From: Candidatus Omnitrophota bacterium | GTDB lineage: Bacteria > Omnitrophota > Gorgyraeia > Gygaellales > Profunditerraquicolaceae | Length of the DNA: 64,000 nucleotides | Reading direction: 5' to 3' | Assembly (NCBI GenBank): GCA_041651035.1 | Contig: JBAZKC010000001.1 | Span: forward strand, 579,244 to 643,243 | In this document: in pieces, positions 1 to 64,000 of the stretch | Layout of the letters: each line of letters starts with the position of its first letter | How positions within the stretch are numbered: the first letter of the stretch is position 1 | Position numbers and translations under genes: made by a program | Notes under the pieces: model-generated | What the model saw: the letters and a program-made list of their open reading frames with translations, nothing else | The model's database searches: none | Told to the model about the DNA's origin: nothing

Positions 1-2
1 CT

Positions 3-3000
3 ACAGAAAACAAAGATAATTCCGAATCCAAAAAAGATTTTCATCCCGGTATAGATATCGCCGCAGATAAAGGCGAAGAAGTGCTCGCTGCCCATAAGGG
101 GGTGGTAGTATCCTGCGGTTATGATAATAATCTTGGTAATTACATAACGATAGACGACGGAGAATATGTCACCAAATACGGCCATTTAGATTCTATTTTA
201 ATCAAAGAAGGTGATGAAGTAGCTGCGGGAGATATGATTGGGCTTGTAGGCGACACCGGTTTGCTTTGTACAGGGCCCCATTTGCACTTTGAAGTATACC
301 GTAGAGTTGGAAATAATTTAGTTCTCCAAGATCCCATGGCATATCTACTTGACATAGTGCCTCCGGATGAAGAGGAGCAGTTGGAAATAGCCAGGCCGAC
401 GGGAGCACTTATAAATACTCTTGATAATATCGCTCCAGACGGTATAAAGGCCGCTCCGGAGGATTTAAAGGAACAGGCTGAAAGCGCTAAAGAGGATAAA
501 GGCTGGGCAGAACTACAGACGAGGTTTAATTCCAAGGATGAAGAAGGGTTTGTCATCGTTTCTATAGAAGAAGGTAAAACGTATGAGGTGGTAAGGAAGA
601 TTCCCGATACCAGAAGGCTTTTAAAGCTTATCTATGACCCCGAAACGCAAATAATAATGTTCCCCGTGTCTTATCAGCCCAGGACGCCGGCGGAAGCAGA
701 GGGTATACTTAAGAAATGGCGTGCTGAGCCCAGCCCCAAGAAGATTGAAGAAGGAGAGAAGAAATTCCAGTATTTCTATGTCTGGATTAAGGGTGAAGAT
801 AAAGATGGCCCTTTTGAAGGCATACTGTTTGGCGGTAAAAAAGCTGCAGAAGAGAAGATGAAATTTACCGCTGATTATTTAAGCGACGCTAATTTCAAGA
901 ATAATATCATGACAGTGCTTAATATTGACGATCCGGTACTGCAGGTTGAAAAAATCAAAGAATTATTTGGCTTGGATGTTCCCGCGCCTAAAAATCCATT
1001 TGTCGCCGTAGAGGTAAAGAGAGATGAATTAGGGTTGATTATCGGCATAGAAAGATTTTATAAGGATAATGAAATCAAAAGCGGCGTGAGGAAAAATTCG
1101 CTCTTAAACCGTTCGGAATTTTATCTTAGCGGCCCCGGCGGAGAGAGAATCTGGTTGAAATACTGGCCGTTTACCGTAGACGATGTCCTGTTAACATTCA
1201 GCAAAAAGATACAGCCTGAGCTTGATGCTGAAGAAAAGGCGCCGTACCGCGGAGATGAATATTTTGAAGATGAAAAGAATCCGTTTGAAAGAGGCGAAAT
1301 CATCCTCGGCAGGGATTATCTTAAGGCTCGTTTTATAGAAACCGTGTGTTTAGACCAACTCCTTGATATGGAAAAAGAGTCTTTGAAGAAATACAACGAT
1401 TATTTAAAGAAAAAGATTATTTTAGAAGTTTTTCTTGCTGGCGCTAATATTGCTTTATCCGCTACAGGAGCGAATGTCCCGGGTGCCGCGATAACCGCTG
1501 CTGCCAGAGGCATTTTTGATTTAATTACCCGGCCGGATAAGATATTGCCCCGTGCGCCTTCAGAAGACGAGAAGAATGAATTCTTCGCTAAGTATGTATT
1601 GATGCGTGATGAATTAGAAAGGGAAAAAGGCAAGGATTACAGTTCTCTTTCTGAAGAGGAAGCAAAAGCCTGGGATGCCGAATTAGAGAAGAGATGGAAT
1701 GACTCAAACGATAAGCAAAAATATATAGAAGAAGCCAAAGGGCTTTTAAATAATTTCACCGCGGAAAATGAAGCAAAAATGTACCATTATGTTGAGCGGC
1801 GCAGCAAGGAAGGCACAGGGTTTTTTATCATGAATTTAATCTCCATAACCGCCAATATCGCAGGAAGCGTATTAAATGAGGATGTGGGGAACGCGTATAA
1901 ATATAGAGTATTAACAGATGTGCTAAATCAGAAGTATGTTTCTTTCCTGGGAGAAGTAAATATACCTCAGGTTATTTCATTAGCTAGCGGTGGCAAGGGC
2001 CTTAACTTTGTTGCCTTAAAAGACTTTGACAAAAGTTATTATTCTGTTGCCGAGAAGTTCTTTAGTATCGTAGGAGTAACTTTGGATCTTAAGTCTGTAA
2101 TTAATGATTTATATGGAATGTTCGCGCCGGTAGAGAAATCCGGGGATGTGCCTTTTACGACTGCCGCCGGTTCGCCGAGGCTGAAACTGTATATCTTTGG
2201 TTTCCCCGTGAGCCTCCTTTTTGAGAAGCAGCTGAATATAGATGTTGAGAAAGCAATTACCGGCTGGGGATTTGAAATAAAGAAAGGGTGGATTAAGTCC
2301 GAAGTCAAGGTCTATGATAGCGAAAGAGATATTGAGATGCTTCCAAAGATGGCTGTGGAAAAACGCATATCTATTGGAAAGATGGAAGTAGGAGAGAAAA
2401 GTTTGACACTGCCGGTATATTTAATCGTAGATGAAGCTCCGACTTCAGGCAGGCGTACTTTCAGGGTACTGGTGCTGGGCGAAAAAGCAGTAGAAAAGCA
2501 AAGAGAGATGATAGAGAAGGATTTGACCAGGTATGCCGATTATACAAAAGCCCTTGAAGAAGCAGGTTATGTAATCCAGGAATCTCCGTGGGGCGGGACG
2601 TATTGGCAGAGATTGTGGAATCATATGCTTATGTCCCATGATTATGAATCAGTCGGGACAACTGCATTCAGAGCAAGTAGTTATACCTGGGATAATCTTT
2701 TATATGTGCATAGATTGCTTCTTTCTGGAGATACTGCAGACGCCGATATCGCCAGGAAGAAACTGGAATTCTTTAAAGATTATGTAGAGGCCACAATGAA
2801 ATATAATAAAGAATTTAGAGGGCTTCCCGCGGCATTTAACGCTTATACCGAGAATGGCGTGGAAGGCCCGACTGTGGCTGTAACGGCGATGTTCGGGATT
2901 GAGATGCTTTATTATGAAAATCATACCGGAGATAAAAATTTCCGTTATGTTGAAGTGGATGATGGAAAGAGGAAGACTACGGTAGATGTAATAGAGGAGG

Positions 3001-6000
3001 TCAACAAGTGGCTTGCCCAGATTCAGAGAGGTTCCGAAGGAGGGGGTGGCTTAAAGTTATTTGCCACAGCCGGAGAACTCAAGAAAGTGTCGGGAGATAC
3101 TTATAGGGTCGCCGAACCGAACGCAATTGTTTATGCTTTCTATAAAGCCTATGGCAATGAAAGAAGCGCGGAGAAAATCCTTAATTGGATTGTGGATAAA
3201 GACACAATGTGGGATGGAACAAGAGGCTTAATCCGCGCTGAAGAAGGCAAGGATTTATATTCCCTTGACGCGCAGACACGTTGGATCCTGGCTCTGGGAA
3301 TTGAGCAGTTTATGAAAGAATTCAATATGAGCAATGAAGATTTTGAAGATTATCTTACCCGCATAGAAAAAGAATTCGGGGTTAAGGTAAGATATACTAT
3401 GCGTAATGGAATTGTTATAAATGACGTAGTTGGATTTGATTTAGCAGATGACTATACGGCGCGGGCATCCAGAAAAATAAACAAAAACGGGGTTGTTGAG
3501 CGGGCGATATTCCCCGAAGCCACAGGGGAAATGATTTTGGTTTATAAGATGGCTTATGAGTATTTTAAAGACGGGCAATATAAAGAAAAAGCGGAACTTT
3601 ACAATGACCAATTAGAGCGCATAGAGGATAAAAACGAATACAGCTGGCCCAGGGCAACGGAACACGCGATATACACAGGTTTTGGCATGGAAAGGACGCC
3701 TTTAGGGTTTTCTGCCATTGCCTCCGGATTGCAGATTGATATTACTGCTTATGGAGATGATGTCCTGACTCCTTTTAAGACAGAAACATTCCTGGGGACG
3801 GGCATGCCGTTATCTTCTATTACCAACGATTACAGGTGGCCAAAAGCAGAGTTAAGCCAGGATGATGTTGTTAATCCAAAGATTGTCATAGGTGAAGATA
3901 ATCGCGCGGTAATGAAAGATTTATTTGAAGTCTTAACTACCGAGAATAACTTAAGAAGGATAAATAATTCCGGAGTAGCCTTAACTGAGGAGCAGCAGCG
4001 AAGGCTTGAGGGGTTGCAACCGAGAAAAGAGCACCTTGTTTATTCTGATCCCTATGCCGGGAATCAGTTTGTCTATATTGATGAAAATGGAACAAGGAAA
4101 CGCATCGTGTTTATGTATTCATTAGATGAAATAAATGAAGGATATAAGCGTGCTCTTATCTCGTATAAGGCTGCTTTAGGATTATCCGATACCTACAAAG
4201 GAGAAACCACAAACGGAGCAGAGGTAAACGGGGCGGTGATACTTAATGAGTTGGTTAAGGTAGAAGGAAGATTAGAAGTAGGCCCGCCTATTTTGGATAA
4301 AGATGGCAATATTGTAAGGGTGGATAAAGATTATGTTAAATCCATACTTGATAAAGTAAAAGAGTTGCCTATTACCGAAAGAATCATTATCCGGTATAAG
4401 CATTTTGCTAATTTCGCGTTGGATGTAGACGGGGATGGCAAGAAAGAGCTCGTAACAGTAATTTTCCCCGTGAACAAATTGACATGGGTGGATGAATATA
4501 ATCCTATAAGTGGCGTAACTGAATTAAATGCTTATCAGGATGGGTTATGGAAATTTTCTATTAGCGAAGACAGAATTACCAGGATATTTTATGATGATAA
4601 AGAGGTAGAAACATATTCTGCGAGTTATGCCAATCCTTTCAAGGATAAGGCTAAGGCGCGGGATACAATAGGCAATGCTGCAGATGTTGACGCGTGGTTT
4701 AACGATAAGCGCATGATAGAGACGACAAAGACGGTGGAATTTTGGTATCCGGACCTAGAGAAAGAAAAGATTGACCTTGCTGCTCCGGTTATCGCGAAGT
4801 TAAAAACAAATATTAAGGGAGAAACTTCATTAGAAACCTATGGTTTATACCCTGAGCCTGTAAAGATTGTTGACGATATGTATATCACCGAGAAACAGTA
4901 TAATGATTATGGAATATTCAAGAGCTCGGTGAGCTACGATAATGGCAATAATGAGAGCGAATTCTCACGGTCGTTAACTGCTAAGCTGCTTAACCCTATT
5001 AAAGGCAAAGAGTGGTTTATCTATACCGCGGATATCCCTCAAGATAAGTTAGCAGAATTAAAGAGCCTTAAAGAATACGGATATAAGAGCACGGTTTTGA
5101 GAAAAGATTTAGCCCATGATGTAACGGATCCCCTTGTTTTTGATAATAAGCATTTTGGAAGGAAAGCGGAATACTTGTATACGGACAGACTGATTGATGC
5201 CTCCGGCAAGGCCAAGGATATTGCCGTGAAAACGGAATATTTATATTACAGTGATTTATCCGATGAGGCCAAGCGGGAACTTATAAATAGCGGCAAAGAT
5301 CCGGTTCTTTTTGAGCTCGTCCCTTATATCACGCGTGTCGTTAGCGCGAATACCGGTAAATTATTGAATGAAGTTAAAACAACCAGCTATGACGCCAATA
5401 CACGCAGGTCAGAAGGCATAGAAACAGACTACACAGGCAAGAAATCCACGAAAACCTGGGATTATAGATGGGAGAGGCCGGTTAAAATCATAAGCAGTGA
5501 TGGCAACTGGATTACGGAACTTGAGCATAACCGGGAGGAAACCAGCACTATATCTACTACTTACTATAAAGGCGAGAAAGTAATTGATTCTCTATCTGAA
5601 TATAACAAGGGAAATCATCAATGGAAACAAAACGATAAATACTTTTATTGGTGGATAAACAAAGAAACGAAAGACAAAGAAGCGAAGTTTACTTTAAATA
5701 CGGAGATCCTGCTTAGCGCTCATGGCATATTAATCCACAGGGATAGCTTGTTTAGCGATGGCATTACGAGAAGATATATTCCCGGATATGATGAGAGTGG
5801 AAGAGAGGTTTACGGCAGGGGAGACAAATCCAATCCTCAGACTAAGAACTGGGGCCATGAATTTGATTACCGCGATTATGATTGGAACAGCGGCGGGTTG
5901 ACTAGGAAAGCAGTCAATAAGATGCGCGGGGATAAATTGACCGGGGAATCATTTGACGACCAGGGCAGGGCTACAGAAGAGATACCGATTACCGTAGAAC

Positions 6001-9000
6001 TGAAGCACATTGGTCGAGGGGAGTTCCTGATAAGCAAGGCCTACCTGCGGGTAAGGTTTATATATGAAGATGACGGCACAGGCTTAAGCTGTCCGTTTAT
6101 AGCGAATAATGGAGAGACAGAAATAGTGGTTAAGGAAACCGGGAAGCCGGAAGAAACACTACTTTGGGTTAAATCTGAAACCGTTGATTTGAAGGTAACC
6201 AGGGATGTAATCAAGGAGGGGCGTTTAGGGGAAGCCAGAGAAGCGGCTATTACAATAAAACTTGATGATTCTCTCAGGCATTTGACTTGGTATGAGACTA
6301 AAGATATTCTACGGCGCAACAGGGCGGTAAAATCTGAAATGTATCTTGATTTCTATGGCGCTACTACTGATGCTGAAAGCCCGGCCTGGACGACCAAACA
6401 GGCTATTGAAAGCGAATATGACGACGATACCAATATACCGCTGTTTACGTTCTATATTGATGCGCCATCCCGTAATCGTGTCATTAATTACTATAAGATT
6501 AGTAATATTATTGTTAAAGATACGAAGGATTATAAGAAGTCAGTTGTAGTAGAATATGATCCTGGCACTGGAGAGCTTACTACTATCATCACCAATAATA
6601 TCTCCCACCGTGTATATGAGGAAGTTAAGGATAAGTATAATAGGTTAAGCGATGTGTATAACGGCGAGCTTGATAGAAAAGGAAGCTTCATTCGCGAAGA
6701 GCACAGGCAGTTTGAATATATAGGCATACCGGGTTTAATCAGCGTACCTCCTACCGGCGGCGCGGCTTCCTTAGTTCCTGTTTCAGGCAAAATACAAGCT
6801 TTAGTTGAACAAGATGGCAGGTTGAAATTGGTAGGAGGGGAATCGCGCTTATTAGGGTGCGACGGGAAGCCCATTAACCCCAATTTACTTGACGATGTGA
6901 AAAGGTTGTTTGATGACAGAGGAAGTGTTACATTCGAAAGCAAGGAAAAATATAGTGTTAATAATGGAGAGCCGGTAGAAATTATCAGCAATATAATTAC
7001 CAATAATTTAGGCAATCCTGAAGAGCGGAGTTATTTTGTCATTAATGAAGACGGGAAGCCGGTACATATATCTACGGTTTTTTCTTTCTATGAATATGGA
7101 AAAGGCAAATACGGCCAATACGACACCATTCAGGCATCTGTGATGATTGTTATAATCGGGGGTGAAGAATATGCTCATTCCATATCCAATAATGCCCAGT
7201 TAATGGAGGACGGGTCAATTGAATTTAAAGTAAAGATAGGTTCTGTAAGGGATGCCGCAGAAAATATCCTGCCTCTTTCAGCTATACGTACTTTTGCTAA
7301 AGACCTTCCCGAGTTTCTTTATTACGAGCGATTAAGAGGCATTCATAAAAATATACCGGGATTTTCTTCCGAACGTTCCTATAAAGAGATCTTGGATAAA
7401 TATGGCAGGCCCGTAATAACATTAGAGAATTATCCAGATTTTGATGAGCATGGTTTCTTCGCCGGCACTCCCAAATATATAAGTTTCCGGTCTTATCCCG
7501 CCTATCCGTTCATTAACATAAGCACAGAGTCCCGTACCTATAAGTATGACCCTAAGAAGGGATACGACCCGGCAAAATACGGCAGATTCCTTTTCGTACC
7601 GTATTTAAAATGCTGGGATAACGCTCCCTGGCAGAACAAAGGTTGGATAGCTTATAGCCATAACTTAGAAATCAGAAACAACAGGTTAATTTATGATACA
7701 AAGGATACAAGAGGGAACGCACGGAGCCTTATTAAGCGGCAGTTTAAATTGGATGGAAGGCTTGATGCTGAGTTATTCAGGGGGGACAAAACACTATATT
7801 ATAATAGTCTATGTTTTCCTACCGGCGGTTCTACAATTAAAGATAAGAAAGGAGAGTATCTTTATAGCACTTATAAGATTTTACGGTCACCAGAAGATAA
7901 CTCTACATTGATCGAGGAAAATGTCGTATCGCGCACACCTATGTTTAAAGCTACTGATGTAATTCTTGATAAGGCTGGTAATAAATGGAGCACGATAGAA
8001 AAAGGAGACTATTTTGTAAGGACAAATGTTGATAAAAACTCAGTCTTGGATCAAGTCTTTAACTCTCCGCCGGGATCTGTTATCGGAGCAATTAGGGGAG
8101 GCAGGTACTTAAAAGACGGTAAGGATGTAGAAGCGGTTTACGGTGGGCTCAAAACTAAGGGGATTGAAGTAAAAATGCCGGATGAGCCATCTATCAAAGA
8201 CAAAGATAAATTTGTTGATAAAGGAAGAGAAATGTTCAGCCATAGCGCCTGGGGGCTTCTATTGTTGCCTGTATTCTTGGTAGCTGTATGGTTTTATAAT
8301 TGGATGAAAGGCAAGAGAAAGGAAAAGAAGAATTTGAATTTACTTTCGTTTGAGACGCTGGTGCAGATTTTAGATAACTATGCAAAAAAGAATAATATCA
8401 ACTTAAATCTGGATATAGAGAAATTCATTGAGAAAATAATATTATTACGGGAGTTCTCCGGGCCGGTTGTTATCGGCAACAATATTCCTTCCGGCGAGGA
8501 AAAAGAAAGAAGAGCAGAGTCCTTGCGCTATTATTTATCAGGCTATGGTTTTTCTGAGGAAGAGGCAAATGTTTTAATCGGCCTATATAAGAGCGGTGAG
8601 ATAGAGCTGGAAGATAAGAGTGTTGACCCAAGGCCAATGCCGCGCGCGCCGCCACTGACAGGCAATGACGTTGTTAGTATTAAAGGACAAATAGAAGAAG
8701 CAGCCAACAATAAGCATTATCCTAAAGCAATAGCTATTTTGTTCCTTCTTAATAGCGGGTTAATTAACGATGAAGATTTAGCCAAGGCTATAGCTGAACT
8801 TTCGGGTAAGAATGGAGCAGTAAAGTGGGACGCGCTTCCTAAGGAATTAATCGTATTAGCCCAAAATAAAGTCTTGGCTGAGATTAAACATAATAATTTT
8901 AATAATGTAAGCAAGCTCCCCCCTACGCCAGAAGCCCGCCTCTTACAAGCATTACACGATAACATGCGCAATAAAAATAGTTTTGTTACCAATAATGAGT

Positions 9001-12000
9001 TCGTTGAGCTTGCTCAATGCTATTCTAACTTTACTAAATTTATCATATTTGGTTTTATAAAAGAAAAGATAATTCAGCCCATATTTAATGACGTATTTAG
9101 CAAAACTTTTGAAGGTAAAGTGCATAACGAAGTTAAAGATGAGATTTTCAAAGGCGTTTTTGCCATAGTGCATACTGCCATTTTGAGAAATCTTAGCCTG
9201 TTGCCTGCTGTAAAAGGGCAGGATATCGCATATAATCCTTATCCTATGAATAGAGCCATAGAGCCTGTTACGGTAAGAGAGCTGATTATCCTTAAATTCT
9301 TGCAATTGCCTTTCTCCTTTACGAATAAACATTCCTTATCTCAGTTATCCGCTATCTGGCCGTTTGCAATATATACTACAAGGAAAGTAAAGGCTATGCT
9401 TGATGAAGTAAAGGTCCAAGATGAAGGAAATGTCCAAGATGAAATCCTTGACTACGTTTCGCACTGGGTAGAGAAATTTAATAAGATTCTTTATGATGAA
9501 CTTGGCAAGCAGCAGAGTATCGTAGGCCGGGATCCTTCGGTAAAAACCAATGAAAGACTCGCAGGCGTCTTTACAGAATTAGATTTCGGAGATTTATTTG
9601 AACGGTTAAGCTTAGCTGGAGATTCAGAATATAGAGAGTACAAAGAGGAGTTAGAGCAGGAAGGTCTCAGTGGGCAGAGGTTAAGACAGGTCACGTTGGA
9701 ATTAGCAAAACAGTATGGCTCAAGATACGCGGCGGAAGAGGATGAAAGAACAGCCAAGGTTATGAGCAGGGAATTCAGGAATACCGTATTATGTATTGGC
9801 GGGATAGGCTTAATTATAGGAGCTATCCTTGCGTATGTTTCTCCTCTTTGGGTGGGGACAGCGGTAATATTAGCAAGTATCCTTGGAAGCCTGGGGATTT
9901 TAGCTATTAAGACAAACTTCGGATTAGCCTATTTCTATAAGTCAAGAATATTTAAGCCATTCTTTAGGTTAAGCAATTACTGGGGTATTGATTCTCGTAC
10001 GCGGAACACCAGACTTATACCAATAGTTACGGTAATGATTGCGGCAGGGCTATGCTTTATTTTTGCTTCTACCTATTTAGCTATAGGAACGGCGCTTATC
10101 TCTTTGGGGGTTATGGTTTCGCCGCTGATCTTGGGTAAGGCAAGTAATCCCAAAGAAAAGATCTTCTGGGCCTCAATCTTCTCAATTACGTCCCTGTATG
10201 TTTTCGGAGTATTGACCCATTTTCTTTTCTGGAGGGTTTCTTTAATTAGTTTATTTAGCCTGGGATTTATATTTACTGCCGGGCTGGTTCTTCTATCTTT
10301 TATACCTACGTTAATGTCTGTTTATCACGTTATAATTGCCGTAAGAAGTTATATGGCCCTGAACGAAGAACTACATAGCGATACCGCAAGGTCACTGGTA
10401 GGCCTTAGGTCTCTAGTTAGAGTTCGTGGTGGATTAACGCGGCGAGGTTTCTTTGAGGGATTCTTTAAGAAATGGCATAAAGAATTTAAGGATACAGAGG
10501 AGTCATATATGCCGCTTACTCCGAATGGCGAGACGGTTACGGAATATTTAGAACGCCTTGTCGTAATTCTCCATAGACGATATTTACTTTCTGACCAGGA
10601 GAAAAATTTATGGCTTAAAGCCTTGCGTGGAGATGAAGGTGGGAGGTTTATTAAACCCGCTTCGCCTAAGGCCGTTGAGATCCTGCGCGATACGTTCTTT
10701 ACCTTAAGTCAAAAGAAGCCTTGCCCGGATATTTATTCTCTTTTACAGTCAACCTCTACTCATGTCCAAGGCGTGGATGAATTGTATACTCATACTTGGG
10801 AAAACTCAGCTTTATTAGGGACTTTTGATAAAAACCCTAAGACAGGCAAGAAAACAAGTTTACTTGGTTATATGGCACGACATCATAAAGACGCCGAATG
10901 GAAAAATGTAATGGATTATATAGAGAGCCAAAAGAAGAAAAGGCACATGTCGTCTAAATATATAAACTATTTTATAAAAGAACTTAAGGATTTAGACGAA
11001 TATAAAGATATAAATAGTATTTTCATAAAGACTTTAAATAAAGTGACCCCGCAGAAGAAAGAGTTTGTGTATTTTATAGTAGACGCCTTAATGGCCTTGC
11101 TTAATGAATTACGGCCATCTAATGCTTCGGTTATTGAATCAATGCGCCAGGATTATATAGAGTATCATTTATATACCTCATATCAATTAGGAGATTTACA
11201 ATATCACCGAGCAGTAAGAGCAATTTCTATGCGATATGATTCTCTTGAGGATGCTTACAGTGCCCTGCGTTTGATCACGCAAAAAAAGAGAGAGCCGATA
11301 GAGAATATTTTTGTAGAGAATTATGAAACGTATCAGCAGCTCGTGGATATCAAACTCAGGCATATATTGCAGAATGTGTCCTTTTGGGCAAATGGGAAGA
11401 ACCCTAAATTTAATTATAATAAGAATTCTCACGAATTGGTATTTGAAAATTTCAACGCCCTTGACAATATCAAAAATTATTTTGAAGAAGAGGGGGCGTT
11501 TACTAGCGAAATTTTAGATTATAAGGGTAAGTCGCCAAAAGATTGGGCAAGAAAGTTTATAGAGTGGAGGAAAAATAATTATGGGAAGATGATGCTCTTG
11601 TTAGAGAAGTATTCTGAATTAGAAGACCCCAAATTAGCAGCAAGTTGGGATTTTGTTTGTCAATTAGGATTTAGTTTAATTGAGACAGAAAAATCTGATG
11701 TGATATGTTCTCTTTATTCCGGCAATCGTAAAAAAGGAGGAGATATTACTGAACGCGGAGATCATAATATTAACCTTGAGACGCCTAAGAATGCTCAAAT
11801 GGCAAATAATTTATGGTTGTTTTACGGCCAATCAGTAAATTATGATGCTCATGTAAGGAACTATCCCGGTCAGAATATATGGCGGATTAGCTGGGCAAGT
11901 TTAGTTGGCAGGAATCCGCATATTGCCGTGGTTAACCCGATGATGAAGATCTGGGCAGCCGACAGCAAGGCATTCCCGGCAACTAAAATCTATACCATAG

Positions 12001-15000
12001 CACAAGAGGTATGGACTTCTGATGTCCAGAGGGCAAGAAGAGGCGCTTTAACCGCCTACGGCAAGATGATGATAATTCCTCAGATGGTTTCTGTAATGAC
12101 ACCTCCAGGAGAGGATTCAGAGGCTTTTATGTACTTGCAGAGGTCCAATCCTCAATATGAAAGCACCCAGATTGACTGGTTTATGTTTGAATGGGGCCGC
12201 GCTGCGCTATTTGCTGAATCTATCGTAGGGACAGAAACGCGCTACGGATATAACTGCACACGCATGTTCTCTGACAGGGGCTCATTTGAAGTGTTGCTTA
12301 ATAAAGACCTGGGGTATGATAAGAAGTTATCCCATCTCTTTTTATTCTTCCATTATTTCGGGGCCATATTTTCACTTGCCCTTTTAATGACCCTGCCGTT
12401 TATATCTCCTTTCAGCGCTTTTGCTTTTCTCAAGCCGGCTATCGCATTTGCGGCTTCAGCCAATCTGTTAATGGAGGCAATAAATCTCTGCGATTTCATC
12501 AAGCATTTAAGGAAAACCGGATCTTTCTTGATGGCTATGGCATTTACGGTAAAGGATATTATTATTGCATTGCCGGTTTTTGTTTTCTTGATACCATACT
12601 TCTTTAGAGCTGTTTGGCTTGCTAGTAACGAAATTTTCAGTTTTATCCTGACCCGGAAAGATGCACTTTTACAGAAAGTCAGCAACCAGCAGCGTTGGGA
12701 TGATAAAGATTCTGGTATAATGCTTTTCCGTTTGGGAGGTAAAAAGAGATGGCCATTAAACGGTTTATTGGGGCTAATCGGGATAGCCGGCTGGTTAGTC
12801 AATTTGTTTACAGTAACTTCTTATGGCTCGGTAATTATTATTCTCTATTTGGCCGCGGGTATTGTCTTCTTATCAGGAATGTATGTTTGCGGTGCGTTTG
12901 TGGATAGAAAAGGCAATCTTAAGGGCTATAGCTTTTGGGCCATGTTTAAGATGCTGCCGTATTCGATTAGTAAAACAATATCATATTTTCCTGTGGTAGG
13001 TAAATATTGGGATTGGGTGGTTTATAAAATATGTAAACCTTTAGAGAAGGGGCTCATTAATATTCCAACTTCGTGGGGATTGAAAGCACGATTAAAGTTA
13101 TCCAGGCCATTAAAACCTTTTAGTTTAAAATCTCCCACGTTGGTAGGGCGTCTTAGTAAAAATATTGTTACTGGTGGGGTGTTCATTTTCCGAGCCATAA
13201 TCCGCACTATAACAGTTCTAATGGCTTTTGTTATTGGCTTTGGTCCAGCTTTATTAAGCGGGGTACTTAGTAACCCTATTAGCCTAACATTGCTTTTTAT
13301 ATCTCTGCCTTTGATGGTATTTGTCGGTTCGTTCTTTAATGGTTTATTCACTCCTTATTGGATATTGCGCGGAATCTTAAAAAATAATGAATGCCATACT
13401 AAAAAGCAACCCGCTGATTCATCTTCTTCGTCCTTGTCTTCTCCATCTGTGTCTTCTTCACCCTTGGTCTCTCCGCAGCTGGTTAAAAATTTAAGGTATA
13501 ATTCAAGCAACCCGGTGTCTAGTATTAATCCTGATAGAACTTATTTTGATCTAGCCGAAATGTATGCTAGCTCTAGCGCTATTATGAGTCCTTTAGGACG
13601 ATTAGAAAAGCTTTCCATAGAGGTCAATGTTCTTGATATACCAATTGAAAGAACGTCGTTTGGGAATCTGTTGATTAACAACGGATATTCCAAATCGTTT
13701 ATTCAATATTTACTTACTAATCCAGAAGTTAGAATATTTGAAGCTAATCGGGGAAAGTATGTTTCATATAGTATCTTTAAGTTGATAGAGAATTCTACTT
13801 TAAAGGAAGCGTTAGAAATAATAAATAAATATTTCCTACCTCTTAATGAAAATAATCCAGATATTTCTGCTTCGGTAGATTTTGAAGAATTTCTAGATTT
13901 ACAAAATAAATATAAATCCGGAGAACTTAATCTCAATCACAGTAAAGTATCGCAATTTGATGTCATTCTACCTAAAAAGCAAGTGAGGAGTTTTGAAGAT
14001 GCGATTTTACAAGAAAGGATGTTTTTGTTTAATCTTGATAACGAAGGAAAAAAGATGGTTGCAAAGGGAGAGATTGCTGAGATAGTCTCTGCTGGTGGCA
14101 CTTCTGGGAGATTCTTTGGTTATAAGGTAAATATACCTGAAAGTAGAAAAATAAAAGCCATTGTTCCTATCTGGAAAATTATGGGACGGCTATTAAGTAA
14201 TGTTGAAGTTCGTATGAGATATTTGAAATATCTAGTGGAAAATACCGGCAAAGGGCATATACCTTTGGTGATTATGGGCAGTGGTAATAATATTGAGTAT
14301 TTAAAAGAAATAACACGAGGCTATAAAGTTTATCCAGAGGGAGATTTATATTTTTATTCTCAGGGTGAAATAGCAAGACTAAATCCGGCTGAGAAAGATA
14401 TCAGATATTCGGGCGCTCCAATTGATGATGGGAAATATAATCTTCCCCATGGGGAAGACGCAGATGCAAATGTGTCACAATGGTTATCCGATAATGGTGA
14501 GATAGGAGGTATTTTCAGAAATGATGACGGGACATATACTGGAAAGCCAATTGGTCCTTTTGATATTTTTGCTAGATTGGTTTTAAGTAGAAGGCTACTT
14601 GAGTTAAGAGAAAAAGGAGTCAGGGTTATCCATCAAGCAAATGGTGATAATGTAGGGGCTATTTTAGATCCAGCCAAGGCAGCCTATTTGATGAAGAGAC
14701 GCGATATTGACATGTTGGTGCTTTTTGTAAGGAAAAATATGATTTATAGTTTAAGCAAAGATAGCCAAGTTTTTAATGAGCAGATAAGGACTAATGATCA
14801 TTTTGCTTTCCAAAATGGCGTAAAGGATTTCATAGTTATTACCAGAGATGGAAGAGTTATTAGCCATAATTTGCCAAAAGGAGTCAAGCCTATATTAAAA
14901 GAAAGTAAACTATCTCTTACATTTAAAGAGGAAGCTTTAATATCTAATATTGAAGGGCAAGGTGAAAAAGGCGGAGTTCTTGTTCATGCTCTAGGAGAAG

Positions 15001-18000
15001 ATAAGGATATCATCCTAGAACAGCCGTTTTCTGGAGGACAGTACCTCAGCTGCGGGCAACTTTATATCAAAGTAGAATCACTTTTGAAAATGTTCGGCTT
15101 AAATCTAAAAGAATATAGAGATATTTCTCAAGATTCTTTAATGAAAAAAATAAAGGCAGTAGCAACTAATATGAGAACCTATGTTGAGATAAAGCCAATC
15201 AATGTAGGGGATAATAATACAATAAAAATGAGGCCAGCAATACAATTTGTCAGGACTATAGAAAACTTTATAAGTTTAAAAGGAATAAATACCGAGTACC
15301 TTTTAATCAATAGGGATGCTTCTAATGATAGAGAAGGCTATTGTCCAGTTAAGAGCATAGGAGATATTGAGTGGAATATCCCAATCGTCTATTCTATATT
15401 CAGACTCGATAATAATGGGAATTTACAAAAGAATTCTAAATTATTTTCCGAAACCGTTGCCTCATCTCCAACCATAGCCTTGAAAGCTAATGGGTTAAAT
15501 AAAATATCCCCTGAAGATTTAGCAAAGTCATTAGGGTTCAAGGTTGTTGACCGAGAAGCCGGATGGATAACATATCGTGAAGATTATCGATATAGTTTAA
15601 ATGATGTCGAACTCGTAATAGTCCCGCATGGTTTAACCGATGCAGATGTGGAGGGAGTACTTCAGGTTTCTAATAAAAATGATGATCCTAGATATGGATT
15701 AAATGAGACAGGCTATAGGCAAGTAGCTCAAGGAGCTAAAATACTTTGGAATAAATATTCAGCAAGAATTAGAGCAGGGCAACTTGTTTGTTATTATAGC
15801 GGCGTAAATAGAACCGTCCAGACTGCACAAGCATTTTTAGATTATGCTAAAAAGATATGCCCGGAGATTGTTATGGATATTAGGATCTCCGATGCGATTA
15901 GAATGAATTTTGGTGCTTGGGAAGGCACCAAAAAATCTCAGATTGATACAATTCTTTCTGAAGAGGAGAAGATTAGAGCTAAGAAATTTATCGGAAAGAA
16001 TGCGTTTATTAGTTCCCGGGACGGTCAGAGTTTTATTGAATATCTATATGTCGTGAAAGAATTCCTAAATAGTCTACAAGAAAAGCATAGAGGCAAGACG
16101 GTTATCATATTCGGTCATGGAATTTTTATCAAGGCAGTTAGAATTATTTTGCGCACAGGTGGTATCATCTCTGATCCATATTTGGATTGGGATAAAGGCG
16201 CACGAAAGTCTTACAAGTTGGGGATGCCGCTAGTTATGAATGATTCTCAGTTGGAAAATGAAGGTAAGATAGAGATTGCTAATATTTGGCGTAAGAATAT
16301 GGCTTACAGGCATTCATCGGAAGAATTAGCTGCTCATGCTGCAAAAATTCGTTTAGAAAGTTTGAAAATATGGCGTAGGCTTAAAGGTCCGCTTGCAGGA
16401 TCTATGTCGGTGGTTGAGCTTTATACTGTTCTCTTTTTAGATTATCTCAACCCTGAGAATTTCCTTTTCAACCATCCTAAGAGGCTAAGGATTATTCCAA
16501 AAGGTTCTGCAGCAAGCACTTTATATGCCGCAGCGGCGCTTACTGGTTTTCTTGATCCGGAGAGAATAAGCAATATTGATAAGGCTGATTTGGAAATTGT
16601 ACCCACTAGATTTACCCTTAGCGATGCTAGTCTTTATAAATTGGGTACTAGTCTAGAACAAGGAATCGGGCTCGCCTTATCTGGCAAAATTAAGAAAATC
16701 GATTTTCCTGTCTTAATTTTCTTATCGGATGGTTCTATGCAGTTAGGTATCGACCATCAAGCAAAATTTGCTGCTCACATGAAACTTAATAATCTCGCTG
16801 TGGTTATTGATATTAACTATTTACAGAATGCGTATAAAATTGAAGATGTCGACCCGACATTGATATATGATAGTTCCGGTTGTTTAGAAAGATTGAGCGC
16901 TTTATGGGAAGCTTATGGTTGGGAAGTCTTGGAAATTGATGGGCATGATTTTGAGCAAATTCATAGTGCTTATGAAAGAATTGGCCAAGGCGAGAAACCA
17001 TTAGTTATTCTAGCAAGGACTATAAAAGGACGGGGAATCCCACAAATAGAAGGCAGTTTGGGTTATAGCCACAAATTCCCTTCCGAAGATGATTATCAAG
17101 ATGCCCTAAACGCATTACAAGATGAGGTTAACAAATATCAGAAATTGGGATATAGCATAGAATATCCTGAATGGGTGTCGGCGCAAAAAATGGTATTTGA
17201 TAATCAAAAACTTACATTGCCCGAGCTTAAGCTTTTTGGAGACCATGGTTTGATACCCATCGCAGATCCAGTATTATTACAGAAAACCCATTTAGAGAAT
17301 ATCCTTAGAATTTGGTTAGAAGAATCTATCTTGTTGAATCCTAATAAAATATTTGTTTTGAATACAGACAATCCATCTCCCTTTGACCTTACGACGCCCA
17401 TAATGTCTCCGGATAATCATTCGTTTCTTATTTTTACCGGTATTAACGAGAGATTTGCCTTAAATCTAGCAGGTGGTATGTTCATTGAAGGATTGTTTCC
17501 TATCTATATCGGACCAGCAGCCCATATGCTTATTAATGCAGAGGACTGGAAAATGTTAGGCTTGGGTAAGCAAAATATCTTAGTTATTTCTAGATCAGCA
17601 GGATCGGATTTGAGTCATTGGGGACCAGGGCATTTAATTTATGAAGATATAGAGTTTTTTAAGAATCCGTGGTGTCAAGTCTTACAACCAGCCCATGCGT
17701 GGGATTTACTATTGATTCTTGAAAATTACTATAGGAAATACTCTAATGGGAAACCCACATATTTAAGGATGCAGGAGATTTATCCTTTTCAAATCCGGGC
17801 AGATTTGTTTGATACTGAGCAGAAACGTAGAAAAATATACGAGGATGGTTTTTATTTAGCTGACTCATTTGAAGAAAATGCTCCATCAGAGCCAGTTGTA
17901 TTTATTGTTAGCGGTAAAACTGTTTTAGAAGCCCTAAAGGCAGGTCAAACTTTGCGTTCTATGGGGATATCTTTTAGAATATTCAATATCATAAATCTGT

Positions 18001-21000
18001 CTTCAATTAACAAAGAAGAGTTACAAAAATTAACAGCTGACGCTAATAGAATTGTTACTGCGATAGATGCTTTACCTCAGAGTCTTTCTTCGTTGATTTA
18101 TGATACTTTACCAGATAAAAGGTCATGCGTTTTGGCATTTGGTATACGGGATGGCGGAGGGTATGAAGCCGAGGCGGATATTTTTTATAGAAATAAAATC
18201 AATGCCCAGAGTTTTGTTGCTTTATGTTTAAATTCCAGTAGCCCAGTCTCTATAAATATTTTTACCACCAAAGAACTTAAAGGGGAACTAGAGATATTAA
18301 AGGGGAGAAAGATTCATATTGATTATCAGAAAGATGTAGATGGGCCTCAGACTGCTGCTAGATTGGTTAAGGATGTTTTCCGACAAGTAGGAGTTATTCT
18401 TAAGGAGGCCAGCAAAGAATCTGAGGTTTGTGTTTGGATTGGCGAGAGTGACGAGTATATGCAATTTTATTTTATCATCTCCGATTGTTTAAATCCAGAA
18501 AAAAGCGTCAGATTTGAATGTGGGCCGCGCGAATTAACAGCATCAATCATGACAGCAGTTTGCCTGTTCTTCAAAGAAGAAGCAGCCACCCATTCTACAA
18601 ATATTATGCAGCTTATTCTTCAACTCGATAGTACCAATAGGGAGCAAAGACAGCAGGCCGGGGACCTTCTTGTAGGACAGTCACAAGAAGCTATTAGGGA
18701 AATCTTGCGTTCTGTAAATGAAATTAATAGGGTAATAATGACAGCCGCGATTTCCGGCGATTTACAAAAGGCGATAGATGGCATGTTATTGTTAGGGCGT
18801 AGGATTGAGATATTAGGCCGCATAGGCAGCGTTGAAGGCATAGAAGCCATCTTAGACGCGTTGGCAGACTCGGCCGTTGCTTTTACAAACACAGGCTTAA
18901 AAGAGGCTGAAGCGCTTAATAAAATTGCCCTTAACGCAATCGTAAATATAGGCAAGCCCGCGGTTCCATACTTAAAAAAGCATATAAATGATTCACGCCG
19001 GCCCGTACGGCAAACAATCTCGTTAGCGCTTTCGCGCATAGAATCTGCCTCTTCACCAATTAGAGGCCTAAGTTATACCGAAACCCTGCTTGACGGCATT
19101 CGGATAATTAAAATAATAATTAATCCAAGCCATTTCAGGCTCAGGGCGTCAATTCAGGGAAATCTTAGTAACAAGATGCACTGGGATGGCCTTGAAGGTA
19201 TTGTTTATGCGGGTAAAGAACCGCTTTTAGACATCAGCAGTCGTATTTGGAGTATTGATAATCATAAATCCAAGATGGCCCCCGGATTTATTGGAGTTGT
19301 TCCTTTCGGCAATATATTATGGCATCCATATTATGTTCTTTATCAAGATGGACGGGCTTATCACAGATACGGAGAAGAAACGAATATCGCGGCGCGCATG
19401 CGTTATCCCACTTTTGTGTTTTATAAAGACGGGACTTTTAAGTTTGAAGATACTGATTTTAACACCATAGATAGGGGTAATGTTCAAACAATTATAGGTA
19501 CTAACTTGGCAATAATACGCGATAGCAGAGAGGCAGCCTTGCGGGATATCCATTTTGAAGACATACGGCATGTTTTTCGTTTCCCTATAATAAAGGTGAA
19601 GTCAGACTCTAAGAGCGCTTACGGCGGCGATATTGCTATCGGCCGCAAAATTATTTATGGAGATGAAGAGGCAAGAATGAAGGCTTACGCCGGCAGGCCT
19701 CTTGAAATTGAACTCAGCCAGTATGGCATTGATTATTTACAGGCTAAAAAAGCTATAGAGTTTGCCAGTTACCGGATGGTGGAAGACAGGAATAAAGTTT
19801 TTGCGCGCGGCGACGCATATTTAGATGCCAGACAGGGCATAGTTAATATTATATTCCAATATTCGCCATACCCGCAGTTTATTATGACTCGGGATGATGA
19901 TTCTAATTTAGTATTTTACGCATTTGGCGGAAAATCAGGGCAGGAAGGCTTAACATTAGGCAGAATCCAAGATTATCTTATTACTGAAGGAGCCAAAGAT
20001 GCGCTGGTGCTTTGTAACGGAAGCGATGTGTTTGTTGAGCTAAATGGCGCTACTATAATGCCAAGCTGGAACGGGAGGGATCGTTTTACTTCGTTGCTGT
20101 TTGTTTATCCTGAAGGAGTAAATAATTCTTTACCTGTTAATAATAAGAAAGTTCCGGTAGGTAGGTTAAAAGTTAAAACCAGTTCTCCTCTCGGCGCCCT
20201 TATATGTACTGAAGGAATTCAGCGGATACTGGCAAGTTCGCCAATAATAATGATACAAGATAATAATTTCCAGCAAGTCTTAAATCAGATAATCGGCTCT
20301 TCATCCCATCCTTCAAACGCACCGCCTGTAATAAGTATCAGCAGTTCTCCCCTCATCCACCGCATCGCTGTTCTCACCGGAGGCGGCCCAGCCTCAGGGC
20401 ATAACGAGGTAATCTACTCCGTGGTCAAGCAAGCCTCAGAGTACGGCATTGACGTAATCGGCATACCTCAAGGATGGCTGGGCTTAGTTGACGAATCACT
20501 GTTAAAAGAGCATAAGGTGCTTACCTTAAGCGACGTAGAGCCTCACCGCTATGAAGGAGGGACTATCCTTGGCACCAGCCGCACTAATCCTTATCTCAGC
20601 AAAAAAGACCCCAAATACAATATAGAGAACTACAACAGCAAAGAAGCGGCCCTAAAGGCATTCCAGGATGATGAACTCAAAGCCAGCCAGCTCTTGCTTA
20701 ATAACCTGCACAAGTTACACATAGATGCCTTGGTTACATGTGGCGGAGACGACACCAACTCCGTATCCTATATGCTCTTTAATCATACCGGCTTCCCGAT
20801 CATCGGTATGCCTAAGACCATGGATAATGACATAGCTTTCCCTGAACCAGACGCAGACACCTACGGTTTTGACAGCTTCGTGAAAGCGGCAATTCCCATG
20901 GTGCAGGCAGGCATAATTGATGCCCAATCCACCAACCGTCTCTTACTGGTAGAAGTCTTTGGCCGTAACGCCGGTTTTGTGGCTATGGCCATAGGGGCAG

Positions 21001-24000
21001 CGGTAGGAGCTACCCGCACCTTGATTCCTGAAGAAGGTAAACTTGATATAGCCAACATTGCCCAGCAGATAGCCGCTTACCATAAAGAAAACAACTATTC
21101 TGTGGTTATCCTCTCTGAAGGTATCAAGGTCATCCGCGACTTTGCCGACAATAACCGTATCCTGGAAGCAGCTTTTAGCAATGATCCTTTAGCCAGGGCT
21201 GCCTATGAGATGGCGGCAAAGTCCGCACCTGACCAATTCGGCCATCCCAAGCTGCAGAATGCAGACATCATCATGGCCGCAGCCTTAAAGGCAGCCTTCA
21301 AAGAACACAAAGAAAGAATAGATATCAGCCGTTCAGGCAAGTTAGACTACCTTATCCGCTCCGCTCCCACCTCAGAGAAAGACCTCAACATGTGCCGCCT
21401 CCTGGGTGAATCCGCTGTAGAAATGCTCTTAGAAGGAGAAAAAGGAGCCATTGTCTACTACCACCAGGGCCAAGCTAAGACCTTAGCGCTTACTCCTAAA
21501 TTAGGCGGCAGGACAGTTGACATAGAATCAGCCCATAGAGAAGAATACCTTAAGGCTAATCAGGCGTTTAAGATAATAACCAGCTCCCCACTTGGCTCCC
21601 TTGTCCGTACTGAAACAAGACAGTCAAGTTCTCCCTTTTCAAAAACCCTGCTCACTTTCTCTTTAACAGCCCTACTGTTTATATTTTCCTTCTTCCCCAC
21701 CTCCGCCTTTGCCCACTACTTCAAGGACACCCCCCAGGGTAGGGTAGCGGTAGTGGAAGAATGGTCCTCAAAGGATCCCCAGGTAAACACCTTAGGCGGC
21801 ATCGGCAAGGATATACTGGAAGCAAGAGGCGAAGAAGCCACCCTGGAAGCTCTTTACGGCAAAGACGGCAACAGTGGCATAGTAAGAGAGCTTAAGGATG
21901 TTAATAATCTTCCCACTGACTTAGTTTCCCCTGGCCAAGAAATCAAAGTGCCAGCAAAAGATGTCCCTGTAGCAAAAGAACAGCCAGCCCCTTCCCCTAA
22001 AGAAGAGATTAACGAGTCAGAGCGACAAGTTAAATCTCAAGATAAACAAGACAAGAAAGAAGCAAAAGAAGTGGCAGGCAAGCATAGAAGTTATCTTCTC
22101 TGGGCCTTGTTTGGCGGCGCTGTTATTTGCTTAGGTTCAGCATTCCTTCTGATATTGGGTAAGTTCAAGTCTAAGAAAAAAGTAACGCCGCCAGCAGAGA
22201 AAGAAAGTGGAAAGCTTTATACTCCAACTCCTACTGCAGACTGGTCCTCCAAGCTCGGCCTTCAGGAATCCGACCGCATCCATATGACCGGCCTGCAGCG
22301 TAAGCAGCGTAAACTACAGTCTCTGACCCCAGATGAGCAGTCAAAACAGCAGTTGGAGATCGGTGCAAACTTTCTGCCCTCCGCGCTCTTAACAGACCAG
22401 CAGCGCAAAGAAAAGCTCGGTGCCGAAGAATTTACCGTCATTGAAGAAGATACAGAAAATGCCTCTTTTGCCAAAGACAACGTAGCAGTTAGCTGCCATC
22501 CCATGGATGGAGGCTTAGGCACTGGCGTTGTCCGGGAAGACTACCTTGAGATTGATTTAGGGCGCCCCAAAGATGATCCTAAGACTAATCGGGCAAAGCT
22601 AGGGGCCAAGGCCACAGACCTTTTTATTGACTTTATCGCAAAAGGAAAAGACGCACAAGGTAATCCTGAAGATGTCCCGGTAAAAGTCTCTATTGCCGAA
22701 ATCAAGTTCCTGCGTGTCATAAAGGATGCCCCGTTATTTAGCGAAGTAGTTTTCCAGCCGCTGGTAAATGACGACTCCGCGCCTTCCTACCATAAACTTT
22801 TAGACAGTGTTTACCTGGAAGATGTCATTGATAATACCGTCAGCGAAAAGAGGGCCTACAGGCAGGTCCTGGCAGAAAAGGGCATTAAGCTTGCTAAGGG
22901 CGACAATGATGAGGTGATGCTTTATCAGAAGGACTTACCTATTATAGATATCGAGACCGGGGAATTGACCGATAAGTTTACCGCACCCGGCGGCCATGGC
23001 CAGTGGGGGGTAAGGCTCTTATATGAGGCCTTAGGCTTCAGGCAGCCTGAAGGTGATAAGAAAAGCTATATCCGGGCCTTCTACAACGGCGACGGCATTG
23101 CCAACTTCCCGCCTGCCTCTGTCTTAGGCTGGATGGCCAGAAATAAGGTTCCCATCATTATGATCTCTACCACCAAGGCAGGGTTAGATAAGAAAGGCGG
23201 TCAGATTGGTATTCAGAGACTGCCTGACGGCAGCTTCCGTATACAGATGCTTGAGTTAGCCCAGGCCAAGAAGCCCGGCAAAGATCATGAAGAGCTTTTC
23301 TACTCTATCGGCCTGGAAGGAAATCCCAATATCCCGGGCAAAGATATCCTGGGTAAGGATCCCGAAAAAGACTATACCTACACCAACCAGCCAGGGGCTC
23401 AGTATTTTAACACCAATATCGCCTTGATTAACTACAGCGTGCTTGCTCCTATACTCCAGGAGCTAGCCAAAGAAGAAAACGTAGAGTTTGAAGGAGAAAC
23501 CTTAAGCGGCAGAGAGCTCATTGAGCGCATCATTTCACCTGATTTGATTGAAAACGTCAAGGACAAGAAAGACGGCCGCAAATACACCCAGTTAGAAGGG
23601 GCTATCGGCTCAAGCCTACTTAATCTGAATGCCTTCCTGACCAGCCGCGGTAAGCCGATCCTTAGGGTGGTAAATGTACCTACCGATCTAAGGAGTGAGG
23701 TCTTTACCCCGGTAAAGAATGCCTTTGATTTCATCTTCCAGAACCTTTCTGATTACTATGTGGTAGACCAGGAAAACTGGACTCTACGCGACAGAAGCAA
23801 GGGCCAGGTGCCCCCCTTGGTGGACCTTAAAGAAGATAAATTCTACGCCAATGTCCATAACTGCATCAATGCCTTCGGCAAACTCGCGCTTATTAGCTTA
23901 GAGCATTTGAGCATTGAAGGCAGGGTGCAGCTAAAAGATGCTACCTTAAAGGGTGAAGTTAAGATAATCAGCAAATACCCAGAGGTATTTGACTTGAATT

Positions 24001-27000
24001 CCCCTGAATCCAGAAAGCAGCTTAATCAGGAAGGCGAGCAGCCGTTAATCCTTGAAGATATTAAAATTAACATTAGTGAAGATGGGAAAATGGACATAAG
24101 TGGTGCAAGTTCTCCTCTACGGGTTCCCTTGCAGCAAGTCCGCTCCAGCAGCCCGATAGATTTATTTACCATTAAAGATTTTGTATCCCAGCATCCGATT
24201 TTAACTGTTATTGCTGTTTATGTATCGTGGAAATTATTGAAATTGGTCGGTAAATGGCAGAGAACTATGGCAGCAATAATGCATTATCGGCTTAAACCGC
24301 AAGAACTTAAGTATTTAAAAAATAAGTACCCTACCTTTTTGCAAAATGAAGGGTATTACAGGAAGGTTCTTGATAGATTAGTGTGTGATAGAATAAACTC
24401 TGGAGATTGGGGTAAAGTTTTAAAGGGTGTAGAGGTTATTAATAGACGTTGGGAATATGTATATAATCCTCAAGAGTCCATCTCTTTCAAATATGTTATC
24501 AGCCGACCCGAACCCTATATGTCGAAACAGTTAGTTGTTAAGAAAATGACTTTCTATCCCCATTTTATAGAGCGTCTAAGTCTTCTTTATGAGGTATGGC
24601 CGGAAATGGCAGAGGAAATAATAGATGCAATGCTTACTCATGAAGAAGGCCACCTGCGTAACTATTACAAATTTATGGAAGGCAGTATATCGGGAAAATA
24701 TCTGGACGAAAATGATGAAAAACTCGCCTTTGATCATCTTAAAAATGAAAAAGGAGAGAGGGCCATGGCCCTGACAACATGTTGGTTCCAGGCCTATATG
24801 AATCCTTCTTATGAGCTAGAGATGCACTCTCGGGAGTATTTCTCTGAGTTTAGGCCGATTTTCTTTACTTTAACCCCTCAGGTCTTGGATTTAATTTTAG
24901 GCATAGAAAGAGAATATCAAAAGAGATTGGCTTTATCTAGACTATCGAAAGAAGGGGGTGTCTCTAGTAGCCCCATTGTAACAAACGGCGATCTTTACGG
25001 CTACTTGTCGGCTCCACTCAAGACTATCAGCCCAGCCATTAATTACGATGTTAGTCCTGAAGAATACCAGGAACAGCTGAATAGGAATTTTGCGGATAAA
25101 GACGCCGAGACAGAAAAAGTCCTTAAGCTTTCGCAGGCCAAGCTAAACCGGCTGATGCAGAAAAACAGAATGGTTTTCTTGCCTACCTTGGAAAGAAACC
25201 GCGAGCATTCTGCGTTCATAAGCATTGATCTCGGAGACGCTATCGCATTAAATAGATACGCATTGGATATTCAGGGCATAGTTCTGCAAAGTATCGGGGA
25301 TATAGACAAGATAAGGTTTAGTGATGTATCTAAGCTGCACGTCAGCTTAGTCAATAATACGATTGGCAATCAGACTGTAGATATCAGCAATAAGGCGCTA
25401 AGCACTCTTTATTTAGAACACATGGAGGCTTTTGCATCCCTTACTGCCTTTGATGTGAATATTTGCGGCCCACATCTTATGCCGCCCCTATCCATTGTGC
25501 TTGAGGTGAGAACTAATGCTCCTCAGCTTAAAGCTTTTAGAAAGCAAGCCCAGGAGATTTTGGACAGAACCGCCCCTCAAGAAGGCGTCATTGGATTCGT
25601 CCCTGATATCACCCATATATCCTTAGGTTATATTGTTGAGACACAGCGCAGAGAACTACAAGAGCTTTATCGACTCTTAGAACAGATAAAGAAAGACGCC
25701 GTGCCGTTTCCGGTGACCGCATCTCAGGTCCAGATAATCGCGTCAATTAATAAAATGATGGTAAATGATGGGGCAATAACAGTTACCTTGCCATGCTCCT
25801 CCAGCCCGCTGGAGAAGAAAGGCTCTTTTGTATCCAGCCTGAAGCGGACACTACGATCCCTGCTCAAGCAGGTCAGCAAGCTGCCCATAGATAAGATACT
25901 CAATTTAACTCCTTTAATCGGCTTAACCCTGTTGTTCAGCGCCTGTATTGTTATAGATAATGCCCCGCGGGATCCGGAAGTCGAAGCGCTTAAAGCCAAA
26001 GCGCTCAGGTACGGACTCCTCTTTGCGTTCGTTGTGGCGTTCTTACCTCTGTACCTAGCGCCTATTGATAGAGCTGTACGCTATATTGCGCGCTCTATTA
26101 AATCCCTGATGACCATAGAAAAGAAAGGTCCACCCGCTGCAACCCCTGGGCAAAAGACCCCCGCGGCAAGAGATAAGGATAAAGCTTCCTCCAACCCGGT
26201 ATCCGTTATTAATAATGAAAATATTCCTTGTGTTATTTGTGGATCAAAAAATATCACTGTCCTCTTAGAGAGATATTTAAATGATCATTACTGCCGGTTA
26301 GTTAAATGCAATGAATGCGGTTTAGTTTGTGCCAACCCAATGCCTTCATTACAGCAATTAAGAAAAATCTATTCAGAGGGTTACTTCTTAAGTGCGAATC
26401 CGCACATTATAGGTTACAGAGATTATTTAGAAGAGAAAGATATAAGGATTAAAAATTACAGTTATCTTTTAAACATGTTAAATGAATTTAAAGCTCAAAA
26501 AGGCAGATTATTAGATATTGGCGCAGCTTTTGGCTATTTCCTGGTTGCCGCAAGAAACGCAGGCTGGCAGGTTATTGGCACGGAGATTTCTTCCTATGCC
26601 AGGGGTATGGCAAGAACTCTCTTTGATCTAGATATATTGCCTTTAGAAACTATAAAAACAGCGGGATTCCCCAGCAACACATTTGATGTAATTACGTTAT
26701 TTGATGTGTTGGAGCATTTCTCTAATCCATTGGAAGAACTATTAGAAATAAACAGAGTTTTTAAAAAAGACGGTGTTCTTCTATTGAGGGTTCCTGTATT
26801 AGATGATCGTGGGCTAGAAGGCCCTATAGTGAAAGCCGGTCACTTATTTTATTTTACCATTCCCACGCTTGAACTCTTGCTTCGAAAAGCAAATTTTAAA
26901 GATTTAAGAATTTACGGTGATCCTTTTAATAGCGATATATCCCATGTAGTTATTGCTGGAAAAGTTTCGAAGAAAGCTTCTGCGCCGGCGACTCATAAAG

Positions 27001-30000
27001 AAAAATCCAGTTCTCCCTTGGGGGCGCTGCTGTGTACCCAATTGAAGCAGAAAGGTCGCTCCAGTCCTTCGACTCGCTATGCCAATAGGATGAATAGCTC
27101 GCTCAGGACTAATGGCGAGCGAAGCCGAACCACCAGCTCGCCGGTTATAATACTTCCCTCAAAGAGACAGCTTAAGAGTTTAACCTGGGGGTTCTACGTA
27201 TTTGAAATCCCTGAATCCCAGGTAGGCGGCATTGCCGATGTTGCCATGGGCCTGCCCGAGGAAATAGTAAGGGCAGAGACCGGCGACGGAAGGCCGCACA
27301 GGGTATTCAGGGTTTCTCCTTATTATCAAGGCATGGAGGCCATGACCAATGGCGTTCCTCTTTCAAGCCTAAAGGAAGTCTGTCAGTATCGTATTCCTTA
27401 TCAAGAAGGTATCGAGATTGTAGAGGTGTTTAAGCGAACGCTTGACAGCGGGATTACCGATTATTTCCTGGTAAACCCGATATTTAACCGCGCTTATGAT
27501 AAGTCCGACCAGAATAATCCTGACGGCGCCATCAAAGAAATAGCCCTCTTTAATATGGCCTCTGCCATGCTGCTTATTTCAGGAGAGACAGCTGCGGATG
27601 TAATGTTTTTAGCTGACTGGCAGACAGGATTAGTTATCCCCTACCTTAGAGAAGAAGCCTTGTCTGAGTCGCGGGCAGCATTGAGAAGAATAGAGATCAT
27701 GAAGGGCTTCCGAAAATTTAAGGCAGCTAGTTTGGTAGATGCTTTTATAAACAGAAGGTCGCTAGAGAAAATAGTGCCTATCTGCTGGATTAATAACGAG
27801 GCCTATCGCGGACAGTTCGCGATTACCGGAAAAGAAGATTTTGAAAAGAAGACCGGACTATTCGGCCAGGAGAATTTTGAATGGGCGCGTTGGACTACTC
27901 CGGGTCGGGAAGACGAAGTCTTTATGGTTATCCTAAAGCTGGCTGTGGAAAGCATTGCTGCCACAGGAGGAAGGATAGTTACGGTAAGCGATACTTATGC
28001 CAAGGAAATTATGGGACAAGACCTTTATGCCGGAGAGTATCCGGGGATGTTGCACGGAGTTTTAAGACGCACCAAGGTAACCGGGATCTTAAATGGCGTA
28101 AGTCTTAACTGGAGATATGTCCATGACATCAGGGAAAAAAGAGAGAAGAAATTAGCCCTGCAGGGAAGCCTGGGATTAGAGAGGGAAGGTTCAAGCAGGC
28201 TGGTCTTTATGGTAAGCCGGCTGGTGAGCCAAAAGGGTATATCCTTGTTTGTGGACGGCGCAAAACAGATAGCCTTTTTACTTAAGAGATATCCTAAAAT
28301 GCAACTGGTTTTAGGGGGGCCGCCTGAAAAGTACTGGTTGAGCCGCTTGGAAGGACTCAAATCATTTTTACAATCAAAATTTCCGAAAAGGGTAAAAATA
28401 ATTTTGGACTTCCTCCCCGCGGAAGGTTTAACCAAAGATCTTTTAATCGGCGGAGACATCAATCTGTTTCCTTCTCTATATGAGCCTTGCGGTACCGTAG
28501 GCAAAGCAGCCATTAATATGGATGTAACTATAGCTCGGTTGACCGGAGGTATTCGCGAGAGCGCAACGGAAGTAGATATTCTTAAAAATACAGGAAATGC
28601 CTTTACCTTCGAGGATTATACGCCCGAAGCACTTATTGAGGCCTGGCAAAGAGGTATGGATTTAAGCCTGGATGAAGAAGTATGGCAGGGTATACAGGAA
28701 GCTACCCCCCAGACAGTAATAACATGGGAAACGCAATTCCAGAAGTATGCCAGATTAATATATGAGGCGCGTAGGGCTAAAGGGCTGGAAGCCAGCTCGC
28801 CGCTGGCGGCCCCTGACAAGGCCGGATTATCCTGGATCCAGCGGCACGCGCCGCTTTTAAAAGATAAGATCATAGTAACCATTTCTATGGAGGGCAATAT
28901 TCCTGAATTCGTCGGTAATATTGCCCAGGATGCCAATACCAAGGGCGGGTTAGGGGCGTATTTTGGAGATAAGCTTGAGGGTCTGGCTAAAATAGGCATG
29001 CAGGCCTTTGGCATACAGCCGGCATATTCCATTATGGAAAACGAAGGTAGAGGTGTAAAGCTGGCAGTGGATTATGAACAGCTTATTCGGCAAGGCATTG
29101 TCCAGAGGCTTCTTGATAAGAATGGCAATCCGATGGTGCTTTCTGTAACGAGCTGGTATGACAATAATAATGATAATGACAAGAACGGGCTTCATCAGGA
29201 TCGCTGCGTAGAGATGCAAGTCCTTAAAGTCAATCGCGGAGGAACTCCGCTGTTTTTATTAGTCTGTCCCGAAGTTTTTGACGTGCTTTATACCACCAAC
29301 AGGGTGCACCGTTTCACCCAGGAGATGGTTTTCGGAAAAGCTGTTTATCAGTTATTGACCAGGCTTAATATTGTCCCGGATATTCTGCATTTAAACGAAG
29401 CGCATACAGTAGTAGCCGCGGCTAAAATAAGAAGCGACGATAATTTTAAGAAGACCAGGGTCGTCTATACCAACCACACTGTTGTTCCTCCGGGAATGGA
29501 AATTTTCCGTGAAATAACCGAGCAAAAGATCGTCAACCGCATGATGTATTTAATCGATGAAAGTCACAAGCTTAATGAAAAATTCATCAAAAAGGGCATT
29601 GTTGATTTCTGTTATGCTGCCACTCAACTGGCAGATATCATTAACGCAGTCAGCGATGAGCATGCTCTCAACACTAGGAAGCTCTTTGAGAATGTATACA
29701 AAGAGCAGTACGGGGAGGAATTTGACAAGCAAGTTATCGCTATCTTAAACGGCTCAGGGGATTTCTGGCTGAGCGATGCTTTGGTGGTGATTCATAACAC
29801 AGGAAGGCTGGCTACTAGAGAGGAAATTTGCAGCATCCATGAATCCTCAGAGAAAGAGGCCCTGGAAGAAATCAGGGTACGCACAGTTAGTTCCTATGAT
29901 CCTGAAGGGATAAAGCTTGACCCCAACAAGCCGACCATTTGGGCAGTAAGAAGAATCGTAGACTATAAGAGTCAGTATCCTATGTTGCGGTTCCTGGTGC

Positions 30001-33000
30001 ATCTTATCTGCGCTGACCGCGACAGGCACTTCACCAGGGATGAGCTTAAGAGGCTGTGGTTTAGGGATATAGGAGGCTTGGCTAATGCCTACCGATACAA
30101 CCAATTAGGGTTGAGGGAAACAGTAGAGACTGTCCTTGACCGTCTTTTTATAGGCAGAGATGAAATTAATGGTTTGGGTGGGCAAATAGTGGTGGGTGGG
30201 CCTACCTTCGGCAGTTATTTGCAGGAGTGGGTAAGCGAATTTAAGAAATGGACTTATAATGTTGAGGATCTGCGCGGAAGATTCGTGTATGTCCCTTGGT
30301 CTGATGCCAAGTTGCTTAAGATGCAGGCAATCGGCGCAAATATCTGCGTTGATTTTCCCCCCTATGGCGATGAGGCTTGCGGAACTTCCCATCAAAGGAC
30401 AGCGCTTAACGGAGGTATCGTTATTGCTATAAATGGCGCCGGCCCTGCGGAAATGATGTCGATGTCGGAAAAGATAAGGCGTTTTCTTTTTGGTCCCTAT
30501 GTCATTCAGACCAAAGACGGACTGGTGAGTGATAATAAGGCCTTCTATAATTGCGCACCGCCAGACTTGTTTGGGAAGCTAGAGATGGTTACCGCGGATT
30601 TCTACGATAATAAAGAGGCGTATAAAGACGATATGTATAGTTTTTATCTGGCCTCCCAGAAAGTTACGGCCCAGGCCATGGAAGAGCGGTATACAGAGCA
30701 GGCTTATCTACCCTTAGTTGATAAGGCCGCCAGCTCTCCGGTGGGGGCGCTTGTAGGATTGCGGTTAGATATCAGAAGAGACCACGCCAGCGCATCATTA
30801 CAAAGATATAACCATCAGCAAATTCTAACTCAAATAATCGGTTTTCCAGCTCATGCTATCCATGCTCCGCCTCTAGCTAGCAGCAGCCCGCTTGCATCCC
30901 AGGCCACAACTGCCCCCGCAAGCTCCCTGCTGCAGAGAATAGCAACATCTGCCTCAAAGCCCTTAGCCGTCTTTATTCTAACCGTCCTATTAACTATCTT
31001 TTCTTTCCTCCCCACCCCCGCCTTTGCCCACTACTTCAAGGATACCCCTCAGGGCAGGGTAGCGGTAGTAGAGGAATGGTCCTCTAAGGATCCCCAGGCA
31101 AACACCTTAAGCGGCATCGGAAAAGACATGCTGGAAGCAAGAGGCGAAGAAGCCACTCTGGAAGCCCTTTACGGCAAAGACGGCAACAGTGGTATAGTAA
31201 GAGAGCTTAAAGGTGCTAATAATCTTTCCACTGACCAAATTTATCCCGGCCAGGAACTTAAGTTACCAGCAGAAAATACCCCTATAGTAGAAGAACAAAC
31301 AACTCCTTCTAAAGATCAAATTAACAAACCACAGGTCAAGCCTCAGGAAAAACCAACCAAGGAAGAACAAACCAAGGAAGCCCCAGCCAAGCGGAAAATC
31401 CATATCTTCTGGGCCGTAATCTCTGTCTTATTTACTGGTATCCTTATATACCTAGGCAAAATATTGCTCATTAAGATACTACGCAAAGTTAAACCCGCCC
31501 CAGCCCCTGCTGTTCAAACCCCCGATATCAAATTCGGCACCTCAGGTTGGCGCTGGGATGAATACAACGAATATACAAAAGACGGCGTATTCATGGATGA
31601 CTGGTTCTTAAACGACTTCTATGCCGCCATACAGGCCTGCGCAGAGGAAATATTAAAGCAGGAACAGCTTAACCCCAAAAGAAAAGGCGTTATCATCAGT
31701 GGCGATACCCGCTCAGTAGGCCCCTACACCAACCTTGACCTGGTGGAGATGGCTACAGATTACTTAGGCAAGGCAGGAATATACGTAATCAAGCTGGAGC
31801 AGTATTGTCCTATTCCGGCAGTCTCCTGCCTGATCAGCCGCCTTAATGCCGCCGGTTCCATATACTTCACCGCTTCGCATAACCCGGGTAAGGGTTATTC
31901 TATTACCAAAGAAGACGGCTCTACCATGCAAATCAATAACGATGGCATAAAATTCAACCCTGCTGATTCCGGGCCCGCGGGAGAAGAAATCACCGGCCCC
32001 ATAAACCAGCGCAGCAATGAATTAAGGAAGGCAAGCTTCGGCACCAGATGGTGGGAGGATATTATCAACCGGCAGGAAAGTGTTACGCCGCTGAGTTATT
32101 TATTTACTACGGCATCTATAGAATATATTGAATCTCTTAAAGAAGTCATTGATTTTGACATAATTAACAAGGCATTTAAGCAAGGGGATATAGATTATAT
32201 TGTCATTGATACCAAGCACGGCGCAGCAGTGGATTATTACCGTGCTATTATTGAATATTTAGGATTAGAAGAAAGTAAGGATTTTGAGATCATCAACGCC
32301 GAACACGACTCAAGCTTTACCCAGCTGGTTGACCCTGAAAACAACATCTCTCGTCCTGACCGTCCAGAACCGGATGCCAAATACTCTAAGCATTTAATAA
32401 CAAGAGTAAAAGAGCTCAGCAGCCAGGGTAAGAAAGTCATCGGTGTTGCCTGCGATGCTGATGCTGACAGGAATGGTATTGTAGACAGCACAGGCACCTT
32501 CCTTGACCCGAACATGACCTTAGCCATTATCTCAGAGTATGCCTTGCAGCAGGCCTTCATCAACTGGCTGGAACTTAAGTATCCGGAAAAACAGCTAGCC
32601 TGCGATGATTTTATAGAGACAGAAGACAGGCGGGAACAGTTCAAAGCCTTGACCCAGGAATTTATCGCAGAGCAGAATGTCGGACTAGCCAAGACTATAC
32701 CCACATCCAACATGATCAATGCCATTGCCGCTATCTGGGGCTGCCGCCTTGAAGAGACCAAGGTAGGCTTTAAATGGTTCAGGCCCTACTTATTGCCTGG
32801 CTCTGAAAATCCAGTCCTGGTTGCCGGAGAAGAGTCCCAGGGTCTAAATATCCGCAGCCAGAGAGAAAACCCCAGGTATATAGTCCTGGAAAAAGACGCC
32901 CTGGTAGCCGGCTTAAAGATGCTGGAAATAGCCTCCAGGACCGGCCTTACTCCGCTACAATTATCCGATAAATTACAGGAAGGAATAGGCTACTTCGCCT

Positions 33001-36000
33001 ATAACCGTGGCGGCGTAGACCTGCGCACTAAGACCGACCTGGATAAGATAGATACCTTAAAAGCTGCCCTAAAGAAACAACTAGATGCTTTAAAAGATAA
33101 GATATCCAAAAAAGAAACAACAGAAATCTCCGGCAAAGCCATTGCCCAGCCTATCTTTGATGACGGCTACAAGCTGGTATTTGCTGACGGCTCCTGGCTA
33201 TGCATACGCTTCTCCGGTACAGAGCCCGTAGTAAGGCTATACACGGAAGCCAGCGGCAAGACACCCGAAGAAGCAGAAGCTACTCGCCAGGTTAACCAGA
33301 AGATCGGTGAAGAGCTATTGGAGTTAAAGAGTAGTGAGCAGCAAGAGGGGGAAGAAGATTCAATAGCTCTTGCCACCGATAGTTCTAATGTGTATAATAA
33401 TAATATGGAAATGGATATTGCAAACGAAAAACAGCAAGGCGCTATTGTCGCCGAAAAACTCCGTACTCCGCTTAATACGGCTGATGAGTCAATGGCCAGC
33501 CATTTCTTGGAAGGCGGATATGGTCAGGTTGGTTATGGCGTACCTGATGGCGCAGCAGTGGATGGTTCACATACCTTTGATGAAGAGAGTATCCAGGGAT
33601 ATTATGCAGGTAAGGCCGGCAAACAGGCATTCTTAAAGACAGTAAATGCGTGGAAAGTTTTCTTTGCGAGTAGAGCAGAGAAATTAGGTAAGCGTATTAT
33701 AATCATAATTAAGATCGGCATCGGAGGGCAACATACGCCATTTCAGGGTATTGCTAGCGGGATTGAAATAATTGATGCGACGACTGGTAAGATTATAGGC
33801 GAATATGAATTAGGCAAGGATTTTGAATCTGCTATAGCCAGCATATTAAAACAGTTTAACGCCGGTTGGGACCAAATTGCGGTTATTCCCAGCTCCAAAT
33901 CAGGTTCCACTGATGAATCTATGATGGTATTCGTTGAGATCCTGTATGTTATTTTAAAACACATTGCGATGCAAAAAGGTATCAACGGAGAACAATTTGC
34001 CAACACCGTTTTAAATACGTTGCATGAAGTAAACTTTATAGATGGCAAAGAACGCGCAGGAAGAGATTTATTTAAGGGCTTTAACCTCAAGCTGATTAGC
34101 GATAAGATAGGCGTGGACGATAGTTTAGTTAAAGAAATATTCGGCATAGTCTTGGGTAATATGTTCTTTGAGACTACGGACAGGCCTGATCAGAGCCGGC
34201 TTTCCGCGTTTATCCGTAATTCCGGGTTGGATGAGGAATTAGGCGAAGATGCCCCGGGATTTGGGGCGATGTTTGATAATGTGGGCGGCCGCTGGACAGG
34301 CGACCTGCATATGATGGCGTTTCTGGCATTCCATAAGCTTAACGCCAAAAAATACTGGAAGAAGCGTTATAATGGCATAGTTAAGGTTGTTAAGGGAAAA
34401 CATGCAGGGAATGTTTTAGGGAATAAAATACTTGATGAAATAATTACGGATATCGCATTAATTGTTCCGGACTGGCTATTCTGGTTCGGTAAGTCCTGTG
34501 AGCAGAATTTCAACGAAAGTATCTGGCAGCTAGGATTTGCCAATTTAGTAACCATTAAACAGAGCCATTGGGATATGCAGAAGAGGCATTATGAAAACAA
34601 TCCTCACAAGCTGGTAATCAACCTATGTGGTATTTCTATCCCGGATACGTTTAATGTCTTTAAGGTAAAATTACCTAAGTTAGAGAAAGTTAATAAGCAG
34701 AAATTAGTAGGAATATTTGCGGAGCTTTTTACTACATTCTATGGTATGACCAATACCGTAGGCACTCGCCTTATCGCCCGCGCTTTAATAAAAGCAGGAT
34801 TTACGGCTTCTGACGTTGATATGAATGATTTGGATAAGGACGCCACTAAAATTGTCCAGCAAAACCTTTTCTTACGGCAACCGTATGTAGAATTGGGTAA
34901 GGTCTTATTAGAGAAGAGACTAAAAGAATTACAGGAAGAAGAAGCTAAAAAAGCAGGAGCGATTGGAAAGGCATTAGAAGAGGTTAAGCGCTTGGCCAAA
35001 GAAGGAAAGCTTGAAATTAGTATCCCCGGTATGAACGCGCCTGCAAATATTAAGAACGTAGATGAGCTTGCGGAAGTAATGCGCCAGGCAATTAGTTTTG
35101 CTAAGACTAATAACCGCAAATTCGTGCCTTTCATTTACCTGGAAGGCGAGAGATTCTATGGCTTGAGAGATTATTTAACAGAATTAGGAATAGAATGGGT
35201 TATGCAAGGTACTGGCGACCAGCATATCAGTTATCAGCAGGTATTAGCCCAGCCGCAGAAATACCTGATGTTTATGATTTCTTTCGTTCCAGAACAGGCT
35301 CTCCCCGGCAGGCCGGCAATTGGTTTTGCCAAAGGTTATCTGAATAAGATCAGCCCCAATATGGTGCGGGATTATTTTGCCGAGGCTTCTTATAAGGCCC
35401 TGACTGAACTGCGTAAAGAAGAAGGCGGGAGAGGCCTATTCTTAAGATTAATTGATTCTGTCGATAATTATGACATGTTAAAAGACGCTATGAAGATAAG
35501 CACAGCAAAAGAATCTGAAAAAAGAGCTAATGCTGCTTATCCTTTAGCTGTTGATGCTGAGGCCCAAAAACAAGCCGAACAAAAATACGGCAAAGGGAAA
35601 GTTTTAACCGATATTAAAGTAACAGATTTTAGCCTGAAACAGCCCAAATCATTTTTGGATAACCACTACGAAGTTTTAAGACAAAGGCTAGAACAGCTAG
35701 AGCAACTCTTAGGCCGCGCGCCTCCGGAACTCGCTAATTGGACTCTTGTTATTACCACCGATTTATCCCTCACCCAAGACAATGTCGCTGCCTGCGATAT
35801 CACCACAAAAACAGTCTATCTCCATCCATATTTCTTTAGTCTCCCTGAAGCCAAGCAATTAGAGATTCTCTACCATGAACTTATCAGCCACATTACAAAA
35901 GGCATAAGTGATGAGAAAACAGCAATACAGGATACAAAAGAGTTTGCTGAAAATGAGCTTGTTCTTAGTCGAATTATAGATTCTTTAGAGAAGATCATTA

Positions 36001-39000
36001 ATTCCGACCCAGAATCTGATATTCCTACATTTCTTAGGGCTAAGACTGGTTGCAGGGATATAAATTGGATGAGGGCAGTGTTAGTAGCTAGCCGGGGTTT
36101 GAATAACTCCTCCAGTTCTCCGGTAAAGAAAGAAATACTTGCCGTTGAGACAACCAGAAGGACTTTCGTAAAGTTGTCGCTTGCCGCCGCCGGCGCATTA
36201 GAATTATTACCTATATCTGCCTGCTCAAGAGAAACTTCTTCTCGGAAAAATATCCCTCCCGGTCAAAGAATTCCCCAAAAAGCCATTCCCGTAAAGCAGT
36301 TATCAGGGATAAAATCTTCAGAAACTCCGGCTTCAAAGCCACAACCCGAAACCACCGTAGAGGAAGTTAAAGAGCTAACCACTGTCAGGCTCATTACTGG
36401 GGTTAATGGGCAATGGTTTGACCCTAAGGATAAACAGGGATATACCGTTTGGCTAAACGCCAGAGGCGGAGTAGGAGAGATGTTTGATTTATCCGGCGTT
36501 GTTGCTTTACGCATAACATTCCCCAAGGAAGCGGTCCATAGGAAATTCGTTGTCAGCCTGCTTCCCGTAGGAGAGAGTACGACTCTTTTCACGCCCGTAG
36601 GCTTAAATACCAATATTTATACTGTTCCCGAAAGCCGTGTTGTAGAAATTCCTATTTCAGAATTCCCGCTATCAAGGAAGGAATTGAAGAAGATACTACA
36701 AATTCGTATCCATTCCGGCTCAAGCGCAGGGGATATCCCATTATATCAGAGTCCGGATGAAGAGGTGAGATTTGGGAAGATAGAGGTAATCATCCCCACT
36801 AGACTGTTAAATCGCCCCTCAACCAGACGCGACCTTTTTGCAGAATTGTTCCTGGTAGGCATCCGTCGTAGTCTAGACCAGCCTATAGATTCAACGGTCG
36901 GCTCGTTGGTAGCTATGAATGGCCATAGCAGTTCGCCTCTAAAGAAATCCGCATCTTTGCCTCAAACAAACATAAGAAAAGTCAGCAAAAGTAATTTTCT
37001 AGAGAAATATCGCGGCATAGCTTACGACGAGGATGGATTCTATTATCGCGGTGAGAATGAAAAACCGGCGCAATTTGTAGATGTGCTTAATGAGGCCCTC
37101 CAGCAAATAAAAAGTATTATTCCGTTTCCTCTCGGCCCTCCTTTAGAAGTGAATGTGGTGTCTAATCTTGGCGTGCCGGCAGGTAAATATATCAGTCCTT
37201 CTCAAGAGGTGTCACTTGTATTCGATGAGCTCTATGTTGAGAGCCTGCTTGGTAATAGGTATTTTTATCCCCAGCTTACCGTAGCCATTTTATCGCTTTT
37301 AATCGCCCACGAATTAAAGCATACCGACGAATTCCGTTCTGGCTGGAGAGAGAAGATAGAAGAATATTCTATAATTTCAAGAATAGATATACCTGTTTAC
37401 AGGAAATTAATTGCCCATCTGGGCCTTGAATTAAAAGCTCTCCTTAGAGTAAATTCTCTAGCTCATCTAAAAAGTTACATTACGGAATTAGAACAGCTAA
37501 GCAGCATGAATTCTATCAGCCGCTCGCTTAGGCTTATTAAATTAGTTAGAGATAATTACAAGCCTTTAGTTATAAAGAAGGTAAATCTAAAGGTGGCGAG
37601 AAATTCCATTCTTCAGGTAGTTGACCTTTTTGTGGCAGCTACTTTGTTTGGGATTTATTTGGTTTATCCTGGAGTAGCGTTACTTAAACCCGTCGTACTT
37701 TTCTTTACCTATTATATTACATCCTCATTTACTAAGGCGATAATGTCATTTGCGCAGGAAAAACAGCTGGTTAAATATATAATTAAACCAGCCGGCTTAT
37801 TATTTTTATTCATAGAGAAAGCGCTTTCAAGGCCTTATTCCGTTCCCCTTATCTTCTTTGGTTCATTGACAGTTTTAAGCTTTATCCGTGGAGATATGAA
37901 TGATGCGGCTCTATATACGATCTTTATGGGTTTCTCATGTTTATTCCCATTTTTATTCTCATCAGGAAAGATAGAAAACGTCAGCTCAGAGCTTTCTATA
38001 AAATGGGGAATTAAGCCTTTATCTAATGGGGAAAACGGAGCCCGTTCCAGCTCGCCACTAGGAGTGTTGCTGCGTAGTACCCGATTGAACTGTAACAGCC
38101 ATCCCGAAGACAGCCAATCTATGTCTGCTTTTCAGGATGAAACGGGGATTACAAGTTCTTATCCGGGCATAATTACCCAGGATAGGCAAGCAAGGGGAAT
38201 CGTTATAGATGAAATTGAATTTCTTTTACGCGCATTAAAAATCGATTTATCGAAGGATCAAACGGATAAGATTTGTAAATTTAAAATAGATGGAACTATA
38301 ACCCAAGAATATGACGAAGCAGAAGACCTTTATTATAGAAAATTATTTTTTATTGGTTTTACACTTTTAGCTTGTTCAATATCTGCTATTATTTATCTTC
38401 TCATTTCTGTATCGTCGTCTATTATTCTTATCGGCATTTCCCTTGTCTTCCCCTTTATGTTGGCTTTTTTTGCTTACCGGTATGTTACGAATAAAAATCT
38501 TGGTCCAAATCAAATTGATAATTCATTTTATGTATCCGGGTTCGTAGAGTATAACGGGGGTTGCGCAATAACTATAAGAGGTTATAGAAATAGAAGAAAT
38601 GAAAATGCTTATGGTGTTAAAGGATTGCGGAAAACAATAGCGCATGAGTTTATTCATATGCTGCGATTAGCGGGAATTATTAAAAGCGATGAATATGCAG
38701 TAACGGTTGAGGAACTTCGTGCTGCAGAGTTAAAAGATACTCATAGTTCGTATCAGAGAGATGGGATTATTAATAAAGGGAGAGAACTTCGTCGTTCTTC
38801 AATAACTTTACAAGAGGCCGTTATTTTAGCAAGAGAAGAGGCGAGTGGGCTGGATTTGGCTTCTCCTAATTGGCTTTTTATGGAAACTGGGGAGCAACTG
38901 CTTAAAGAAAATTATTCTTCTTACGTATTTGGAGCATATATAGCTGGTATCCTTTTGGAAATGGGGAATATTGTTGAAGCGTGGGAAATACTCCGTAGAG

Positions 39001-42000
39001 ATTTACTGATGGTAAAGAATAGAAGGAGTCAACAAGTTAATTCGGACTCAGGTCGCTCCAGCTCGCCGGTAGAGGCAGAAACCGAGCATCCGGTGTTAAC
39101 TGAGTTTAAATCAAGGATGCGCTGTGATGGGCTTGAGATTACAGGAGGAATGCAAATAATAAATAAATGGCCGACAACGCAATCTTCTCTCCTGTTGGAA
39201 GATGGAAATTCAATAGAATGGTATTTGTTTAGGATAAGTGACTCCAGATTTCATGAGATATTCGTAGATTTCGGAAGAGTAATTGGTTATGCAGGCGTCT
39301 CAATAACGGCGGATAACGAAGCAGGATTGCTTTTTAATGCTTTTTACCGAGGTAAAAAGATAACTTTTTGGCGGCAGGTTTATACGAAGAGAATAAGGGT
39401 TTTGTCGGAAGAATTAAGGAATTTAGGGTTTGGTATAGTTGATTTCGTTGTTCCTTATCATCAAGTTATCAGTAGTCCCCAACTGGATTTAAGAATTCAT
39501 AAGTATTGTTCTGATAAAAAAAGGCCATATAGTACCTTGAAGGATGCTATCGCAAGGATTAATACAGCCATAGAAGCTGGCCAGCCTATTATTGATACTC
39601 AAGACATAGAAATGGCTACATATAGCGGTTTTCCAGGATATTTCTCTTTTGTCCCCGCAGCCAAATTCTATTTGAGAGAATTGCCTAAGGATTTCGGGAT
39701 ATTGTTTGAAACTAGGTCTGATAAAGATAAAACAGAGGTAGAATTAAGCCGGGAAGATGAAAGTATTATTCGGGCAATACTTGCGGTTAATAACGAAGTA
39801 AGAGAAATAGATATAATTAATTTTCTGTCGGGTAGAATGCTTAAGCTCGACTTATCTCTGGCTTCCAGCTCACCGGTAAGAATTTTGACGAGAGCCAAGG
39901 ATGCCTTCTACGGAAAATTAGCGGACTCCAGGCGCAGCGAGGCGATTTCTTTATTGGCTAAAGCCAAAGAAGGTATTACATCAGCGAGAGTCAAGGTAAG
40001 TAATGAAGAATGGGAAAAATTAGCAATACAAGGATGCAAAGATATTTGGCAGGCAGCCACTGACTATAGAAAAGCCGCAAAGCTTTGCAAGCTAATAGGT
40101 AGCTATAGAAAGGCAAAATTATTAGAGCGCGCAGCTTCAATCCTAGAAAAAGAAGAAATTAGAGTCTGGGAGGCGCTTGTTTCCGGCAGAAGAAAACAGC
40201 CAAAACAACGGATAAACCTGGGCAAGGTTGTCTTAGGGCCTCTTGACACGGATCCCTCCATCATCATCCTTAAGTTTACGGATGAAGATGCCGCAGGGGC
40301 AAGCCAAGGTGAGCAAGGCCGGACCGCCAGCAGCCCCATTGCTACTATCTTACCTATGTTTTTTGCCGCAGGCATTGACTGGTTGGCTAAGGAAGGATTT
40401 TTGGGCCCCGAATTTACCCCGATTATGATCAACGGGCGGCCGCTTTCTGCTGATGATATACGTATCTGCGAAGAGCTGGGTGGGCAATACCGGGAAAGAA
40501 TCGGAGATCCTAAGCGCTATATCCGTTATTGCCTACCCGTATTATTAGCTAAAACCAGGAACATGTCCAAGCTGCGCGCTTGGAACCAGGAGATAATAAC
40601 CTGGATTAAAGACTATCAGTACACGTATCGACTCGGTAAGCCCAGCCTTTATGTCCGCAATTGCCTGCCTGTTTTATTAGACAGGGTTAGAGATATAGAC
40701 GAGTTAAACGCCTGGAATAAGGCAATAATGAAGCTGATTCAGACCTACAAAGAAATGTTCTACAATCCTTATTATTATGTTAAGAATACGCTGCCTGTTT
40801 TATTATCCAGAGCCAAAGACATAGCTGAGCTGGATTCCTGGAGCGAAGAGATGATGAAGCTGCTGGAGGAATCTTGTCTTCACGGCTTCAAGTCCGTAGA
40901 AGATCGTCTGAATCAGCTTATCGCAAAAATCCGGGGAGATAATCCATCGGACAAAGGCAGCCGAACAGGCTCCGGTCCTTCGGCTTCTTCGCCTTTGGGC
41001 GCAGTAGTGCTCATAGAGGCAAGCCAGCGGGAGCGCGCCAGTTCGCCGGTGGTATTAAAAAATAGAACCGCCCCCGCATCAAATCCATCCTCTCCATATC
41101 CCGAGCTATTTATAACAAGACGATTCAGGGAGACCGATACCCAGTTTAACCGGCAGCTCTCAAGGACAATAAATAATAGAATTACCGAGAATAATGCCCG
41201 CGGCAGCACAACCAGGGTACTTTGGATTGGCCCGGGCAGGGGATATGAATTATATGAACTGCTATATTTAATTGATCATGAGTTTGGGTTTAGATCAGAT
41301 GCCATAGAGCTCTTTGCGTTAGACAAACGGGATTTGCTGGAAAAAGACCGGGATAATTTATTGGATTTCTTTAAGAGGGAGATGAAAAAAGAATTATCAC
41401 CCGAGGTAACCGCAGTTTATCTGGCGCGCGTAAAGCAGGCGCTGCACAGTATAGATTTGAACGAAGCAAACCCACCTTTTAGAGAAGGCTTCTTTGATGT
41501 TATCGTAGTGGGTCATGATGTAGGATTATATTTTAGGGATAAAGTAGCGATATATAACAAGCTTAAAAGAACATTAAAACAAGATGGAGTTGCTTTCGCC
41601 GACCTTTATCTTATTAAGCCGATAGAGCTTAAAGAAACAATTGGCCAGTGGGGGAGCGACTTTAATTTTCTTCCTTCCATAGGCTTACAGATAACTAATC
41701 ATAACCCTTTGTTAATGATTCCCCTAGAATTTCTGAAGTCAAAGCAGATTGCGGTAACAGGCGACCCCATATTTGCAAGCTATTACAGTTTATCAGCCAG
41801 CTCGCCGGTAGAGGGAAAACCGGGGTTACTGCCGGGGTTAATCGTTGCTATTTCGCTGGCGGATGTAGGAGCAACGATAGTAGTAGCAAAGGATGGTGAG
41901 CAGGTACTTGAATATTCTGGTTCATTACTAAAAGTCATCGAACTGCTGCCGTATTTAAGGAACAGCGGAGCAGCAGGCATTTACCTCTACGGGGGTCTTT

Positions 42001-45000
42001 TTCCGCAGAGCGAACTCTCTAAACTGGTGCATACGCAGCCTGACCGCGGAGAGCATCTTATCCAGAGTGGTAATGCGTATGTGTTAGTAAAAGACTACCA
42101 AGGTAAAAGAATAGAGGTAAACGGTATTATCTTTGACGACATAAACGGCAATCCATTTTCGCATATAGGTATGCTGAAAGATATTACTAATCTGCGAAGC
42201 GGGTTAAACATAAATCCCAAGCTCTCCAGCGATAACGCAAGCAAGGATTTTAACAGGTTAATCAAGGCGGCAGCCAAGTTAGGGATGAAGGTATATGTTG
42301 ATTTTATCCCCTGGCTTTCTCCGGATGCGGTGAATGGGAGAAATTATAAATTGACCTTCTATCGTGAGCTCGAATCCGATGCTTGGGAAAAGGCAAAGCG
42401 CGAACCAGCTTTCATCACTCAATTACTGCGAGATAATAGAACATGGGCGGCAGTAAAGATTACAGAACGTGGCACTGAGCGTCTAATCTTAGTAAAATTA
42501 TGCCCATGGAATAGCGCTGACCAGGTCATGCTGAACTTCTGGCTGCCTGAAGTTCAGAATTATTTGGCTGCGGCAGCTATAAAGTTATACAAAAGAGGGG
42601 TGCGCGGCCTGCGTGCAGACCTGGCAGCATACATGCTCAATAGGAATATGCAGGATTTTGCCGGCTTAAGAGGGGATGCCGATTTAAGCGGTGAACCTTG
42701 GTCCAAGATTATCAGCAGGGTGAAGAAAAAGACCGACAATAATGACGCGATGACCTGGATCATGGAAGCTTATGAAAGAGACTATGATCATCCCGGAGTT
42801 CCCCTCCTGCTGAAACTAGGCCCTTCGGTGAAGGTATATTACAAAAACCTGCATGACGATTTCGTAAGATCCAATCCGGAATGGTTTTTTGGTTCATTGA
42901 AATTCGCATGGGAAAAGCGCGGCTATTACGTTATTTTTCCCACTATGTACGACGATATGTCTCTGGCCGGCCTGAGCGGTTCACGCGAGGGATTCCTGAT
43001 GATACTTTTGGCCATGGCTTATCTTGGCGTACCGGTGATGATTGATCTGCGCGAGTGGTCAGGGCATCATGGGCAGATGATTACTATGCCCGGAGGGATA
43101 AATCAAGATACGCGCAAAGTCTGGCATCCGGTAGTCACAGAGAAAGAGCTGGAAATGCGCAAAGATTTCGGTGGATTCCAAAAGGCGTTGGCGGAAGGTC
43201 CGGTTAACAGGTTGATTAAAAACTTCTTTAATACGGTGTCAGGTAGCAGCCATAAAGACGTAGCCATATATTGGCAGGCTAATAATATCCAGGTCTGTTT
43301 TAGGGGGCAAGAAAAGGCTGAGACTTTTACCGTGGATATGAATTTTAAGTCCACGCATATTCCTTGTGAATGGTCTATCAGCGTGTCGCCTCGGAGCAAT
43401 TGGATTAAAAAGCATGCGGGGGGATTAAACGAAAGATTGGAGGAATACGCGGTAAGTTTGAGCGGGCTGGAGGCTACGAGCAAGCTAGTAGAGGATGCGC
43501 GCAGGCTGATAGAGGAAGACCTAAGTTTATCCGAGGCAGCGAAAGAAGCAGAAAGAGAAAAATTAGAGGGAAGATTGGAGCTGTGCGGCATAGAGAACCT
43601 AATCTTATCCGAGGCGGATAAGATGGAGATTAAAACCCTCATAAATATAATTTATGATACGCTACATGCGAATAGCGCCGAGATTGAGAAAATAGCGAAA
43701 GGCGCGATACCCCCGGCAGAAGAAACAGCAATCTTAGAAAGAATACAGAAGAATATCCTGCAGTGTTTTACGAGAATAGAAGAATATATGCAGCCCGGCA
43801 AATTTAACAAAGAGGTGAGCGAAAAGGTGGCTGGGATTGTCGATGAGGCAAAGAGAGGGGTTCTTTTAGACTTAGAAAAATTAAAGACCAGCTCTCCGCT
43901 AAAAATTTTAGGCGTTCGTGAAAACGCTTACAAATCAAGGGACACCCTCCCGATTAGCAAAATGGGTGTCCCTGCTCTGGGTGGAAGGGTGTCCCTAGTT
44001 AAGGCATCTTCGCCGGTAGAGAGCGCAGATTATCGTCAGGCCGAGCCAGAAACTTCCGGGGATGCAGAGAAAGGAAATTTTTGCCATGAGCTGGAAACAA
44101 TTAGACTTTTTGGAAGTTATCGCGATGTCTCTCTGGATCAGAATTTACCGGATAGCCCAAAGGGTCCGGATGATCGTACACTCATGGATTTACTCCCTTG
44201 CGAGGGGATAGATCCTTTTACGCTCGCAGCTCTTAGGGAATATTTTCGCAAAATGCTGGCTGACCTTGCCTGGCTTGCAGATATAAAGAAAAAATACTAC
44301 AAACAAAAACCAGTAACTCTCAGCAATAGGCAATTACTTATTTTCACTCTCCTATGCAGGGCAATTATGGAGCCTTTTCTTGTGGGCCTCATAAAGAAAG
44401 AAGACATCTTGCGTAGTTGCCAGGTGCGAGAGGAGAAATTTATAAATGATCTTTCAGATTTGCTGGATTTAAGTTACGAGCGGGGGGAAACATTAACAGG
44501 ATTAGAATTGAGTAAAATCTTCGGGATCCCTTCTGGAAGGAGTGGAATCTTGATGATAGAAAGCGTGGCAAGAAGAAAAGTAGGGTTGTTTGCTTTGTTA
44601 AAGCCCGGTTTATTCTCTTCTGACTTTTTTAGCGAGATGCCTTCCAATTCTTCGACTCCGTCCAGGATTGGCCCTAAGCGAGGCCAAAGGCCGGGTCGAA
44701 CAACGGTCAGCTCGCCTTTACAGGACTCCCTGCCGGACTCCACACAGTCGCCGCTATATTTGCTCAATGCTCCTAAGCAGCCGGCAGGCTTATTGCCCGG
44801 CATTCCTAATCCGCCGGCAGGTTTACTATCCGATGTGCCCGAGGTTTTCAGGCTGGAATTTGATAAGCAGGATTTTTACCTCTTTATGCGTGAGGGCGAC
44901 CACCGCAGGGTCTATGAAAAATTAGGGGCGCACTTAGCACGGCAGAAAGGTGAGAGGGGGATATATTTTGCGGTCTGGGCGCCTAATGCCCAGGATGTAT

Positions 45001-48000
45001 CGGTAATCGGAGACTTCAATGGCTGGGATGATAATAGGCATCACATGGATAATAATGGCGGCATCTGGCACATCTTTATCCCGGGTGTGGATAAGGGCTG
45101 CCGCTACAAATACTGGATCAGAGGTCAGGACGGCTGGGGCCGGATGAAGATTGACCCCTATGCTTTCTTTAGCGAATTTCCCACCCAGGCTAATCTACAC
45201 ACTACCGCTTCTATTGTCTGGGATATTTCTTCCTTTGAATGGCAGGATCAAGATTGGATGTCTAAGAGAAAAGAAATACAGGCATTAGATAAGCCTATCT
45301 CGGTCTATGAATTGCATTTGGGATCCTGGCGCCGCCATAAGGACGGCAGCTGGCTGAATTACCGCGAACTTGCCCACGAATTAGTTGCCTACCTAAGAAA
45401 TGAGGCTGAAGACTCCGGCCTGGAATACACCCACGTAGAATTAATGCCGGTAGCAGAGCATTTTTTCTATGGTTCCTGGGGTTACCAAAACAGCAACTAC
45501 TTTGCGCCTACTTCCCGTTACGGCCGGCCAGAGGATTTTATGTATTTTGTAGACTACCTGCACCGGCATAATATTGGTGTAATTATTGACTGGGTCCCGG
45601 CGCACTTCGCCAAACTTAATGAGACAAAAGAATATGATCAGGGCTTGACTTATTTTGACGGCAGCGAACTCTATTCACACGATAATCCGCAGGAGGGCGA
45701 CCATCCGGACTGGGGAACCAGGATATTCAATTACGGCCGCCACGAAGTCAGAAGTTTTCTTATCAGCAACGCCTTGTTCTGGCTGGATAAATACCATATT
45801 GACGGCTTACGGGTGGACGCGGTTGCCTCTATGATTTACCGCGACTATAGCCGTAAACCTGGCGAATGGGTAACCAACGAAGACGGCGACAACGAAAACT
45901 GGAAGGCCATAAGGTTTCTCCAGATGTTTAACATTGCCGCATACGCAGAATATCCGGGAATTCTGACTATTGCCGAAGAGTCGACAAATTGGCCGGGGGT
46001 TTCCCGGTCTATTGACATAGAAAGGCTTGAGAAAGAGAAAAGGCTTGAGAAAGAGGGAAGGCTTGAGAAAAAGGATCGGGTAAAAGAGTTGGGTTTTTCC
46101 ATGAAGTGGGGCATGGGCTGGATGCATGATGTCCTGAAATTCTTTGCCCGAAATCCGGAGCATCGCAGCTATCACCTTGGCGAGGTTACTTTCTATCTCT
46201 TGTATGCATTTACGGAGAATTTTATCCTGGCATTATCCCACGATGAGGTAGTACACGGCAAGGGTTCTATAAAGAATAAGATGCCGCCGAAAGATGCCTG
46301 GCAGCAGTTTGCTAACATTAGACTTTTATTAGCACTGCAGTATCTCATGCCAGGCAAAAAACATGATTTTATGGGCATGGAATTTGCCGCGCATAAAGAA
46401 TGGAACCATGATGATCAGCTAGACTGGTACCTTTTGCAGTACCCGTTGCATTCTTCTCTAAAGCATTTTGTCCGCGAGTTGAATATATTTTACCGCGATA
46501 ACCCAGCATTGTATGAGATTGATTTTGATTCCCGCGGTTTTGACTGGATTGACTGCAGCGATGGAGATAATACTATAATCAGCTTTATCCGTCAGGGCTA
46601 TTGTGCCGAACAGCCCTTAGTGGGAGTTTTTAACTTTACTCCGGTGGTACGGCGCAACTACCGTATCGGCTTGCCTTTTGGAGAAACATGGAAAGAGGTT
46701 TTTAACAGTGATTCCGAAGTTTATGGCGGCAGCAACGTAGGTAATCCGGGAGTAATTCAGGCAGAAAATATCCCCATGCATCAGCGTGGCCACTCAGTAT
46801 ACCTTACCTTGCCTCCTTTGGGCATGACGGTATTAAAAAGAAGATCCAGTGAAGTGGACGCCTCCAGCTCGCCGATGCTTGGCAAGATCAGAGAAGAAGG
46901 AATCGCCGAAATGATAACAGCAGGCTTTAAGCGGCCATCTAAGTCTGGGATTAGCAGGGTAATAAGCGCGAGGGTCGTTAAGCAGTATACTTTACCTGAC
47001 AGAAAGCCCCGCCCGATTGAGCAGCTGGCCGGAGAAATAGTCCACATTGCTGCCTTGGTGGCTCCATATATCCTGCGTTTTATAGCAAATAACGGAATAG
47101 ATTTTAACCAACTTAGAGCTAATGAAGAAGCATCTATCAGAATGAGCCACCTCCTTATCAATTTCTTCCGGAATAACCCGTCATTCAATGGGGAGATTGT
47201 AATAGGAGAAAAGCAGAGATATGGTATCCCGGCTATCATGAGCTTAGGGAAAAAATTTGGCAGAGGTATAATAAGATTGCTTTTAGCCGCTGATGTTCTT
47301 GAACAATCCGGGAATCTGGTTGATACTAATGCGGGGTCTTTAACTTCGGTAATAATGATAATGGAAAAGAGAAGATTATCTGTTTGTCCGGATGACCCCT
47401 ATATGGATAAAATGGTTATCGGCAGGACCGAGCAAGAGATAGAGTTAAGATTGGATATGAGCGAAAATGAATTGATAGAAACTTTATGCTCCGGATACGG
47501 AGTTACTAAGGATAATCTGGCCTTTGCGATTTTATTTAGAGACAGGCACAAGCCCCTGATTGATAAATTGATAGAATTGGGGATTAAGGTTGAGACCAAG
47601 GATTTTATAAAAATGAGAGAAAAAGTCAAGCAGGATCGCGTTTATAAAAACGGAAACCTTTATCTTTTAGACAACGGCGATCTAATTCCGTTCATCGGCT
47701 TGCTTACCGGAAAGATACATTGTTTGTTGGGAGTAGGTAAGCCTGCCGAAGGAGAAATCCTCAGTAATTTAATAGGTATGTTAGGCGGCAAGATGTACCG
47801 TAGAGTAGCCAGCTATGAATCGTTAACAGGGGATAAATCAATTGACTTATTTTCTGACCGGCAGCGGTTTAGTCCTATAGAAAAGGCGTTTTTAAGAAGC
47901 GCGAACCTCATTGACCCGCAATTATCCCTCAGACAGGGGCAGCAATCATGGGACAGGGTTTGTAGAGAGTCAAGGCCTAAAGACGGAGTTTTTGCCGCGG

Positions 48001-51000
48001 CCTTTGTAAAAGATTGTATCTGGGATGAGCATATCAAAGGGGTAAGGATTGACAAAAAGACCGGAGAAATTAAAGTAATGGTGTTTTTAGCCGGCGCCTC
48101 AGGTGAAGCAAAGCTTGTTGAGATAACCTATGAATCCGAAATAGGGTTGTTACAAAATAAGATTAATAAGAGTGTCAAGAACGATACCCGGCAAGCCGAA
48201 CTCTTCTTTCGTCTTTCTCTGCAGTATCTCCGCTTTGGTTTGTTTGGACATGCTATCAGAGCCATTAAACAAGCGCGTAAATTTCCAGTTACCGAAGAAC
48301 TAAAAAATAAATATCAGTCTGTCTTATATGAAATCCAAGCGAACCTAAGCCTGGTCAGAACAGAAAAGAAATTTGTCATAACCAAAGCAATCCGCCATCT
48401 CAATTATACGCTAAAATTTAATCCTGTTAATCCTTTTGCCCGGAATCTGCTGCGTAAGATATATAATTCTATGGCTGATTATCAGCGCAGAGAAGGAGAT
48501 GCTACCGGTGAGGCAAAATACTTTGTTTTAGCGCGGAGAAATTACCGCAAGGCTTTAAAATATTTTCCTCCTAAAAAAGACAGATCTGAGCGAGAGAGTT
48601 TTGAATACGGCTTAGTGGAATTGCAGGTTAGGGAGATGTGGATTAAACAGAATCCGGAGGATACCCAGGGATATTTTTATAATTTAGGCCAGATCTATAT
48701 GGAAGAAGCGCAGCTATATCGGGATTCAGGCTTTAATCACAGGGCAATCACTTATTTTGGTAAAGCCATGGAGGCCTGGAGACAGGCAGGCGGATTTTCC
48801 GGGATGTTTCCTTTGACCACCAAGCTTGAGATGGCACGGTATTATGAGCATGAACTCAGATATGAAGAGGCGATGCAGGCATATCTTGATTTGTTAATCT
48901 TTGAGAGGACCTTGAGATTATATGCATCGGATCTGAAGGATGAAGAATTTGATGGAGAAACTGAAGAATCCTTCGGGAAGGGGCTTTATTTATTATATCA
49001 TAAGAAGGCCCTTGCTAAATATATTATCTGCCTGCTTTTACTGCATAATATCGAGCTAAAGGGCAAAGAGGCGGCGGAAGAGAGCTTAAATCAACTTATA
49101 AATACAAAATTGTTATTCGTCTCTAAAGGTGCCATCTGGTTTAAAAAAGACAAGAAGGCAAGAAAAAGAAAGTTGTATGATTTAAACGATGAGGCGTATC
49201 TGGCGCCGGAAAAAATCGCCTCTTTTGTTAAGGCATTTTCTCTGGATAAAATCGGCAAGAAAAGCAGCGCCAGCTCGCCGGTGGATGCCGGGAAGGCTGT
49301 TAGTGGACGTAGTATTATGATTGAGCGTTATAAAGATATCGCAAAAGAAGGGTGGGGTAAATCTGGGGTGGGAACCTTTTCCGCCCTCTATCCTAATTTT
49401 AGGAAATCTATAGCTGAAAGGATTGGCGAGGGCAAAAAGATTCTTTCTATTGGTTGCGGCTTTTGCGAACTGGAAGAGGTTTTAAGTAAAAAAAATATCG
49501 TTATAGGCTTGGATATTAGTTTTGAGATGATTAACGCAGCCCGCCTTAAGATGATTAATACAACTTGCATTGGGATGCTTAAGGCCGGCCGCTTTGAGAT
49601 GTTTAAGGCTGGCCGCGATGAATTTAGTTTACCGAATTTGTTCGTAGGCGAAGGGGGACATCTTCCTTTTCAGAACGGCAGTTTCAACGCAGTTGTATTT
49701 TCTGAGTCCCTAGGCCATATGATGTCTATGGATTCGGCCCTGGAAGAGGCAAACTATGTATTGGTGGCGGGAGGGGAGTTATTTATTACTACCTATCCAC
49801 CTACATCCAAAAATGGATTGTTTGAGCTGAGCAATAATTATTTTAGATTATACAAGGAGGGGTTGGTTGAGATTATCAAATCAAAAGGATTTACGGTCAG
49901 AGATGAAGATGTAAGAGAAGAATTTTGGTTTGCTCCAAAGGGCTCAACAATCGTTCTTAACGGAAGCACTATTTTTATCAGAGCGACCAAGAATATTGTA
50001 TCACCAAATATAAATATGGCATGCACGGTGACGGTTACAAAGCGTTTAGCAGATGGAATAGCAAGGTCCAGCTCACCGCTGAATATAAATTCGGAACCGC
50101 TGATTTACGTTCAGCTCCACTGGTACATATGGAAATTGAAAAACTCTGCTTCTTACATCGTCCGCGCGAATGCAGCTAAAATCTTAGGTAACATCGGCTT
50201 TGGTCACGAGAGAGTAATTAAGTTATTGATCAGAGCTTTATCCGATTTTTCTTCTGAAGTCCGCGCTAAGGCAGCCAGGGCCTTAGGCAGGCTTAGGGCT
50301 GCGGAAGCAGCAGATTTTCTAATTAACGCTTTGGATGATCTATTCTGGGTGGTCCGTTTAGCCGCGGTCATAGCCTTAGGCAGGTTAGGCGAGACAAAAG
50401 CAATCGAGCGCCTGCTTGAGCTTTTAGCCAATGATTCAGACCATAGAGTTTTTAAAGCTACGGACATAGTTTTAAAGAGATTAGGCGCTAGTGAAGAGCA
50501 GCTACAAGCCGGATACCTTAAAGCCTTAACCAGCCCATATCCTGATATCCGCGCGGAAGCAGCTAAAGCCTTAGGTAATCTTGGTGCTGCGGAAGCAAAA
50601 TGCCCCCTAAAAGATATTTTAGCTCATGATCCAAGCAGACGTGTCCGTAAAACTGCAGGTTTAGCCTTATTTAAAATAATCATTGTAACTAGCAGCTCGC
50701 CCGTAATTTTTAGCGAAGAAGCATACCAGGAGGCGCTTACCCGTGTTCCTCGGTTTGCGTTTGATCCGGGCAACCCCACCCTAATATTTTCATTTCTCAA
50801 GAATCCGGTTTCCGTAAAAGATGTTCGGCGCCTATTTAATTTACTGCGCATGCCAGGCCGTTTAAGAAAAGACAAGTTGCTTTTCAGAAAAACCATTATT
50901 CAGCGCCTATTTAATTTCCTGCGCGTGCCAGGTTTATTTAAAAGAATTATTTTCAAGAAGTCCGATGCAATGCTAATTTTTGTTAATAAACATTCAGATA

Positions 51001-54000
51001 TTCTACGAGTAGAAACAACTCCTTATCATTGGGGATGGGTGCCCAGAATAATAGCCATATGTTCCAGAGGGCATATTATTGAGAATACTCTTACGGGAAT
51101 GGGAAAGAAAGTGCGTAAACATGATATTATTACGTATTGCATCTCAACAAATATTAAAGCAGTCCTTGATTCCGCCTTAAAATTGCTTAAGAAAGCAAGA
51201 TCTGTAATTTTGGTAACTCATCCTTTGCATGTGTTAAGAGTAAGGGCTGCAGCCAAAAGCTGTTATAAGCGTATACATTTTATAAGTTACGATATCCCTT
51301 CTTCATTTTATCTTGATGTTTCTAAGTTGATTGGTGACCAAACACAATTACAGGATTTGTTAAGAGAGGCCGTAGAAGAACTGGAGAAGATAAAGATAGG
51401 CATAGAGAATGGGAGTATAGATGCACGACTGATAAATCCTCGTGAATTCTCTTATTTGAGTAGAATTTTTGTTCCGGTATCTTCCAGCAGCCCGATTAGC
51501 GCTGATGCTGCAGCCAAAACTCCTTCTAGTTCGCCAATTATGGCTATTCTTCAAGTACAGTGGCATATATGTAGATTGAGGAGTGATAAATTTTATGTCC
51601 GCGCACGCGCAGTCATCGCTCTAAGTAAGCTTGGCGGCAGGAGAGCGCTACGGCATTTGATCAAAGCCTTAAATGACCAATCTTGGGTCGTTCGTAAGTT
51701 CGCGTGCGCAGCTTTAGGCATATTTGGGAATCAGAGAGCGATTGGGCCTTTACAAAATGCTTTAACTGACCCAAACCAGAATGTCAGCTTAGCCGCAACT
51801 AAGGCTTTGGCAAGAATACTCTATGCCACTCTAGGTATGGCAAACGCAAGGGATTTTGTAAACCATGGAGGCATAAGGGGCTCGCCTTCCAGTCCGCAGG
51901 GGATTATCCATCGTATTATCCGTAAAATAGCCCGCATATTTTTCATCAGTCTTTTTCTCGCTTTTATCATACCTATAATGTCAGCTACATCACTCGCCCA
52001 AGAAAAAGGTTTCGCAACTCCCTACGATTACGTTTGGGAAGGTCTAACTCTCTGCGAAAAACGAAATCCTGATTATGAAACAGCGATTGGAATGTTTACC
52101 AGGGCTATTGAACTTGATCCAGCCTGTCTTGACGCATATGAGGCCCGTGGATATATCTACTTCAATCGCGGAGAATATAAAGAGGCGATAGTTGATTTTA
52201 ACAAGGTTATAGAATTTAATCCAAGGTATACTGTAGTGTATAACGACCGTGGGCGCGCTTTTTATTATCTTGAAAGATATAAAGAAGCAGCGGCTGATTT
52301 TACTACGGTTATTAAACTTAAACCAAACTCTGTTAATGCATATATCGGCCGCGGGGCCGCCTGTTATTACCTTGGTAAATATGAAGAAGCGAGAGCTGAT
52401 TTTTGTGAGGCGTTTAAACTCAACCCAAAAAATACTAATGTGCGCGAATGGATGGAGCTTGTTAATAAAAAAATTGGTGTAAAGAAACAAAGTCTTCCTT
52501 TTGACCGTTCGACTCCATCTAAAATACCTCCGTTTTGCTCTTCCAGCCCTATCGACTCCGGCTTTATAAAGGAATACGAGAACAATATAAAAGACAGGAT
52601 TATGGCAGATTTGCCTCGTTCTCTCGCTGAACATTTTGGCATAAGCGAAGAGAAGATTTCTTTAGCCATAGATGGTGTTGGAGTCAAATATTTAGGAGAA
52701 GGGATAGAAGAACGCGTAGTTTGTTACGTGGTTATTAAAGAAAGGCCATATTTCATAAAAACCGCAAGGCCCGGAGAACAGGAAGTACCCGGCTCCAATA
52801 CCCTAAAAGCCCTATACCTGCCTAATCCAAATACTGAATTCGTGATGGGCTCAGATTACAACTATTACGTGTCTGTTTATATGGGCAATGTGAACTTTAC
52901 TACAAGCCCAGCCGACAATCTCAAAGAAAGAACATTCAGGGAATCTTATGCCTATCAACTTGGCAAAATGGCGGCGGCAGCCTTTATAATAGGCTTAGCA
53001 GATAGAAACCTTGCTAACTCTGTAGCCTTTATGCGCGGCAATATAATCTGTGAGATTGTCAATGTTGATTTGACCACATCTTTTACTTATCTAGATAAGG
53101 AGCCGCTTGATGCCCTTACTGAACAGATAGCTTTATTAAAAGAGGCTATCGTAACCTTAAAAGAAAACGGTCTTGGCGAATATGTCAAGACCTTTAAGGC
53201 AGACTATCTGGCTGGATTTAAAGAACAGATATATGAAACCTGGCTCTTGTTAAATTCAGATAAGATAGGTATTGAGTTATCCCTATCAAAAGCAACTGGC
53301 AGGTGGCGGGAAGTTTTGACTCGTATTAAGACTGCTAAAGGACAGTTGCATTTATTAAGCTGGCAGATATCCGTTGCTGTTGTTTTTTCTGACCCAGCCG
53401 CATCCAGCCCATTGAATCAAACATCCAAGGATAAAATCGGCGCGGTGGTTAAAACAGTCGGCGATATTGTCAATTTCTATTATGCTAAATTTGTTGTTTG
53501 TTTGGTGGGCATAGACCTGGCAATTCAATTTTTAATTATGCGCCTGTGGGATAAACCAATACATACCGAGTGGTATTATGAGGATATCCCTACTGGAATA
53601 TTTACTGAAATTAATGGTTTTGATTTAGGCTTCCTTCCATGCTTCCATGCTTCTAATACGTTGGATATATTCTACAAACTAATAGTTTCTCTGCCGTTTA
53701 CTTTCTGTATGCTTTATTTTGCATACAACAAGATCAATGCTTATAAATCTACAAGATTAAGGCTCAGTTTATCCGCCGCCGGAATTTTAAGCAGCGCAAT
53801 TTCGCTTATAACCGGTAGTGGCATATTGGGTATATTTTATCTGCCGTTTACTTTCTGCATGTTTTATTTTATCAATGCTTCTAAATCTATAAAATTGGGG
53901 CTTAGTTTAGCAACCGCCGGCATTTTAAGCAGTGCAATTTCGCTTATAACCGGTGGTGGAAAATTGGATTACTTGGTAGTGCCTGATCGCTATGGCGTGG

Positions 54001-57000
54001 CTTCCTGGGCAACAAATCTTGCCGATATATTGTGGTATTCAGGACTGTGCATTACCGCTTTATCTTTAGCCGTATCTTTTATTACATTCATATTAAAATA
54101 TACAATAGAGAAGGTTACTCCGGTAGATGTTACTGCTGTTGGTTCTAGTAGAGAGGGATCTAAAAAAGGCGCTTCTCCGGCTGGCCCTGTTTCCTCCAGC
54201 CCGCTGGGCCGCTCTCTCAGAGACACATTCGGCACGGTGGTGAGAAATCTATCCGAGAATTCCTCCAGCTTGGTCCATTTAAAAGACATTGCCACAAAAG
54301 GATTAATTCGTGCAGGTCCGGCACGGATACTCAAGAATGTAATTGCCTTAGCGGCATTAGTAATTATCGGGCTGTTAACTCTATTCGCTGCTCCAACCTT
54401 AGTTAATAATGCCTCGGCAGTTGAATATAAAGATCAGGCTGAAGTCAGAGAAGTATCTCCTTCCCAGATAGAAATCCCCATACGTATTATCTACTCTAAT
54501 CACAGAACAGAAGCAGACTTTAACACATTGGTTCCTGCTTTGGACGAGGCGTTTAAGGCTGCCAAAGATAAGAACCAGAAAATCCTGTTGTTCCTGGAGG
54601 AGTGTGTTTTTCCAAGCGAGTCAGCAAGAGAGGACTTCAAAAAGATATGCCCTGGCTGGGATATTGATAAAGTTATTAATGATCCTGTAGATCGGGAGCA
54701 CTTTGAAGAAGCTTACTTATCGTATTTAAAAGATGAACAAGAATACGTCCGAACACTGTGCAGTTCCACAGATTGGCTCAAGGATTATAAAGAAAATACA
54801 GACTTTGCCACAGCTCTATTACGTTATATTACAGAGAAAATAAACAGCGGAGAATATGAAATTCAAATTTATCTTGAAACTCCGCCATTTGAATATATTT
54901 TGCATGTTCTACAATATTCAACATTAGAGTACTCTGCTGATGTCAAGCTTAGGGATGAGGATTTATTTAAGGATATAAAACAAATATTAGTAACTTCTTC
55001 CGACAACAATAGTGTCATTATTATCAGAGGGGAGCTTCATACCTATCTGGGTAAATTGTTTGAGGAAAACGGATATAAAGTTAATTATTCAAACGGAGAA
55101 GGTTACGAAAATCTTGTTAAATGTTTTGAAATTATTGGAAAAATGCAGAAAGATCATGATATATCTGCGCCATCTGTCGCCTATACTCAAGAGATTAAGA
55201 CCTGCGAAGGCCATGATGCGGATTATTGGATGATGCAACTTACAGATGAGCTGCCGTTTACTCGTAAAGATGCTGCCAGAGCCTTAGGTGAAATAGGCGA
55301 TCCAAGGGCAGTGCCGGCCTTGATAGAAGTTCTTAAAAAAGACAATAACTGTTTTATAGTATCCGCAGCTATCAAAGCCCTTGGTAAAATAGGCGACCCG
55401 AGCGCAGTTCCAGTATTGATTGAAGCCTTGGAAAACAGTGATAGCGGTATAAGGAAATCCGCTGCCAGGGCCCTTAAAAAACTTGGTTGGGAACCTCAAA
55501 ATCAAGAAGAACAAATAAAATACTTTTTTTCCATAAGGGATTGGGATGCTTTGGTTAAAATTGGTAAACCAGCAATAGAATTATTAGAAAACAAGGGCTT
55601 GAGCGACGGTGACTTTAAAATAAGCATTCCAGCTCTTGAGACTCTTAGAAAAATCGACCCTGATTGGCGGCCGACAGGAGATTTTTCTTTGGCTCCCCAA
55701 GAGAAAGACGCAAGCGATTATATTTTTATAGTAGTCGTGGGAGCTGGCGTATTTATAATCATTATAGGTTTCTCTGTGCTGGCCTGGATGCGCCTATCAG
55801 AGTTGAAAGCTGCTGAAAAAGAAAAGCGCGGAGAACAACAAGAAACCAGCTTTATCGGCGGCACTACCTTTATTAATATTGAAGAGCGTAAACGTGCTTC
55901 ATCTCCGCTAAGCAGTAAACAGCAGTACCAGCAGTGGACCGATGAACTTGAAGAGGCAAAATCAAGCTGGAAACTATTTGAGATTGTCAGAAATATCGGA
56001 GAAAGCCTTCTTGATAACTCCGAGCTTCTGGAGCCGGTTATTAGTGTCTTTCTTTGGGCAAAGTTAAATATGGCTCAAGCACAGTCAAATATGATTGGGG
56101 AGAGGCTTGCCGGATACATTAAGCAACTGTTTTATCATAAATCCGATTTTAAGCCAACTTTCAAGCAACTAAGTTTTCTTATTAGTATCTTTTCTCAATT
56201 AAATTTAAGCGATGATACCCGAAAAAGCATTGGCGAAGCCATTGAGCAGGTTTTTATCAATAATCCCGATATTTTAACCCCGGTTTTCGTTTGGGTGAGC
56301 TGGAAAAACTCGGCTAGGGTGCGGAATGGGGCTGCTTATTTAATTAAACAGGCTATTAACAGAAATCCTGAGAGCCTTATGCCTGTATTTATTTTAGGGC
56401 TAAGTGATCCCGATGTCAGGAAAAGTCCATACCTTCGAGATATTGAGAAAAGAATACTAAGGGAAGGCAAGGGCAGAGGCGCCTCATCTCCGGTAATCTG
56501 TGTTTGGCAGCAACTAAGAGGCCGGATTAAGGCTCTTGAACAGGCAAGCTCGAACTGGGAACAGTATCAGATTGCTATAGAGATTGAGGATGACCTTATT
56601 GATAATGTCAATCTTCTAACCCCAATTCTTAATGTTATTCTCCGGACAAAATCGAATATTATCCAAGAATGGCTTGTTGAGGTTATTGAACAAACGTTTC
56701 GCGACAAAGCCGAATTTAAAGTGGCCTCCAAGCAGCTAGGGATCATTATTAATATATTTATCAAAGCAGGTTCAGATGATATTCAGGAGAGGCTTGCCGG
56801 TACTATTGAACGGATTCTTTGCAACAATCCAGACCTTAGGTTAACCCAAAAGCAGTTTGATAATCTGGTTGCCGTATTTGTTCAGACAGGTTCAGAGAGC
56901 ATACGACAAAAACTTGCCGGTGTTTTTGACCAGGCGCTTAGCAATGAGCCTGAAATTATACCAATTATCGTTCAAGATAGGCTTATTGGTGTTTTTGCAG

Positions 57001-60000
57001 ATAAGCCCTGCAATAATACTGATCTTAAACCGACCTTTGAGCAGCTGGATATCTTCGTTACTACCCTTATCCAAACACAGTCACACAATATCCGGCACAG
57101 GATTGGTTGTATTATTAAGCATATACTTCGCGGCGATCCCGATATTTTAATCCCGGGTCTTGCCGCTTTTAAACAGGCATATCCATATAAGTGTGTTGAT
57201 GCCCAAGAGGAATTTATTATTGCTGTTGGAAGAGCTATTAGCAGCACCCCTAAACTTTTAAATCTCGCGCTTGTTGCTATTGTCGAGACAGACTCGGATA
57301 AGGTTAGATATTGGCTTGCCCGTGCCATTAAAAATGCCCATAATTATAATACTGATTTTAAACTAACTTATGAACAGGTAAATATTCTTCGTATGGCTCT
57401 TGACCGGGCAGGCTCGGATATAGCCAGAGTTGAAATTGCCGATACTATTGGAAAAGCCTTTAGCAGAAACCCCGGGTTTAAGCCAAATCTAGAACTGTTA
57501 GATACTTTTGTTACTGTTATTAGCCGTGTAGATTTAAATGCTGCCGAGAGGGTTACGTATGCTTTTTTAAGGCTCCTGGTTAATAAGCCGGTTCTTTTAA
57601 CTCCGCTTATTGCCGTCCATACCCAGACAGGCTTAGCAGATAATGTTTGGAAGAATCTTACTTATTTTCTTATGCATGTTCTTATCTGTGACCCAAATCT
57701 CTTAGGTCCAATCCATATTATTCTTTCTCGGCCTGGCTCGGATGAGGCCTTGTATTGGTTTTCCGGAATTATTGAACAGGCTATTCTTAATGAGCCCGAT
57801 ATCTTAATCTCCATCCTTATTATGCTTACTTGGGCAGATTCGTATAGTTTACGGGAGGGGTTTACTTACGCCATTGAACAGGCACTTGGCAGAAGCTCCC
57901 AAAGGCTTATGCCCGTATTTATATCGGGGTTGGATGATCCTGAAGTCAGGATAGGCCAAGACACCAAAGAAAGGATATTTACGTATTTAGCATCTAAAGG
58001 TATCTATCCTCAAGCAGAAAAAGGCGAAGCAATGAACACTTCGTCTCCGCTGGAGCGTTCCAACTCACCTGTAACAATCCTCTCTAATTTACGGACTTTA
58101 TGGATCCGCCTTCAAATTGAATGGCATGGATCAAGGCTATGGTATAGCTCAAGACTAAAGAGAAGCTACAATCCTTATATCTGCATACGCGCAGTCAGAG
58201 CTTTAGACAAACTTGGAGATCCGGGAGCAGTTGAATATCTGGGTATGGCTTTAATTAGTCCAAATGGGGAGGTCTGTATAGGCGCAGCCGAAGCATTAGG
58301 TAATATTGGCGCCCCAGAAGCAATCCCGTTCTTGATCGATGCTTTATTACGTGATGATTCAGATTCTGATGTCTGCGAAGCGTTAGCCAAAGCCTTACTA
58401 AAAATCAACCTTACCTCTAAAAAAGCTGTTATAAGAGCTTTTAAAAAGTTAAGGCAGAAGGATATTGAAGTTTTAATAATAATTCTTACCCGAAACGGAG
58501 TAATGCCGCTAGCAGAGTTATTCTTAAATTCCGGCCGCCGCGAATTAGAAGAAGTGGCAAGAGAGTGGGCACCAAAACACAGATACGTTATTAAAGAAGA
58601 TCCGGTTACCAGACATTGGTCATTGAAACCTTCGGCCTCAAGCCCGCTAACCAGTGATTCAAAGGGAGTAGAAGCCCTTGGAAAAGAAATCAGTCCTATA
58701 ATTTCCAGCTCGCCGGTGGGTTATGGCCCTATAAGGAGAGAGCGGATAGAAAGCTATGGGGAATTTATCCGTTCAATGGGGCTCACAGCGGAAGATATCC
58801 AGAGTCTTCCTCCTAATTTAAGGCAGGTATTCTATAAGCTGAAAGATATAATTGCGGAGGCCCGCGCTATTATTTATTCTATAGAAGATATAGAAGATAT
58901 TAAAGTTGAAATTGAGCAAGAAAAAGGCATGCCCAAGAATCTCACAGATAAAATAAATGAAATTAGCAAGAGATTGAACTTGGGTGGAGTTAGATATCAT
59001 ACAAAGAAAGAGATAAAAGCTAAATTAGCCGAAGTAAGTAATGCTTTACCCGGCCAAACTTCAATTATTAAGGAGTTGTTGAGGTTGATTAGCCTCTTAG
59101 GGGAGAGATTGAGCAAATTAGAGCGGCAAATAGTTTTATTTAACCTGCGTACTGCTCAGGGCTTGGATAAGCACAGAGCCGATATTTCAAAAGGGCTCCC
59201 AGTTTCTTATTTTTCTCCCCAAGAAACCGCCGTTATATCTGCTAACCGAGAATTTCGTCTATGGAAGGAACAGGATAGAGAGTCACAATTACCCGAAAGG
59301 ATAATCAAATATCTTCAGGTATGTTTGAGTTTTCGTGTCAGAGCCCCTCCTGCGTTGAGAGATATAAATGCTATCCTTGACGATCCCCAAGTAACAAAAC
59401 TGATTGATATGCTTCTTGGTTTTGACCCCGAGTTTGATGCGCTGTCCATCCTCGAGAGATCCGCAACAGTTATTAAGATTGCCAAAGAGAACAAAATCAG
59501 CGACGATGAAAGATATATCTTTCATCTTATCAGCTTTACTCCTAGAGAATATTACTTTAGGCAAAATGTCCCTCTTCAGGTAAGAGAATATATTGCTGGG
59601 CGTATTGAGAAGGATTATGGGATAGCATTACTTAATCCTGAGACTAGGCTGGAGATTGAATTTTCCGGGGATGGAACAGAAGAAGGAGTATTTTTAAAAG
59701 CATGCTCTCTTGATGAAATAACAACTAGTGAAAGAGGAGTACCATTTTATTCGATACCCAATAAGAGGCAATTGGCAAAATGGTTTAAAGATACCTTTGG
59801 GGAATTAAAGTCAATCAAAGATAATAAAGAATACCGGGAAGCTCTAGCAATTTATAATAATTATCGTAGACATAGGATCCTTCAAGGAAGAATATATGAA
59901 CTCAAAAAACAGATTTATCGAATTACGTATAAAACCTTATCTGGAAAGACTGAATCCGTAAATTTCATTTTCTATAAAGATACTAAAACCGGTGTATTTT

Positions 60001-63000
60001 GTTCCAGCAGTTCCAGTAATTCTGCTTCTTCGCCAATAGCCTCGCCGCGCATAGCACAGCTGTTCCCAGGGTCAATCAAAGACGGCCACCAAATAGTTTT
60101 GACCAGAGAACAATTTGTGCGATGGCTGTTATGTGAGCCAAGCGGTATTTCTTATAAACTGAAGGCAGAATGGGGTAAAGCCATAGAAGAGTTTTCGTTA
60201 TTTTTTGCTGATGATTATACCCGTGACCACTGCGCCAGGGTTTTTGCTTATGCTTGGCAGATAATTGAAGAACTCCGCCGTCAGGTAAATAGAAAGAGAG
60301 AAAACGGAATAATAAGTCCTGGCAGAATAAATATAGACGTTAATTCATTGTTAATTGCTGCCCTTCTCCATGATATAGGAAAATTACAAATCCCGACAGA
60401 CATACTATGCAAGCCAAGCCGTTTGAGTGACGAAGAATTCAAGATTATACAGAGGCATCCCATCATTGGTTCGCAGATGCTTAGTTTCCTTGGGGAGATG
60501 GTTGCCAGAATGGTAAAAGAGCACCATGAAAATTATGATGGCAGCGGTTACTATGGCTTAAGATATGAAGAAAAATGCCTGGGTTCTTCAATTATCAGGG
60601 TCGCGGATACACTTGATGCCATGTTAAATGAAAGGCCCTATCAAAAATCCCATCTTTTAAGAGATGCCATCAGTGAAATTATAAATTACAGCGGCACCCG
60701 GTTTAATCCTGCGGTAGTAAAAATGCTCTCCCACCTTTACGAAACAGGTAGGCTTTTTCATTTAGTAATAACAGATGGAAACGCCAAAACGCTCTCCGTG
60801 GCTGGCCAAGACAAAAATCCCGCAGTAAGCGGCCGGGTTCACTTTGAACGGTTGATTGCTGAACTTGAAGGTGCGCAATCAGCTTGGAATAAGCAGTTAA
60901 CTATTATAGATATCGAGCAAGTCCTTATTAATAACCCTAATATATTGGTTTTGGCTCTTATCGCCTTTGGTTATGCAAAGGCATATAGTATACAGGATGG
61001 GCTTATTAATTCCATAGAGCAGTCTATTAAGCGTGCCCCAGGCAGGTTAATACCCGCATTCATCTCAGGATTAAATAATCCCTATCTTAGAAGAAAACAA
61101 GAAATCAAGGCAAGGATTCTTAATTACCTGTTAGCTAGCTCTATCTACCCCCATCGTCATTTACCCGGTTGCAATCAGCCTGAATGGGCAGCTATTCTCG
61201 CCAGTATACCGGAAGACCTATCCATGCCGTTGCTTACAGCGGATAATAATAAAGCCTATTTAGGCATCCTGCTTGCTGAAGACGATAAGGATGCCTTTAA
61301 GAAAGCCGCGTTTATAAAACTACAGGCCTACAAGAATCATATCAGAAAAACACTAGGTAAGGAATTAGGAGAAAGCCTGCCAGGGCAAGGGTCTTTATAC
61401 AGCGGCAGGTTTAGTTTGCCTTGGAAAGACTTTGTCATAGATATGAATGACCGTGCTCAAGAAATAAGCACCTCATCTCCGGTAACGATACCGCTTAATA
61501 CCGGATCAAGCCCGTTGATAGTAGCGCCAATAGAGCATCATCGGCAGGCGGCGGCCTTAATCCAGCAATACGCGCCAAAAAGAAAAGTTCCGGTGTTAAT
61601 ATTTGATTATCATTATGACGGAGGTTGGTTTTTGCATGAGGCGATAGACCCTAATCCAAATGATTTTAACTGGATAGACTTCATAAAAAGCAGGGTTGGG
61701 CAAATATATCTCTTCAGGCCATCCTGGGCAAAAGCAGAAGATTTACGCGGTTATCTAGATAGCGATGTCAAAGTGTTATATGATCCAGAAGGATTGGACT
61801 TACGCGGCCAGGAAGTAATTATTACCGTTGAGTATGATTATTTCTCGGTGAAGCTGCTTATTGATGGCACCCCCAATATTAAGAACAGGCCGGTTCCCGC
61901 CGAAATAAAAAGCAGGGCAGATCAGATAATGAGGGTCGTGAAGGAGAAAGAGCTTCGGCCATACCTATTTATTCCCTGCGAGGGGCTCGAGTATATTTAT
62001 AAGAAGGACGCTTCGGAAATTACCGAGAGCTTGTTCAGTGCTTTTTACCGAAATTTTCCTACTGCCTCTTCGCCTTGCGGCTCCAACTCGCCGGTATTTT
62101 CTGGCGTCGCTTCTTTAACCGTCGGCCAGTTGCTTAAACCTCAGGGATGTATTGCCGCGAAAGATAATATGCGTATACCGGTTTCCATGGTGCGTTTACC
62201 TATAGTGGAAGTCGGCGCATTAGATAGAGCAACAAAAGAGAAATTAGCCGTAAGTCTCCAGCGTTGGCTTGATTACAAAGGCAGGTATCCCGCGGTACAC
62301 ATTCCAGACGTATGCTTATTCATTGCTTTTCTAAAAGGAGAGCAGAAAGAAGGTGAAGAGATATTCCGGGCACTCTTGGAAAAAGAATCGCAGTTGTATT
62401 GCGCAATATCTTATCGTAATTCCCAATTGGAGACAGAAGGCTGGGTCCACATTAATATAAGTGACCGCAGCCGGATGAGTACCACAGTAATTAGGCCGGC
62501 ACTTATGGAGATAGCTCCATGGAACAGAGGTGATACTGCCGCAACTCCTTATTTTAGCGGAGTAGGCACGCAATTAAGAACTTTTGGTATCAGACTATTA
62601 CTTGAAGGTATGGAAGGCCATCGTGATCCATTTATCTACGGATGTATTCAAACCCTGGGTTTCCGCAGCGAAAAGGAAGATGTGTTTTCAGAGGGTGTTG
62701 ATCAGGGATATATTGAGGAATACTTTGGGGGCGCAAAATATACCGAACAAGAAGGCATAGATCAATATGGTTGTCTGGAAGAATGCCTTTGCCGTTTGCC
62801 GGTGACTCCGCTCAGGACTGATGATGAGCGAAGTCAAGCCAGCAGCAGCTCGCCGGTGACAGATTTTACCCGCAGTAAAGATTTTAAGACTGCACGTGTA
62901 TTAGATAGGATTAAGAATGAATTGGTTGATCTTGATGTCAGGCTCCATAGCAGCGAAACAGGCAATTTTGAGGCCCTGCGGCAGGAGTTGCGGACGTGGC

Positions 63001-64000
63001 TTGATTATAAAGATGGAAATCGGCAATTCGATACTTTTAAAACCGAGGAGGGGCAAATACGCCGGATCCCGTTTTTGCGAGACATCGTAACAAAGATTGT
63101 CAACGATGGCTTTGCCCCGAACGAAGTAATTATCGGAATATGGGATAACAATAATAAGCTCATCGCGTTCCAAAGAGCTGTAATGGAATTCCATAAGAAA
63201 GATCCTTTACGATTAAGAAGAACTCTTGCGATAGCAACTGCTGCGGCGCCATTTGTCCGTAAAACAAAACAATATGATACCGGCACGTTAATAATGGCTT
63301 TATTTAAAGCCGGCATATTATTTAACAGAATGTACGGTATACAGGTGATGCGTGGTACTACAGTCAATAAAGAAATTCTAAACCATCTTGTTAAACACGG
63401 TGCCCGAATATCTAAAACGATATTTAAAGGAGAGCCATGTTACATTTATGTTTTGCAAAGTATGCAGGTAAATACATATCTGAAATTTTGCAACCGGGTG
63501 GAGAAACTTTATGATAGCGGTAAATTTATCGATTATTTTAGGTTGATTCCGGAAGGAAATAATGATGAATTACCGATTCCACAAGCAATGGCTCATATCA
63601 GAATACGCTTAGGGCAAGGATCAAGAGCTAATATAGGAGGCTTGGGCAAAGACGCAGTTAGTTTACAAAGGGTTTTAAATTTAGAAGAATTTAACCACAG
63701 GGCTATTGATAGGCTCATTTTTACCGATGAATCATTTACTAGGGCCGGATTGCGGGGGGACTTGAAGGGGCCAAAGTTTAGAGATGGATTTGTTCTTCAG
63801 CTCTACAAGGAATCTCCATTTTTGTTTTCGGTGGTAGACAAACAAAGAGGAATAATAGGTATAGATGCTGCCCTTGAGAGAATAAGGCCGCTTGCTTTCA
63901 GAAGAATATTGATAGCGGTAGGCATTCAGCATTACCTGAGGGAAATATTCAGTAAAGACTGCCTCAGGGATATTATCAAAGAAGATATTAAGCATACTTT
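3..64000 (+). CDS. Internal fragment of one giant multidomain ORF, partial at both window edges (at least 21,332 codons in view). It carries cell-wall-binding and hydrolysing domains, membrane-spanning blocks and a chain of carbohydrate-metabolism enzyme domains.
   Basis: Codon-by-codon reading of frame 3 (codon starts at positions divisible by 3) found no in-frame TAA, TAG or TGA across the window. Recognisable protein motifs occur along its whole length. The ORF track has no frame-3 plus-strand entry, consistent with an ORF open at both edges, and all other-frame and minus-strand ORFs are short (196 aa or less). Confidence 0.85.
30..330 (+). other. M23 / LytM-family metallopeptidase domain (peptidoglycan endopeptidase fold)
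   Basis: Translation HPGIDIAADKGEEVLAAHKGVVVSCGYDNNLGNYITIDDGEYVTKYGHLDSI...GDTGLLCTGPHLHFEVY contains the HxxxD and HxH zinc-ligand motifs of the M23 family. Confidence 0.8.
8245..8315 (+). other. Single transmembrane helix followed by a Lys/Arg-rich stop-transfer stretch
   Basis: AWGLLLLPVFLVAVWFYNWMKGKRKEKKN: about 20 hydrophobic residues, then a basic cluster. Confidence 0.55.
9780..10350 (+). other. Polytopic membrane block (about 5-6 predicted TM helices)
   Basis: Long hydrophobic runs, e.g. TVLCIGGIGLIIGAILAYVSPLWVGTAVILASILGSLGILAI, LIPIVTVMIAAGLCFIFASTYLAIGTALISLGVMVSPLIL and IFWASIFSITSLYVFGVLTHFLFW...FIFTAGLVLLSFIPTLMSVYHVIIA. Confidence 0.55.
12320..13500 (+). other. Second polytopic membrane block (6 or more TM helices) ending in a Ser-rich low-complexity linker
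   Basis: Hydrophobic runs LFLFFHYFGAIFSLALLMTLPFISPFSAFAF, FLMAMAFTVKDIIIALPVFVFLIPYFF, LLGLIGIAGWLVNLFTV...IIILYLAAGIVFLSGMYVCGAF and VFIFRAIIRTITVLMAFVIGFGPALL...LLFISLPLMVFVGSFF, followed by ADSSSSSLSSPSVSSSPLVSP. This linker holds the first occurrence of the SSSP punctuation motif. Confidence 0.55.
14050..15110 (+). other. UDPGP-family (UTP-sugar-1-phosphate uridylyltransferase-like) nucleotidyltransferase domain, copy 1 (divergent)
   Basis: AEIVSAGGTSGRFFGYKV...KGHIPLVIMGSGNN...IHQANGDNVGAILD resembles the L(A/N)GG(Q/L)GT(R/S)(L/M)G pyrophosphorylase signature and the later family motifs. Assignment is from memory only. Confidence 0.35.
15600..16170 (+). other. Histidine-phosphatase (phosphoglycerate-mutase-like) domain with Arg to Pro in the RHG motif
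   Basis: LVIVPHGLTDADVEG...YYSGVNRTVQTAQAF...IIFGHGIFIKAV matches the branch-1 histidine phosphatase pattern (RHGxT ... R ... GH). Here the motif reads PHG instead of RHG. Confidence 0.5.
16325..18210 (+). other. Transketolase-like domain (TPP-binding, pyrimidine-binding and C-terminal parts) with the catalytic histidines replaced; probably non-catalytic
   Basis: GPLAGSMSVVELYTVLF...IIPKGSAASTLYAAAALTG...GSLEQGIGLALSG...LSDGSMQLGIDHQAKFAAHMKLNNLAVVIDINY aligns to the TktA N-terminal motifs (GHPG, SxGHGS, GPLGQG, GDGCxMEG, DDN). The two conserved His positions read G and S here. A TK C-terminal-like segment PVVFIVSGKTVLEALKAGQTLRSMGISFRIFNI follows. Confidence 0.55.
18600..19060 (+). other. 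Alpha-helical HEAT/armadillo-like repeat segment
   Basis: Periodic Leu/Ala-rich helices, e.g. ILLGRRIEILGRIGSVEGIEAILDALADSAV...IALNAIVNIGKPAVPYLKKHINDSRRPVRQTISLALSRI, resemble PBS-lyase HEAT repeats. Confidence 0.35.
20350..21590 (+). other. Phosphofructokinase domain, PPi-dependent type (GGDD signature)
   Basis: IHRIAVLTGGGPASGHN...LVTCGGDDTN...PKTMDNDI...VEVFGRNAGFVAM reproduces the PFK family motifs (GGGPAPG-N, GGDGS/GGDDS, PKTIDND, MGR). GGDD with GGGPA is typical of PPi-PFKs. Confidence 0.75.
21640..22170 (+). repeat. Module copy 1: signal-peptide-like hydrophobic segment (AFA-HY) - LysM-like domain - Pro/Lys-rich spacer - TM helix
   Basis: LLTFSLTALLFIFSFFPTSAFA HYFKDTPQGRVAVVEEWSSKDPQVNTLGGIGKDILEARGEEATLEALYGKDGNSGIVRELKDVNNLPTDLVSPGQEIKVP, then SYLLWALFGGAVICLGSAFLLILGKFKSKKK. 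About 235 bp (21,690-21,925) are roughly 90% identical at the DNA level to 31,008-31,243. Confidence 0.7.
22290..23990 (+). other. UDPGP-family (UTP--glucose-1-phosphate uridylyltransferase-like) domain, copy 2
   Basis: VSCHPMDGGLGTGV...IAEIKFLRV...FYNGDGIANFP...KAGLDKKGGQIG...NTNIALINYSVL and a C-terminal beta-helix-like tail are consistent with the eukaryote-type UGPase/UDPGP fold (GGLGT motif). Confidence 0.5.
25900..26090 (+). other. Pair of TM helices
   Basis: LTPLIGLTLLFSACIVI and YGLLFAFVVAFLPLYLAPI hydrophobic runs. Confidence 0.4.
26215..26990 (+). other. Class I SAM-dependent methyltransferase domain with an N-terminal Cys4 zinc-ribbon
   Basis: CVICGSKN...CRLVKCNECGLVC (zinc ribbon), then LLDIGAAFGYFLVAARNAGWQVIGTEIS...FDVITLFDVLEHF...KKDGVLLLRVP (MTase motifs I, II and post-II). 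Confidence 0.65.
27180..28800 (+). other. Glycogen/starch-synthase-like GT-B glycosyltransferase domain (GlgA-like), with the KTGGL lysine replaced (QVGGIADV)
   Basis: N-terminal FYVFEIPESQVGGIADVAMGLPEEI aligns to the GlgA KTGGLGDV/ADV motif. The C-terminal half (RLVSQKGISLFVDGAKQI...LVLGGPPE...INLFPSLYEPCGTVGKAAINMDVTIARLTGGIRESATE) matches the GT4/GT5 C-terminal E-x7-E region. Confidence 0.6.
28840..30735 (+). other. Alpha-glucan (glycogen/maltodextrin) phosphorylase domain, GT35 short type; the PLP-binding Lys position appears to be Arg
   Basis: ANTKGGLGAYFGDKLEGLAKIGMQAFGIQPAYS (GGLGxLAGD), LHLNEAHTVVAAA (NEGHAA), VYTNHTVVPPGMEIF and RRIVDYKSQYPML. EACGTSHQRTALNGG aligns to EASGTSNMKxxxNG, with R at the Schiff-base Lys position. 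Confidence 0.65.
30955..31500 (+). repeat. Module copy 2: signal-peptide-like segment (AFA-HY) - LysM-like - Pro/Lys/Gln-rich spacer - TM helix
   Basis: LAVFILTVLLTIFSFLPTPAFA HYFKDTPQGRVAVVEEWSSKDPQANTLSGIGKDMLEARGEEATLEALYGKDGNSGIVRELKGANNLSTDQIYPGQELKLP ... IHIFWAVISVLFTGILIYLGKILLIKILRK. A near-identical DNA stretch occurs at 21,690-21,925. Confidence 0.7.
31520..33330 (+). other. Phosphoglucomutase / phosphomannomutase family domain (all four signature motifs intact)
   Basis: IKFGTSGWRW; catalytic-Ser loop FTASHNPGKGY; metal-binding GVACDADADRNGIVD; sugar-binding LVAGEESQG; phosphate-binding tail IRFSGTEPVVRLY. Confidence 0.8.
33600..35470 (+). other. Glucose-6-phosphate isomerase (PGI)-like SIS-domain segment
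   Basis: IIIIKIGIGGQH...VIPSSKSGSTDESMMVF resemble the PGI signatures (G-I-G-G-S and SKSGTT-ET). Domain length of about 600 aa fits PGI. Confidence 0.55.
36130..36245 (+). other. Internal Tat/lipoprotein-like signal segment (RRxFxK twin-arginine-like motif and lipobox-like ISAC)
   Basis: VETTRRTFVKLSLAAAGALELLPISACSRE sits immediately downstream of the punctuation motif NSSSSPVKKE. It looks like the N-terminus of an independent secreted lipoprotein but lies mid-ORF. Confidence 0.45.
37600..38480 (+). other. Membrane block (several TM helices, two clusters)
   Basis: VVDLFVAATLFGIYLVYPGVALLKPVVLFFTYYI, AGLLFLFIEKAL, LIFFGSLTVLSFI, LYTIFMGFSCLFPFLFS and later FFIGFTLLACSISAIIYLLISVSSSIILIGISLVFPFMLAFFAY. 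Confidence 0.45.
40505..40885 (+). repeat. Three tandem copies of a 126-bp (42-aa) in-frame repeat
   Basis: YIRYCLPVLLAKTRNMSKLRAWNQEIITWIKDYQYT / YVRNCLPVLLDRVRDIDELNAWNKAIMKLIQTYKEM / YVKNTLPVLLSRAKDIAELDSWSEEMMKLLEE, with matching DNA-level similarity (gcctgcctgttttatta recurs). Confidence 0.7.
41200..41630 (+). other. SAM-dependent methyltransferase-like Rossmann domain (second of three)
   Basis: RVLWIGPGRGYELYELLYLI...FDVIVVGHDV...LKQDGVAFADLYL: glycine-rich motif I, acidic motif II and a post-II loop. Confidence 0.4.
41880..43100 (+). other. GH13 (alpha-amylase superfamily) catalytic-domain-like segment
   Basis: ELLPYLRNSGAAGIYLYGGLFPQS (region I-like), AKLGMKVYVDFIPWL, GVRGLRADLAAYM (region II GFRxDAA with the catalytic Asp) and WIMEAYE (region III Glu candidate). 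Confidence 0.5.
44835..46850 (+). other. 1,4-alpha-glucan branching enzyme domain (GlgB, GH13_9) with intact catalytic triad motifs and an inserted KE-rich tandem repeat
   Basis: [21 protein letters not shown] (CBM48), VYELHLGSW, IGVIIDWVPAHF, IDGLRVDAVASMIY, ILTIAEESTNWPGVS, MKWGMGWMHD, LALSHDEVVHGKGS and a C-terminal all-beta tail VYLTLPPLGMTVLKRR. Confidence 0.85.
46019..46072 (+). repeat. 18-bp x3 tandem repeat (gaaaggcttgagaaagag-like) encoding ERLEKE KRLEKE GRLEKK, inserted in the GlgB catalytic domain between the WPGVS and MKWGMGW motifs
   Basis: Three consecutive near-identical 18-mers are visible directly in the sequence. Confidence 0.85.
49320..49900 (+). other. Class I SAM-dependent methyltransferase domain (third copy) containing a 24-bp x2 tandem duplication
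   Basis: KILSIGCGFCELEEV...VIGLDISFEMIN...FNAVVFSESLGHM...ANYVLVAGGELFITT. An internal repeat atgcttaaggccggccgctttgag / atgtttaaggctggccgcgatgaa at 49,575-49,622 encodes MLKAGRFE MFKAGRDE. Confidence 0.6.
50070..50680 (+). repeat. Cassette: punctuation motif - Trp-rich helix (LHWYIWKL) - PBS-lyase-type HEAT repeats (first of four such cassettes)
   Basis: RSSSPLNINSEPLIYVQLHWYIWKL...VRANAAKILGNIG...VRAKAARALGRLRAAEAADFLINALDDLFWVVRLAAVIALGRLGETKAIERLL...IRAEAAKALGNLGAAEA...VRKTAGLAL. Similar cassettes occur near 51,500-51,840, 55,230-55,500 and 58,040-58,420. Confidence 0.6.
50820..50950 (+). repeat. Two direct copies of a 45-bp element about 78 bp apart (cgcctatttaatttnctgcgcntgccagg)
   Basis: VRRLFNLLRMPGRLRK ... 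IQRLFNFLRVPGLFKR are visible at both the DNA and protein level. Confidence 0.6.
52025..52470 (+). other. TPR repeat domain (about 4 repeats)
   Basis: AIGMFTRAIELDPACLDAYEARGYIYFNRGEYKEAIVDFNKVIEFNPRYTVVYNDRGRAFYYLERYKEAAADFTTVIKLKPNSVNAYIGRGAACYYLGKYEEARADFCEAFKLNPKN is a canonical 34-aa TPR periodicity. It is preceded by a signal-peptide-like FFISLFLAFIIPIMSATSLA QEK. Confidence 0.75.
53685..53970 (+). repeat. Tandem duplication (about 150 bp) encoding a hydrophobic TM hairpin
   Basis: SLPFTFCMLYFAYNKINAYKSTRLRLSLSAAGILSSAISLITGSG / YLPFTFCMFYFINASKSIKLGLSLATAGILSSAISLITGGG; the DNA is near-identical over about 120 bp. Confidence 0.7.
55900..58000 (+). repeat. Array of a novel alpha-solenoid repeat family (unit about 40 aa, consensus x-x-E/Q-R-L-A-G-x-I/F-E/D-Q-x-L-x-N-x-P-D/E-L-x-P-T-F-E/K-Q-L), organised into larger modules with conserved start and end cap motifs
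   Basis: Units: IGERLAGYIKQLFYHKSDFKPTFKQLSFLISIF, IQERLAGTIERILCNNPDLRLTQKQFDNLVAVF, IRQKLAGVFDQALSNEPEIIPIIVQDRLIGVF, IRHRIGCIIKHILRGDPDILIPGL. Start caps: SWKLFEIVRNIGESLLDNSELLEPVISVFLWAK and NWEQYQIAIEIEDDLIDNVNLLTPILNVILRTK. End caps: IEQAINRNPESLMPVFILGLSDPDVRK and IEQALGRSSQRLMPVFISGLDDPEVR. A third short module lies at 60,880-61,130. Confidence 0.55.
60200..60760 (+). other. HD-GYP-like phosphohydrolase domain (variant signature HHENYDGSGYYG)
   Basis: HCARVFAYAWQII...LLIAALLHDIGKLQIP...IIQRHPIIGSQML...VKEHHENYDGSGYYGL...IIRVADTLDAM matches the HD and HHExxDGxGYP motifs of HD-GYP c-di-GMP phosphodiesterases, with GYY in place of GYP. Confidence 0.6.

Follow-up and report, generated by a model that had tools for sequence, protein, structure and literature searches.

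Internal fragment of a giant Candidatus Omnitrophota gene encoding a string of sugar-metabolism enzymes, probably threaded across the membrane

The window (the whole 64,000-nt stretch of DNA analysed here) is occupied by a single open reading frame in frame 3 of the plus strand (3..63998; 21,332 codons). It has neither a start nor a stop inside the window and represents an internal fragment of a giant gene with a minimum length of 63,996 nt and 21,332 codons, for a product of 2.41 MDa or more; the frame runs off the window on either side. Programmatic six-frame translation found 0 stop codons in this frame over the 64,000 nt, against 1,368 expected in 21,332 codons from the base composition (log10 P of no stop about -614). 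The other five frames held 1,592, 2,002, 718, 1,590, and 1,061 stops, and the longest open stretch among them was 618 nt. The coding signature was GC1 > GC3 > GC2 along 16 consecutive 4-kb bins, marginal in the bin at aa 5333 (GC3 0.344, GC2 0.359), and the purine fraction at codon position 1 was 0.59-0.70 in the same bins. These results confirmed an earlier sequence-only reading, which had proposed one uninterrupted frame over the whole 64 kb and a gene running past both ends of the window; the codon-position signature proved uniform along the frame. The first and last family-matched domains lie at aa 13 (nt 39, M23 peptidase) and aa 20246 (nt 60,740, HD-GYP). Family searches of the last ~1,100 aa gave no match, and the coding signature persists there.

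The encoded chain is organised in three zones. Zone 1 (aa 1-2743) holds an M23 peptidoglycan peptidase, which is intact, and behind it ~2,600 aa without detectable homologues in the part searched, aa 1-1200. Zone 2 (aa 2744-4444) consists of a single membrane anchor and a pair of 6-helix bundles. In zone 3 (aa 4445 to the end), some dozen full-length enzymes of sugar and glycogen metabolism are arranged in a string, together with HEAT/TPR scaffolds and paired transmembrane (TM) hairpins. Pfam scans retrieved more than 20 distinct families, a sugar module included, with only HEAT and TPR repeated, and self-BLAST displayed few internal duplications in the protein. Dockerin, TSP3, Ig-like, and cadherin-like repeats were not found in the Pfam scans of the window, and scanning unannotated stretches in 600-1,200-aa pieces at E <= 0.5 returned almost nothing for aa 100-4450 and 11,100-13,650. 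The sequence-only reading had described the known examples of such genes as mostly adhesin- or repeat-rich; the present chain is not of that type, being largely non-repetitive and consisting of different full-length metabolic enzymes plus membrane segments.

The M23 peptidoglycan metalloendopeptidase (aa 13-123; 39..371; Pfam PF01551, E = 8.5e-27) keeps both the HxxxD (HPGIDIAA) and the HxH (HLHFE) motifs, matches 5kqb/ShyA/lysostaphin in the PDB (E down to 2e-14), and is predicted to be extracytoplasmic. Behind it lies a "dark" region of ~2,600 aa (aa 124-2743; 372..8231), also predicted outside the cytoplasmic membrane, with no family match, no copy of the SSP motif described below, and, apart from M23, no homologues for the searched aa 1-1200.

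By hydropathy, ~30-40 segments of the 21,332 aa are hydrophobic enough for a TM helix. The first is a single anchor (aa 2744-2762; 8232..8288; hydropathy 1.84), followed by KGKRKEKK, a stop-transfer-like stretch on the predicted cytoplasmic side (6 K/R among the next 15 aa). Two bundles of 6 predicted TM helices come next: bundle 1 (aa 3261-3430; 9783..10292), where the K/R alternation fits the positive-inside rule, and bundle 2 (aa 4112-4444; 12336..13334), directly after which the first SSP motif appears at aa 4479. M23 and the enzymes are consequently separated by 1+6+6 = 13 helices, and from there on the helices come in pairs up to aa ~12,800 (7215/7368, 8632/8670, 10321/10472, then four at 12536-12824), their enzyme-side flanks being rich in K/R. 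From this simple hydropathy and positive-inside analysis, which leaves several hydrophobic segments beyond aa 13,900 ambiguous, we infer that M23 lies outside and that the enzymes depending on NTP, PPi, SAM, or ThDP lie inside the cytoplasm. These sides agree with what the chemistry of the wall-lytic domain and of the cofactor-dependent enzymes requires.

Among the paired helices, membrane hairpin A (aa 7215-7386; 21645..22160) comprises a signal-anchor-like TM, a LysM-like loop of ~130 aa, and a second TM followed by KFKSKKK. A tight TM hairpin was predicted by hydropathy at aa 8632-8688 (25896..26066), and hairpin B (aa 10321-10490; 30963..31472) is a paralogue of hairpin A, with a loop 81% identical in protein and with 300 nt at 85% identity in DNA. 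We compared the loops (aa 7236-7325 and 10341-10430) with PF01476 and the beta-alpha-alpha-beta LysM fold. Pfam LysM matched the hairpin B loop at E = 0.0025 and that of A at E = 0.12, both below threshold and over the C-terminal half only; phmmer against LysM-bearing M23 proteins gave E = 6e-4 in a tiny database; and an AF2 model of the loop (pLDDT 78.6) had LysM as all of its top 8 Foldseek PDB matches (E = 0.26-1). As these three weak lines are concordant and none is significant, we name the loops only LysM-like. Finally, the four predicted TM helices at aa 12536-12824 stand between zincin-like HExxH motifs at aa 12436 and aa 12881 (whole region 37308..38771), with weak Pfam matches (Tox-MPTase2 E = 0.027, DUF2268 E = 0.087), and we consider this region a candidate for membrane-proximal metalloprotease modules.

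The enzyme string opens with a divergent UDP-glucose pyrophosphorylase-like cassette, a (aa 4485-5153; 13455..15461; Pfam UDPGP E = 8e-6; PDB 2oef E = 1.9e-6). A histidine-phosphatase (PGAM-like) domain (aa 5204-5379) and a transketolase-like domain (aa 5447-6025) follow at 15612..18077, sharing one SSP-bracketed cassette (aa 5154-6078; Pfam His_Phos_1 1.2e-13, Transketolase_N 2e-11). The transketolase-like domain also matches the split transketolase 6yak in the PDB (1e-22) and the NCBIfam transketolase at 7.8e-49, below the cut-off. Key residues are altered in both domains, RHG to PHG in the PGAM-like one and GDG to SDG in the transketolase-like one.

The phosphofructokinase (PFK) cassette of 413 aa (aa 6781-7193; 20343..21581; Pfam PFK 1.4e-52; PDB 44xa/9dqm ~1e-25) has an SSP 5 aa before its domain and another 28 aa after it, and the GGDD, PKTMDND, and catalytic TMDND motifs are present. 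The signature of PPi-dependent PFK we take to be Asp at the E. coli-104 position (GGDD), Lys at 124 (PKTxDND), and the catalytic Asp127; by these signature motifs, the cassette would be a PPi-type phosphofructokinase. Its NCBIfam score was 198 vs. a cut-off of 253, so that it displays the fold and the PPi-type signature and falls outside the equivalog. A second UDP-glucose pyrophosphorylase-like cassette, b (aa 7398-8053; 22194..24161; Pfam UDPGP 2.2e-9), has 329 relatives, including stand-alone proteins of ~600 aa and modules in other Omnitrophota giant ORFs, and its best matches are UTP--glucose-1-phosphate uridylyltransferases of Ca. Omnitrophota. Next comes a 2H-phosphoesterase-like cassette (aa 8322-8599; 24966..25799) with two H-x-S-L motifs, a weak Pfam match (2_5_RNA_ligase2, E = 0.008), and a low-confidence AlphaFold model (pLDDT 34.6). 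It is 51% identical to a module of the Omnitrophota protein MDD5109533.1, and its motifs are kept in the relative P0243.

After a SAM-dependent methyltransferase domain (aa 8823-8968; 26469..26906; Pfam Methyltransf_23 2.3e-21), the string turns to glucan synthesis. The glycogen/starch synthase (GT5+GT1) cassette of 553 aa (aa 9045-9597; 27135..28793; Pfam Glyco_transf_5 3.8e-30; NCBIfam glgA 3.5e-49) keeps the R/K and EPCG motifs, has SQVGGI in place of KxGGL, and is 48-60% identical to modules at 5 loci from Omnitrophota genomes and 3 from metagenomes. Directly behind it, a second GT-B cassette, alpha-glucan-phosphorylase-like or GT5-like (aa 9598-10243; 28794..30731), matched NCBIfam TIGR02094 at 4.1e-20, below the cut-off, and Pfam GT5 at 1e-11, with 56% identity to a module of the metagenome locus L007. 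The phosphoglucomutase (PGM) cassette (aa 10509-11105; 31527..33317; Pfam PGM_PMM I-IV; PDB 9vfy 1e-23) retains 4/4 signature loops intact (TASHNP, DADADR, GEES, and RFSGTEP).

In the second half, an SSP-bracketed CheR-like SAM methyltransferase cassette of 237 aa (aa 13696-13932; 41088..41798; Pfam CheR 3e-5, below the cut-off) is followed by a full-length 1,4-alpha-glucan branching enzyme, GlgB, of 719 aa (aa 14903-15621; 44709..46865; PDB 5gqw 4e-199). GlgB exceeds the NCBIfam equivalog cut-offs (NF003811, 843 bits vs. 741; TIGR01515, 785 bits vs. 464), presents GH13 regions I-IV intact with the catalytic Asp/Glu/Asp (DWVPAHF, GLRVDAV, AEES, SHDEV), and is 52-55% identical to stand-alone GlgB from many phyla. 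It carries an insertion, (RLEKE)3, that stems from an 18-nt tandem repeat at 46021-46070. A partial, divergent domain resembling class II fructose-1,6-bisphosphatase, GlpX (aa 15724-15938; 47172..47816; Pfam FBPase_glpX 4.4e-16; NCBIfam glpX 3e-9, below the cut-off), precedes another SAM methyltransferase cassette, of 266 aa (aa 16424-16689; 49272..50069; Pfam Methyltransf_11 7.5e-9). The HEAT/TPR scaffolds (aa ~16690-18500; 50070..55502; Pfam HEAT_2 1.6e-76, TPR_1 3.2e-17; PDB alphaRep/CTPR) are broken by ~6 hydrophobic segments at aa 17830-18131, and HEAT repeats recur in a block at aa 19384-19465 (58152..58397). The last matched domain is an HD-GYP-type phosphohydrolase (aa 20075-20246; 60225..60740; Pfam HD_5 5.2e-22; PDB 4mcw 1.7e-18) with the motif HD ... 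HHExxDGxGY and a sub-cut-off match to the NCBIfam c-di-GMP phosphodiesterase NosR family (2e-23). The enzymes form a coherent pathway from glucose-phosphate to branched glycogen, together with a PPi-linked upper glycolysis. Apart from GlgB, most enzyme cassettes score under the NCBIfam family cut-offs; given this and the altered key residues, some modules need not be active.

Between these cassettes recurs a short seam motif, [S/A/T]-S-S-P-[L/V/I], with 54 copies (13437..62855; first at aa 4479, last at aa 20949) against 4.3 +/- 2.1 expected; among 4-mers, SSSP shows the strongest over-representation (Poisson 1e-35). The motif is confined to the enzyme string, with zero copies before aa 4479, and 0/54 copies fall inside domains (13.1 expected, P = 3e-7). 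It often appears as doublets or triplets at 11-18 aa spacing, with SSPLGAL(h)xT as an extended form. Its position marks the natural ends of enzymes and sets the cassettes apart with unusual clarity: the termini of stand-alone GlgB (n = 73) project to aa 15617 and the SSP stands at 15622, and those of stand-alone UGP-like proteins (n = 38) project to aa 8035 with the SSP at 8036. In the relatives L003, L004, L007, and P0243, the motif is kept at the same seams, in L007 and P0243 with a different cassette order. Synonymous codons vary within it, which points to selection at the peptide level and argues against a DNA-level explanation. As a separate observation, the motif codons are biased to AGC-TCG-CCG.

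Relatives of two different cassettes came, wherever named, from Ca. Omnitrophota/Omnitrophica MAGs at 48-70% identity, and a 2,301-aa query matched only two partial Omnitrophota proteins. Six of the eight related loci (5 genome loci and L007) were 100% stop-free across 2.5-21.6 kb, and the shared module sits in a giant ORF at all of them. The pointer to Omnitrophota made from the sequence alone is thereby borne out, indirectly but consistently, each named close relative being a Candidatus Omnitrophota MAG. L007 and P0243 share cassettes with the window and order them differently, GC3 varies by cassette from 0.275 to 0.535, and the SSP-bracketed lengths agree with those of stand-alone enzymes (PFK 413, GlgA 553, GlgB 719, and methyltransferase 266 aa). 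Judged from these comparisons, the cassettes are most likely complete, once stand-alone proteins that were fused head to tail, and their order has been shuffled.

The reading we favour, with a probability of roughly 80%, is that the window is an internal slice of one real Ca. Omnitrophota giant gene of the "Archaeovorin" or "multi-enzyme metabolic cluster" class, encoding a membrane-threaded string of enzymes. Translation of the gene would yield a single polypeptide, 2.4 MDa or larger, threaded across the cytoplasmic membrane. The chain N-terminal to aa 2744 would lie outside, with an active-looking M23 cell-wall endopeptidase and 2.6 kaa that probably serve at the surface or in prey contact, where a link to predation may be suspected. 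After the 13 helices, the chain would be back in the cytoplasm, where complete enzymes follow one another. PGM, UGPase-like, two GT-B glucan synthase/phosphorylase modules, and GlgB could convert glucose-phosphate to glycogen, and the PPi-type PFK, GlpX-like FBPase, transketolase, and PGAM-like modules could act in upper glycolysis, gluconeogenesis, and the pentose-phosphate pathway, with methyltransferases, the HD-GYP domain, and HEAT/TPR scaffolds scattered between the sugar enzymes. The paired TM hairpins –two with a LysM-like outer loop– would pin the string to the membrane and leave its side unchanged. Substrates might be channelled, for instance PPi from the UGPase-like modules supplying the PPi-PFK. 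The net result would be a membrane-tethered, stoichiometric sugar-handling assembly line joined to an external head that attacks cell walls.

The same anatomy is compatible with a polyprotein, the sole difference being the fate of the chain: the giant ORF would be translated once and cut at the SSP seams by the built-in HExxH modules (aa 8049-8321 and 12310-13019) or a host protease. Soluble enzymes (the 413-aa PFK, the 719-aa GlgB) and hairpin-anchored ones would be released at fixed stoichiometry, as from an operon in one frame. This proposal is in line with the seam motif, which is in excess, stays outside domains, coincides with the natural ends of the ancestral enzymes, recurs at matching seams in relatives, and is limited to the predicted cytoplasmic string, and with the HExxH motifs of the window protein (3 vs. 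0.34 expected, 2 adjoining membrane helices). Moreover, authors in the field suspect cleavage of giant proteins and call the cleavage points unknown. However, the family matches of the HExxH modules are weak (E = 0.03-0.09), we know of no protease specificity that fits the SSP motif, and a flexible Ser/Pro linker would suffice as an explanation. The seam motif as a universal junction was rejected: most other giant fragments with the UGP-like cassette lack SSP enrichment, and they mostly have no equivalent over-represented 4-mer either. The motif is specific to a clade and thus cannot be a general processing signal of giant proteins. Overall, processing into separate enzymes is possible and rather unlikely.

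We regard the seams as candidate linker or processing sites. More tentatively, and with considerable doubt, they could be functional signals that define exchangeable units in this clade, either as polyprotein cleavage sites or as junctions for the capture and shuffling of enzyme genes. If this were true, the seams would be the cleavage points missing so far and would account for the growth of giant genes. The seam motif is absent from the main texts of the two preprints on these proteins (West-Roberts et al. 2023; Nielsen & Lui 2026), and the survey of Nielsen & Lui includes no linker or seam motif and no analysis of cassette boundaries. It offers concrete processing sites for proteomics or heterologous expression and a comparative-genomics marker of enzyme capture and reshuffling.

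A second alternative, proposed for such proteins in 2023, would place most of the chain outside the cell, the sugar domains included, as an effector or adhesin that attaches to prey and breaks down or pre-processes carbohydrates of the cell wall. TMHMM-based localisation placed most domains of such proteins outside (West-Roberts et al. 2023), which differs from the enzyme side suggested by the topology here, and the side of the metabolic content was left open by Nielsen & Lui (2026). In a 147-kAA protein, DeepTMHMM put the metabolic content on the outer (periplasmic) face; the giant protein of V. archaeovorus is up-regulated in attached cells; and the window itself contains an M23 peptidase and LysM-like loops. 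Yet West-Roberts et al. themselves doubted such extracellular calls, and the 13 helices that separate M23 from the enzymes, the pairs that follow to aa ~12,800, and the K/R-rich flanks on the enzyme side all speak for the cytoplasm. PFK, PGM, UGPase, GlgA, transketolase, SAM-methyltransferases, and HD-GYP depend on PPi/NTP, NDP-sugars, ThDP, SAM, or c-di-GMP, which are cytoplasmic metabolites. We therefore find an extracellular string improbable.

At the technical level, the frame could have been produced by a chimeric misassembly, by corrected or collapsed frameshifts, or by stops lost to sequencing error, or the window could be an operon-like unit with internal starts. An exact 60-mer of the window start had no match in the GTDB-representative and JGI metagenome collections, which leaves some room for this. 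Nevertheless, error cannot produce 0 stops where 1,368 are expected, and the same architecture recurs in six stop-free loci that different projects assembled independently, as well as in published complete long-read genomes. The window DNA is essentially non-repetitive (its repeats are two pairs, of 300 nt at 85% and of 97 nt at 86% identity, and three very short tandem arrays), which makes a collapsed-repeat artefact unlikely and leaves no long repeat able to mislead the assembler. Internal starts find no better ground: Met is missing from the cassette N-termini, Shine-Dalgarno-like sites with an in-frame start codon are at chance level (37 vs. 35.1 expected), the scan of nt 1-20000 showed no excess of promoter- or terminator-like sites over chance, and Rfam and tRNA searches of the window detected no embedded RNA genes. 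An artefact is thus highly improbable. A recoded genome, in which stop codons read as sense would make ordinary genes only appear fused, is refuted by the complete absence of TAA, TAG, and TGA from frame 3, where a reassigned codon should occur, and by the full-length, motif-intact enzymes that table 11 yields.

With the favoured reading of one membrane-threaded giant gene product, one of the closest known systems is Archaeovorin, whose type sequence is a 39,678-aa protein of Velamenicoccus archaeovorus LiM (West-Roberts et al. 2023, bioRxiv 10.1101/2023.11.21.568195). Shared traits are the phylum, a giant single ORF, many TMs, and HEAT, TPR, GT5, GT1, SAM methyltransferases, a peptidase, FBPase, and PGM/PMM. 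By domain content, the window matches the co-occurrence seen in Archaeovorin with GT5+GT1, three methyltransferases, GH13 GlgB, M23, HEAT_2, and TPR. Archaeovorin also has a NUDIX hydrolase domain and, in its N-terminal region, a C39 or S8 peptidase together with a signal peptide, and divergent SecA_DEAD or SecA preprotein-binding domains occur in "most" giant genes (West-Roberts 2023). No C39/S8 domains lie inside the window, and SecA_DEAD and NUDIX had no Pfam match there; all of these may lie in the parts of the gene outside it. Conversely, the branching enzyme, UGPase, PFK, transketolase, M23, and LysM-like loops of the window are absent from the main text of West-Roberts 2023.

The window also belongs to the Class 1 "multi-enzyme metabolic cluster" proteins (Nielsen & Lui 2026), of which it represents a fragment only, of at least 21 kaa. 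Both display many Pfam families with none dominant (PF08323, PF00534, PF02878-80, methyltransferase, HD), TM helices over ~2% of residues, a unique sequence within a conserved architecture, and a sugar-metabolism module. Chlorobium chlorochromatii giants, dockerin/TSP3-type Omnitrophota giants, and RTX/Bap-like adhesins share extreme length and a symbiotic or epibiotic association, whereas the window is mainly built from distinct enzymes and not from tandem repeats.

Other likenesses are analogies only. In the modular megasynthases NRPS and type I PKS and in the eukaryotic fusions AROM, CAD, and FAS, pathway enzymes also follow each other as consecutive modules with short conserved linkers and module shuffling. 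Unlike them, the window has neither carrier domains nor covalent hand-over, its enzymes are those of ordinary primary metabolism, and its chain is membrane-threaded, 5-50 times longer, and without sequence relationship. Viral and retroelement polyproteins, a parallel to the cleavage alternative, likewise have one ORF, full-length proteins without their own start or stop, and recurrent junction motifs; in the window, however, cleavage is hypothetical, no confident protease of matching specificity was found, and the gene belongs to a cellular bacterium.

Giant Omnitrophota genes rank with the largest genes in biology and raise questions about their function, the membrane side of their enzymes, and a possible cutting of their products. 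For each of these questions the window is a clean example, with a coherent sugar pathway, a helix parity consistent with the predicted chemistry, and ancestral boundaries marked by a motif. The giant gene itself is no longer new, and the window adds a member to a kind already described in this phylum.

Regarding size, the window ORF (at least 63,996 nt, 21,332 codons) exceeds both thresholds in use for giant genes, >20 kb (Seymour 2023) and >=10 kAA (Nielsen & Lui 2026). The maximum known in Omnitrophota was 85,804 aa in 2023 (West-Roberts et al. 2023) and has since risen to 147,155 aa, with 348 proteins of >=30,000 aa (Nielsen & Lui 2026, bioRxiv 10.64898/2026.06.07.730766). The sequence-only view that genes of >60 kb are extremely rare in prokaryotes stands for prokaryotes as a whole and fails within Omnitrophota, where they are now known to be common; thus, size alone no longer makes the window exceptional for its phylum. 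Giant proteins of Omnitrophota carry ~1 TM helix per 400-500 aa, and 94% of the long ones have a TM or signal peptide; with its ~30-40 hydropathy segments, the window also shares their richness in TM helices.

At the DNA level, a programmatic six-frame scan found no TAA, TAG, or TGA in plus-strand frame 3 across the 64,000 nt. This confirmed the sequence-only reading, which had described a stop-free frame throughout the window and a giant gene open at both ends; the window holds 21,332 codons of it, with the translation open at either window edge, and the overall interpretation was supported as a real finding. Base composition alone predicted 1,368 stops in this number of codons (log10 P about -614), and the remaining five frames held 718-2,002 stops, with 618 nt as their longest open stretch. 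The order GC1 > GC3 > GC2 held in all 16 consecutive 4-kb bins, being marginal only in the bin of aa 5333 (codon of frame 3 within the window), and 59-70% of first codon positions were purines across the bins. Frame 3 is coding over the full window length. Its translation has a normal amino-acid composition and a mass of 2.41 MDa for the window portion. No Rfam or tRNA matches were found in the window, promoter-like and terminator-like sites were as frequent as chance predicts in the 20 kb searched for them, and Shine-Dalgarno-like sequences with an in-frame start also numbered as expected by chance (37 vs. 35.1).

We built a domain map from Pfam, NCBIfam, and PDB-sequence searches. It starts with an M23 peptidase (aa 13-123), a stretch with no detectable family (aa 124-2743, window 372-8231), a single hydrophobic anchor (aa 2744-2762), and two six-helix bundles (aa 3261-3430 and 4112-4444). 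The enzyme string after aa 4445 contains two UDP-glucose-pyrophosphorylase-like (UGP-like) cassettes (aa 4485-5153 and 7398-8053), a histidine-phosphatase (PGAM-like) domain (aa 5204-5379, window 15612-16139), a transketolase-like domain (aa 5447-6025), a phosphofructokinase (PFK; aa 6781-7193, window 20343-21581), a 2H-phosphoesterase-like cassette (aa 8322-8599, window 24966-25799), a glycogen synthase with GT5 and GT1 (GlgA; aa 9045-9597, window 27135-28793), an alpha-glucan-phosphorylase-like GT-B module (aa 9598-10243), a phosphoglucomutase (PGM; aa 10509-11105), GlgB (aa 14903-15621), a GlpX-like FBPase (aa 15724-15938), and HD-GYP (aa 20075-20246). Methyltransferases lie at aa 8823-8968, 13696-13932 (CheR-like), and 16424-16689, and HEAT/TPR arrays at aa ~16690-18500 and 19384-19465. 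A second family-free stretch (aa 11106-13695, window 33318-41087) matched no family by Pfam or PDB sequence, and aa 1-1200 returned nothing homologous outside the M23 domain when searched against 5.8 billion proteins. Self-BLAST detected few internal duplications, and the predicted giant product is not a repeat protein. Tyr, Asp, Glu, and Lys are more frequent in aa 124-2743 than in the enzyme string, and Leu, Gln, and Cys less frequent.

Regarding enzyme integrity, GlgB reached 843 bits, above the NCBIfam equivalog cut-off (741), matched solved GlgB structures at E=4e-199, and shared 52-55% identity with ordinary 630-760-aa GlgB proteins from many phyla. Direct reading found GH13 regions I-IV all intact, and from its sequence this cassette is a full-length branching enzyme. 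The other cassettes scored under the NCBIfam cut-offs. Direct reading also recovered TASHNP, DADADR, GEES, and RFSGTEP in PGM, HxxxD and HxH in M23, and HD...HHExxDGxGY in HD-GYP. PFK carries GGDD and PKTMDND, which we take to be the signature of PPi-dependent enzymes, with PPi over ATP as phosphoryl donor; this PPi-type PFK shares its polypeptide with the two UGP-like cassettes, predicted to release PPi.

Some catalytic motifs are modified. In the PGAM-like domain PHG replaces the catalytic RHG, and the domain may be inactive or functionally altered; in the transketolase-like domain SDG replaces GDG. In the GlgA-type cassette, the canonical KxGGL reads SQVGGIADV. P0121, the giant-gene homologue that aligns most closely, has the same Lys to Gln change, and SQVGGI is conserved among the Omnitrophota homologues of this cassette (loci L001-L004 and L007). 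The change may point to a different donor-sugar specificity. The 2H-like cassette had a weak Pfam match to 2',5'-RNA-ligase/2H-phosphoesterase and an AlphaFold model too poor to use (pLDDT 34.6); its two H-x-S-L motifs (LHVSL and THISL) are both kept in the Omnitrophota protein MDD5109533.1.

The cassettes are joined by a short seam. The tripeptide SSP occurs 54 times (window 13437-62855, aa 4479-20951) against 4.3 +/- 2.1 in shuffles, about 13-fold, with the site consensus [S/A/T]-S-S-P-[L/V/I], and SSSP is the top over-represented 4-mer of the window protein (Poisson 1e-35). Several features mark the SSP sites as cassette boundaries. All copies lie from aa 4479 on, only in the predicted cytoplasmic string, and none of the 54 falls inside the 14 domain envelopes, where 13.1 were expected (P=3e-7). 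The bracketed lengths are normal enzyme sizes (PFK 413, GlgA 553, GlgB 719, and methyltransferases 237-266 aa). The C-termini of 73 stand-alone GlgB proteins project to aa 15617 (IQR 15615-15619), with an SSP at 15622, and those of 38 stand-alone UGP-like proteins to aa 8035 (IQR 8033-8039), with an SSP at 8036. The seams coincide with where the ancestral enzymes naturally end, and the PFK domain starts 5 residues past a seam without a Met. Synonymous codon variation at the motif points to selection at the peptide level. Codon usage there is biased towards AGC-TCG-CCG: TCG, a rare codon for Ser (8.7% overall), fills 35% of the second-Ser positions, and CCG 50% of the Pro positions. Within one ORF, full-length and mostly motif-intact enzymes are joined at conserved seams, without starts or stops of their own.

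Neither the GTDB representative genomes nor the JGI metagenome collection contains an exact 60-mer taken from the window. Among relatives, the GlgA-like cassette showed 40-60% identity to five genome loci, four labeled Candidatus Omnitrophota and one 'bacterium', and it also matched three metagenome loci. For the UGP-like cassette, 329 relatives were found in a set of 1.84 billion representatives; among those with names, the Ca. Omnitrophota MAG proteins MFA5350852.1 (70%) and MDD5109533.1 (60%) rank best. The five genome loci and the metagenome locus L007 had no stop in the matching frame over their full length (2.5-21.6 kb), so homologous cassettes sit within giant ORFs in independent assemblies, which speaks strongly against an artefact. 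On the short metagenome contigs L006 and L008, ends of genes or changes of frame were seen.

Across these relatives, the cassettes appear in shuffled order. The closest long one, L007 (Ga0172370_10000016, 1-21614 of a 202-kb contig, 21.6 kb stop-free), carries three tandem UGP-like cassettes, 34-37% identical to that of the window, also has the GlgA and GT-B cassettes, differently arranged, and has ~2,600 aa between cassettes that adjoin in the window; the related protein P0243 has two cassettes in reversed order. Relatives sharing seams differ from the window in cassette order or copy number, and the motif recurs, conserved, at corresponding seams in L003 (aa 435), L004 (aa 3326), L007 (aa 3329/3868 and 6470), and P0243 (aa 725/1017/1647). 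Strict copies numbered 45 in the window (0.19 expected), 11 in L007 (0.06), and 5 in L004 (0.05); the motif is also enriched in P0243 and P0247, and SSSP tops the over-represented 4-mers in L007. It is absent in most other giant fragments bearing the same cassette, and this putative seam signal is clade-specific. Per-cassette GC3 ranged from 0.275 (aa 4485-5153) to 0.535 (GlgB and PFK), the binomial SD being about 0.025. Such a spread of >10 binomial SDs between neighboring cassettes of one gene suggests that they differ in evolutionary origin or age, compatible with a mosaic origin.

Membrane topology was predicted from hydropathy and the positive-inside rule. KGKRKEKK comes directly after the first anchor (aa 2744), both bundles have six helices with K/R-rich loops in regular alternation, and 13 helices separate the M23 domain from aa 4445. 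Later helices come in pairs (7215/7368, 8632/8670 in a tight hairpin at aa 8632-8688, and 10321/10472) or in fours (aa 12536-12824), and it is their enzyme-side flanks that carry K/R; hydrophobic segments past aa ~13,900 are ambiguous. This helix parity would place the M23 peptidoglycan hydrolase outside and all modules that depend on PPi, NTP, NDP-sugar, ThDP, SAM, or c-di-GMP inside, the predicted location being the one that their chemistry requires. Hairpins A (aa 7215-7386, window 21645-22160) and B (aa 10321-10490, window 30963-31472) are paralogous, with 81% identical loops. Each opens with a helix that resembles a signal anchor and ends in AFA, followed by a ~130-aa loop, a Pro/Lys/Glu-rich spacer, a second helix, and a K-rich stretch; the LysM signals of the outer loops were weak, concordant, and non-significant.

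At the functional level, we infer an assembly threaded through the membrane, its wall-lytic head lying outside and its string of enzymes inside. From hexose phosphates, this string would make NDP-glucose and branched glycogen via PGM, UGP-like, GlgA, and GlgB, with the phosphorylase-like module for the reverse direction, and would tie this route to PPi-dependent upper glycolysis. More speculatively, PPi from the pyrophosphorylase reaction could be used by the PPi-type PFK.

We compared the gene with earlier giant-gene literature, including a 2023 paper (PMC10066038). West-Roberts et al. 2023 (bioRxiv 10.1101/2023.11.21.568195) reported giant proteins of up to 85,804 aa and defined the 'Archaeovorin' type, with HEAT, GT5, GT1, TPR, methyltransferases, peptidases, NUDIX, FBPase, PGM/PMM, and many TM helices; they suspected cleavage, at unknown points. 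Nielsen & Lui 2026 (bioRxiv 10.64898/2026.06.07.730766) described 3,650 proteins of at least 10 kAA (maximum 147,155 aa). Most proteins in their survey are unique in sequence, and 94% have a TM segment or a signal peptide. One of their classes, the 'multi-enzyme metabolic clusters', includes a sugar module (PF08323, PF00534, and PGM), and the authors do not decide between a cytoplasmic and a periplasmic side for the metabolic content. The window agrees with this class on each feature testable within it, and the giant gene belongs to a kind already known. SecA_DEAD, NUDIX, and N-terminal C39/S8 peptidases were not found within the window and could lie beyond its ends. The main texts of both preprints make no mention of linkers or motifs. 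What our analysis adds is the coherent glycogen/sugar-phosphate pathway content, the parity-based topology argument, and the clade-specific seam motif, through which cleavage of giant proteins, and its position, becomes directly testable. Three zincin-like HExxH motifs (0.34 expected) at window 24639, 37308, and 38643 (aa 8213, 12436, and 12881) are possible built-in processing proteases; the last two flank the four-helix cluster, and the site at aa 12881 weakly matches Tox-MPTase2 and DUF2268, predicted Zn proteases.

Finally, DNA repeats in the window comprise a 300-nt pair (85%) from hairpins A and B, the sole sizeable one, a 97-nt pair, three small tandem arrays, and otherwise almost none. 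An 18-nt tandem repeat of 2.8 copies (window 46021-46070) encodes a (RLEKE)3-like charged insertion (aa ~15340-15356); in the catalytic domain of GlgB, it falls between GH13 regions III and IV. The 97-nt direct repeat (86%, copies 138 nt apart, window 53733-53967, aa ~17911-17989) lies inside the HEAT/TPR region and encodes two similar hydrophobic segments (GILSSAISLITGSGILG).

What the first reader, a model, noticed from the sequence alone, without database searches (positions are those of the whole stretch)
14050..46850. A whole glycogen / upper-glycolysis enzyme set is fused in frame inside the giant ORF
In order along one frame I recognise these domains: a transketolase-like domain (16.3-18.2 kb), PPi-phosphofructokinase (20.35-21.6 kb), a UDPGP-type sugar-1-P uridylyltransferase (22.3-24.0 kb, plus a divergent copy at 14.05-15.1 kb), a GlgA-like glycogen synthase (27.2-28.8 kb), a GT35 glucan phosphorylase (28.8-30.7 kb), phosphoglucomutase (31.5-33.3 kb), glucose-6-P isomerase (33.6-35.5 kb), a GH13 amylase-like domain (41.9-43.1 kb) and the branching enzyme GlgB (44.8-46.85 kb). 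Together these cover F6P to G6P to G1P to UDP-Glc to branched glucan and back. These are normally separate cytosolic proteins in a glg operon. I do not know of any described case where they are fused, without stops, into one polypeptide that also carries secretion signals, LysM and M23 domains.
Basis: partly seen in the sequence, partly recalled or inferred. Interest (0 to 1): 0.92.

Follow-up and report, generated by a model that had tools for sequence, protein, structure and literature searches.

The report
Glycogen-pathway enzymes fused in giant ORF
The whole 64-kb window is one uninterrupted gene, most likely from an Omnitrophota bacterium, that strings about a dozen glycogen and upper-glycolysis enzymes into a single membrane-anchored chain; such giant genes are already described, but here a short repeated peptide motif divides the chain into protein-sized units and may mark where it is cut.

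Summary

The claim that this is undescribed is wrong. Two preprints (2023, 2026) describe Omnitrophota giant proteins with sugar-metabolism modules, so this is a new member of a known kind.

Three points go beyond those texts. Paired TM hairpins with LysM loops place the enzymes on one side of the membrane, probably the cytoplasmic side. Some domains look degenerate (GT35 lacks the PLP lysine). The motif [AST]SSP[VLI] occurs 45 times (about 1 expected), never inside a domain, and cuts the chain into units of median 338 aa. Relatives carry different motifs at equivalent junctions, which suggests processing sites.

The parts
1..64000 (+). One open reading frame (frame +3, first full codon at nt 3), open at both window ends; at least 21,332 codons
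   Evidence: 0 stops in frame +3 against 718-2,002 in the other frames. In-frame SD+start combinations are depleted: 16 observed against 26 +/- 5 in codon shuffles.
40..300 (+). Peptidase_M23 (peptidoglycan endopeptidase) domain, in the N-terminal part that has no delimiter motif
   Evidence: Pfam 96 bits, E 1.3e-27; NCBIfam MepM/ShyA-type hits.
14544..14723 (+).
   Evidence: Pfam UDPGP 24-25 bits against a gathering score of 22; only profile positions 163-221 match.
15612..16140 (+). Histidine phosphatase (His_Phos_1, PGAM-like) domain
   Evidence: Pfam 52 bits, E 7.5e-14.
16290..18078 (+). Transketolase-like domain. The ThDP (PP) domain is clear; the C-terminal domain is sub-threshold. Conserved GDG is SDG, and two conserved His are replaced.
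   Evidence: NCBIfam NF004559 166 bits. PDB 6yak and human TKT match, with the alignment showing the substitutions.
20361..21503 (+). Phosphofructokinase with the PPi-type signature (GGDD, PKTMDND)
   Evidence: Pfam PFK 183 bits over profile 1-277/277. The best PDB hit is the PPi-PFK 9dqm.
21579..22169 (+). Hairpin module 1: signal-peptide-like helix ending AFA|HYF, LysM-like loop, second TM helix
   Evidence: Hydropathy; sequence; 60% identical over 203 aa to module 2; dN/dS 0.27 between the copies.
22980..23940 (+). UDPGP-family sugar-1-phosphate nucleotidyltransferase domain (divergent)
   Evidence: Pfam UDPGP 42 bits. PDB UDP-glucose pyrophosphorylases at E 1e-3 with GHG, NGD and KKGG motifs aligned. 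Homologous domains lie in the same ORF as the PGI-like domain in L028, L082 and L113.
25896..26057 (+). Pair of hydrophobic helices (short hairpin) before the methyltransferase/GlgA block
   Evidence: Hydropathy.
26481..26906 (+). SAM-dependent methyltransferase domain
   Evidence: Pfam Methyltransf_23 80 bits.
27204..28760 (+). GlgA-like glycogen/starch synthase (GT5). The EPCG motif is kept; the KxGGL lysine is Q (SQVGGIADV).
   Evidence: Glyco_transf_5 109 bits; TIGR02095 203 bits; PDB glycogen/starch synthases; sequence.
28941..30600 (+). GT35 alpha-glucan phosphorylase-like domain, full length. The PLP Schiff-base lysine is replaced by arginine (EACGTSHQRTALNG).
   Evidence: TIGR02094 72 bits. 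PDB 9l6i aligns both halves and pairs R with the PLP lysine. Sequence.
30906..31493 (+). Hairpin module 2: signal-peptide-like helix (AFA|HYF), LysM-like loop, TM helix
   Evidence: weak Pfam LysM hit at about nt 31200.
31515..33266 (+). Phosphoglucomutase, all four domains, with the catalytic Ser loop TASHNP and the Mg site DADADR
   Evidence: PGM_PMM_I-IV; TIGR01132 123 bits; motifs.
33560..35540 (+). PGI-like double-SIS domain of a Pfam-invisible family, with invariant GIGGQH, SSKSGSTDE, VGGRWT, NES and GTGDQHISYQQ
41115..41592 (+). CheR-type methyltransferase-like domain (sub-threshold)
   Evidence: Pfam CheR 24.8 bits against a cut-off of 27.
41850..43250 (+). GH13-like (beta/alpha)8 domain of a Pfam-invisible family; D151, R255, D257 and E306 invariant and D368 nearly invariant, at GH13 regions I-IV
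   Evidence: 78 representative clusters; alignment A2; profile against PDB hits only GH13, best 9e-9; AF2 pLDDT 89.1; Foldseek top 50 all GH13.
44883..46840 (+). 1,4-alpha-glucan branching enzyme GlgB (CBM48 + GH13 + C-domain) with the catalytic motifs present
   Evidence: NCBIfam NF003811 842 bits, above the cut-off of 741; Pfam CBM_48, Alpha-amylase and Alpha-amylase_C; motifs.
47172..47595 (+). Class II fructose-1,6-bisphosphatase (GlpX) domain, partial profile coverage; lies beyond the finding's end
   Evidence: Pfam FBPase_glpX 62 bits against a cut-off of 27; TIGR00330.
13455..62858 (+). 45 copies of the delimiter motif [AST]SSP[VLI], all between domains. Examples: nt 20343, 21582, 27135, 28794, 30732, 30882, 36114, 41040, 41799, 44709, 49272.
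   Evidence: 45 observed against about 1 expected. Synonymous codons vary, so the selection is at protein level. 0 of 45 lie inside domain envelopes, P = 1.3e-9. Different motifs occupy the equivalent position in relatives.

Best explanation
The window is an internal piece of one real giant gene (more than 21,332 codons) of an uncultured Omnitrophota-type bacterium. It belongs to the already described class of giant 'multi-enzyme' proteins.

Between about nt 14,000 and 47,600 the gene encodes what is normally a glg operon plus the hexose-phosphate steps of glycolysis and gluconeogenesis, collapsed into one translation unit. In order, the domains are: UDPGP-like, histidine phosphatase, transketolase-like, PPi-PFK, UDPGP-like, methyltransferase, GlgA-like, GT35-like, PGM, a divergent PGI, a divergent GH13, GlgB and GlpX.

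Shown:
- The single ORF.
- The identity of the domains.
- The absence of internal start signals.
- Recurrence of the same domains in long ORFs of relatives, and as separate adjacent genes in others.

Inferred:
1. Paired TM helices with small LysM-like outside loops tether the chain to the cytoplasmic membrane and return it each time to the same side. The enzymes, which need PPi, NTPs and sugar phosphates, therefore act on the cytoplasmic face as a co-localised, fixed-ratio glycogen and hexose-phosphate module.
2. Catalysis is probably carried by the well-conserved modules (PFK, PGM, PGI-like, GlgB, GH13-like, probably GlgA). GT35-like (no PLP lysine) and TKT-like (lost His and Gly) are probably altered or non-catalytic.
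3. The strictly conserved [AST]SSP[VLI] motif at module junctions is a recognition site, most likely for proteolytic processing. If so, the chain behaves as a bacterial polyprotein that yields protein-sized units (median 338 aa), some of them membrane-anchored.

My probabilities: real giant ORF with these fused enzymes, about 0.97. Membership of the Omnitrophota multi-enzyme class, about 0.85. Cytoplasmic-face arrangement, about 0.65. Delimiters as cleavage sites, about 0.4.
For: ORF and lack of internal starts:
- No stops in frame +3.
- SD+start combinations depleted, and none at a domain start.

Domains. PGI-like fold. GH13-like profile and fold.

Taxon:
- The closest proteins come from Omnitrophica/Omnitrophota MAGs.
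- The closest named genome is an Omnitrophota MAG at 70% identity, with an ORF of at least 7,327 aa.

Fusion and fission range:
- The PGI-like domain stands alone in about 32 loci and lies in ORFs of at least 1,000 aa in about 71.
- L005 has a PGM-containing gene, then the PGI-like gene, then a PFK gene, side by side.
- P0032 is a 1,269-aa PGM + PGI-like protein. P0006 is a 3,702-aa PFK + PGM protein.
- L097 has GlgB and the PGI-like domain in one ORF of at least 7,343 aa.

Topology:
- Paired hydrophobic helices at 21.6/22.1, 25.9/26.0 and 31.0/31.4 kb, and none between 13.3 and 21.6 kb.
- LysM-like loops with an AXA motif lie between the helices.
- The two hairpin copies are under purifying selection, dN/dS 0.27.

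Delimiters:
- 45 against about 1 expected, selected at protein level.
- 0 of 45 inside domains, P = 1.3e-9. Module sizes are protein-like.
- P0074 has 27 copies. Other lineages carry R[SA]E[LVM]R, GAR[LM]/ARLA, [AS]SLGG or KDGG at equivalent junctions.
- 77 short homologues contain none.

Literature: the class is described, and peptide evidence for a giant Omnitrophota ORF is cited.
Against: - No transcript or peptide data exist for this locus. The start and end of the ORF are outside the window, and the source genome was not found in either collection.
- Topology rests on a hydropathy scan only. The cluster at 37.6-38.5 kb could hold an odd number of helices, which would put GH13-like, GlgB and GlpX on the other side.
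- West-Roberts et al. predicted an extracellular location for such domains.
- No processing protease was identified. Only three HExxH motifs in Pfam-dark modules and a weak metallopeptidase hit were seen.
- The closest relative, L059, shows no obvious delimiter, so the feature is not universal.
- Several domains score below the curated family cut-offs (TKT, GT35, PGM, GlgA, PFK equivalogs), so their exact activities are uncertain.
Confidence: 0.62

Rival explanations
1. It is an ordinary glg/glycolysis operon misread as one ORF, or a sequencing or assembly artefact or pseudogene. The domains would really be separate genes.
For: In some relatives the same enzymes are separate adjacent genes (L005). 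A repeated module of about 590 nt exists that could in principle mislead an assembler.
Against: - There are no stops of any kind in 21,332 consecutive codons, while the other frames have 718-2,002.
- SD+start signals are depleted and absent at domain starts.
- The repeat copies are only 73% identical at nucleotide level, with dN/dS 0.27.
- Dozens of relatives carry the same domains in ORFs of 3,000 to more than 7,000 aa.
- Domains remain under clear conservation: GlgB scores 842 bits, and the PGI-like domain is 55-70% identical to homologues.
Confidence: 0.02
2. The enzyme modules face outward (periplasm or cell surface) and pre-process sugars released from prey cell walls before uptake, as West-Roberts et al. 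speculated for Archaeovorins.
For: - The same polypeptide carries an M23 peptidoglycan peptidase, LysM-like domains and signal-peptide-like helices.
- The published prediction placed such domains outside the cell.
- The TM count in the 37.6-38.5 kb cluster is uncertain.
Against: - PPi-PFK, the UDPGP-like domains, GlgA, PGM and TKT need PPi, NTPs, NDP-sugars, glucose-1,6-bisphosphate and ThDP, which are cytoplasmic metabolites (established biochemistry).
- Hydrophobic helices between enzyme blocks come in pairs with the LysM-like domain in the short loop, so the loop, not the enzymes, is the outside part.
- The 2026 preprint also reads sugar-metabolism content as compatible with the cytoplasmic face.
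- Stand-alone homologues of the PGI-like domain sit beside cytoplasmic genes.
Confidence: 0.12
3. The chain is not cleaved. It works as one huge membrane-tethered scaffold (a covalent metabolon), and the SSP[VLI]-type motifs are linker or docking signals (for example for the HEAT/TPR arrays downstream) or modification sites rather than protease sites.
For: - Large HEAT and TPR arrays, which typically bind short peptides, lie at 50-58 kb in the same ORF.
- No dedicated protease was identified.
- Ser-Ser-Pro could be a phosphorylation or glycosylation site.
- The closest relative lacks an obvious delimiter.
Against: - The motifs differ completely between lineages (SSPV, RSELR, GARL, SLGG, KDGG) yet sit at equivalent junctions. 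This is the pattern seen for polyprotein cleavage sites that co-evolve with a protease. A shared modification chemistry would not explain it.
- Ten pairs of motifs bracket 11-50-aa spacers.
- The GG-ending variants resemble double-glycine sites of C39 peptidases, which are reported to be common in these proteins.
Confidence: 0.3
4. Most of the enzyme-like modules are pseudoenzymes used as glucan- or sugar-binding parts of an adhesion or predation machine, not as a working pathway.
For: - GT35-like has Arg in place of the PLP lysine.
- TKT-like has lost GDG and two His.
- GlgA-like has lost the KxGG lysine.
- Both UDPGP-like domains are very divergent.
- Many scores are below the family cut-offs.
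Against: - GlgB passes its equivalog cut-off with catalytic motifs intact.
- PFK and PGM keep their catalytic and substrate motifs.
- The PGI-like and GH13-like families keep invariant residues at the expected catalytic positions across dozens of lineages.
- The PGI-like family also occurs as a stand-alone gene between PGM and PFK genes.
Confidence: 0.1

Closest known systems
Omnitrophota giant 'multi-enzyme metabolic cluster' proteins (bioRxiv 10.64898/2026.06.07.730766) and 'Archaeovorins' (West-Roberts et al. 2023, bioRxiv 10.1101/2023.11.21.568195)
   Same: - A single ORF of tens of thousands of codons with many TM helices.
- Many different Pfam families tiled along it, with none dominating.
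- A sugar-metabolism module (starch synthase PF08323, GT1, PGM), methyltransferases, HD domains and HEAT/TPR scaffolding.
- Nearest homologues in Omnitrophota MAGs.
   Different: - No dockerin, C39, S8 or SecA domain is seen in this window.
- PFK, GlgB, transketolase, UDPGP and GT35 are not named in the main texts of those papers.
- Delimiter motifs and cleavage points are not described there.
- The full ORF length and the genome are unknown here.
Conventional bacterial glg operon (glgB-glgX-glgC-glgA-glgP) with pgm, pgi and pfk as separate cytosolic proteins
   Same: The same reactions are represented: G1P activation, chain elongation, branching, glucan breakdown, G1P/G6P/F6P interconversion and the F6P/F1,6BP step.
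   Different: - All are in one polypeptide with TM hairpins.
- The activating enzyme is UDPGP-like rather than GlgC.
- PGI and one GH13 belong to divergent families that Pfam does not detect.
- The phosphorylase lacks the PLP lysine.
- The PFK is PPi-type.
Viral and other polyproteins with short protease sites that co-evolve with the lineage (picornavirus 3C, potyvirus NIa, nidovirus 3CL)
   Same: - One long translation product.
- Units the size of proteins, separated by a short, strictly conserved motif that differs between lineages but keeps its position.
- Occasional short spacer peptides between two sites.
   Different: - Cellular, not viral.
- No protease has been identified and cleavage has not been shown.
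- The cargo is metabolic enzymes rather than replication proteins.
- This is an analogy of mechanism only.
Canonical phosphoglucose isomerase (Pfam PF00342), especially short bacterial PGIs (T. maritima 2q8n, T. thermophilus 1zzg, B. bacteriovorus 7nss)
   Same: - Motif resemblance at the phosphate loop (SKSGSTDET against SKTFTTQET), the Arg loop (GGRWT against GGRYS), xES, and GTGDQHISYQ against GTNGQHAFYQ. The canonical motifs are quoted from memory.
   Different: - 11-17% identity.
- No Pfam or NCBIfam hit; only 1 of 32 members gets a weak PF00342 hit.
- About 700 aa, with a large helical insertion.
- The catalytic Lys equivalent has not been assigned.
- Activity is untested.

Membership tests
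Omnitrophota giant multi-enzyme ORF class | Single uninterrupted ORF longer than 10,000 codons | tested here: met
   At least 21,332 codons without a stop, open at both ends.
Omnitrophota giant multi-enzyme ORF class | Many distinct Pfam families tiled along the chain, none dominating, including the sugar-metabolism module (PF08323, PF00534, PGM) plus methyltransferase, HD and HEAT/TPR content | tested here: met
   compared with the class definition read.
Omnitrophota giant multi-enzyme ORF class | Encoded by an Omnitrophota genome | tested here: inconclusive
   The source genome was not found. The best protein and locus matches are Omnitrophica/Omnitrophota MAGs at 48-70% identity. The PGI-like family also occurs in Elusimicrobiota and a few other phyla.
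Phosphofructokinase (PF00365), PPi-dependent type | Full PFK domain, with Asp in GGDD and Lys in PKTxDND instead of the Gly/Gly of ATP-dependent enzymes | tested here: met
   Profile 1-277/277 at 183 bits. GGDD and PKTMDND are present and the best PDB match is a PPi-PFK. NCBIfam equivalog cut-offs are not reached. The phosphoryl donor is not testable here.
Phosphoglucomutase (alpha-D-phosphohexomutase superfamily) | Four domains I-IV, a catalytic phosphoserine loop (T/S-A-S-H-N-P) and a DxDxDR metal site | tested here: met
   PGM_PMM_I-IV are all above their cut-offs. TASHNP and DADADR are present. TIGR01132 scores 123 bits, below its equivalog cut-off of 778.
GlgB branching enzyme (GH13_9) | CBM48 + GH13 catalytic domain + C-domain, a score above the curated equivalog cut-off, and the Asp/Glu/Asp motifs | tested here: met
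   NF003811 842 bits, above 741. GLRVDA, IAEES and LSHDE are present.
GlgA glycogen/starch synthase (GT5) | GT5 N-domain and GT1-type C-domain, an N-terminal KxGGL motif and a C-terminal E-x7-E/EPCG motif | tested here: inconclusive
   The domains are present at 109 and 203 bits and EPCG is kept. The KxGGL lysine is Q (SQVGGIADV), and the equivalog cut-offs are not reached.
GT35 alpha-glucan phosphorylase | PLP bound through a conserved lysine in the EASGTSxMK motif | tested here: not met
   The motif reads EACGTSHQR, and R aligns with the PLP lysine of 9l6i. The fold-level landmarks of the family are otherwise present along the full length. I therefore call it GT35-like and do not file it as a working phosphorylase.
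Phosphoglucose isomerase (SIS superfamily) | Double-SIS fold closest to PGI | tested here: met
   [not shown]
Phosphoglucose isomerase (SIS superfamily) | Sequence membership of PF00342, and isomerase activity | tested here: not met
   The window has no Pfam or NCBIfam hit. Only 1 of 32 family members gets a weak PF00342 hit. hhalign links only the GGRW/YS motif. Activity is not testable here. Gene context (PGM, then this gene, then PFK in L005) supports a PGI role.
GH13 alpha-amylase family (clan GH-H) | (beta/alpha)8 barrel with conserved regions I-IV and the Asp/Glu/Asp catalytic residues | tested here: met
   D151, R255, D257 and E306 are invariant and D368 nearly invariant in the family. 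The profile hits only GH13 in PDB, at regions I and II, best E 9e-9. The fold matches only GH13. The single sequence gets no Pfam PF00128 hit.
Transketolase | PP, Pyr and C-terminal domains, with the GDG...N ThDP/metal motif and conserved histidines | tested here: inconclusive
   The PP domain is clear at 166 bits. The Pyr domain is not detected and the C-domain is sub-threshold. GDG is SDG, and two conserved His are replaced by P and S in the alignment to 6yak.
UDPGP (PF01704) sugar-1-P uridylyltransferase | A match above the Pfam gathering score over most of the domain | tested here: inconclusive
   Copy 2 scores 42 bits but covers only profile positions 287-407. Copy 1 scores 24-25 bits and covers only 163-221. 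PDB alignment of copy 2 shows GHG, NGD and KKGG motifs. Nucleotide specificity is unknown.
Class II FBPase (GlpX) | A match above the Pfam gathering score | tested here: met
   62 bits against a cut-off of 27, covering profile positions 43-180 of 307. It is below the TIGR00330 cut-off.

The most novel reading that the evidence does not exclude
Giant multi-enzyme ORFs of Omnitrophota and related bacteria are cellular polyproteins. Lineage-specific 4-5-residue motifs sit at equivalent module junctions: [AST]SSP[VLI] here and in P0074, and R[SA]E[LVM]R, GAR[LM]/ARLA, [AS]SLGG or KDGG in other lineages. On this reading they are cleavage sites that co-evolve with a processing protease. One translation event would then deliver a fixed-ratio set of protein-sized enzymes, some of them membrane-anchored. 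This would explain how a whole operon can be expressed without internal starts, and it would supply the cleavage points that West-Roberts et al. said were missing.

A second, smaller novelty is that the Pfam-invisible PGI-like family may be the 'missing' PGI of the many Omnitrophota genomes that lack a detectable pgi (67 of 176 have one in the 2026 preprint).
Probability: 0.4. Interest if true: 0.88.

Novelty: new member of a known kind. Interest (0 to 1): 0.55.

Why it matters
The finding as written, metabolic enzymes fused inside a giant ORF, is real. But it belongs to a class already described for Omnitrophota, so on its own it adds one well-dissected example.

It shows an almost complete glycogen and hexose-phosphate pathway in one reading frame, with a plausible membrane topology and a domain-by-domain view of which enzymes look active.

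The follow-up matters more. The open question for these proteins is whether they work as one chain or are cut, and if so where. The junction motifs found here give exact, testable positions. Any metaproteome from a sample containing such organisms can be searched for peptides that start or end at these motifs.

The two enzyme families that Pfam misses (PGI-like and GH13-like) also matter for metabolic reconstruction. Pathway gaps reported for Omnitrophota, such as missing PGI, may come from annotation rather than biology.

Tried and rejected
- Exact-word searches for the source or close relatives found nothing. This covers genome contigs and metagenome contigs with window peptides, and the word-indexed protein search for nt 41700-44399. 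The exhaustive HMMER search was needed for that stretch.
- Direct sequence searches failed for the PGI and GH13 claims: Pfam, NCBIfam and PDB phmmer, and a PDB profile search for the PGI-like family.
- My first self-BLAST of the whole 21-kaa protein returned nothing for technical reasons. The chunked version worked.
Printing P0074 was wasteful, but it was what exposed the SSSPV motif.
- Cryptic operon with internal starts: rejected. The promoter and terminator scan was uninformative, with counts only about 2 sd above the shuffles.
- Repeat-driven misassembly: rejected, because the hairpin copies are 73% identical at nucleotide level with dN/dS 0.27.
- The delimiter as a nucleotide-level element (recombination scar or RNA site): rejected, because both Ser codon families and all Pro codons are used.
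- tblastn with the window's domains detects few partners in relatives' loci other than PGM, UDPGP-like, PFK and GlgB. Synteny beyond these could not be assessed. The closest relative, L059, shares only the PGI-like domain at that sensitivity.

Full report
**1. The observation**

Frame +3 of the window has no stop codon in 64,000 bases, while the other five frames have 718 to 2,002. The window is therefore an internal part of one ORF of at least 21,332 codons. Chance cannot produce this, and neither can a reassigned stop codon, because all three stops are absent in frame and common out of frame.

Recovered directly:
- PFK, 183 bits with full profile coverage.
- All four PGM domains.
- Glyco_transf_5/GlgA (109 bits in Pfam, 203 bits for TIGR02095).
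- GlgB, 842 bits, above the NCBIfam equivalog cut-off of 741.
- Transketolase N-terminal domain, 166 bits.
- UDPGP twice (42 bits, and a marginal 24-25 bits).
- The TIGR02094 alpha-glucan phosphorylase family, 72 bits (below its cut-off of 191.7).

An M23 peptidase lies at the very start of the window. HEAT/TPR arrays and an HD domain lie downstream.

**2. The two claims that direct searches did not recover**

PGI (33.6-35.5 kb) gave nothing in Pfam, NCBIfam or PDB sequence searches. Yet this stretch is one of the best conserved in the ORF.
- It has 64 homologues, most at 50-66% identity and about 700-940 bits. Most are 'hypothetical proteins' of about 700 aa from Omnitrophota and Elusimicrobiota with no Pfam domain.
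- Their alignment (A1) has invariant GIGGQH, SSKSGSTDE, VGGRWT, NES and GTGDQHISYQQ motifs. As I recall the canonical PGI motifs, these resemble its phosphate loop, arginine loop, catalytic Glu and His motifs.
- A profile still found nothing in PDB sequences, and only 1 of 32 members gets a weak PF00342 hit.

GH13 (41.9-43.1 kb) likewise had no direct hit, and the word-indexed search found no homologue.
- The exhaustive HMMER search found 78 representative clusters at 30-42% identity over the full 460 aa, nearly all inside long proteins.
- In their alignment (A2), D151, R255, D257 and E306 are invariant and D368 is nearly invariant. These fall at GH13 regions I-IV.
- The profile hits 136 PDB sequences, and all of the 60 best that are listed are GH13 family members (best 9e-9).
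- The model (pLDDT 89.1, pTM 0.91) matches only GH13 folds among the top 50.

Both claims are therefore right at the level of fold and family. Both domains belong to families that standard annotation misses.

**3. State of the individual enzymes**

- PFK carries GGDD and PKTMDND, the Asp/Lys pair typical of PPi-dependent enzymes, and its best solved relative is a PPi-PFK.
- PGM keeps TASHNP and DADADR.
- GlgB keeps its catalytic motifs.
- GlgA keeps EPCG but has Q in place of the KxGGL lysine.
- The GT35-like domain has the family landmarks along its whole length, but Arg replaces the PLP Schiff-base lysine (EACGTSHQR against EASGTSGEK in 9l6i). I therefore do not file it as a working phosphorylase.
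- The transketolase-like domain has SDG for GDG and has lost two conserved histidines.

The set is thus a mixture of probably active and probably altered modules.

**4. Organism and relatives**

The source genome was not found. The nearest proteins and loci are from Omnitrophica/Omnitrophota MAGs. The closest named genome is an Omnitrophota MAG from Lac Pavin sediment, at 70% identity in the PGI-like domain, with an ORF open across the whole 22-kb locus (at least 7,327 aa).

Across 110 loci that carry the PGI-like domain:
- It stands alone in about 32 and lies in ORFs of 1,000 to more than 7,300 aa in about 71.
- PGM sits directly upstream in the same ORF in many of them.
- GlgB shares the ORF in L097.
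- A UDPGP-like domain shares it in L028, L082 and L113.
- In L005 a 3,016-aa NTP-transferase + PGM gene, the 704-aa PGI-like gene and a 698-aa PFK gene lie side by side. This follows the pathway order and supports the PGI assignment.

So the same modules exist as separate genes, as small fusions and as giant fusions. The window is at the far end of that range.

**5. Known or new**

- Seymour et al. 2023 report ORFs longer than 20 kb in most Omnitrophota classes and cite peptide evidence for one of them.
- West-Roberts et al. 2023 list GT5 glycogen-synthase, GT1, PGM, glucose-phosphate isomerase, FBPase, aldolase and TPI domains in 'Archaeovorins'.
- The 2026 preprint defines a 'multi-enzyme metabolic cluster' class with a sugar-metabolism module.

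This is a new member of a known kind. PFK, GlgB, transketolase, UDPGP and GT35 are not named in those main texts.

**6. Topology**

A hydropathy scan finds no TM-like segment between 13.3 and 21.6 kb. After that come pairs of helices at 21.6/22.1, 25.9/26.0 and 31.0/31.4 kb.

Two of the pairs are copies of one module (60% identity over 203 aa; dN/dS 0.27). The module is a signal-peptide-like helix ending PT[SP]AFA|HYF, a LysM-like loop of about 90 aa, and a second helix (weak LysM hit).

The simplest reading is that the loops are outside the membrane, on the peptidoglycan, and that the enzymes stay on the cytoplasmic side. That also fits their need for PPi, NTPs and sugar phosphates. Beyond 37.6 kb the helix count is uncertain.

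**7. The delimiter**

[AST]SSP[VLI] occurs 45 times against about 1 expected, and all copies lie after nt 13455.
- Both serine codon families are used, so the selection is on the peptide.
- None of the 45 falls inside domain envelopes that cover 36.6% of the region (P = 1.3e-9).
- The motif cuts the chain into protein-sized units: PFK 413 aa, GlgA 553, GT35-like 646, GH13-like 697, CheR-like 253, with a median of 338 aa.
- Ten pairs of motifs bracket spacers of 11-50 aa.
- The longest motif-free units hold domain groups that are also fused elsewhere, namely hairpin + PGM + PGI-like and GlgB + GlpX.
- P0074 (7,546 aa) has 27 copies.

Other lineages carry other over-represented motifs: R[SA]E[LVM]R, GAR[LM]/ARLA, [AS]SLGG and KDGG.
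- Six proteins carrying three different motifs have one 10-19 aa before the equivalent start of the GH13-like domain.
- Four lineages have one within 7 aa of the end of the PGI-like domain.
- No motif lies inside either domain.
- 77 short homologues contain no SSP[VLI].

Neither preprint mentions such motifs, and West-Roberts et al. say that cleavage points are unknown. No paper in the searchable library combines Omnitrophota with 'polyprotein'.

I read the motifs as recognition sites, most likely for processing, at a probability of about 0.4. A docking or modification role is the main alternative. No protease was identified. Three HExxH motifs in Pfam-dark modules, one of which overlaps a weak metallopeptidase hit, are only leads.

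**8. Verdict**

The most likely function is a membrane-tethered glycogen and hexose-phosphate module on the cytoplasmic face, expressed as one translation unit and possibly processed at the delimiter motifs.

Overall interest is moderate for the finding as given. It would be high if the delimiters prove to be cleavage sites.

Noticed in passing
window 13455-62858 (45 sites; e.g. 20343, 27135, 28794, 41799, 44709): The motif [AST]SSP[VLI] recurs 45 times (about 1 expected), only between domains, and splits the chain into protein-sized units. Ten pairs of motifs bracket spacers of 11-50 aa. Six sites have the extended form SSP[LV]G[AVS][LV][LIV].
   Followed up: yes
P0074, P0100, P0101, P0108, P0120, P0121, P0127; loci L017, L019, L020, L022, L038, L044, L046, L069, L093, L097, L105, L109, L115: Long ORFs of other lineages carry their own over-represented junction motifs (R[SA]E[LVM]R, GAR[LM]/ARLA/ASRLA, [AS]SLGG, KDGG) at positions equivalent to SSP[VLI] relative to the shared GH13-like and PGI-like domains. 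The GG-ending forms resemble C39 double-glycine sites.
   Followed up: partly
window 33560-35540; alignment A1; loci L001, L005, L007-L116: A conserved family of about 700 aa, invisible to Pfam and NCBIfam, has a PGI-like double-SIS fold and is widespread in Omnitrophota and Elusimicrobiota. It occurs stand-alone or fused (often after PGM). It may be the PGI that KO-based surveys report as missing in many Omnitrophota genomes.
   Followed up: yes
window 41850-43250; alignment A2; P0072-P0149: A GH13-like domain family of about 460 aa with an intact Asp/Glu/Asp set is found almost only inside long multi-domain proteins. Its fold is close to amylases, GlgE and 4-alpha-glucanotransferases. Its substrate is unknown.
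   Followed up: yes
window 21579-22169 and 30906-31493: A duplicated module: signal-peptide-like helix with an AXA (AFA|HYF) signal-peptidase-type site, a LysM-like loop, and a second TM helix. If signal peptidase cuts there, that would be a second route to splitting the chain.
   Followed up: partly
window 30330-30372: The GT35-like domain has Arg where all phosphorylases have the PLP-binding Lys (EACGTSHQRTALNG). It is a likely pseudo-phosphorylase or has a changed chemistry.
   Followed up: partly
window 24639, 37308, 38643: Three HExxH motifs lie in modules with no Pfam match. The one at 38643 follows two TM helices and overlaps weak Tox-MPTase2/DUF2268 hits. They are possible membrane metalloproteases and candidate processing enzymes.
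   Followed up: no
window 1-13454: The N-terminal 13.4 kb differs from the rest. It has an M23 peptidase at nt 40-300, two clusters of about six TM helices (9.8-10.3 and 12.3-13.3 kb), no Pfam hits otherwise, and no delimiter motif at all.
   Followed up: no
window 36114-41040: Seven consecutive delimiter-bounded modules of 154-373 aa have no Pfam, NCBIfam or PDB match. Two of them contain TM helices.
   Followed up: no
window 50000-58500 and 60225-60716: Downstream of the enzyme block lie HEAT and TPR arrays with diverged internal repeats (e.g. 55890-56993 against 56475-57635), and an HD_5 phosphohydrolase domain.
   Followed up: no
window, 2-kb bins: G+C is uneven. It is 0.45-0.48 over the well-conserved enzyme modules (20-24, 28-34, 40-46 kb) and 0.36-0.41 over most of the rest. 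This may reflect different constraint on, or different origins of, the modules.
   Followed up: no
P0003, P0004, P0005: Proteins of about 1,200 aa that fuse GlgA (PF08323) with a phosphorylase (PF00343, PF11897) exist outside giant ORFs. The GlgA-GT35 neighbourhood seen in the window is therefore an older, independent fusion.
   Followed up: no
L003 1-2954 and 14735-23810: The 1,269-aa PGM + PGI-like protein P0032 sits beside a MalK-like ABC ATPase. It is flanked by ORFs of 4,298 and 3,915 aa, and the second has a PEP-utilising domain.
   Followed up: no

Follow-up and report, generated by a model that had tools for sequence, protein, structure and literature searches.

The question raised by this locus is how the enzymes fused within one giant bacterial protein are delimited, and what may happen at the seams between them. 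The window (the whole 64-kb stretch of DNA analysed) lies entirely within a single giant gene that belongs to the Omnitrophota multi-enzyme class, and the nearest relatives of its reading frame are Omnitrophota MAG fragments. About 40 complete proteins are fused in frame within it, including, by Pfam content, PFK, GlgA, GlgB, PGM, methyltransferases and HEAT/TPR scaffolds; some have their own signal- or anchor-like N-termini. The predicted product belongs to the Omnitrophota type of giant multi-enzyme membrane proteins, and its hydrophobic segments are often paired (hairpins). Its N-terminal part contains a Peptidase_M23 domain (aa 13-100, nt 39-302), a long unannotated stretch and a TM block of ~10 hydrophobic helices (aa 2744-4449). 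The frame also holds one recent intragenic duplication (nt 21664-21963 versus 30979-31278; 300 nt, 85% identity).

3..63998 (+): giant ORF, 21,332 codons, stop-free in a frame scan; no closed ORF, both ends beyond the window
3..13433 (+): motif-free N-terminal part, ~4,478 aa, zero SSP motifs

The SSP motif and its distribution

A sequence-only reading had reported about 50 copies of [A/S]SSP[L/V/I] where SSP[LVI] should occur about once by chance, and shuffled controls confirm both figures. There are 54 copies of SSP (shuffle mean 4.1, maximum 12), 45 of SSP[LVI] (mean 1.0, maximum 4) and 37 of [AS]SSP[LVI] (mean 0.15), and SSP is the most over-represented tripeptide of the protein. Shuffles confined to 50-aa blocks give the same outcome, with a 45-fold excess of SSP[LVI]. 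The order of residues is fixed: the permutation SPS[LVI] is found once, PSS[LVI] never. The motif shows no enrichment in 141 ordinary GlgA proteins (7 versus 6.2 expected) and is absent from eight ordinary neighbouring ORFs. The linkers are slightly enriched for Ser, but block shuffles, strict order and recurrence of the pattern in independent assemblies from other samples rule out chance, composition (Ser-rich low complexity) and assembly artefact, whose combined probability is practically nil.

Copies run from nt 13,437 (aa 4479) to nt 62,847. As had been claimed, the first lies just past the last helix of the TM block and none lies upstream (0 versus 14.3 expected from the downstream density, P=6e-7). 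They group into 40 clusters (singles, doublets and triplets with spacers of roughly 2-50 aa). The consensus at the seams is [S/A/T]-S-S-P-[L/V/I], with information limited to positions -1 to +3. The flanking linkers favour S, P, R, Q and T, with few aromatic or acidic residues, and Met is depleted downstream of the motif.

13434..13466 (+): first junction, double motif LSSPSVSSSPL, directly past last helix of TM block
15459..15473 (+): ASSPT, upstream of His_Phos_1 + transketolase segment
18234..18248 (+): SSSPV, 53 aa past Transketolase_C
19047..19061 (+): ASSPI
20178..20354 (+): long junction, 58 aa, triple motif TSSPLGAL...ASSPI...QQVLNQIIG...SSSPL, abuts PFK; spacer element copy A
21579..21638 (+): TSSPLGSLVRTETRQSSSPF, 11 aa past PFK end; then Sec-signal-like segment, nt 21639-21716
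24105..24158 (+): ASSPL...SSSPI, UDPGP-like module end; L006 paralogues end likewise at SSPV
24963..24977 (+): SSSPI
25797..25811 (+): SSSPL, then TM hairpin, then methyltransferase
27006..27146 (+): triple junction SSSPLGALLCTQLKQKGRSSPS...TTSSPV, methyltransferase/GlgA seam
28791..28805 (+): ASSPL, seam of GlgA and GT-B/phosphorylase-like module X
30729..30893 (+): long junction, 55 aa, ASSPVGAL...QQILTQIIG...SSSPL, spacer copy B; then Sec-signal-like segment, nt 30942-31034
36111..36125 (+): SSSPV
36927..36941 (+): SSSPL
38046..38060 (+): SSSPLGVLL
39057..39071 (+): SSSPV, codons AGC TCG CCG GTA
39468..39482 (+): ISSPQ, atypical, perhaps chance
39864..39878 (+): SSSPV
40326..40340 (+): ASSPI
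40983..41099 (+): triple junction ASSPLGAVV...ASSPV...PSSPY, 5 aa upstream of CheR-type methyltransferase
41796..41810 (+): ASSPV, downstream of CheR-type module
43887..44018 (+): double junction TSSPL...ASSPV
44706..44720 (+): VSSPL, 54 aa upstream of GlgB
46863..46877 (+): SSSPM, 9 aa past GlgB end, upstream of FBPase(glpX)-containing segment
49269..49283 (+): ASSPV, upstream of methyltransferase
50067..50081 (+): SSSPL, methyltransferase/HEAT repeats seam
50691..50705 (+): SSSPV, downstream of HEAT repeats
51483..51539 (+): double junction SSSPI...SSSPI, DUF218/HEAT seam
51885..51899 (+): PSSPQ, then signal-peptide-like segment 10 aa on (nt 51900-52010)
52539..52553 (+): SSSPI, downstream of TPR repeats
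53400..53414 (+): ASSPL, then TM segment
54192..54206 (+): SSSPLG, then TM segment
55896..55910 (+): ASSPL
56481..56495 (+): ASSPV
58038..58052 (+): TSSPL, upstream of HEAT repeats
58635..58718 (+): double junction ASSPL...SSSPV
60024..60038 (+): ASSPI, upstream of HD domain
61470..61517 (+): double junction TSSPV...GSSPL
62064..62078 (+): ASSPC, atypical
62844..62858 (+): SSSPV, last junction in window

Motif, domains and relatives

The proposal that the motif sits at domain boundaries holds: none of the 40 clusters overlaps a Pfam/NCBIfam match (11.2 expected, P<5e-5), and a motif follows 6-11 residues after the end of the full-length profile matches to PFK, GlgA and GlgB.

20355..21548 (+): complete phosphofructokinase module, aa 6785-7182, from structure and profile alignment
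27204..28775 (+): glycogen synthase module (GlgA, GT5), profile end 6 aa upstream of next motif
44883..46838 (+): complete GlgB, 1,4-alpha-glucan branching enzyme, profile positions 5-618 of 619, 842.6 bits against a cutoff of 741

PFK profile positions 2-3 begin 1-3 aa past SSPL, and Met1/Lys2 of the solved PFK 4i4i_A align to I6785/H6786, directly after SSPL. Half of the signal- or anchor-like hydrophobic segments (7/14 versus 1.7 expected, P=0.0006) begin no more than 45 aa past a motif. All flanking motifs quoted earlier for PFK, GlgA, a methyltransferase and a 'GlgP' module are present; the identity of the last is less secure, with a weak alpha-glucan-phosphorylase/GT5-like match (72 bits against a cutoff of 192). 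The motif marks nearly all seams, although some domain boundaries are without one: a single segment holds both His_Phos_1 and transketolase, and the segment that contains PGM is 1,740 aa long. Spacer copies A and B are 47% identical (E=5e-8), and the element recurs in P0158. An AlphaFold model of one junction has a mean pLDDT of 45.5, too low to judge linker exposure.

Fused relatives, whose enzymes are 45-69% identical, have the motif at orthologous seams (L006, L003, P0008, P0158, P0156, P0007 and P0010), and SSP is in excess in L006 (13 versus 1.0 expected) and L003 (8 versus 1.0). P0002, P0003, P0155, P0157 and P0006 have SSSS[LI], the low-GC-lineage form, in place of SSP[LIV]. GlgA and module X, neighbours here, are separated by 2.6 kaa in L006, where SSPV still bounds each of them and where three paralogous UDPGP-like modules each end at SSPV. 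The stand-alone GlgA P0005, encoded by a separate gene on L008, lacks the motif and has termini that coincide with motif positions; the GlgA gene on L007 likewise starts at a motif position. P0153 and P0154, UDPGP-like proteins that also stand alone, are without the motif, which is confined to fused versions of these proteins. At orthologous seams in L006 the peptide is kept, codons differ and flanks are unalignable. Comparison of seams is evidence that purifying selection maintains the motif as a peptide, because fused relatives share SSP[LIV]/SSSS[LI] encoded by different codons.

Peptide, codons and DNA

Conservation had been placed at the nucleotide level, in an 11-nt core and about a dozen identical codon strings. 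That emphasis is reversed: conservation is primarily at the peptide level, since codons differ at orthologous seams. The exact 11-mer AGCTCGCCGGT occurs six times and AGCTCGCCG eight, and the 54 SSP copies use 34 distinct 9-nt strings, with AGY as well as TCN codons at both Ser positions. What stands of the core is a real codon preference, TCC-AGC-TCG-CCG. TCG encodes the second Ser in 35% of copies (background 8%), CCG is used in 50% (26%) and TCC occupies position -1 in 13/23 (17%); GC3 is 0.59-0.70 in the motif versus 0.35-0.47 in the flanks, whose codons lack the preference. TCG is rare here, unlike AGC and CCG, which are common. The diverged relative L006 shows a similar trend; low-GC relatives use TCT/TCC/TTA throughout the motif.

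The eight copies of AGCTCGCCG (about 0.3-0.7 expected; simulation P(>=8)=0/20,000) and the motif-internal preference would suit a DNA-level joint, in which the core would be the scar left by, or the microhomology or recombinase site used in, the in-frame insertion or shuffling of cassettes. So would the rearrangement of modules between relatives, whose breakpoints fall at the motif (GlgA/module X; the L006 UDPGP-like paralogues). Selection alone would also leave breakpoints in linkers, and a scar would not keep its peptide while its codons change, nor does it fit mixed codons at both Ser positions. Flank alignment finds no conservation beyond five codons (identity 27.4% versus 26-27% at random sites), there are no inverted repeats or hairpins at motif copies, folding is not above expectation, and an Rfam search returns no matches. 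The sole recent duplication starts 26-86 nt past a motif and terminates within a module, so that neither of its boundaries coincides with a motif. A joint of this kind is very unlikely, and an attC-like version is largely refuted. The same codon preference, absent in flanks and echoed in L006, could instead be a selected feature if Ser-Ser-Pro codons (rare TCG, with Pro a slow peptidyl acceptor) hold back the ribosome at seams and let each module fold or insert before the next one emerges; doublet spacing could time such pauses to the exit-tunnel length. Such punctuation is unlikely: most copies lack the preferred codons, two of which are common here, low-GC relatives use others, and a pause leaves the conserved aliphatic residue and Ala/Ser/Thr at -1 unexplained. 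Ser-Ser-Pro is not known as a bacterial stalling motif. Separate translation of each module from the giant mRNA is hardly credible. Leu, Val, Ile and Met after Pro are the amino acids of near-cognate start codons, and in PFK that residue lies one position before Met1, but neither of the commonest codons there (GTA and CTA) is a start codon, Met is scarce past the motif, and Shine-Dalgarno sequences with an in-frame start are no commoner near motifs (8) than at random sites (6.9 +/- 2.4).

Cleaved or intact

The best explanation, held tentatively at a probability of about 0.4, is that the motif is a short linear signal recognised in exposed linkers, most probably by an endopeptidase that takes an aliphatic residue at P1; the gene would then encode a bacterial polyprotein. 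The candidate sites all lie downstream of the N-terminal TM block. A processing endopeptidase would recognise sites in which P5-P3 are small, P2 is Pro (or Ser) and P1 is aliphatic, would cut after the Leu/Val/Ile, and would free the fused enzymes as separate proteins. This register is suggested because the information is N-terminal-sided and ends at the aliphatic residue, with none beyond, and because the PFK residue past SSPL is the Met1 homologue. The processing or modification sites envisaged in the sequence-only reading fit all measurements, and the units are whole proteins, but cleavage or modification is predicted from sequence, and Pfam/NCBIfam profiles find no cognate protease in the window: Peptidase_M23 (peptidoglycan hydrolase type) is the sole peptidase domain found there, and none was found in 7-kaa pieces of L003 and L006. 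Fusion followed by cleavage is disfavoured because operons already give bacterial co-expression, so that it has no obvious advantage. Cleavage is further disfavoured by the Pro-to-Ser change in low-GC relatives, which a protease must tolerate or co-evolve with, and by domain boundaries without the motif.

It is quite possible that the chain stays intact as a membrane-sewn, beads-on-a-string metabolon and that the motif is a hinge or N-cap, or a bound or modified short linear motif. It might be bound, for example, by HEAT/TPR modules of the same protein, or its Ser residues might be O-glycosylated or phosphorylated, protecting or regulating the linkers; HEAT/TPR peptide-binding scaffolds and glycosyltransferases are abundant in the protein and its class. 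Physical tethering, which cleavage would forfeit, explains the fusion as cleavage does not, and paired hydrophobic segments would preserve the topology of an intact chain, so that its cytoplasmic enzymes all stay on the same membrane side. Motif and flanks have the composition of disordered Ser/Pro-rich linkers, Pro-to-Ser interchange is easy for a hinge or Ser-modification site, and the protease search turned up none. A plain flexible linker, however, needs neither a fixed order (45 copies versus 0-1 of the permutations) nor a conserved exposed aliphatic residue, and would not be conserved at orthologous seams while all neighbouring residues change.

Neither of the two main papers on these giant proteins mentions a junction motif of this kind, and one of them states that the cleavage points are unknown. 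The SSP[LVI] seams are the first concrete candidates for such cut points. Serine proteases of the elastase and subtilisin types have Ala-Ala-Pro-Val/Leu/Phe peptides as their classical substrates. In MARTX and clostridial toxins, cleavage falls in unstructured inter-effector segments after a Leu preceded by small residues (GGSL|, EGSL|; PMC2900308). Both patterns count in favour of the cleavage reading.

The giant reading frame and its modules

The forward-strand frame that begins at nt 3 runs through 21,332 codons without a stop and is open at both ends of the window (frame scan), so the real gene must be longer than 64 kb. Window GC content is 42%, and the other frames have no run of >205 codons and no closed ORF of ≥300 aa. 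Domain content was established with Pfam and NCBIfam scans of the window. A Peptidase_M23 domain at the window start fits a cell-wall-attacking, extracytoplasmic N-terminal region. Membrane anchoring is indicated by 27 hydrophobic segments in the ORF (Kyte-Doolittle scan, with topology read from hydropathy alone), including a helix block upstream of the enzymes.

Features of the N-terminal part
nt 39-302 (aa 13-100), + strand: Peptidase_M23 domain, lysostaphin/LytM-type (Pfam), in the motif-free part and followed by ~4,400 unannotated aa
aa 2744-4449, + strand: hydrophobic helix block (hydropathy)

From aa 4479 onward, the frame encodes UDPGP-like, His_Phos_1, transketolase, phosphofructokinase (PFK), a second UDPGP-like module and SAM methyltransferases (MTases), together with glycogen synthase GT5, an alpha-glucan-phosphorylase/GT5-like module, PGM/PMM I-IV, a CheR-type MTase, a complete GlgB (842.6 bits; curated cutoff, 741), FBPase glpX, HEAT, TPR, DUF218 and HD. 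An ORF of >10,000 codons, multiple TM helices, tiled sugar-metabolism and regulatory Pfams (compared with published module lists: PF08323, PF02878-80, PF08241, HEAT/TPR and HD) and relatives in Omnitrophota are all features of Omnitrophota giant proteins. The window resembles the giant proteins described as the 'Archaeovorin' type (West-Roberts et al. 2023, bioRxiv 10.1101/2023.11.21.568195) and as the 'multi-enzyme metabolic cluster' class (Nielsen & Lui 2026, bioRxiv 10.64898/2026.06.07.730766) in its >21-kaa stop-free ORF, its many TM helices and its GT5, PGM/PMM, FBPase, methyltransferase, HEAT, TPR and HD modules. Its nearest relatives are Candidatus Omnitrophota/Omnitrophica MAG fragments with 45-69% identity; one genome-contig scan and one metagenome-contig scan returned only loci at 40-52% identity, and an exhaustive search of representative sequences found ~10 relatives of the GlgA module, all fragments. 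The giant protein itself is a member of a described class; the new element is the motif that separates its modules. Term searches of the text of both papers found no recurrent junction motif, linker or mapped cleavage points.

The SSP[LVI] word and the seams it marks

The non-random copy number claimed by the sequence-only reading is borne out by shuffling: SSP occurs 54 times against a global shuffle mean of 4.1 (maximum 12), SSP[LVI] 45 times against 1.0 (maximum 4) and [AS]SSP[LVI] 37 times against 0.15, with the same outcome when blocks of 200 or 50 aa are shuffled. An unbiased k-mer ranking puts SSP first among over-represented tripeptides, and SSSP, ASSP, SSPL and SSPV first among tetrapeptides. 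Information is limited to five positions, namely S/A/T (47 of 54 copies), S, S, P and L/V/I (45 of 54), and no position outside this word is conserved among the 54 copies. Residue order is fixed: SPS[LVI] occurs once and PSS[LVI] never, against 45 SSP[LVI]. Copies extend from nt 13,437 to nt 62,847, and the absence from the first 13 kb that was reported earlier stands (0 copies in the first 4,478 aa against 14.3 expected, P = 6e-7). They form 40 clusters; in 11 of these, two or three motifs stand together, their starts 6-50 aa apart. The linkers around the motifs are polar and poor in aromatic and acidic residues. A flexible Ser/Pro linker defined by composition only, with no fixed word and variable order and length, is rejected by this fixed order and by retention of the word at orthologous seams.

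The earlier claim that the motif lies at domain boundaries holds in one direction. None of the 40 clusters overlaps any of the 21 domain matches, which cover 27% of aa 4479-21332, against 11.2 by random placement (zero overlap in 0 of 20,000 trials); some boundaries are unmarked, and His_Phos_1 and transketolase form one segment. Fit to module ends is close. PFK profiles start at profile position 2-3, which is 1-3 residues past SSPL(6781-6784), and stop 11 aa short of the following motif; residue 2 of the Bacillus PFK structure 4i4i_A aligns with H6786, which places Met1 at I6785, directly after SSPL. The GlgA profile stops 6 aa short of ASSPL, and the GlgB match, which spans profile positions 5-618 of 619, stops 9 aa short of SSSPM. 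Motifs are separated by segments of 116-1,740 aa, typically ~270, which is close to ordinary bacterial protein sizes. The fused units are whole proteins.

Membrane-directed segments also follow the seams. Among the 14 strongest hydrophobic segments past aa 4479, seven have a motif ≤45 aa before their start (P = 0.0006; 1.7 expected), and several resemble Sec signal peptides with AXA sites, for example SKTLLTFSLTALLFIFSFFPTSAFA/HYF (the slash marks the putative cut). They look as the N-termini of formerly separate membrane or secreted proteins would look. Two of the three Sec-signal-like segments listed below end almost identically, as F[FL]PT[SP]AFA/HYFKD, and each of the three starts within ~25 aa downstream of a junction motif; if signal peptidase I cuts them, the chain would have a second, independent route by which to be severed. 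Past the main TM block, hydrophobic segments are often paired just upstream of an enzyme module, as signal-like helix, loop and second helix. Such pairs would stitch the chain through the membrane and bring each enzyme back to the same side.

Segments and spacers associated with the seams
nt 21639-21716, + strand: Sec-signal-like segment (positive n-region, hydrophobic core, AFA or SLA site)
nt 30942-31034, + strand: Sec-signal-like segment with the same features
nt 51900-52010, + strand: Sec-signal-like segment with the same features
aa 7216-7388, + strand: paired hydrophobic segments (hydropathy)
aa 8632-8689, + strand: paired hydrophobic segments (hydropathy)
aa 10317-10493, + strand: paired hydrophobic segments (hydropathy)
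nt 20181-20354, + strand: spacer element of ~55 aa with the motif at both ends, SSP[LVF]G[AV]L...QQ[VIL]L..QIIG...SSSP[LM]
nt 30732-30893, + strand: second copy of this spacer element

The two spacer copies have 47% identity (E = 5e-8), and a further copy occurs in P0158, a relative with 69% identity; shorter 'SSP[LV]GAL' spacers lie at aa 7194, 9003, 12683 and 13662 and also occur in a related metagenome contig, L006. The 1,900-aa interval aa 12040-13940 (nt 36120-41822) is divided by 11 motif copies into modules of 128-369 aa and has a triple junction with three spacers of 12-14 aa. A word-indexed search of 5.8 billion protein clusters, at its sensitivity, found no homologue of this interval, and its sole Pfam match is a sub-threshold CheR at aa 13705-13864, which scores 24 bits where the cutoff is 27. 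AlphaFold2 modelling of the MTase-GlgA junction from a 4-sequence alignment gave a model too poor overall to use (mean pLDDT 45.5), in which junction residues have pLDDT of 21-26 and no secondary structure.

Relatives reveal when the word is present. L006 (Ga0172370_10000016, 202 kb) has a GlgA 51% identical to the window's and a single open frame across the 21.6 kb examined, in which SSP occurs 13 times (1.0 expected) and the top tetrapeptides are SSSP and SSPV; L003, an Omnitrophota MAG locus at 52% identity, has 8 SSP against 1.0 expected, and no Pfam match in either contains a motif. Among aligned relatives, the two ends of the GlgA module have SSP[LIV] in the window, L006, L003, P0008, P0007 and P0010, SSSS[LI] or SSSL in P0002, P0003/L001, L002 and P0006, and no motif in P0001, P0009 and P0011. 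Relatives of the UDPGP-like module have SSSP[MI] (P0158, P0156) or SSSS[I] or ASSSL (P0155, P0157). Stand-alone UDPGP-like proteins (P0153, P0154) have their own Met and a TM or signal sequence and are without the motif. So is P0005, a 558-aa GlgA encoded as a separate gene on locus L008 between opposite-strand genes, which starts and ends at the positions of the motifs in fused proteins; on locus L007, a GlgA gene begins at the same point and is preceded by non-coding DNA. As controls, 141 ordinary GlgA-family proteins have no enrichment (7 SS[SP][LIVM] against 6.2 expected), and eight ordinary ORFs adjoining the relatives have none. The SSSS form occurs in low-GC loci (0.32-0.34: L001, L002, L010; P0002, P0003, P0155, P0157) and the SSP form at 0.38-0.42, with a mixture in P0006/L010; this apparent shift from Pro to Ser fits a change of the first codon position from C to T (CCN to TCN) driven by AT pressure. 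Presence at seams of fused relatives and absence from stand-alone proteins and controls indicate a motif that belongs to the fused state alone, is old and tolerates Ser in place of Pro. P0155, a 53%-identical UDPGP-like homologue with SSSSI seams, has the source label 'Candidatus Aenigmatarchaeota archaeon'; it is probably a mis-binned Omnitrophota contig, although transfer could be the explanation.

Peptide selection and codon preference

The sequence-only reading placed conservation at the nucleotide level, citing about a dozen copies with identical codons and an 11-nt core. That claim went too far: there are 6 occurrences of AGCTCGCCGGT and 8 of AGCTCGCCG, 34 different 9-mers encode the 54 copies, and both Ser codon families are in use at both Ser positions. 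Nor is nucleotide conservation seen at orthologous GlgA seams, where the window has AGC TCG CCG twice and L006 has TCT TCT CCG and AGC AGC CCG. Linker residues beside the word are unalignable between relatives and the word itself is kept, which points to purifying selection on the peptide and not to a recombination scar.

Codon choice is nonetheless biased within the motif, with a consensus of TCC AGC TCG CCG G/CTN and a preference restricted to the motif.

Codon preference in the motif
Ser2, TCG: 19 of 54 copies; background 8% (20% in other x-Ser-Pro); P = 1e-8 against 8% and 0.007 against 20%
Pro, CCG: 27 of 54 copies; background 26%; P = 1e-4
Ser at -1, TCC: 13 of 23 copies; background 17%; P = 2e-5

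GC3 is 0.59-0.70 in motif codons against 0.35-0.47 in flanks, a rise confined to the motif that rules out a regional GC effect, and L006 has the same tendency (P about 0.01 each). Shared descent is an unlikely source of the bias because L006 repeats the preference at seams that are not orthologous to the window's and departs from the window's codons at those that are. RNA structure does not account for it. Avoidance of slippery C/T runs in so long a frame, a translational pause and microhomology are possible causes; that the motif serves chiefly to pause translation at seams, for which this bias would be the trace, we regard as improbable. Internal translation initiation is rejected: a Shine-Dalgarno sequence plus start occurs at 8 motifs against 6.9 +/- 2.4 expected, and Met is depleted.

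Joining of cassettes at the DNA level had been proposed by analogy with exon shuffling or integron attC joints. Likeness lies in cassette-like units with a recurring mark and in a cassette order that varies between relatives. attC sites are 57-141-nt imperfect palindromes that are recognised as folded DNA. The window motif, unlike these, is only a biased stretch of ~14 nt without palindrome or structure, with selection on the peptide. Identity across 30 nt on either side is 27.4% against 26-27% at random in-frame sites, so the extended flanking conservation that had been envisaged does not appear; motif sites are locally richer in GC, yet their minimum free energy (-16.4; random in-frame sites, -15.0) shows no excess folding; a whole-window repeat search found no inverted repeat at motif copies, and Rfam gave no match. 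With position-wise nucleotide information also negative, an attC-like or otherwise structured DNA or RNA element is rejected. What survives of the proposal is module rearrangement at the motif and the codon preference. GlgA and module X, a GT-B/phosphorylase-like module, adjoin in the window and are 2.6 kaa apart in L006, where each is still bounded by SSPV, and L006 has three paralogues of the window's UDPGP-like module at aa 7398-8052, at least the first two of which have SSPV at their end or just past it. By far the most similar pair of sequences in the window is a direct repeat (nt 21664-21963 and 30979-31278; 300 nt, 85% identity, ~93% in the core) that encodes a signal-peptide end and a loop with sub-threshold LysM matches (cutoff 20.9 bits; the copies score 20.7 and 14.8). 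It points to a membrane-anchor/peptidoglycan-binding cassette that was recently duplicated, or copied by gene conversion, within the gene. The two copies begin 26 and 86 nt past the nearest motifs, and their other ends lie within a module. The one clearly recent intragenic event thus has its ends away from the motif, which counts against recombination there, and we consider a DNA-level role for the motif very improbable.

Module duplication is ongoing in this giant-protein family. L006 has three UDPGP-like copies (aa 287-807, 880-1456 and 1599-2248), and L003 has two Fucose_pyrophosphorylase-type modules (aa 1531 and 2398), 867 aa apart, each after an identical 30-aa junction, KKKAEERQNAKGSSPVTTSSPIPTLNNTQP.

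Proposed cleavage or an intact chain, and known systems

The word is strict and five residues long, lies in polar linkers where complete proteins meet, is under selection, occurs in fusions only and has no N-terminal copies. This suggests a short linear motif that is read by another macromolecule. The reading we favour, with a probability of about 0.4, is that an endopeptidase would cut after the aliphatic residue (Leu, Val or Ile) of SSP[LVI] at the seams. Specificity lies on the N-terminal side, stops at Leu/Val/Ile and has nothing beyond, as expected of S4-S1 subsites with an aliphatic P1; a cut there would restore the exact ancestral N-terminus of PFK; and doublets around short spacers resemble polyprotein spacer peptides. 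Ala-Ala-Pro-Val/Leu peptides are textbook substrates of elastase- and subtilisin-like proteases. Processing is already suspected from C39 and S8 domains in other giant proteins. Against cleavage, Pfam finds no protease but Peptidase_M23 in the visible 21 kaa of the window and none in the L003 and L006 pieces (14 kaa of relatives). The paired TM segments would hold the enzymes of an intact chain on the cytoplasmic side, and an operon would do the same job as a cleaved chain, so that fusion suggests tethering. An uncleaved hinge, docking or modification motif, which these two points favour, is in our view only slightly less likely than cleavage. Known signals, compared with the motif as we know them, do not match: small residues at -3/-1 fit a signal peptidase I site, but Pro at +1 blocks that enzyme; the sulfatase signal S-x-P-x-R needs an Arg, the carrier-protein DSL an Asp and a helix bundle and the lipobox a Cys, all absent here; and sortase/exosortase signals have no match. 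A bolder extension of the cleavage reading, which we think rather unlikely, is that a free-living or episymbiotic bacterium expresses, in the manner of a virus, a large share of central carbohydrate metabolism as one polyprotein, a >21,000-aa membrane-threaded chain cut after Ser-Ser-Pro-(Leu/Val/Ile) at ~40 seams by a candidate dedicated endopeptidase, and that TCC-AGC-TCG-CCG might also be in-frame microhomology for gain, loss and reordering of whole-enzyme cassettes between lineages.

Few features of bacterial genomes are as strange as Omnitrophota giant genes, which reach 147,000 codons, and the central question is whether they make one protein or many. One of the giant-protein papers (West-Roberts et al. 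2023 or Nielsen & Lui 2026) gives cleavage points as unknown, a lack that blocked a segmentation approach, and for the LiM giant protein a published re-analysis yielded no more than 381 short peptides. The motif supplies ~40 precise, conserved candidate cut or hinge sites in one protein and, for structure prediction and annotation, a principled basis on which to divide giant ORFs into their natural units; metaproteomes become a direct test through semi-specific peptides at SSP[LVI], and the SSSS[LI] lineage variant can be used in co-evolution searches for the partner enzyme. The seams also show that these giant proteins are assembled from complete genes, own targeting signals included. Should cleavage prove true, this would be a cellular polyprotein system of unprecedented size; should the chain stay uncut, the motif marks hinges or docking points of a membrane-tethered metabolon.

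Among known systems, the Ser/Thr/Pro-rich linkers of cellulases, scaffoldins and 2-oxoacid dehydrogenase E2 likewise lie between folded modules and are polar, Ser/Pro-rich and probably disordered. What defines them is composition, and their length and order vary, whereas the window has a fixed five-residue word with an obligatory aliphatic residue that is kept across lineages. MARTX and large clostridial toxins (peptidase C80) are closer: they too are large bacterial multi-module proteins, and their cysteine protease domain (CPD) cuts after the P1 Leu that follows small residues (GGSL/ and EGSL/) in unstructured inter-effector segments (PMC2900308). In the polar linkers of the window, the residue after Ser-Ser-Pro is Leu, Val or Ile in 45 of 54 copies and is a candidate P1. 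Differences are that the window has ~40 seams (1-4 in the toxins), metabolic enzymes in place of effectors, Pro/Ser before the aliphatic residue, no C80 (CPD) match in Pfam scans of the whole window, and cleavage that is predicted. Viral polyproteins (picornavirus 3C, retroviral PR) share one ORF with many complete proteins, a recurrent short consensus at the boundaries of complete units and double sites that enclose spacers, and the signal-peptide-like segments after some seams parallel flavivirus internal signal sequences. The window differs in its origin in a cellular organism and in having no cognate protease among its Pfam matches, and to our knowledge its consensus is unlike any viral protease site. 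Toxin autoprocessing and viral polyproteins are thus the nearest functional precedents, although membership in either fails on the defining protease, which Pfam did not find in the window. We class the motif as a boundary or processing motif of multi-module proteins, with predicted cleavage, in a new setting and on an unprecedented scale.

What the first reader, a model, noticed from the sequence alone, without database searches (positions are those of the whole stretch)
15600..30735. Several enzyme-like domains carry substitutions at canonical catalytic residues while others are fully intact
- The transketolase-like domain lacks both conserved His of the GHPG and SxGHGS motifs (KGPLAG and PKGSAAS).
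- The histidine phosphatase reads PHG instead of RHG.
- The GT35 phosphorylase aligns R at the PLP Schiff-base Lys position (GTSHQRTALNGG against GTSNMKxxxNG).
- The GlgA-like domain has QVGGIADV instead of KTGGLGDV.
- By contrast PGM, GlgB, PPi-PFK and M23 keep all the signature residues (TASHNP, DADADR, GEESQG; D/E/D of GlgB; GGDD/PKTMDND; HxxxD/HxH).
A mix of live enzymes and pseudoenzymes in one chain would fit a scaffold or substrate-channelling role, or a glucan-binding structural role.
Basis: inference. Interest (0 to 1): 0.55.

Follow-up and report, generated by a model that had tools for sequence, protein, structure and literature searches.

The report
Remodelled enzyme domains in giant protein
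This stretch is part of a single bacterial (Omnitrophota-type) protein of more than 21,000 residues that links sugar and glycogen enzymes in one chain; four of them do lack textbook catalytic residues, but these are conserved features of uncharacterised variant enzyme families rather than random decay.

Summary
All the quoted motifs are in the sequence. Profile alignments, E. coli references and two confident AlphaFold models place the substitutions at the canonical positions:
- Transketolase-like domain: His26→Pro and His66→Ser.
- Histidine-phosphatase domain: RHG→PHG, and also Glu89→Arg.
- GT35-fold domain: the PLP lysine is Arg.
- GlgA-like domain: Lys15→Gln, and also His161→Asn.
PPi-PFK, PGM, GlgB and M23 are intact.

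The whole 64-kb window is one ORF, a fragment of an Omnitrophota giant "multi-enzyme" protein. That class is already described.

The "pseudoenzyme mosaic" reading is only partly supported. Each substitution is shared by homologues at 32–62% identity, including free-standing genes:
- TK-like proteins of about 650 aa.
- GT35-like proteins of 600–780 aa in Planctomycetota.
The remaining active-site residues are invariant in these families. For the GT35-like family, 11 of 11 mapped positions are invariant against 30 of 660 columns overall.

The domains therefore belong to conserved, remodelled paralogue families that predate fusion into the giant gene. Most notable is a PVC-wide phosphorylase-fold family with an invariant Arg in place of the Schiff-base Lys. 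Whether these domains catalyse new chemistry or only bind ligands is unresolved. The PHG phosphatase is the best candidate for a true pseudoenzyme.

The parts
3..63998 (+). Single uninterrupted ORF (21,332 codons) running off both ends of the window; a fragment of a giant multi-enzyme protein.
   Evidence: No stop codon in frame +3. Closest relatives are 'partial' Omnitrophota proteins that fill whole contigs and whole-locus open frames in Omnitrophota MAGs.
15570..16292 (+). Histidine-phosphatase-superfamily domain of the PHG type (aa 5190-5430). Arg10→Pro (codon 15624-15626) and Glu89→Arg in GpmA numbering; His11, Arg62 and His184 equivalents kept.
   Evidence: Pfam His_Phos_1 50.5 bits; PDB 1ebb/1h2e; alignment with E. 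coli GpmA and paralogues. PHG is conserved in P0039 and P0047.
16293..18302 (+). Transketolase-fold domain (aa 5431-6100), all three TK sub-domains. His26→Pro, His66→Ser, His100→Val, His461→Ser and Asp469→Trp; Arg358, Ser385 and Arg520 lost. Asp155, Asn185, Glu411 and His473 kept, and probably His261.
   Evidence: PDB 6yak E=9e-24. AF2 pLDDT 80.5 / pTM 0.85. Foldseek to human TK gives TM 0.77/0.83. Residue table; family invariants.
18303..20342 (+). 680-aa stretch with no recognisable family, lying between the TK-like and PFK domains.
   Evidence: No Pfam or NCBIfam hit. Part of it (aa 6384-6709) has a 28%-identical relative in another giant ORF, L007.
20361..21428 (+). PPi-type phosphofructokinase domain with an intact active site (TSR, GGDD, PKTMDND, GR, EG).
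   Evidence: Pfam PFK 180 bits. PDB 9dqm PPi-PFK E=1e-28 with alignment.
21579..22169 (+). Membrane-hairpin module 1: TM helix, a loop of about 135 aa with a LysM-like half motif, then a second TM helix.
   Evidence: Hydropathy peaks at aa 7215 and 7368. About 60% identical to aa 10293-10497. LysM 15.5 bits.
22980..23936 (+). UDP-glucose-pyrophosphorylase-like domain, divergent; PxGHG, NGD and KKGG motifs present.
   Evidence: Pfam UDPGP 38.9-44.6 bits. PDB 2oef alignment.
26481..26906 (+). SAM-dependent methyltransferase domain.
   Evidence: Pfam Methyltransf_23 77.8 bits.
27153..28802 (+). GT5 GlgA-like domain (aa 9051-9600). Lys15→Gln (QVGGIADV at 27219-27242), His161→Asn and Tyr355→Phe. 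Asp137, Asn246, Arg300, Lys305 and Glu377 kept. A subfamily-specific Lys sits at Glu377+7.
   Evidence: Pfam Glyco_transf_5 105.8 bits. PDB 6gne/2qzs. Alignment and residue table against E. coli GlgA and P0001-P0007.
28803..30782 (+). GT35 (glucan phosphorylase) fold domain of the Arg type (aa 9601-10260). Arg 10132 (DNA 30396-30398) replaces the PLP Schiff-base Lys. GGLG, LNExH, TNHT, RRxxxYK and EAxGTS motifs are kept.
   Evidence: Family profile against PDB 9l6i E=1e-36. AF2 pLDDT 87.3 / pTM 0.89. Foldseek top hits are all glycogen/maltodextrin phosphorylases, E=1e-27, TMq 0.69. E. coli MalP alignment.
30879..31493 (+). Membrane-hairpin module 2, a repeat of module 1, with a LysM-like motif in the loop.
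   Evidence: LysM 21.4 bits against a cut-off of 20.9.
31527..33263 (+). Phosphoglucomutase, four domains, with all four signature loops intact.
   Evidence: Pfam PGM_PMM I-IV. PDB 9v68 E=1e-26 with alignment.
44892..46841 (+). GH13 branching enzyme (GlgB) with an intact catalytic triad; lies outside the finding's range but was cited by it.
   Evidence: Pfam CBM_48, Alpha-amylase and Alpha-amylase_C. Alignment with E. coli GlgB.
39..302 (+). M23 metallopeptidase domain with HxxxD and HxH intact; lies outside the finding's range but was cited by it.
   Evidence: Pfam Peptidase_M23 95 bits. Sequence HPGID...HLH.

Best explanation
The region is a run of enzyme modules inside one giant, membrane-anchored Omnitrophota polypeptide of the already described 'multi-enzyme metabolic' / Archaeovorin type. 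The modules cover alpha-glucan and sugar-phosphate metabolism: UDPGP-like, PPi-PFK, GlgA-like, phosphorylase-fold, PGM, GlgB and GlpX-like.

The four domains that lack canonical catalytic residues are not decayed copies. They are members of conserved, lineage-restricted paralogue families (Omnitrophota/PVC). Their altered residues define those families and arose before the domains were fused into giant genes.

Shown:
- The substitutions are real.
- Homologues at 32-62% identity share them, and some of those homologues are free-standing genes.
- The other active-site residues are invariant.

Inferred:
- The TK-like family still anchors a thiamine-diphosphate-type cofactor but has a rebuilt substrate channel, so it does not catalyse classical sugar-phosphate transketolation.
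- The phosphorylase-fold family cannot hold PLP through a Schiff base. It keeps the sugar- and phosphate-binding residues, so it either works without PLP (the invariant Arg may contact a phosphate or diphosphate of the donor) or binds glucan or sugar phosphate without turnover.
- The GlgA-like family has an altered donor site.
- The PHG phosphatase-like domain is probably non-catalytic and may serve as a phospho-ligand-binding module next to the TK-like domain.
- Paired TM helices with LysM-like loops keep all these modules on one side of the membrane, presumably the cytoplasmic side.
For: Identity of the object.
- The window is one ORF.
- The nearest relatives are Omnitrophota giant-gene fragments.
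- The literature describes such proteins with GT5, GT1, PGM and FBPase modules.

TK-like domain.
- Pro, Ser/Thr and Trp at the His26, His66 and Asp469 positions appear in all nine family members down to 34% identity.
- Asp155, Gly156, Asn185, Glu411 and His473 are invariant. In total 8 of 9 mapped sites are invariant; hypergeometric P=2e-6.
- The full TK fold is predicted.
- Free-standing 633-661 aa members exist. P0041 sits in an operon after a radical-SAM gene. P0046 sits in a cluster with NTP-transferase, HAD, PhyH, a luciferase-like gene and kinases.

GT35-like domain.
- Arg occupies the Lys position in 74 of 90 homologues. Lys appears only in the most distant, canonical ones.
- 11 of 11 mapped active-site positions are invariant, against 30 of 660 columns overall; P=2e-16.
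- The family occurs in Omnitrophota giant ORFs and as stand-alone 600-780 aa genes in Pirellulales, Phycisphaerae and Sedimentisphaerales, all with GTSDQR where the motif was found (14 of 15 loci).
- The fold is confirmed.

GlgA-like domain.
- Position 15 is Q, M or K across seven relatives, while the flanking EIPESxVGGIxDV is fixed.
- Asn at position 161 and Arg300, Lys305 and Glu377 are conserved.

HisPhos domain.
- VPHGLTD and the basic residue at position 89 are shared by the only two orthologues found.

Topology.
- TM hairpins and LysM-like loops are seen.
Against: - No biochemical data exist, and sequence conservation alone cannot separate a remodelled enzyme from a conserved pseudoenzyme.
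- The TK-like family also changes the aromatic aminopyrimidine pocket (Phe434→Pro, Phe437→His), so cofactor binding is not assured.
- The GlgA-like domain lacks both Lys15 and His161. From memory, mutagenesis of both in E. coli GlgA causes large activity losses.
- The HisPhos evidence rests on two homologues only. Two further searches found nothing.
- Residue mapping for GT35 and TK rests on sequence and profile alignments and on fold-level matches. It does not rest on inspected pocket geometry, because the tools return no coordinates.
- Topology comes from a simple hydropathy scan.
Confidence: 0.6

Rival explanations
1. The four domains are true pseudoenzymes, catalytically dead and retained under selection as glucan-, sugar-phosphate- or cofactor-binding scaffolds. 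They would organise or regulate the live enzymes (PGM, GlgB, PFK) in the same chain.
For: - Canonical catalytic residues are missing in all four domains.
- The HisPhos domain lacks both the RHG Arg and the acid Glu.
- The GlgA-like domain lacks both Lys15 and His161.
- The TK-like domain lacks nearly all substrate-contact residues.
- Every domain scores far below NCBIfam equivalog cut-offs.
- Conserved pseudoenzymes are normally under purifying selection, so family conservation is compatible with this view.
Against: - Residues with no obvious structural role are invariant: the cofactor-activating Glu411 and the metal ligands in TK, and the TNHT His, the RRxxxYK phosphate binders and the EAxGTS Glu in GT35.
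- The replacements themselves are fixed (Pro, Trp, Arg), which suggests a new functional pocket.
- Stand-alone members lie in operons that look biosynthetic. A pure scaffold for a giant chain makes little sense there.
Confidence: 0.3
2. Local decay. Selection on individual modules of a very long gene is relaxed, and these domains are degenerating in this lineage. The ORF stays open only because a stop would truncate everything downstream.
For: The giant-gene literature notes that domains are often highly divergent from their families. Large stretches of the region have no detectable family.
Against: - The same substitutions occur in homologues at 32-62% identity from other Omnitrophota and Planctomycetota, including free-standing genes.
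- The substituted domains are 50-62% identical to their nearest relatives, with invariant motif blocks.
Confidence: 0.04
3. Alignment artefact or relocated residue. The catalytic residues are present but offset, or their role is taken by a residue elsewhere in the fold. Candidates are the subfamily-specific Lys at Glu377+7 in the GlgA-like domain and the Arg/Lys at the Glu89 position in the HisPhos domain.
For: - The GlgA-like subfamily has a conserved Lys in EPCGTxxK..xNM that canonical GlgA lacks.
- The HisPhos PHG type gains Arg/Lys where the acid Glu normally sits.
- TK His261 is recovered by a one-column shift.
Against:
- P0005 has both Lys15 and the extra Lys, so the extra Lys is not strictly compensatory.
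- Relocation cannot be tested without coordinates.
Confidence: 0.06

Closest known systems
Omnitrophota giant proteins: 'Archaeovorins' (West-Roberts et al. 2023, bioRxiv 10.1101/2023.11.21.568195) and the 'multi-enzyme metabolic cluster' class (bioRxiv 10.64898/2026.06.07.730766)
   Same: - A single ORF of tens of kilobases with many TM helices.
- HEAT and TPR repeats, methyltransferases and peptidase domains.
- GT5 starch-synthase, GT1, PGM and FBPase modules.
- Nearest homologues are Omnitrophota giant-gene fragments.
   Different: - Only a 64-kb internal fragment is seen, so the N-terminal peptidase and signal region and the SecA-like domain cannot be checked.
- Those papers list Pfam content and do not discuss catalytic-residue status. 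Text searches for active site, catalytic residues, pseudoenzyme and inactive returned nothing.
GT35 alpha-glucan phosphorylases (GlgP/MalP; TIGR02094 'alpha-glucan family phosphorylase'; closest structure Segatella copri GP, PDB 9l6i)
   Same: - GT-B phosphorylase fold (Foldseek E=1e-27).
- Profile E=1e-36.
- GGLG, LN(D/E)xH, TNHT, (K/R)RxxxYK and EAxGTS motifs retained.
   Different: - The Schiff-base Lys is an invariant Arg.
- The domain is about 640 aa, against about 800 aa for canonical phosphorylases.
- It scores 72.5 bits against the TIGR02094 cut-off of 191.7.
- Stand-alone members also hit Pfam Glyco_transf_5. Pipelines name them either 'glycogen/starch synthase' or 'glucan phosphorylase'.
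Transketolase (E. coli TktA; human-type and split TK, PDB 6yak/4kxx) and vertebrate TKTL proteins
   Same: - Three-domain TK fold (TM 0.77/0.83 to human TK).
- GDG-type Asp, Asn185, Glu411 and His473 conserved.
- My recollection is that vertebrate TKTL1 is likewise a TK homologue that departs from the canonical active site and whose catalytic status is debated; this was not checked here.
   Different: - His26, His66, His100, His461, Asp469, Arg358, Ser385, Arg520, Phe434 and Phe437 are all replaced, most by residues that are invariant within the family.
- It scores 167 bits against a transketolase equivalog cut-off of 488.
Bacterial glycogen synthase GlgA (GT5)
   Same: - Pfam Glyco_transf_5 plus Glycos_transf_1.
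- Asp137, Asn246, Arg300, Lys305 and Glu377 conserved.
- xxGG(I/L)xDV loop present.
   Different: - Lys15 is Gln (Q, M or K across the subfamily), His161 is Asn and Tyr355 is Phe.
- There is an insertion of about 35 aa after residue ~150 and an extra Lys at Glu377+7.
- It scores 168 bits against the TIGR02095 cut-off of 328.
Histidine phosphatase superfamily, branch 1 (GpmA, PhoE, SixA, cobC)
   Same: Pfam His_Phos_1 above its cut-off (50.5 against 21.7 bits). The nucleophile His11, Arg62 and His184 equivalents are present.
   Different: Arg10→Pro and Glu89→Arg/Lys, conserved in the three PHG-type sequences. Sister domains in the same proteins keep the Glu and mostly the Arg.

Membership tests
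Omnitrophota Archaeovorin-type / multi-enzyme giant protein | ORF of tens of kb encoding many distinct enzyme Pfams (GTs, methyltransferases, peptidases) with numerous TM helices | tested here: met
   A 21,332-codon open frame. M23, UDPGP, His_Phos, TK, PFK, MTase, GT5, GT35-like, PGM, GlgB, GlpX, HEAT, TPR and HD domains. 42 hydropathy peaks.
Omnitrophota Archaeovorin-type / multi-enzyme giant protein | Omnitrophota origin | tested here: inconclusive
   The source contig was not found. The closest relatives at 47-60% identity are mostly Omnitrophota MAG fragments and giant ORFs; one of the giant-ORF loci (L010) is labelled Planctomycetales.
Omnitrophota Archaeovorin-type / multi-enzyme giant protein | N-terminal signal with C39/S8 peptidase region, and a SecA-DEAD-like domain | not testable with these tools
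   The ORF runs off both ends of the window. Neither domain lies within the 64 kb.
GT35 glucan phosphorylase | GT-B phosphorylase fold and sequence homology | tested here: met
   Profile against 9l6i E=1e-36. Foldseek top 50 hits are all phosphorylases.
GT35 glucan phosphorylase | Lys that forms the Schiff base with PLP (EASGT(G/S)xxK) | tested here: not met
   Arg at aa 10132. It is invariant in alignment A1 and is Arg in 74 of 90 homologues.
GT35 glucan phosphorylase | Sugar- and phosphate-binding residues (TNHT His; K/R-R-x-x-x-Y-K; EAxG Glu) | tested here: met
   Invariant H225, R383, R384, Y388, K389 and E524 in domain numbering.
GT35 glucan phosphorylase | Curated family score (TIGR02094 / TIGR02093) | tested here: not met
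   72.5 bits against 191.7, and 18.1 against 552.9.
GT35 glucan phosphorylase | Bound PLP and phosphorolytic activity | not testable with these tools
   Requires the purified protein.
Transketolase | Three-domain TK fold (PP, Pyr, C-terminal) | tested here: met
   AF2 pTM 0.85. TM 0.76-0.83 to human TK.
Transketolase | ThDP-Mg anchor (Asp155, Asn185) and activating Glu411 | tested here: met
   D146, N175 and E386 are invariant in alignment A2.
Transketolase | Active-site histidines His26, His66 and His100, and the sugar-phosphate binders Arg358, Ser385, His461, Asp469 and Arg520 | tested here: not met
   The window residues at these positions are P, S, V, E, D, S, W and E respectively. The same pattern holds across P0039-P0046.
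Transketolase | Curated equivalog score | tested here: not met
   167.4 bits against 488 for NF004559.
GlgA glycogen synthase (GT5) | K-x-G-G-L loop Lys15 | tested here: not met
   Gln in the window. Q, M or K across the Omnitrophota subfamily.
GlgA glycogen synthase (GT5) | His161 (HNL motif) | tested here: not met
   Asn in the window and in P0001-P0007.
GlgA glycogen synthase (GT5) | Arg300, Lys305 and Glu377 | tested here: met
   SRLVSQKG and YEPCG are conserved.
GlgA glycogen synthase (GT5) | Curated subfamily score (TIGR02095) | tested here: not met
   167.8 bits against 328.45.
Histidine phosphatase superfamily branch 1 | Pfam His_Phos_1 above the gathering score | tested here: met
   50.5 bits against 21.7.
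Histidine phosphatase superfamily branch 1 | Catalytic core Arg10-His11 ... Arg62 ... Glu89 ... His184 (GpmA numbering) | tested here: not met
   P-H ... R ... R ... H. The Arg10 and Glu89 equivalents are replaced.
PPi-dependent phosphofructokinase | GGDD (Asp104) and PKTxDND (Lys124, Asp127) with the TSR and GR motifs | tested here: met
   Alignment with PDB 9dqm and 4i4i. Curated NCBIfam cut-offs are not reached, however (198 against 253).
alpha-D-phosphohexomutase (PGM) | The four signature loops: phospho-Ser TASHNP, metal DxDxDR, sugar GEExxG and phosphate SGTEP | tested here: met

The most novel reading that the evidence does not exclude
The Arg-type phosphorylase-fold family is found in Omnitrophota giant proteins and as stand-alone genes across Planctomycetota. 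It could be a catalytically active GT35 lineage that works without Schiff-base PLP. For example, it could be a nucleotide-sugar- or sugar-phosphate-dependent alpha-glucan transferase in which the invariant Arg contacts the donor phosphate. It would then be a living counterpart of the 'proto-GT35 NDP-sugar-dependent enzyme' postulated in the alpha-glucan literature (PMC11046441). Together with a His-less ThDP enzyme of new specificity, it would make the giant chain a membrane-tethered glycogen and sugar-phosphate metabolon that runs partly on non-canonical chemistry.
Probability: 0.2. Interest if true: 0.8.

Novelty: new variant of a known kind. Interest (0 to 1): 0.55.

Why it matters
- GT35 is treated as a uniformly PLP-dependent family. 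A broad, conserved clade with the phosphorylase fold, an intact sugar/phosphate site and an invariant Arg instead of the cofactor Lys gives a concrete, expressible test case. The stand-alone proteins of about 620 aa exist in Sedimentisphaerales and Pirellulales. They could show how PLP dependence arose or can be lost.
- These proteins are currently annotated inconsistently, as 'glycogen synthase' or as 'phosphorylase'.
- The His-less transketolase-fold family likewise points to an uncharacterised ThDP-type activity.
- For the giant-protein field, metabolic reconstructions that count Pfam hits in these genes as canonical enzymes (transketolase, glycogen synthase, phosphorylase, phosphatase) are unsafe.
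- The TM-hairpin and LysM-like architecture supports a cytoplasmic-face, wall-anchored arrangement of the enzyme modules rather than an extracellular one.

Tried and rejected
- Misplaced residues: rejected. phmmer, family-profile and MAFFT alignments with E. coli TktA, GlgA, MalP and GpmA all agree.
- Lineage-specific decay: rejected, because distant homologues and free-standing genes share the substitutions.
- Finding the source contig: a 42-mer was absent from the JGI metagenome contigs. The best GTDB-representative relative is only 51% identical.
- More HisPhos PHG-type homologues: a word-indexed protein search returned nothing. A metagenome locus scan returned no confirmed relative. Only P0039 and P0047 support conservation, plus the sister domains in P0039, P0047 and P0066.
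- Conserved domain order around the GT35-like domain in other giant ORFs: not found. L006-L008 and L010 have different neighbours, so the modules are shuffled.
- Informative genomic context for stand-alone Arg-type GT35 genes: the neighbours are cell-wall, cell-division and unrelated genes, with no glycogen genes.
- Literature on PLP-independent GT35 or catalytic-residue analysis of giant proteins: nothing specific was found.
- Pocket-level inspection of the AlphaFold models: not possible, because the tools return only confidence, secondary structure and fold matches.

Full report
WHAT IS THERE

Frame +3 of the window has no stop codon over 21,332 codons, and the ORF runs off both ends. The finding's 15.1 kb therefore lies inside one giant gene.

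Pfam scans of the whole translation give the following order:
- M23 peptidase
- UDPGP-like (weak)
- His_Phos_1
- transketolase-like
- PFK
- UDPGP
- a SAM methyltransferase
- Glyco_transf_5 plus GT1
- a very weak Phosphorylase hit
- PGM I-IV
- CBM48 / alpha-amylase (GlgB)
- GlpX-like
- a further methyltransferase, HEAT and TPR repeats, and HD

The nearest relatives of the GlgA-like part are 'partial' Omnitrophota proteins that fill whole short contigs. Whole-locus open frames in Omnitrophota MAGs carry the same phosphorylase-like domain.

Two preprints already describe this class. One calls them 'Archaeovorins', with GT5 glycogen-synthase-like domains as the second most common domain and with PGM and FBPase domains. 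The other describes a 'multi-enzyme metabolic cluster' class with a sugar-metabolism Pfam module. Neither discusses catalytic residues.

CHECK OF THE OBSERVATION

Independent alignments confirm the positions.

Transketolase-like domain (aa 5431-6100).
- Against split TK 6yak and human TK, 'KGPLAGS' aligns with 'SGHPGGS' and 'PKGSAAS' with 'SKGHASP'.
- With E. coli TktA as ruler, His26→Pro and His66→Ser.
- In addition, His100→Val, His461→Ser and Asp469→Trp, the Arg358, Ser385 and Arg520 positions are no longer basic or Ser, Phe434→Pro and Phe437→His.
- Asp155, Gly156, Asn185, Glu411 and His473 are kept. A conserved His lies one column from His261.

Histidine phosphatase domain (aa 5190-5430).
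- Against E. coli GpmA, 'VRHGES' aligns with 'VPHGLT', so Arg10→Pro.
- 'LNERHYG' aligns with 'AIRMNFG', so Glu89→Arg.
- The Arg62 and His184 equivalents are present.

GT35-like domain (aa 9601-10260).
- 'EACGTSHQRTALNGG' aligns with 'EASGTSGEKAEMNG' of 9l6i, 'EASGTSNMKFALNG' of 4bqe and 'EASGTGNMKLALNG' of E. coli MalP.
- The cofactor Lys is therefore Arg.

GlgA-like domain (aa 9051-9600).
- Against E. coli GlgA, Lys15→Gln.
- Asp137, Asn246, Arg300, Lys305 and Glu377 are kept.

- PFK keeps TSR, GGDD, PKTMDND, GR and EG, with the PPi-type Asp and Lys.
- PGM keeps all four signature loops.
- GlgB shares 311 identical residues with the 728-aa E. coli GlgB, including the Asp/Glu/Asp triad.
- M23 keeps HxxxD and HxH.

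FOLD-LEVEL SUPPORT

AlphaFold2 models were built with family alignments.
- The GT35-like domain gave pLDDT 87.3 and pTM 0.89.
- The TK-like domain gave pLDDT 80.5 and pTM 0.85.

Foldseek against the PDB returns only glycogen and maltodextrin phosphorylases at the top for the GT35-like model (Segatella copri GP, E=1e-27, TMq 0.69). For the TK-like model it returns transketolases (human TK, TM 0.77/0.83, rmsd 4.3 Å). A profile of the GT35-like family hits 9l6i at E=1e-36 and classical GP/MalP at 1e-15 to 1e-10.

The homology assignments are therefore sound, even though the single-sequence Pfam hits were marginal. Pocket geometry could not be inspected, because no coordinates are returned.

ARE THE SUBSTITUTED DOMAINS DECAYED?

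The decisive evidence comes from relatives.

TK-like domain.
- Eight relatives at 34-62% identity all have G-P-L-x-G and P-K-(G/T)-(S/T) in place of the two His motifs, and Trp for Asp469.
- The ThDP-Mg ligands and Glu411 are invariant in them. In total 8 of 9 mapped sites are invariant, with 103 of 670 columns invariant overall (P=2e-6).
- Several relatives are free-standing proteins of 633-661 aa.
- P0041 follows a radical-SAM gene on a 15.9-kb contig that also carries PfkB kinases and an M23/LRR protein.
- P0046 lies in a cluster with an NTP-transferase, HAD hydrolase, PhyH dioxygenase, luciferase-like oxidoreductase, kinases, PqqD and ABC-2 transporter genes.

GT35-like domain.
- An exhaustive HMMER search of 1.84 billion representatives found 311 relatives.
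- At the Lys position, 74 of 90 motif-bearing relatives have Arg. The seven with Lys are among the most distant hits and are canonical 'GTSGMK'-type sequences.
- In a 22-sequence alignment at 32-52% identity, only 30 of 660 columns are invariant. They include all 11 positions that map to phosphorylase active-site motifs: LNExH Asn and Glu, TNHT His, RRxxxYK Arg, Arg, Tyr and Lys, EAxGTS Glu, Thr and Ser, and the replacement Arg (P=2e-16).
- In GTDB representative genomes the Arg-type family occurs inside giant open frames (L006-L008 in Omnitrophota MAGs; L010 is labelled Planctomycetales). It also occurs as stand-alone 600-780 aa genes in Pirellulales, Phycisphaerae and Sedimentisphaerales, and in L009.
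- These stand-alone proteins score above threshold on Pfam Glyco_transf_5. NCBI names them 'glycogen/starch synthase' and IMG names them 'glucan phosphorylase'.

GlgA-like domain.
- Seven Omnitrophota relatives at 49-60% identity keep EIPESxVGGIxDV but vary at position 15 (Q, M or K).
- All have Asn161 and a subfamily-specific Lys seven residues after Glu377.

HisPhos domain.
- The only two orthologues found share VPHGLTD and a basic residue at position 89 (P0039 at 55% and P0047 at 46% identity).
- Sister HisPhos domains in the same proteins and in P0066 keep the Glu and mostly the Arg.

Conclusion. The substitutions are ancestral, family-level features that predate incorporation into this giant gene.

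WHAT THIS MEANS MECHANISTICALLY (INFERENCE)

TK-like domain.
- The textbook roles, from established structural enzymology, are as follows. Asp155 and Asn185 hold the metal-diphosphate. Glu411 activates the cofactor. The histidines, Asp469 and the Arg358/Ser385/His461/Arg520 cluster bind the sugar phosphate.
- The family keeps the first set and replaces the second set with fixed new residues.
- This is the signature of a ThDP-type enzyme with a different substrate, although the altered aromatic pocket leaves cofactor binding unproven.

GT35-like domain.
- The Lys serves to tether PLP, whose 5'-phosphate is the acid/base (PMC11046441). Arg cannot form the imine.
- The sugar- and phosphate-binding residues are invariant, so the site is still used for something.
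- One possibility is catalysis without covalent PLP. Reference 314 of PMC11046441 proposes that PLP replaced a nucleoside monophosphate in an NDP-sugar-dependent proto-GT35. The other possibility is ligand binding only.

GlgA-like domain.
- It has lost two residues whose mutation strongly impairs E. coli GlgA (Lys15 and His161). This statement rests on my memory of the Preiss and Geiger laboratories' work and was not checked here.
- The extra Lys might substitute for Lys15. That is speculative, and P0005 has both.

PHG phosphatase domain.
- It lacks a phosphate-pocket Arg and the general acid, and is the most convincing pseudoenzyme.
- It directly precedes the TK-like domain both here and in P0039. 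This suggests a paired module, perhaps a phospho-ligand-binding domain.

ARCHITECTURE

A hydropathy scan finds 42 candidate TM segments. In the region of interest they come in pairs:
- aa 7215 and 7368
- aa 8632 and 8667
- aa 10321 and 10472

The first and third pairs belong to a repeated module of about 200 aa that is about 60% identical between copies. Its inter-helix loop carries a LysM-like half motif (15.5 and 21.4 bits).

Because the helices are paired, the following blocks all lie on the same side of the membrane:
- HisPhos, TK, unknown stretch, PFK
- UDPGP
- MTase, GlgA, GT35
- PGM

Their substrates (PPi, UTP, sugar phosphates) argue for the cytoplasmic side, with the LysM-like loops facing the wall. 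This agrees with the 2026 preprint's inner-membrane-anchored reading rather than an extracellular location.

COMPARISON WITH KNOWN FAMILIES

The object works like, and very probably is, an Archaeovorin-type multi-enzyme giant protein. The N-terminal and SecA-like features cannot be checked in a fragment.

The four domains are homologues of TK, GT35, GT5 and His_Phos_1, but each fails at least one defining catalytic feature. Each also scores far below the curated NCBIfam cut-offs:
- TK-like: 167 against 488
- GT35-like: 72.5 against 191.7
- GlgA-like: 168 against 328
- HisPhos: 46 against 326

They should not be filed as transketolase, phosphorylase, glycogen synthase or phosphoglycerate-mutase-type phosphatase.

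VERDICT

The pseudoenzyme/scaffold interpretation is partly supported. It is plausible for the phosphatase-like domain, open for the GlgA-like domain, and less likely than neofunctionalisation for the TK-like and GT35-like domains.

The giant-protein context is known. The conserved, non-canonical active-site families, above all the Arg-type phosphorylase-fold clade spread across the PVC group, appear undescribed in the searched literature and are directly testable with small stand-alone proteins.

Noticed in passing
window 3-63998: The entire 64-kb window is one ORF with no stop in frame +3. The six ORFs of 150 aa or more that the ORF listing reports all lie inside it and are probably not genes.
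   Followed up: partly
window 21579-22169 and 30879-31493: A repeated module of about 200 aa, about 60% identical between copies: TM helix, a loop of about 135 aa with a half-LysM match, then a TM helix. It closes the PFK block and the GlgA/GT35 block. A tighter hairpin lies at 25896-26057. The arrangement suggests wall-anchored membrane hairpins that separate cytoplasmic enzyme cassettes.
   Followed up: partly
window 18303-20342, 22203-22980, 23973-25892: Long stretches between the recognised domains have no Pfam or NCBIfam match. Part of the first stretch (aa 6384-6709) has a 28%-identical relative in another giant ORF, L007 3572-4615.
   Followed up: no
window 47172-47594 (aa ~15724-15864): The GlpX-type FBPase match is weak and partial (34 bits to PDB 3d1r; profile positions 43-180 of 307). 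The DPIEGT metal motif reads DVLEQS. This may be another remodelled domain outside the finding's range.
   Followed up: partly
window 22980-23936 and 14544-14723: There are two UDP-glucose-pyrophosphorylase-like regions. The downstream one keeps PxGHG, NGD and KKGG motifs but is very divergent (24 bits to PDB 2oef). The upstream one is only a fragment-level hit.
   Followed up: partly
P0039 (aa 122-574), P0047 (aa 377-871), P0066 (aa 915-1106): Relatives carry tandem histidine-phosphatase domains. The upstream copy keeps the acid Glu (RHA or SHG motif) and is followed by the PHG-type copy. P0066 has a canonical RHG domain right after an Arg-type GT35 domain. The PHG-HisPhos and TK-like adjacency is conserved between the window and P0039.
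   Followed up: partly
L004 1-12759; L086 1-11141: Free-standing TK-like genes sit in two different contexts. In L004 the context is radical SAM, a 1311-aa unknown protein, PfkB kinases and M23/LRR. In L086 it is a cluster of NTP-transferase, HAD, PhyH, luciferase-like, thymidylate-kinase-like, AAA_33, PqqD and ABC-2 genes that looks like a sugar-nucleotide or natural-product pathway.
   Followed up: no
L012-L020, L009 (stand-alone Arg-type GT35 genes): Annotation pipelines disagree on these proteins. NCBI names them 'glycogen/starch synthase'; IMG names them 'glucan/starch/glycogen phosphorylase'. Pfam scores them above threshold on Glyco_transf_5 but not on Phosphorylase.
   Followed up: yes
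L006-L008, L010: Other giant ORFs that carry the Arg-type GT35 domain have different neighbouring domains, so module order is not conserved between giant genes.
   Followed up: partly
window 1-64000: GC skew is positive in 30 of the 32 2-kb bins and the cumulative skew rises almost steadily. GC content varies from 0.36 to 0.48 between modules and is highest over the PFK and GT35/PGM blocks. This could reflect different origins or ages of the fused modules.
   Followed up: no
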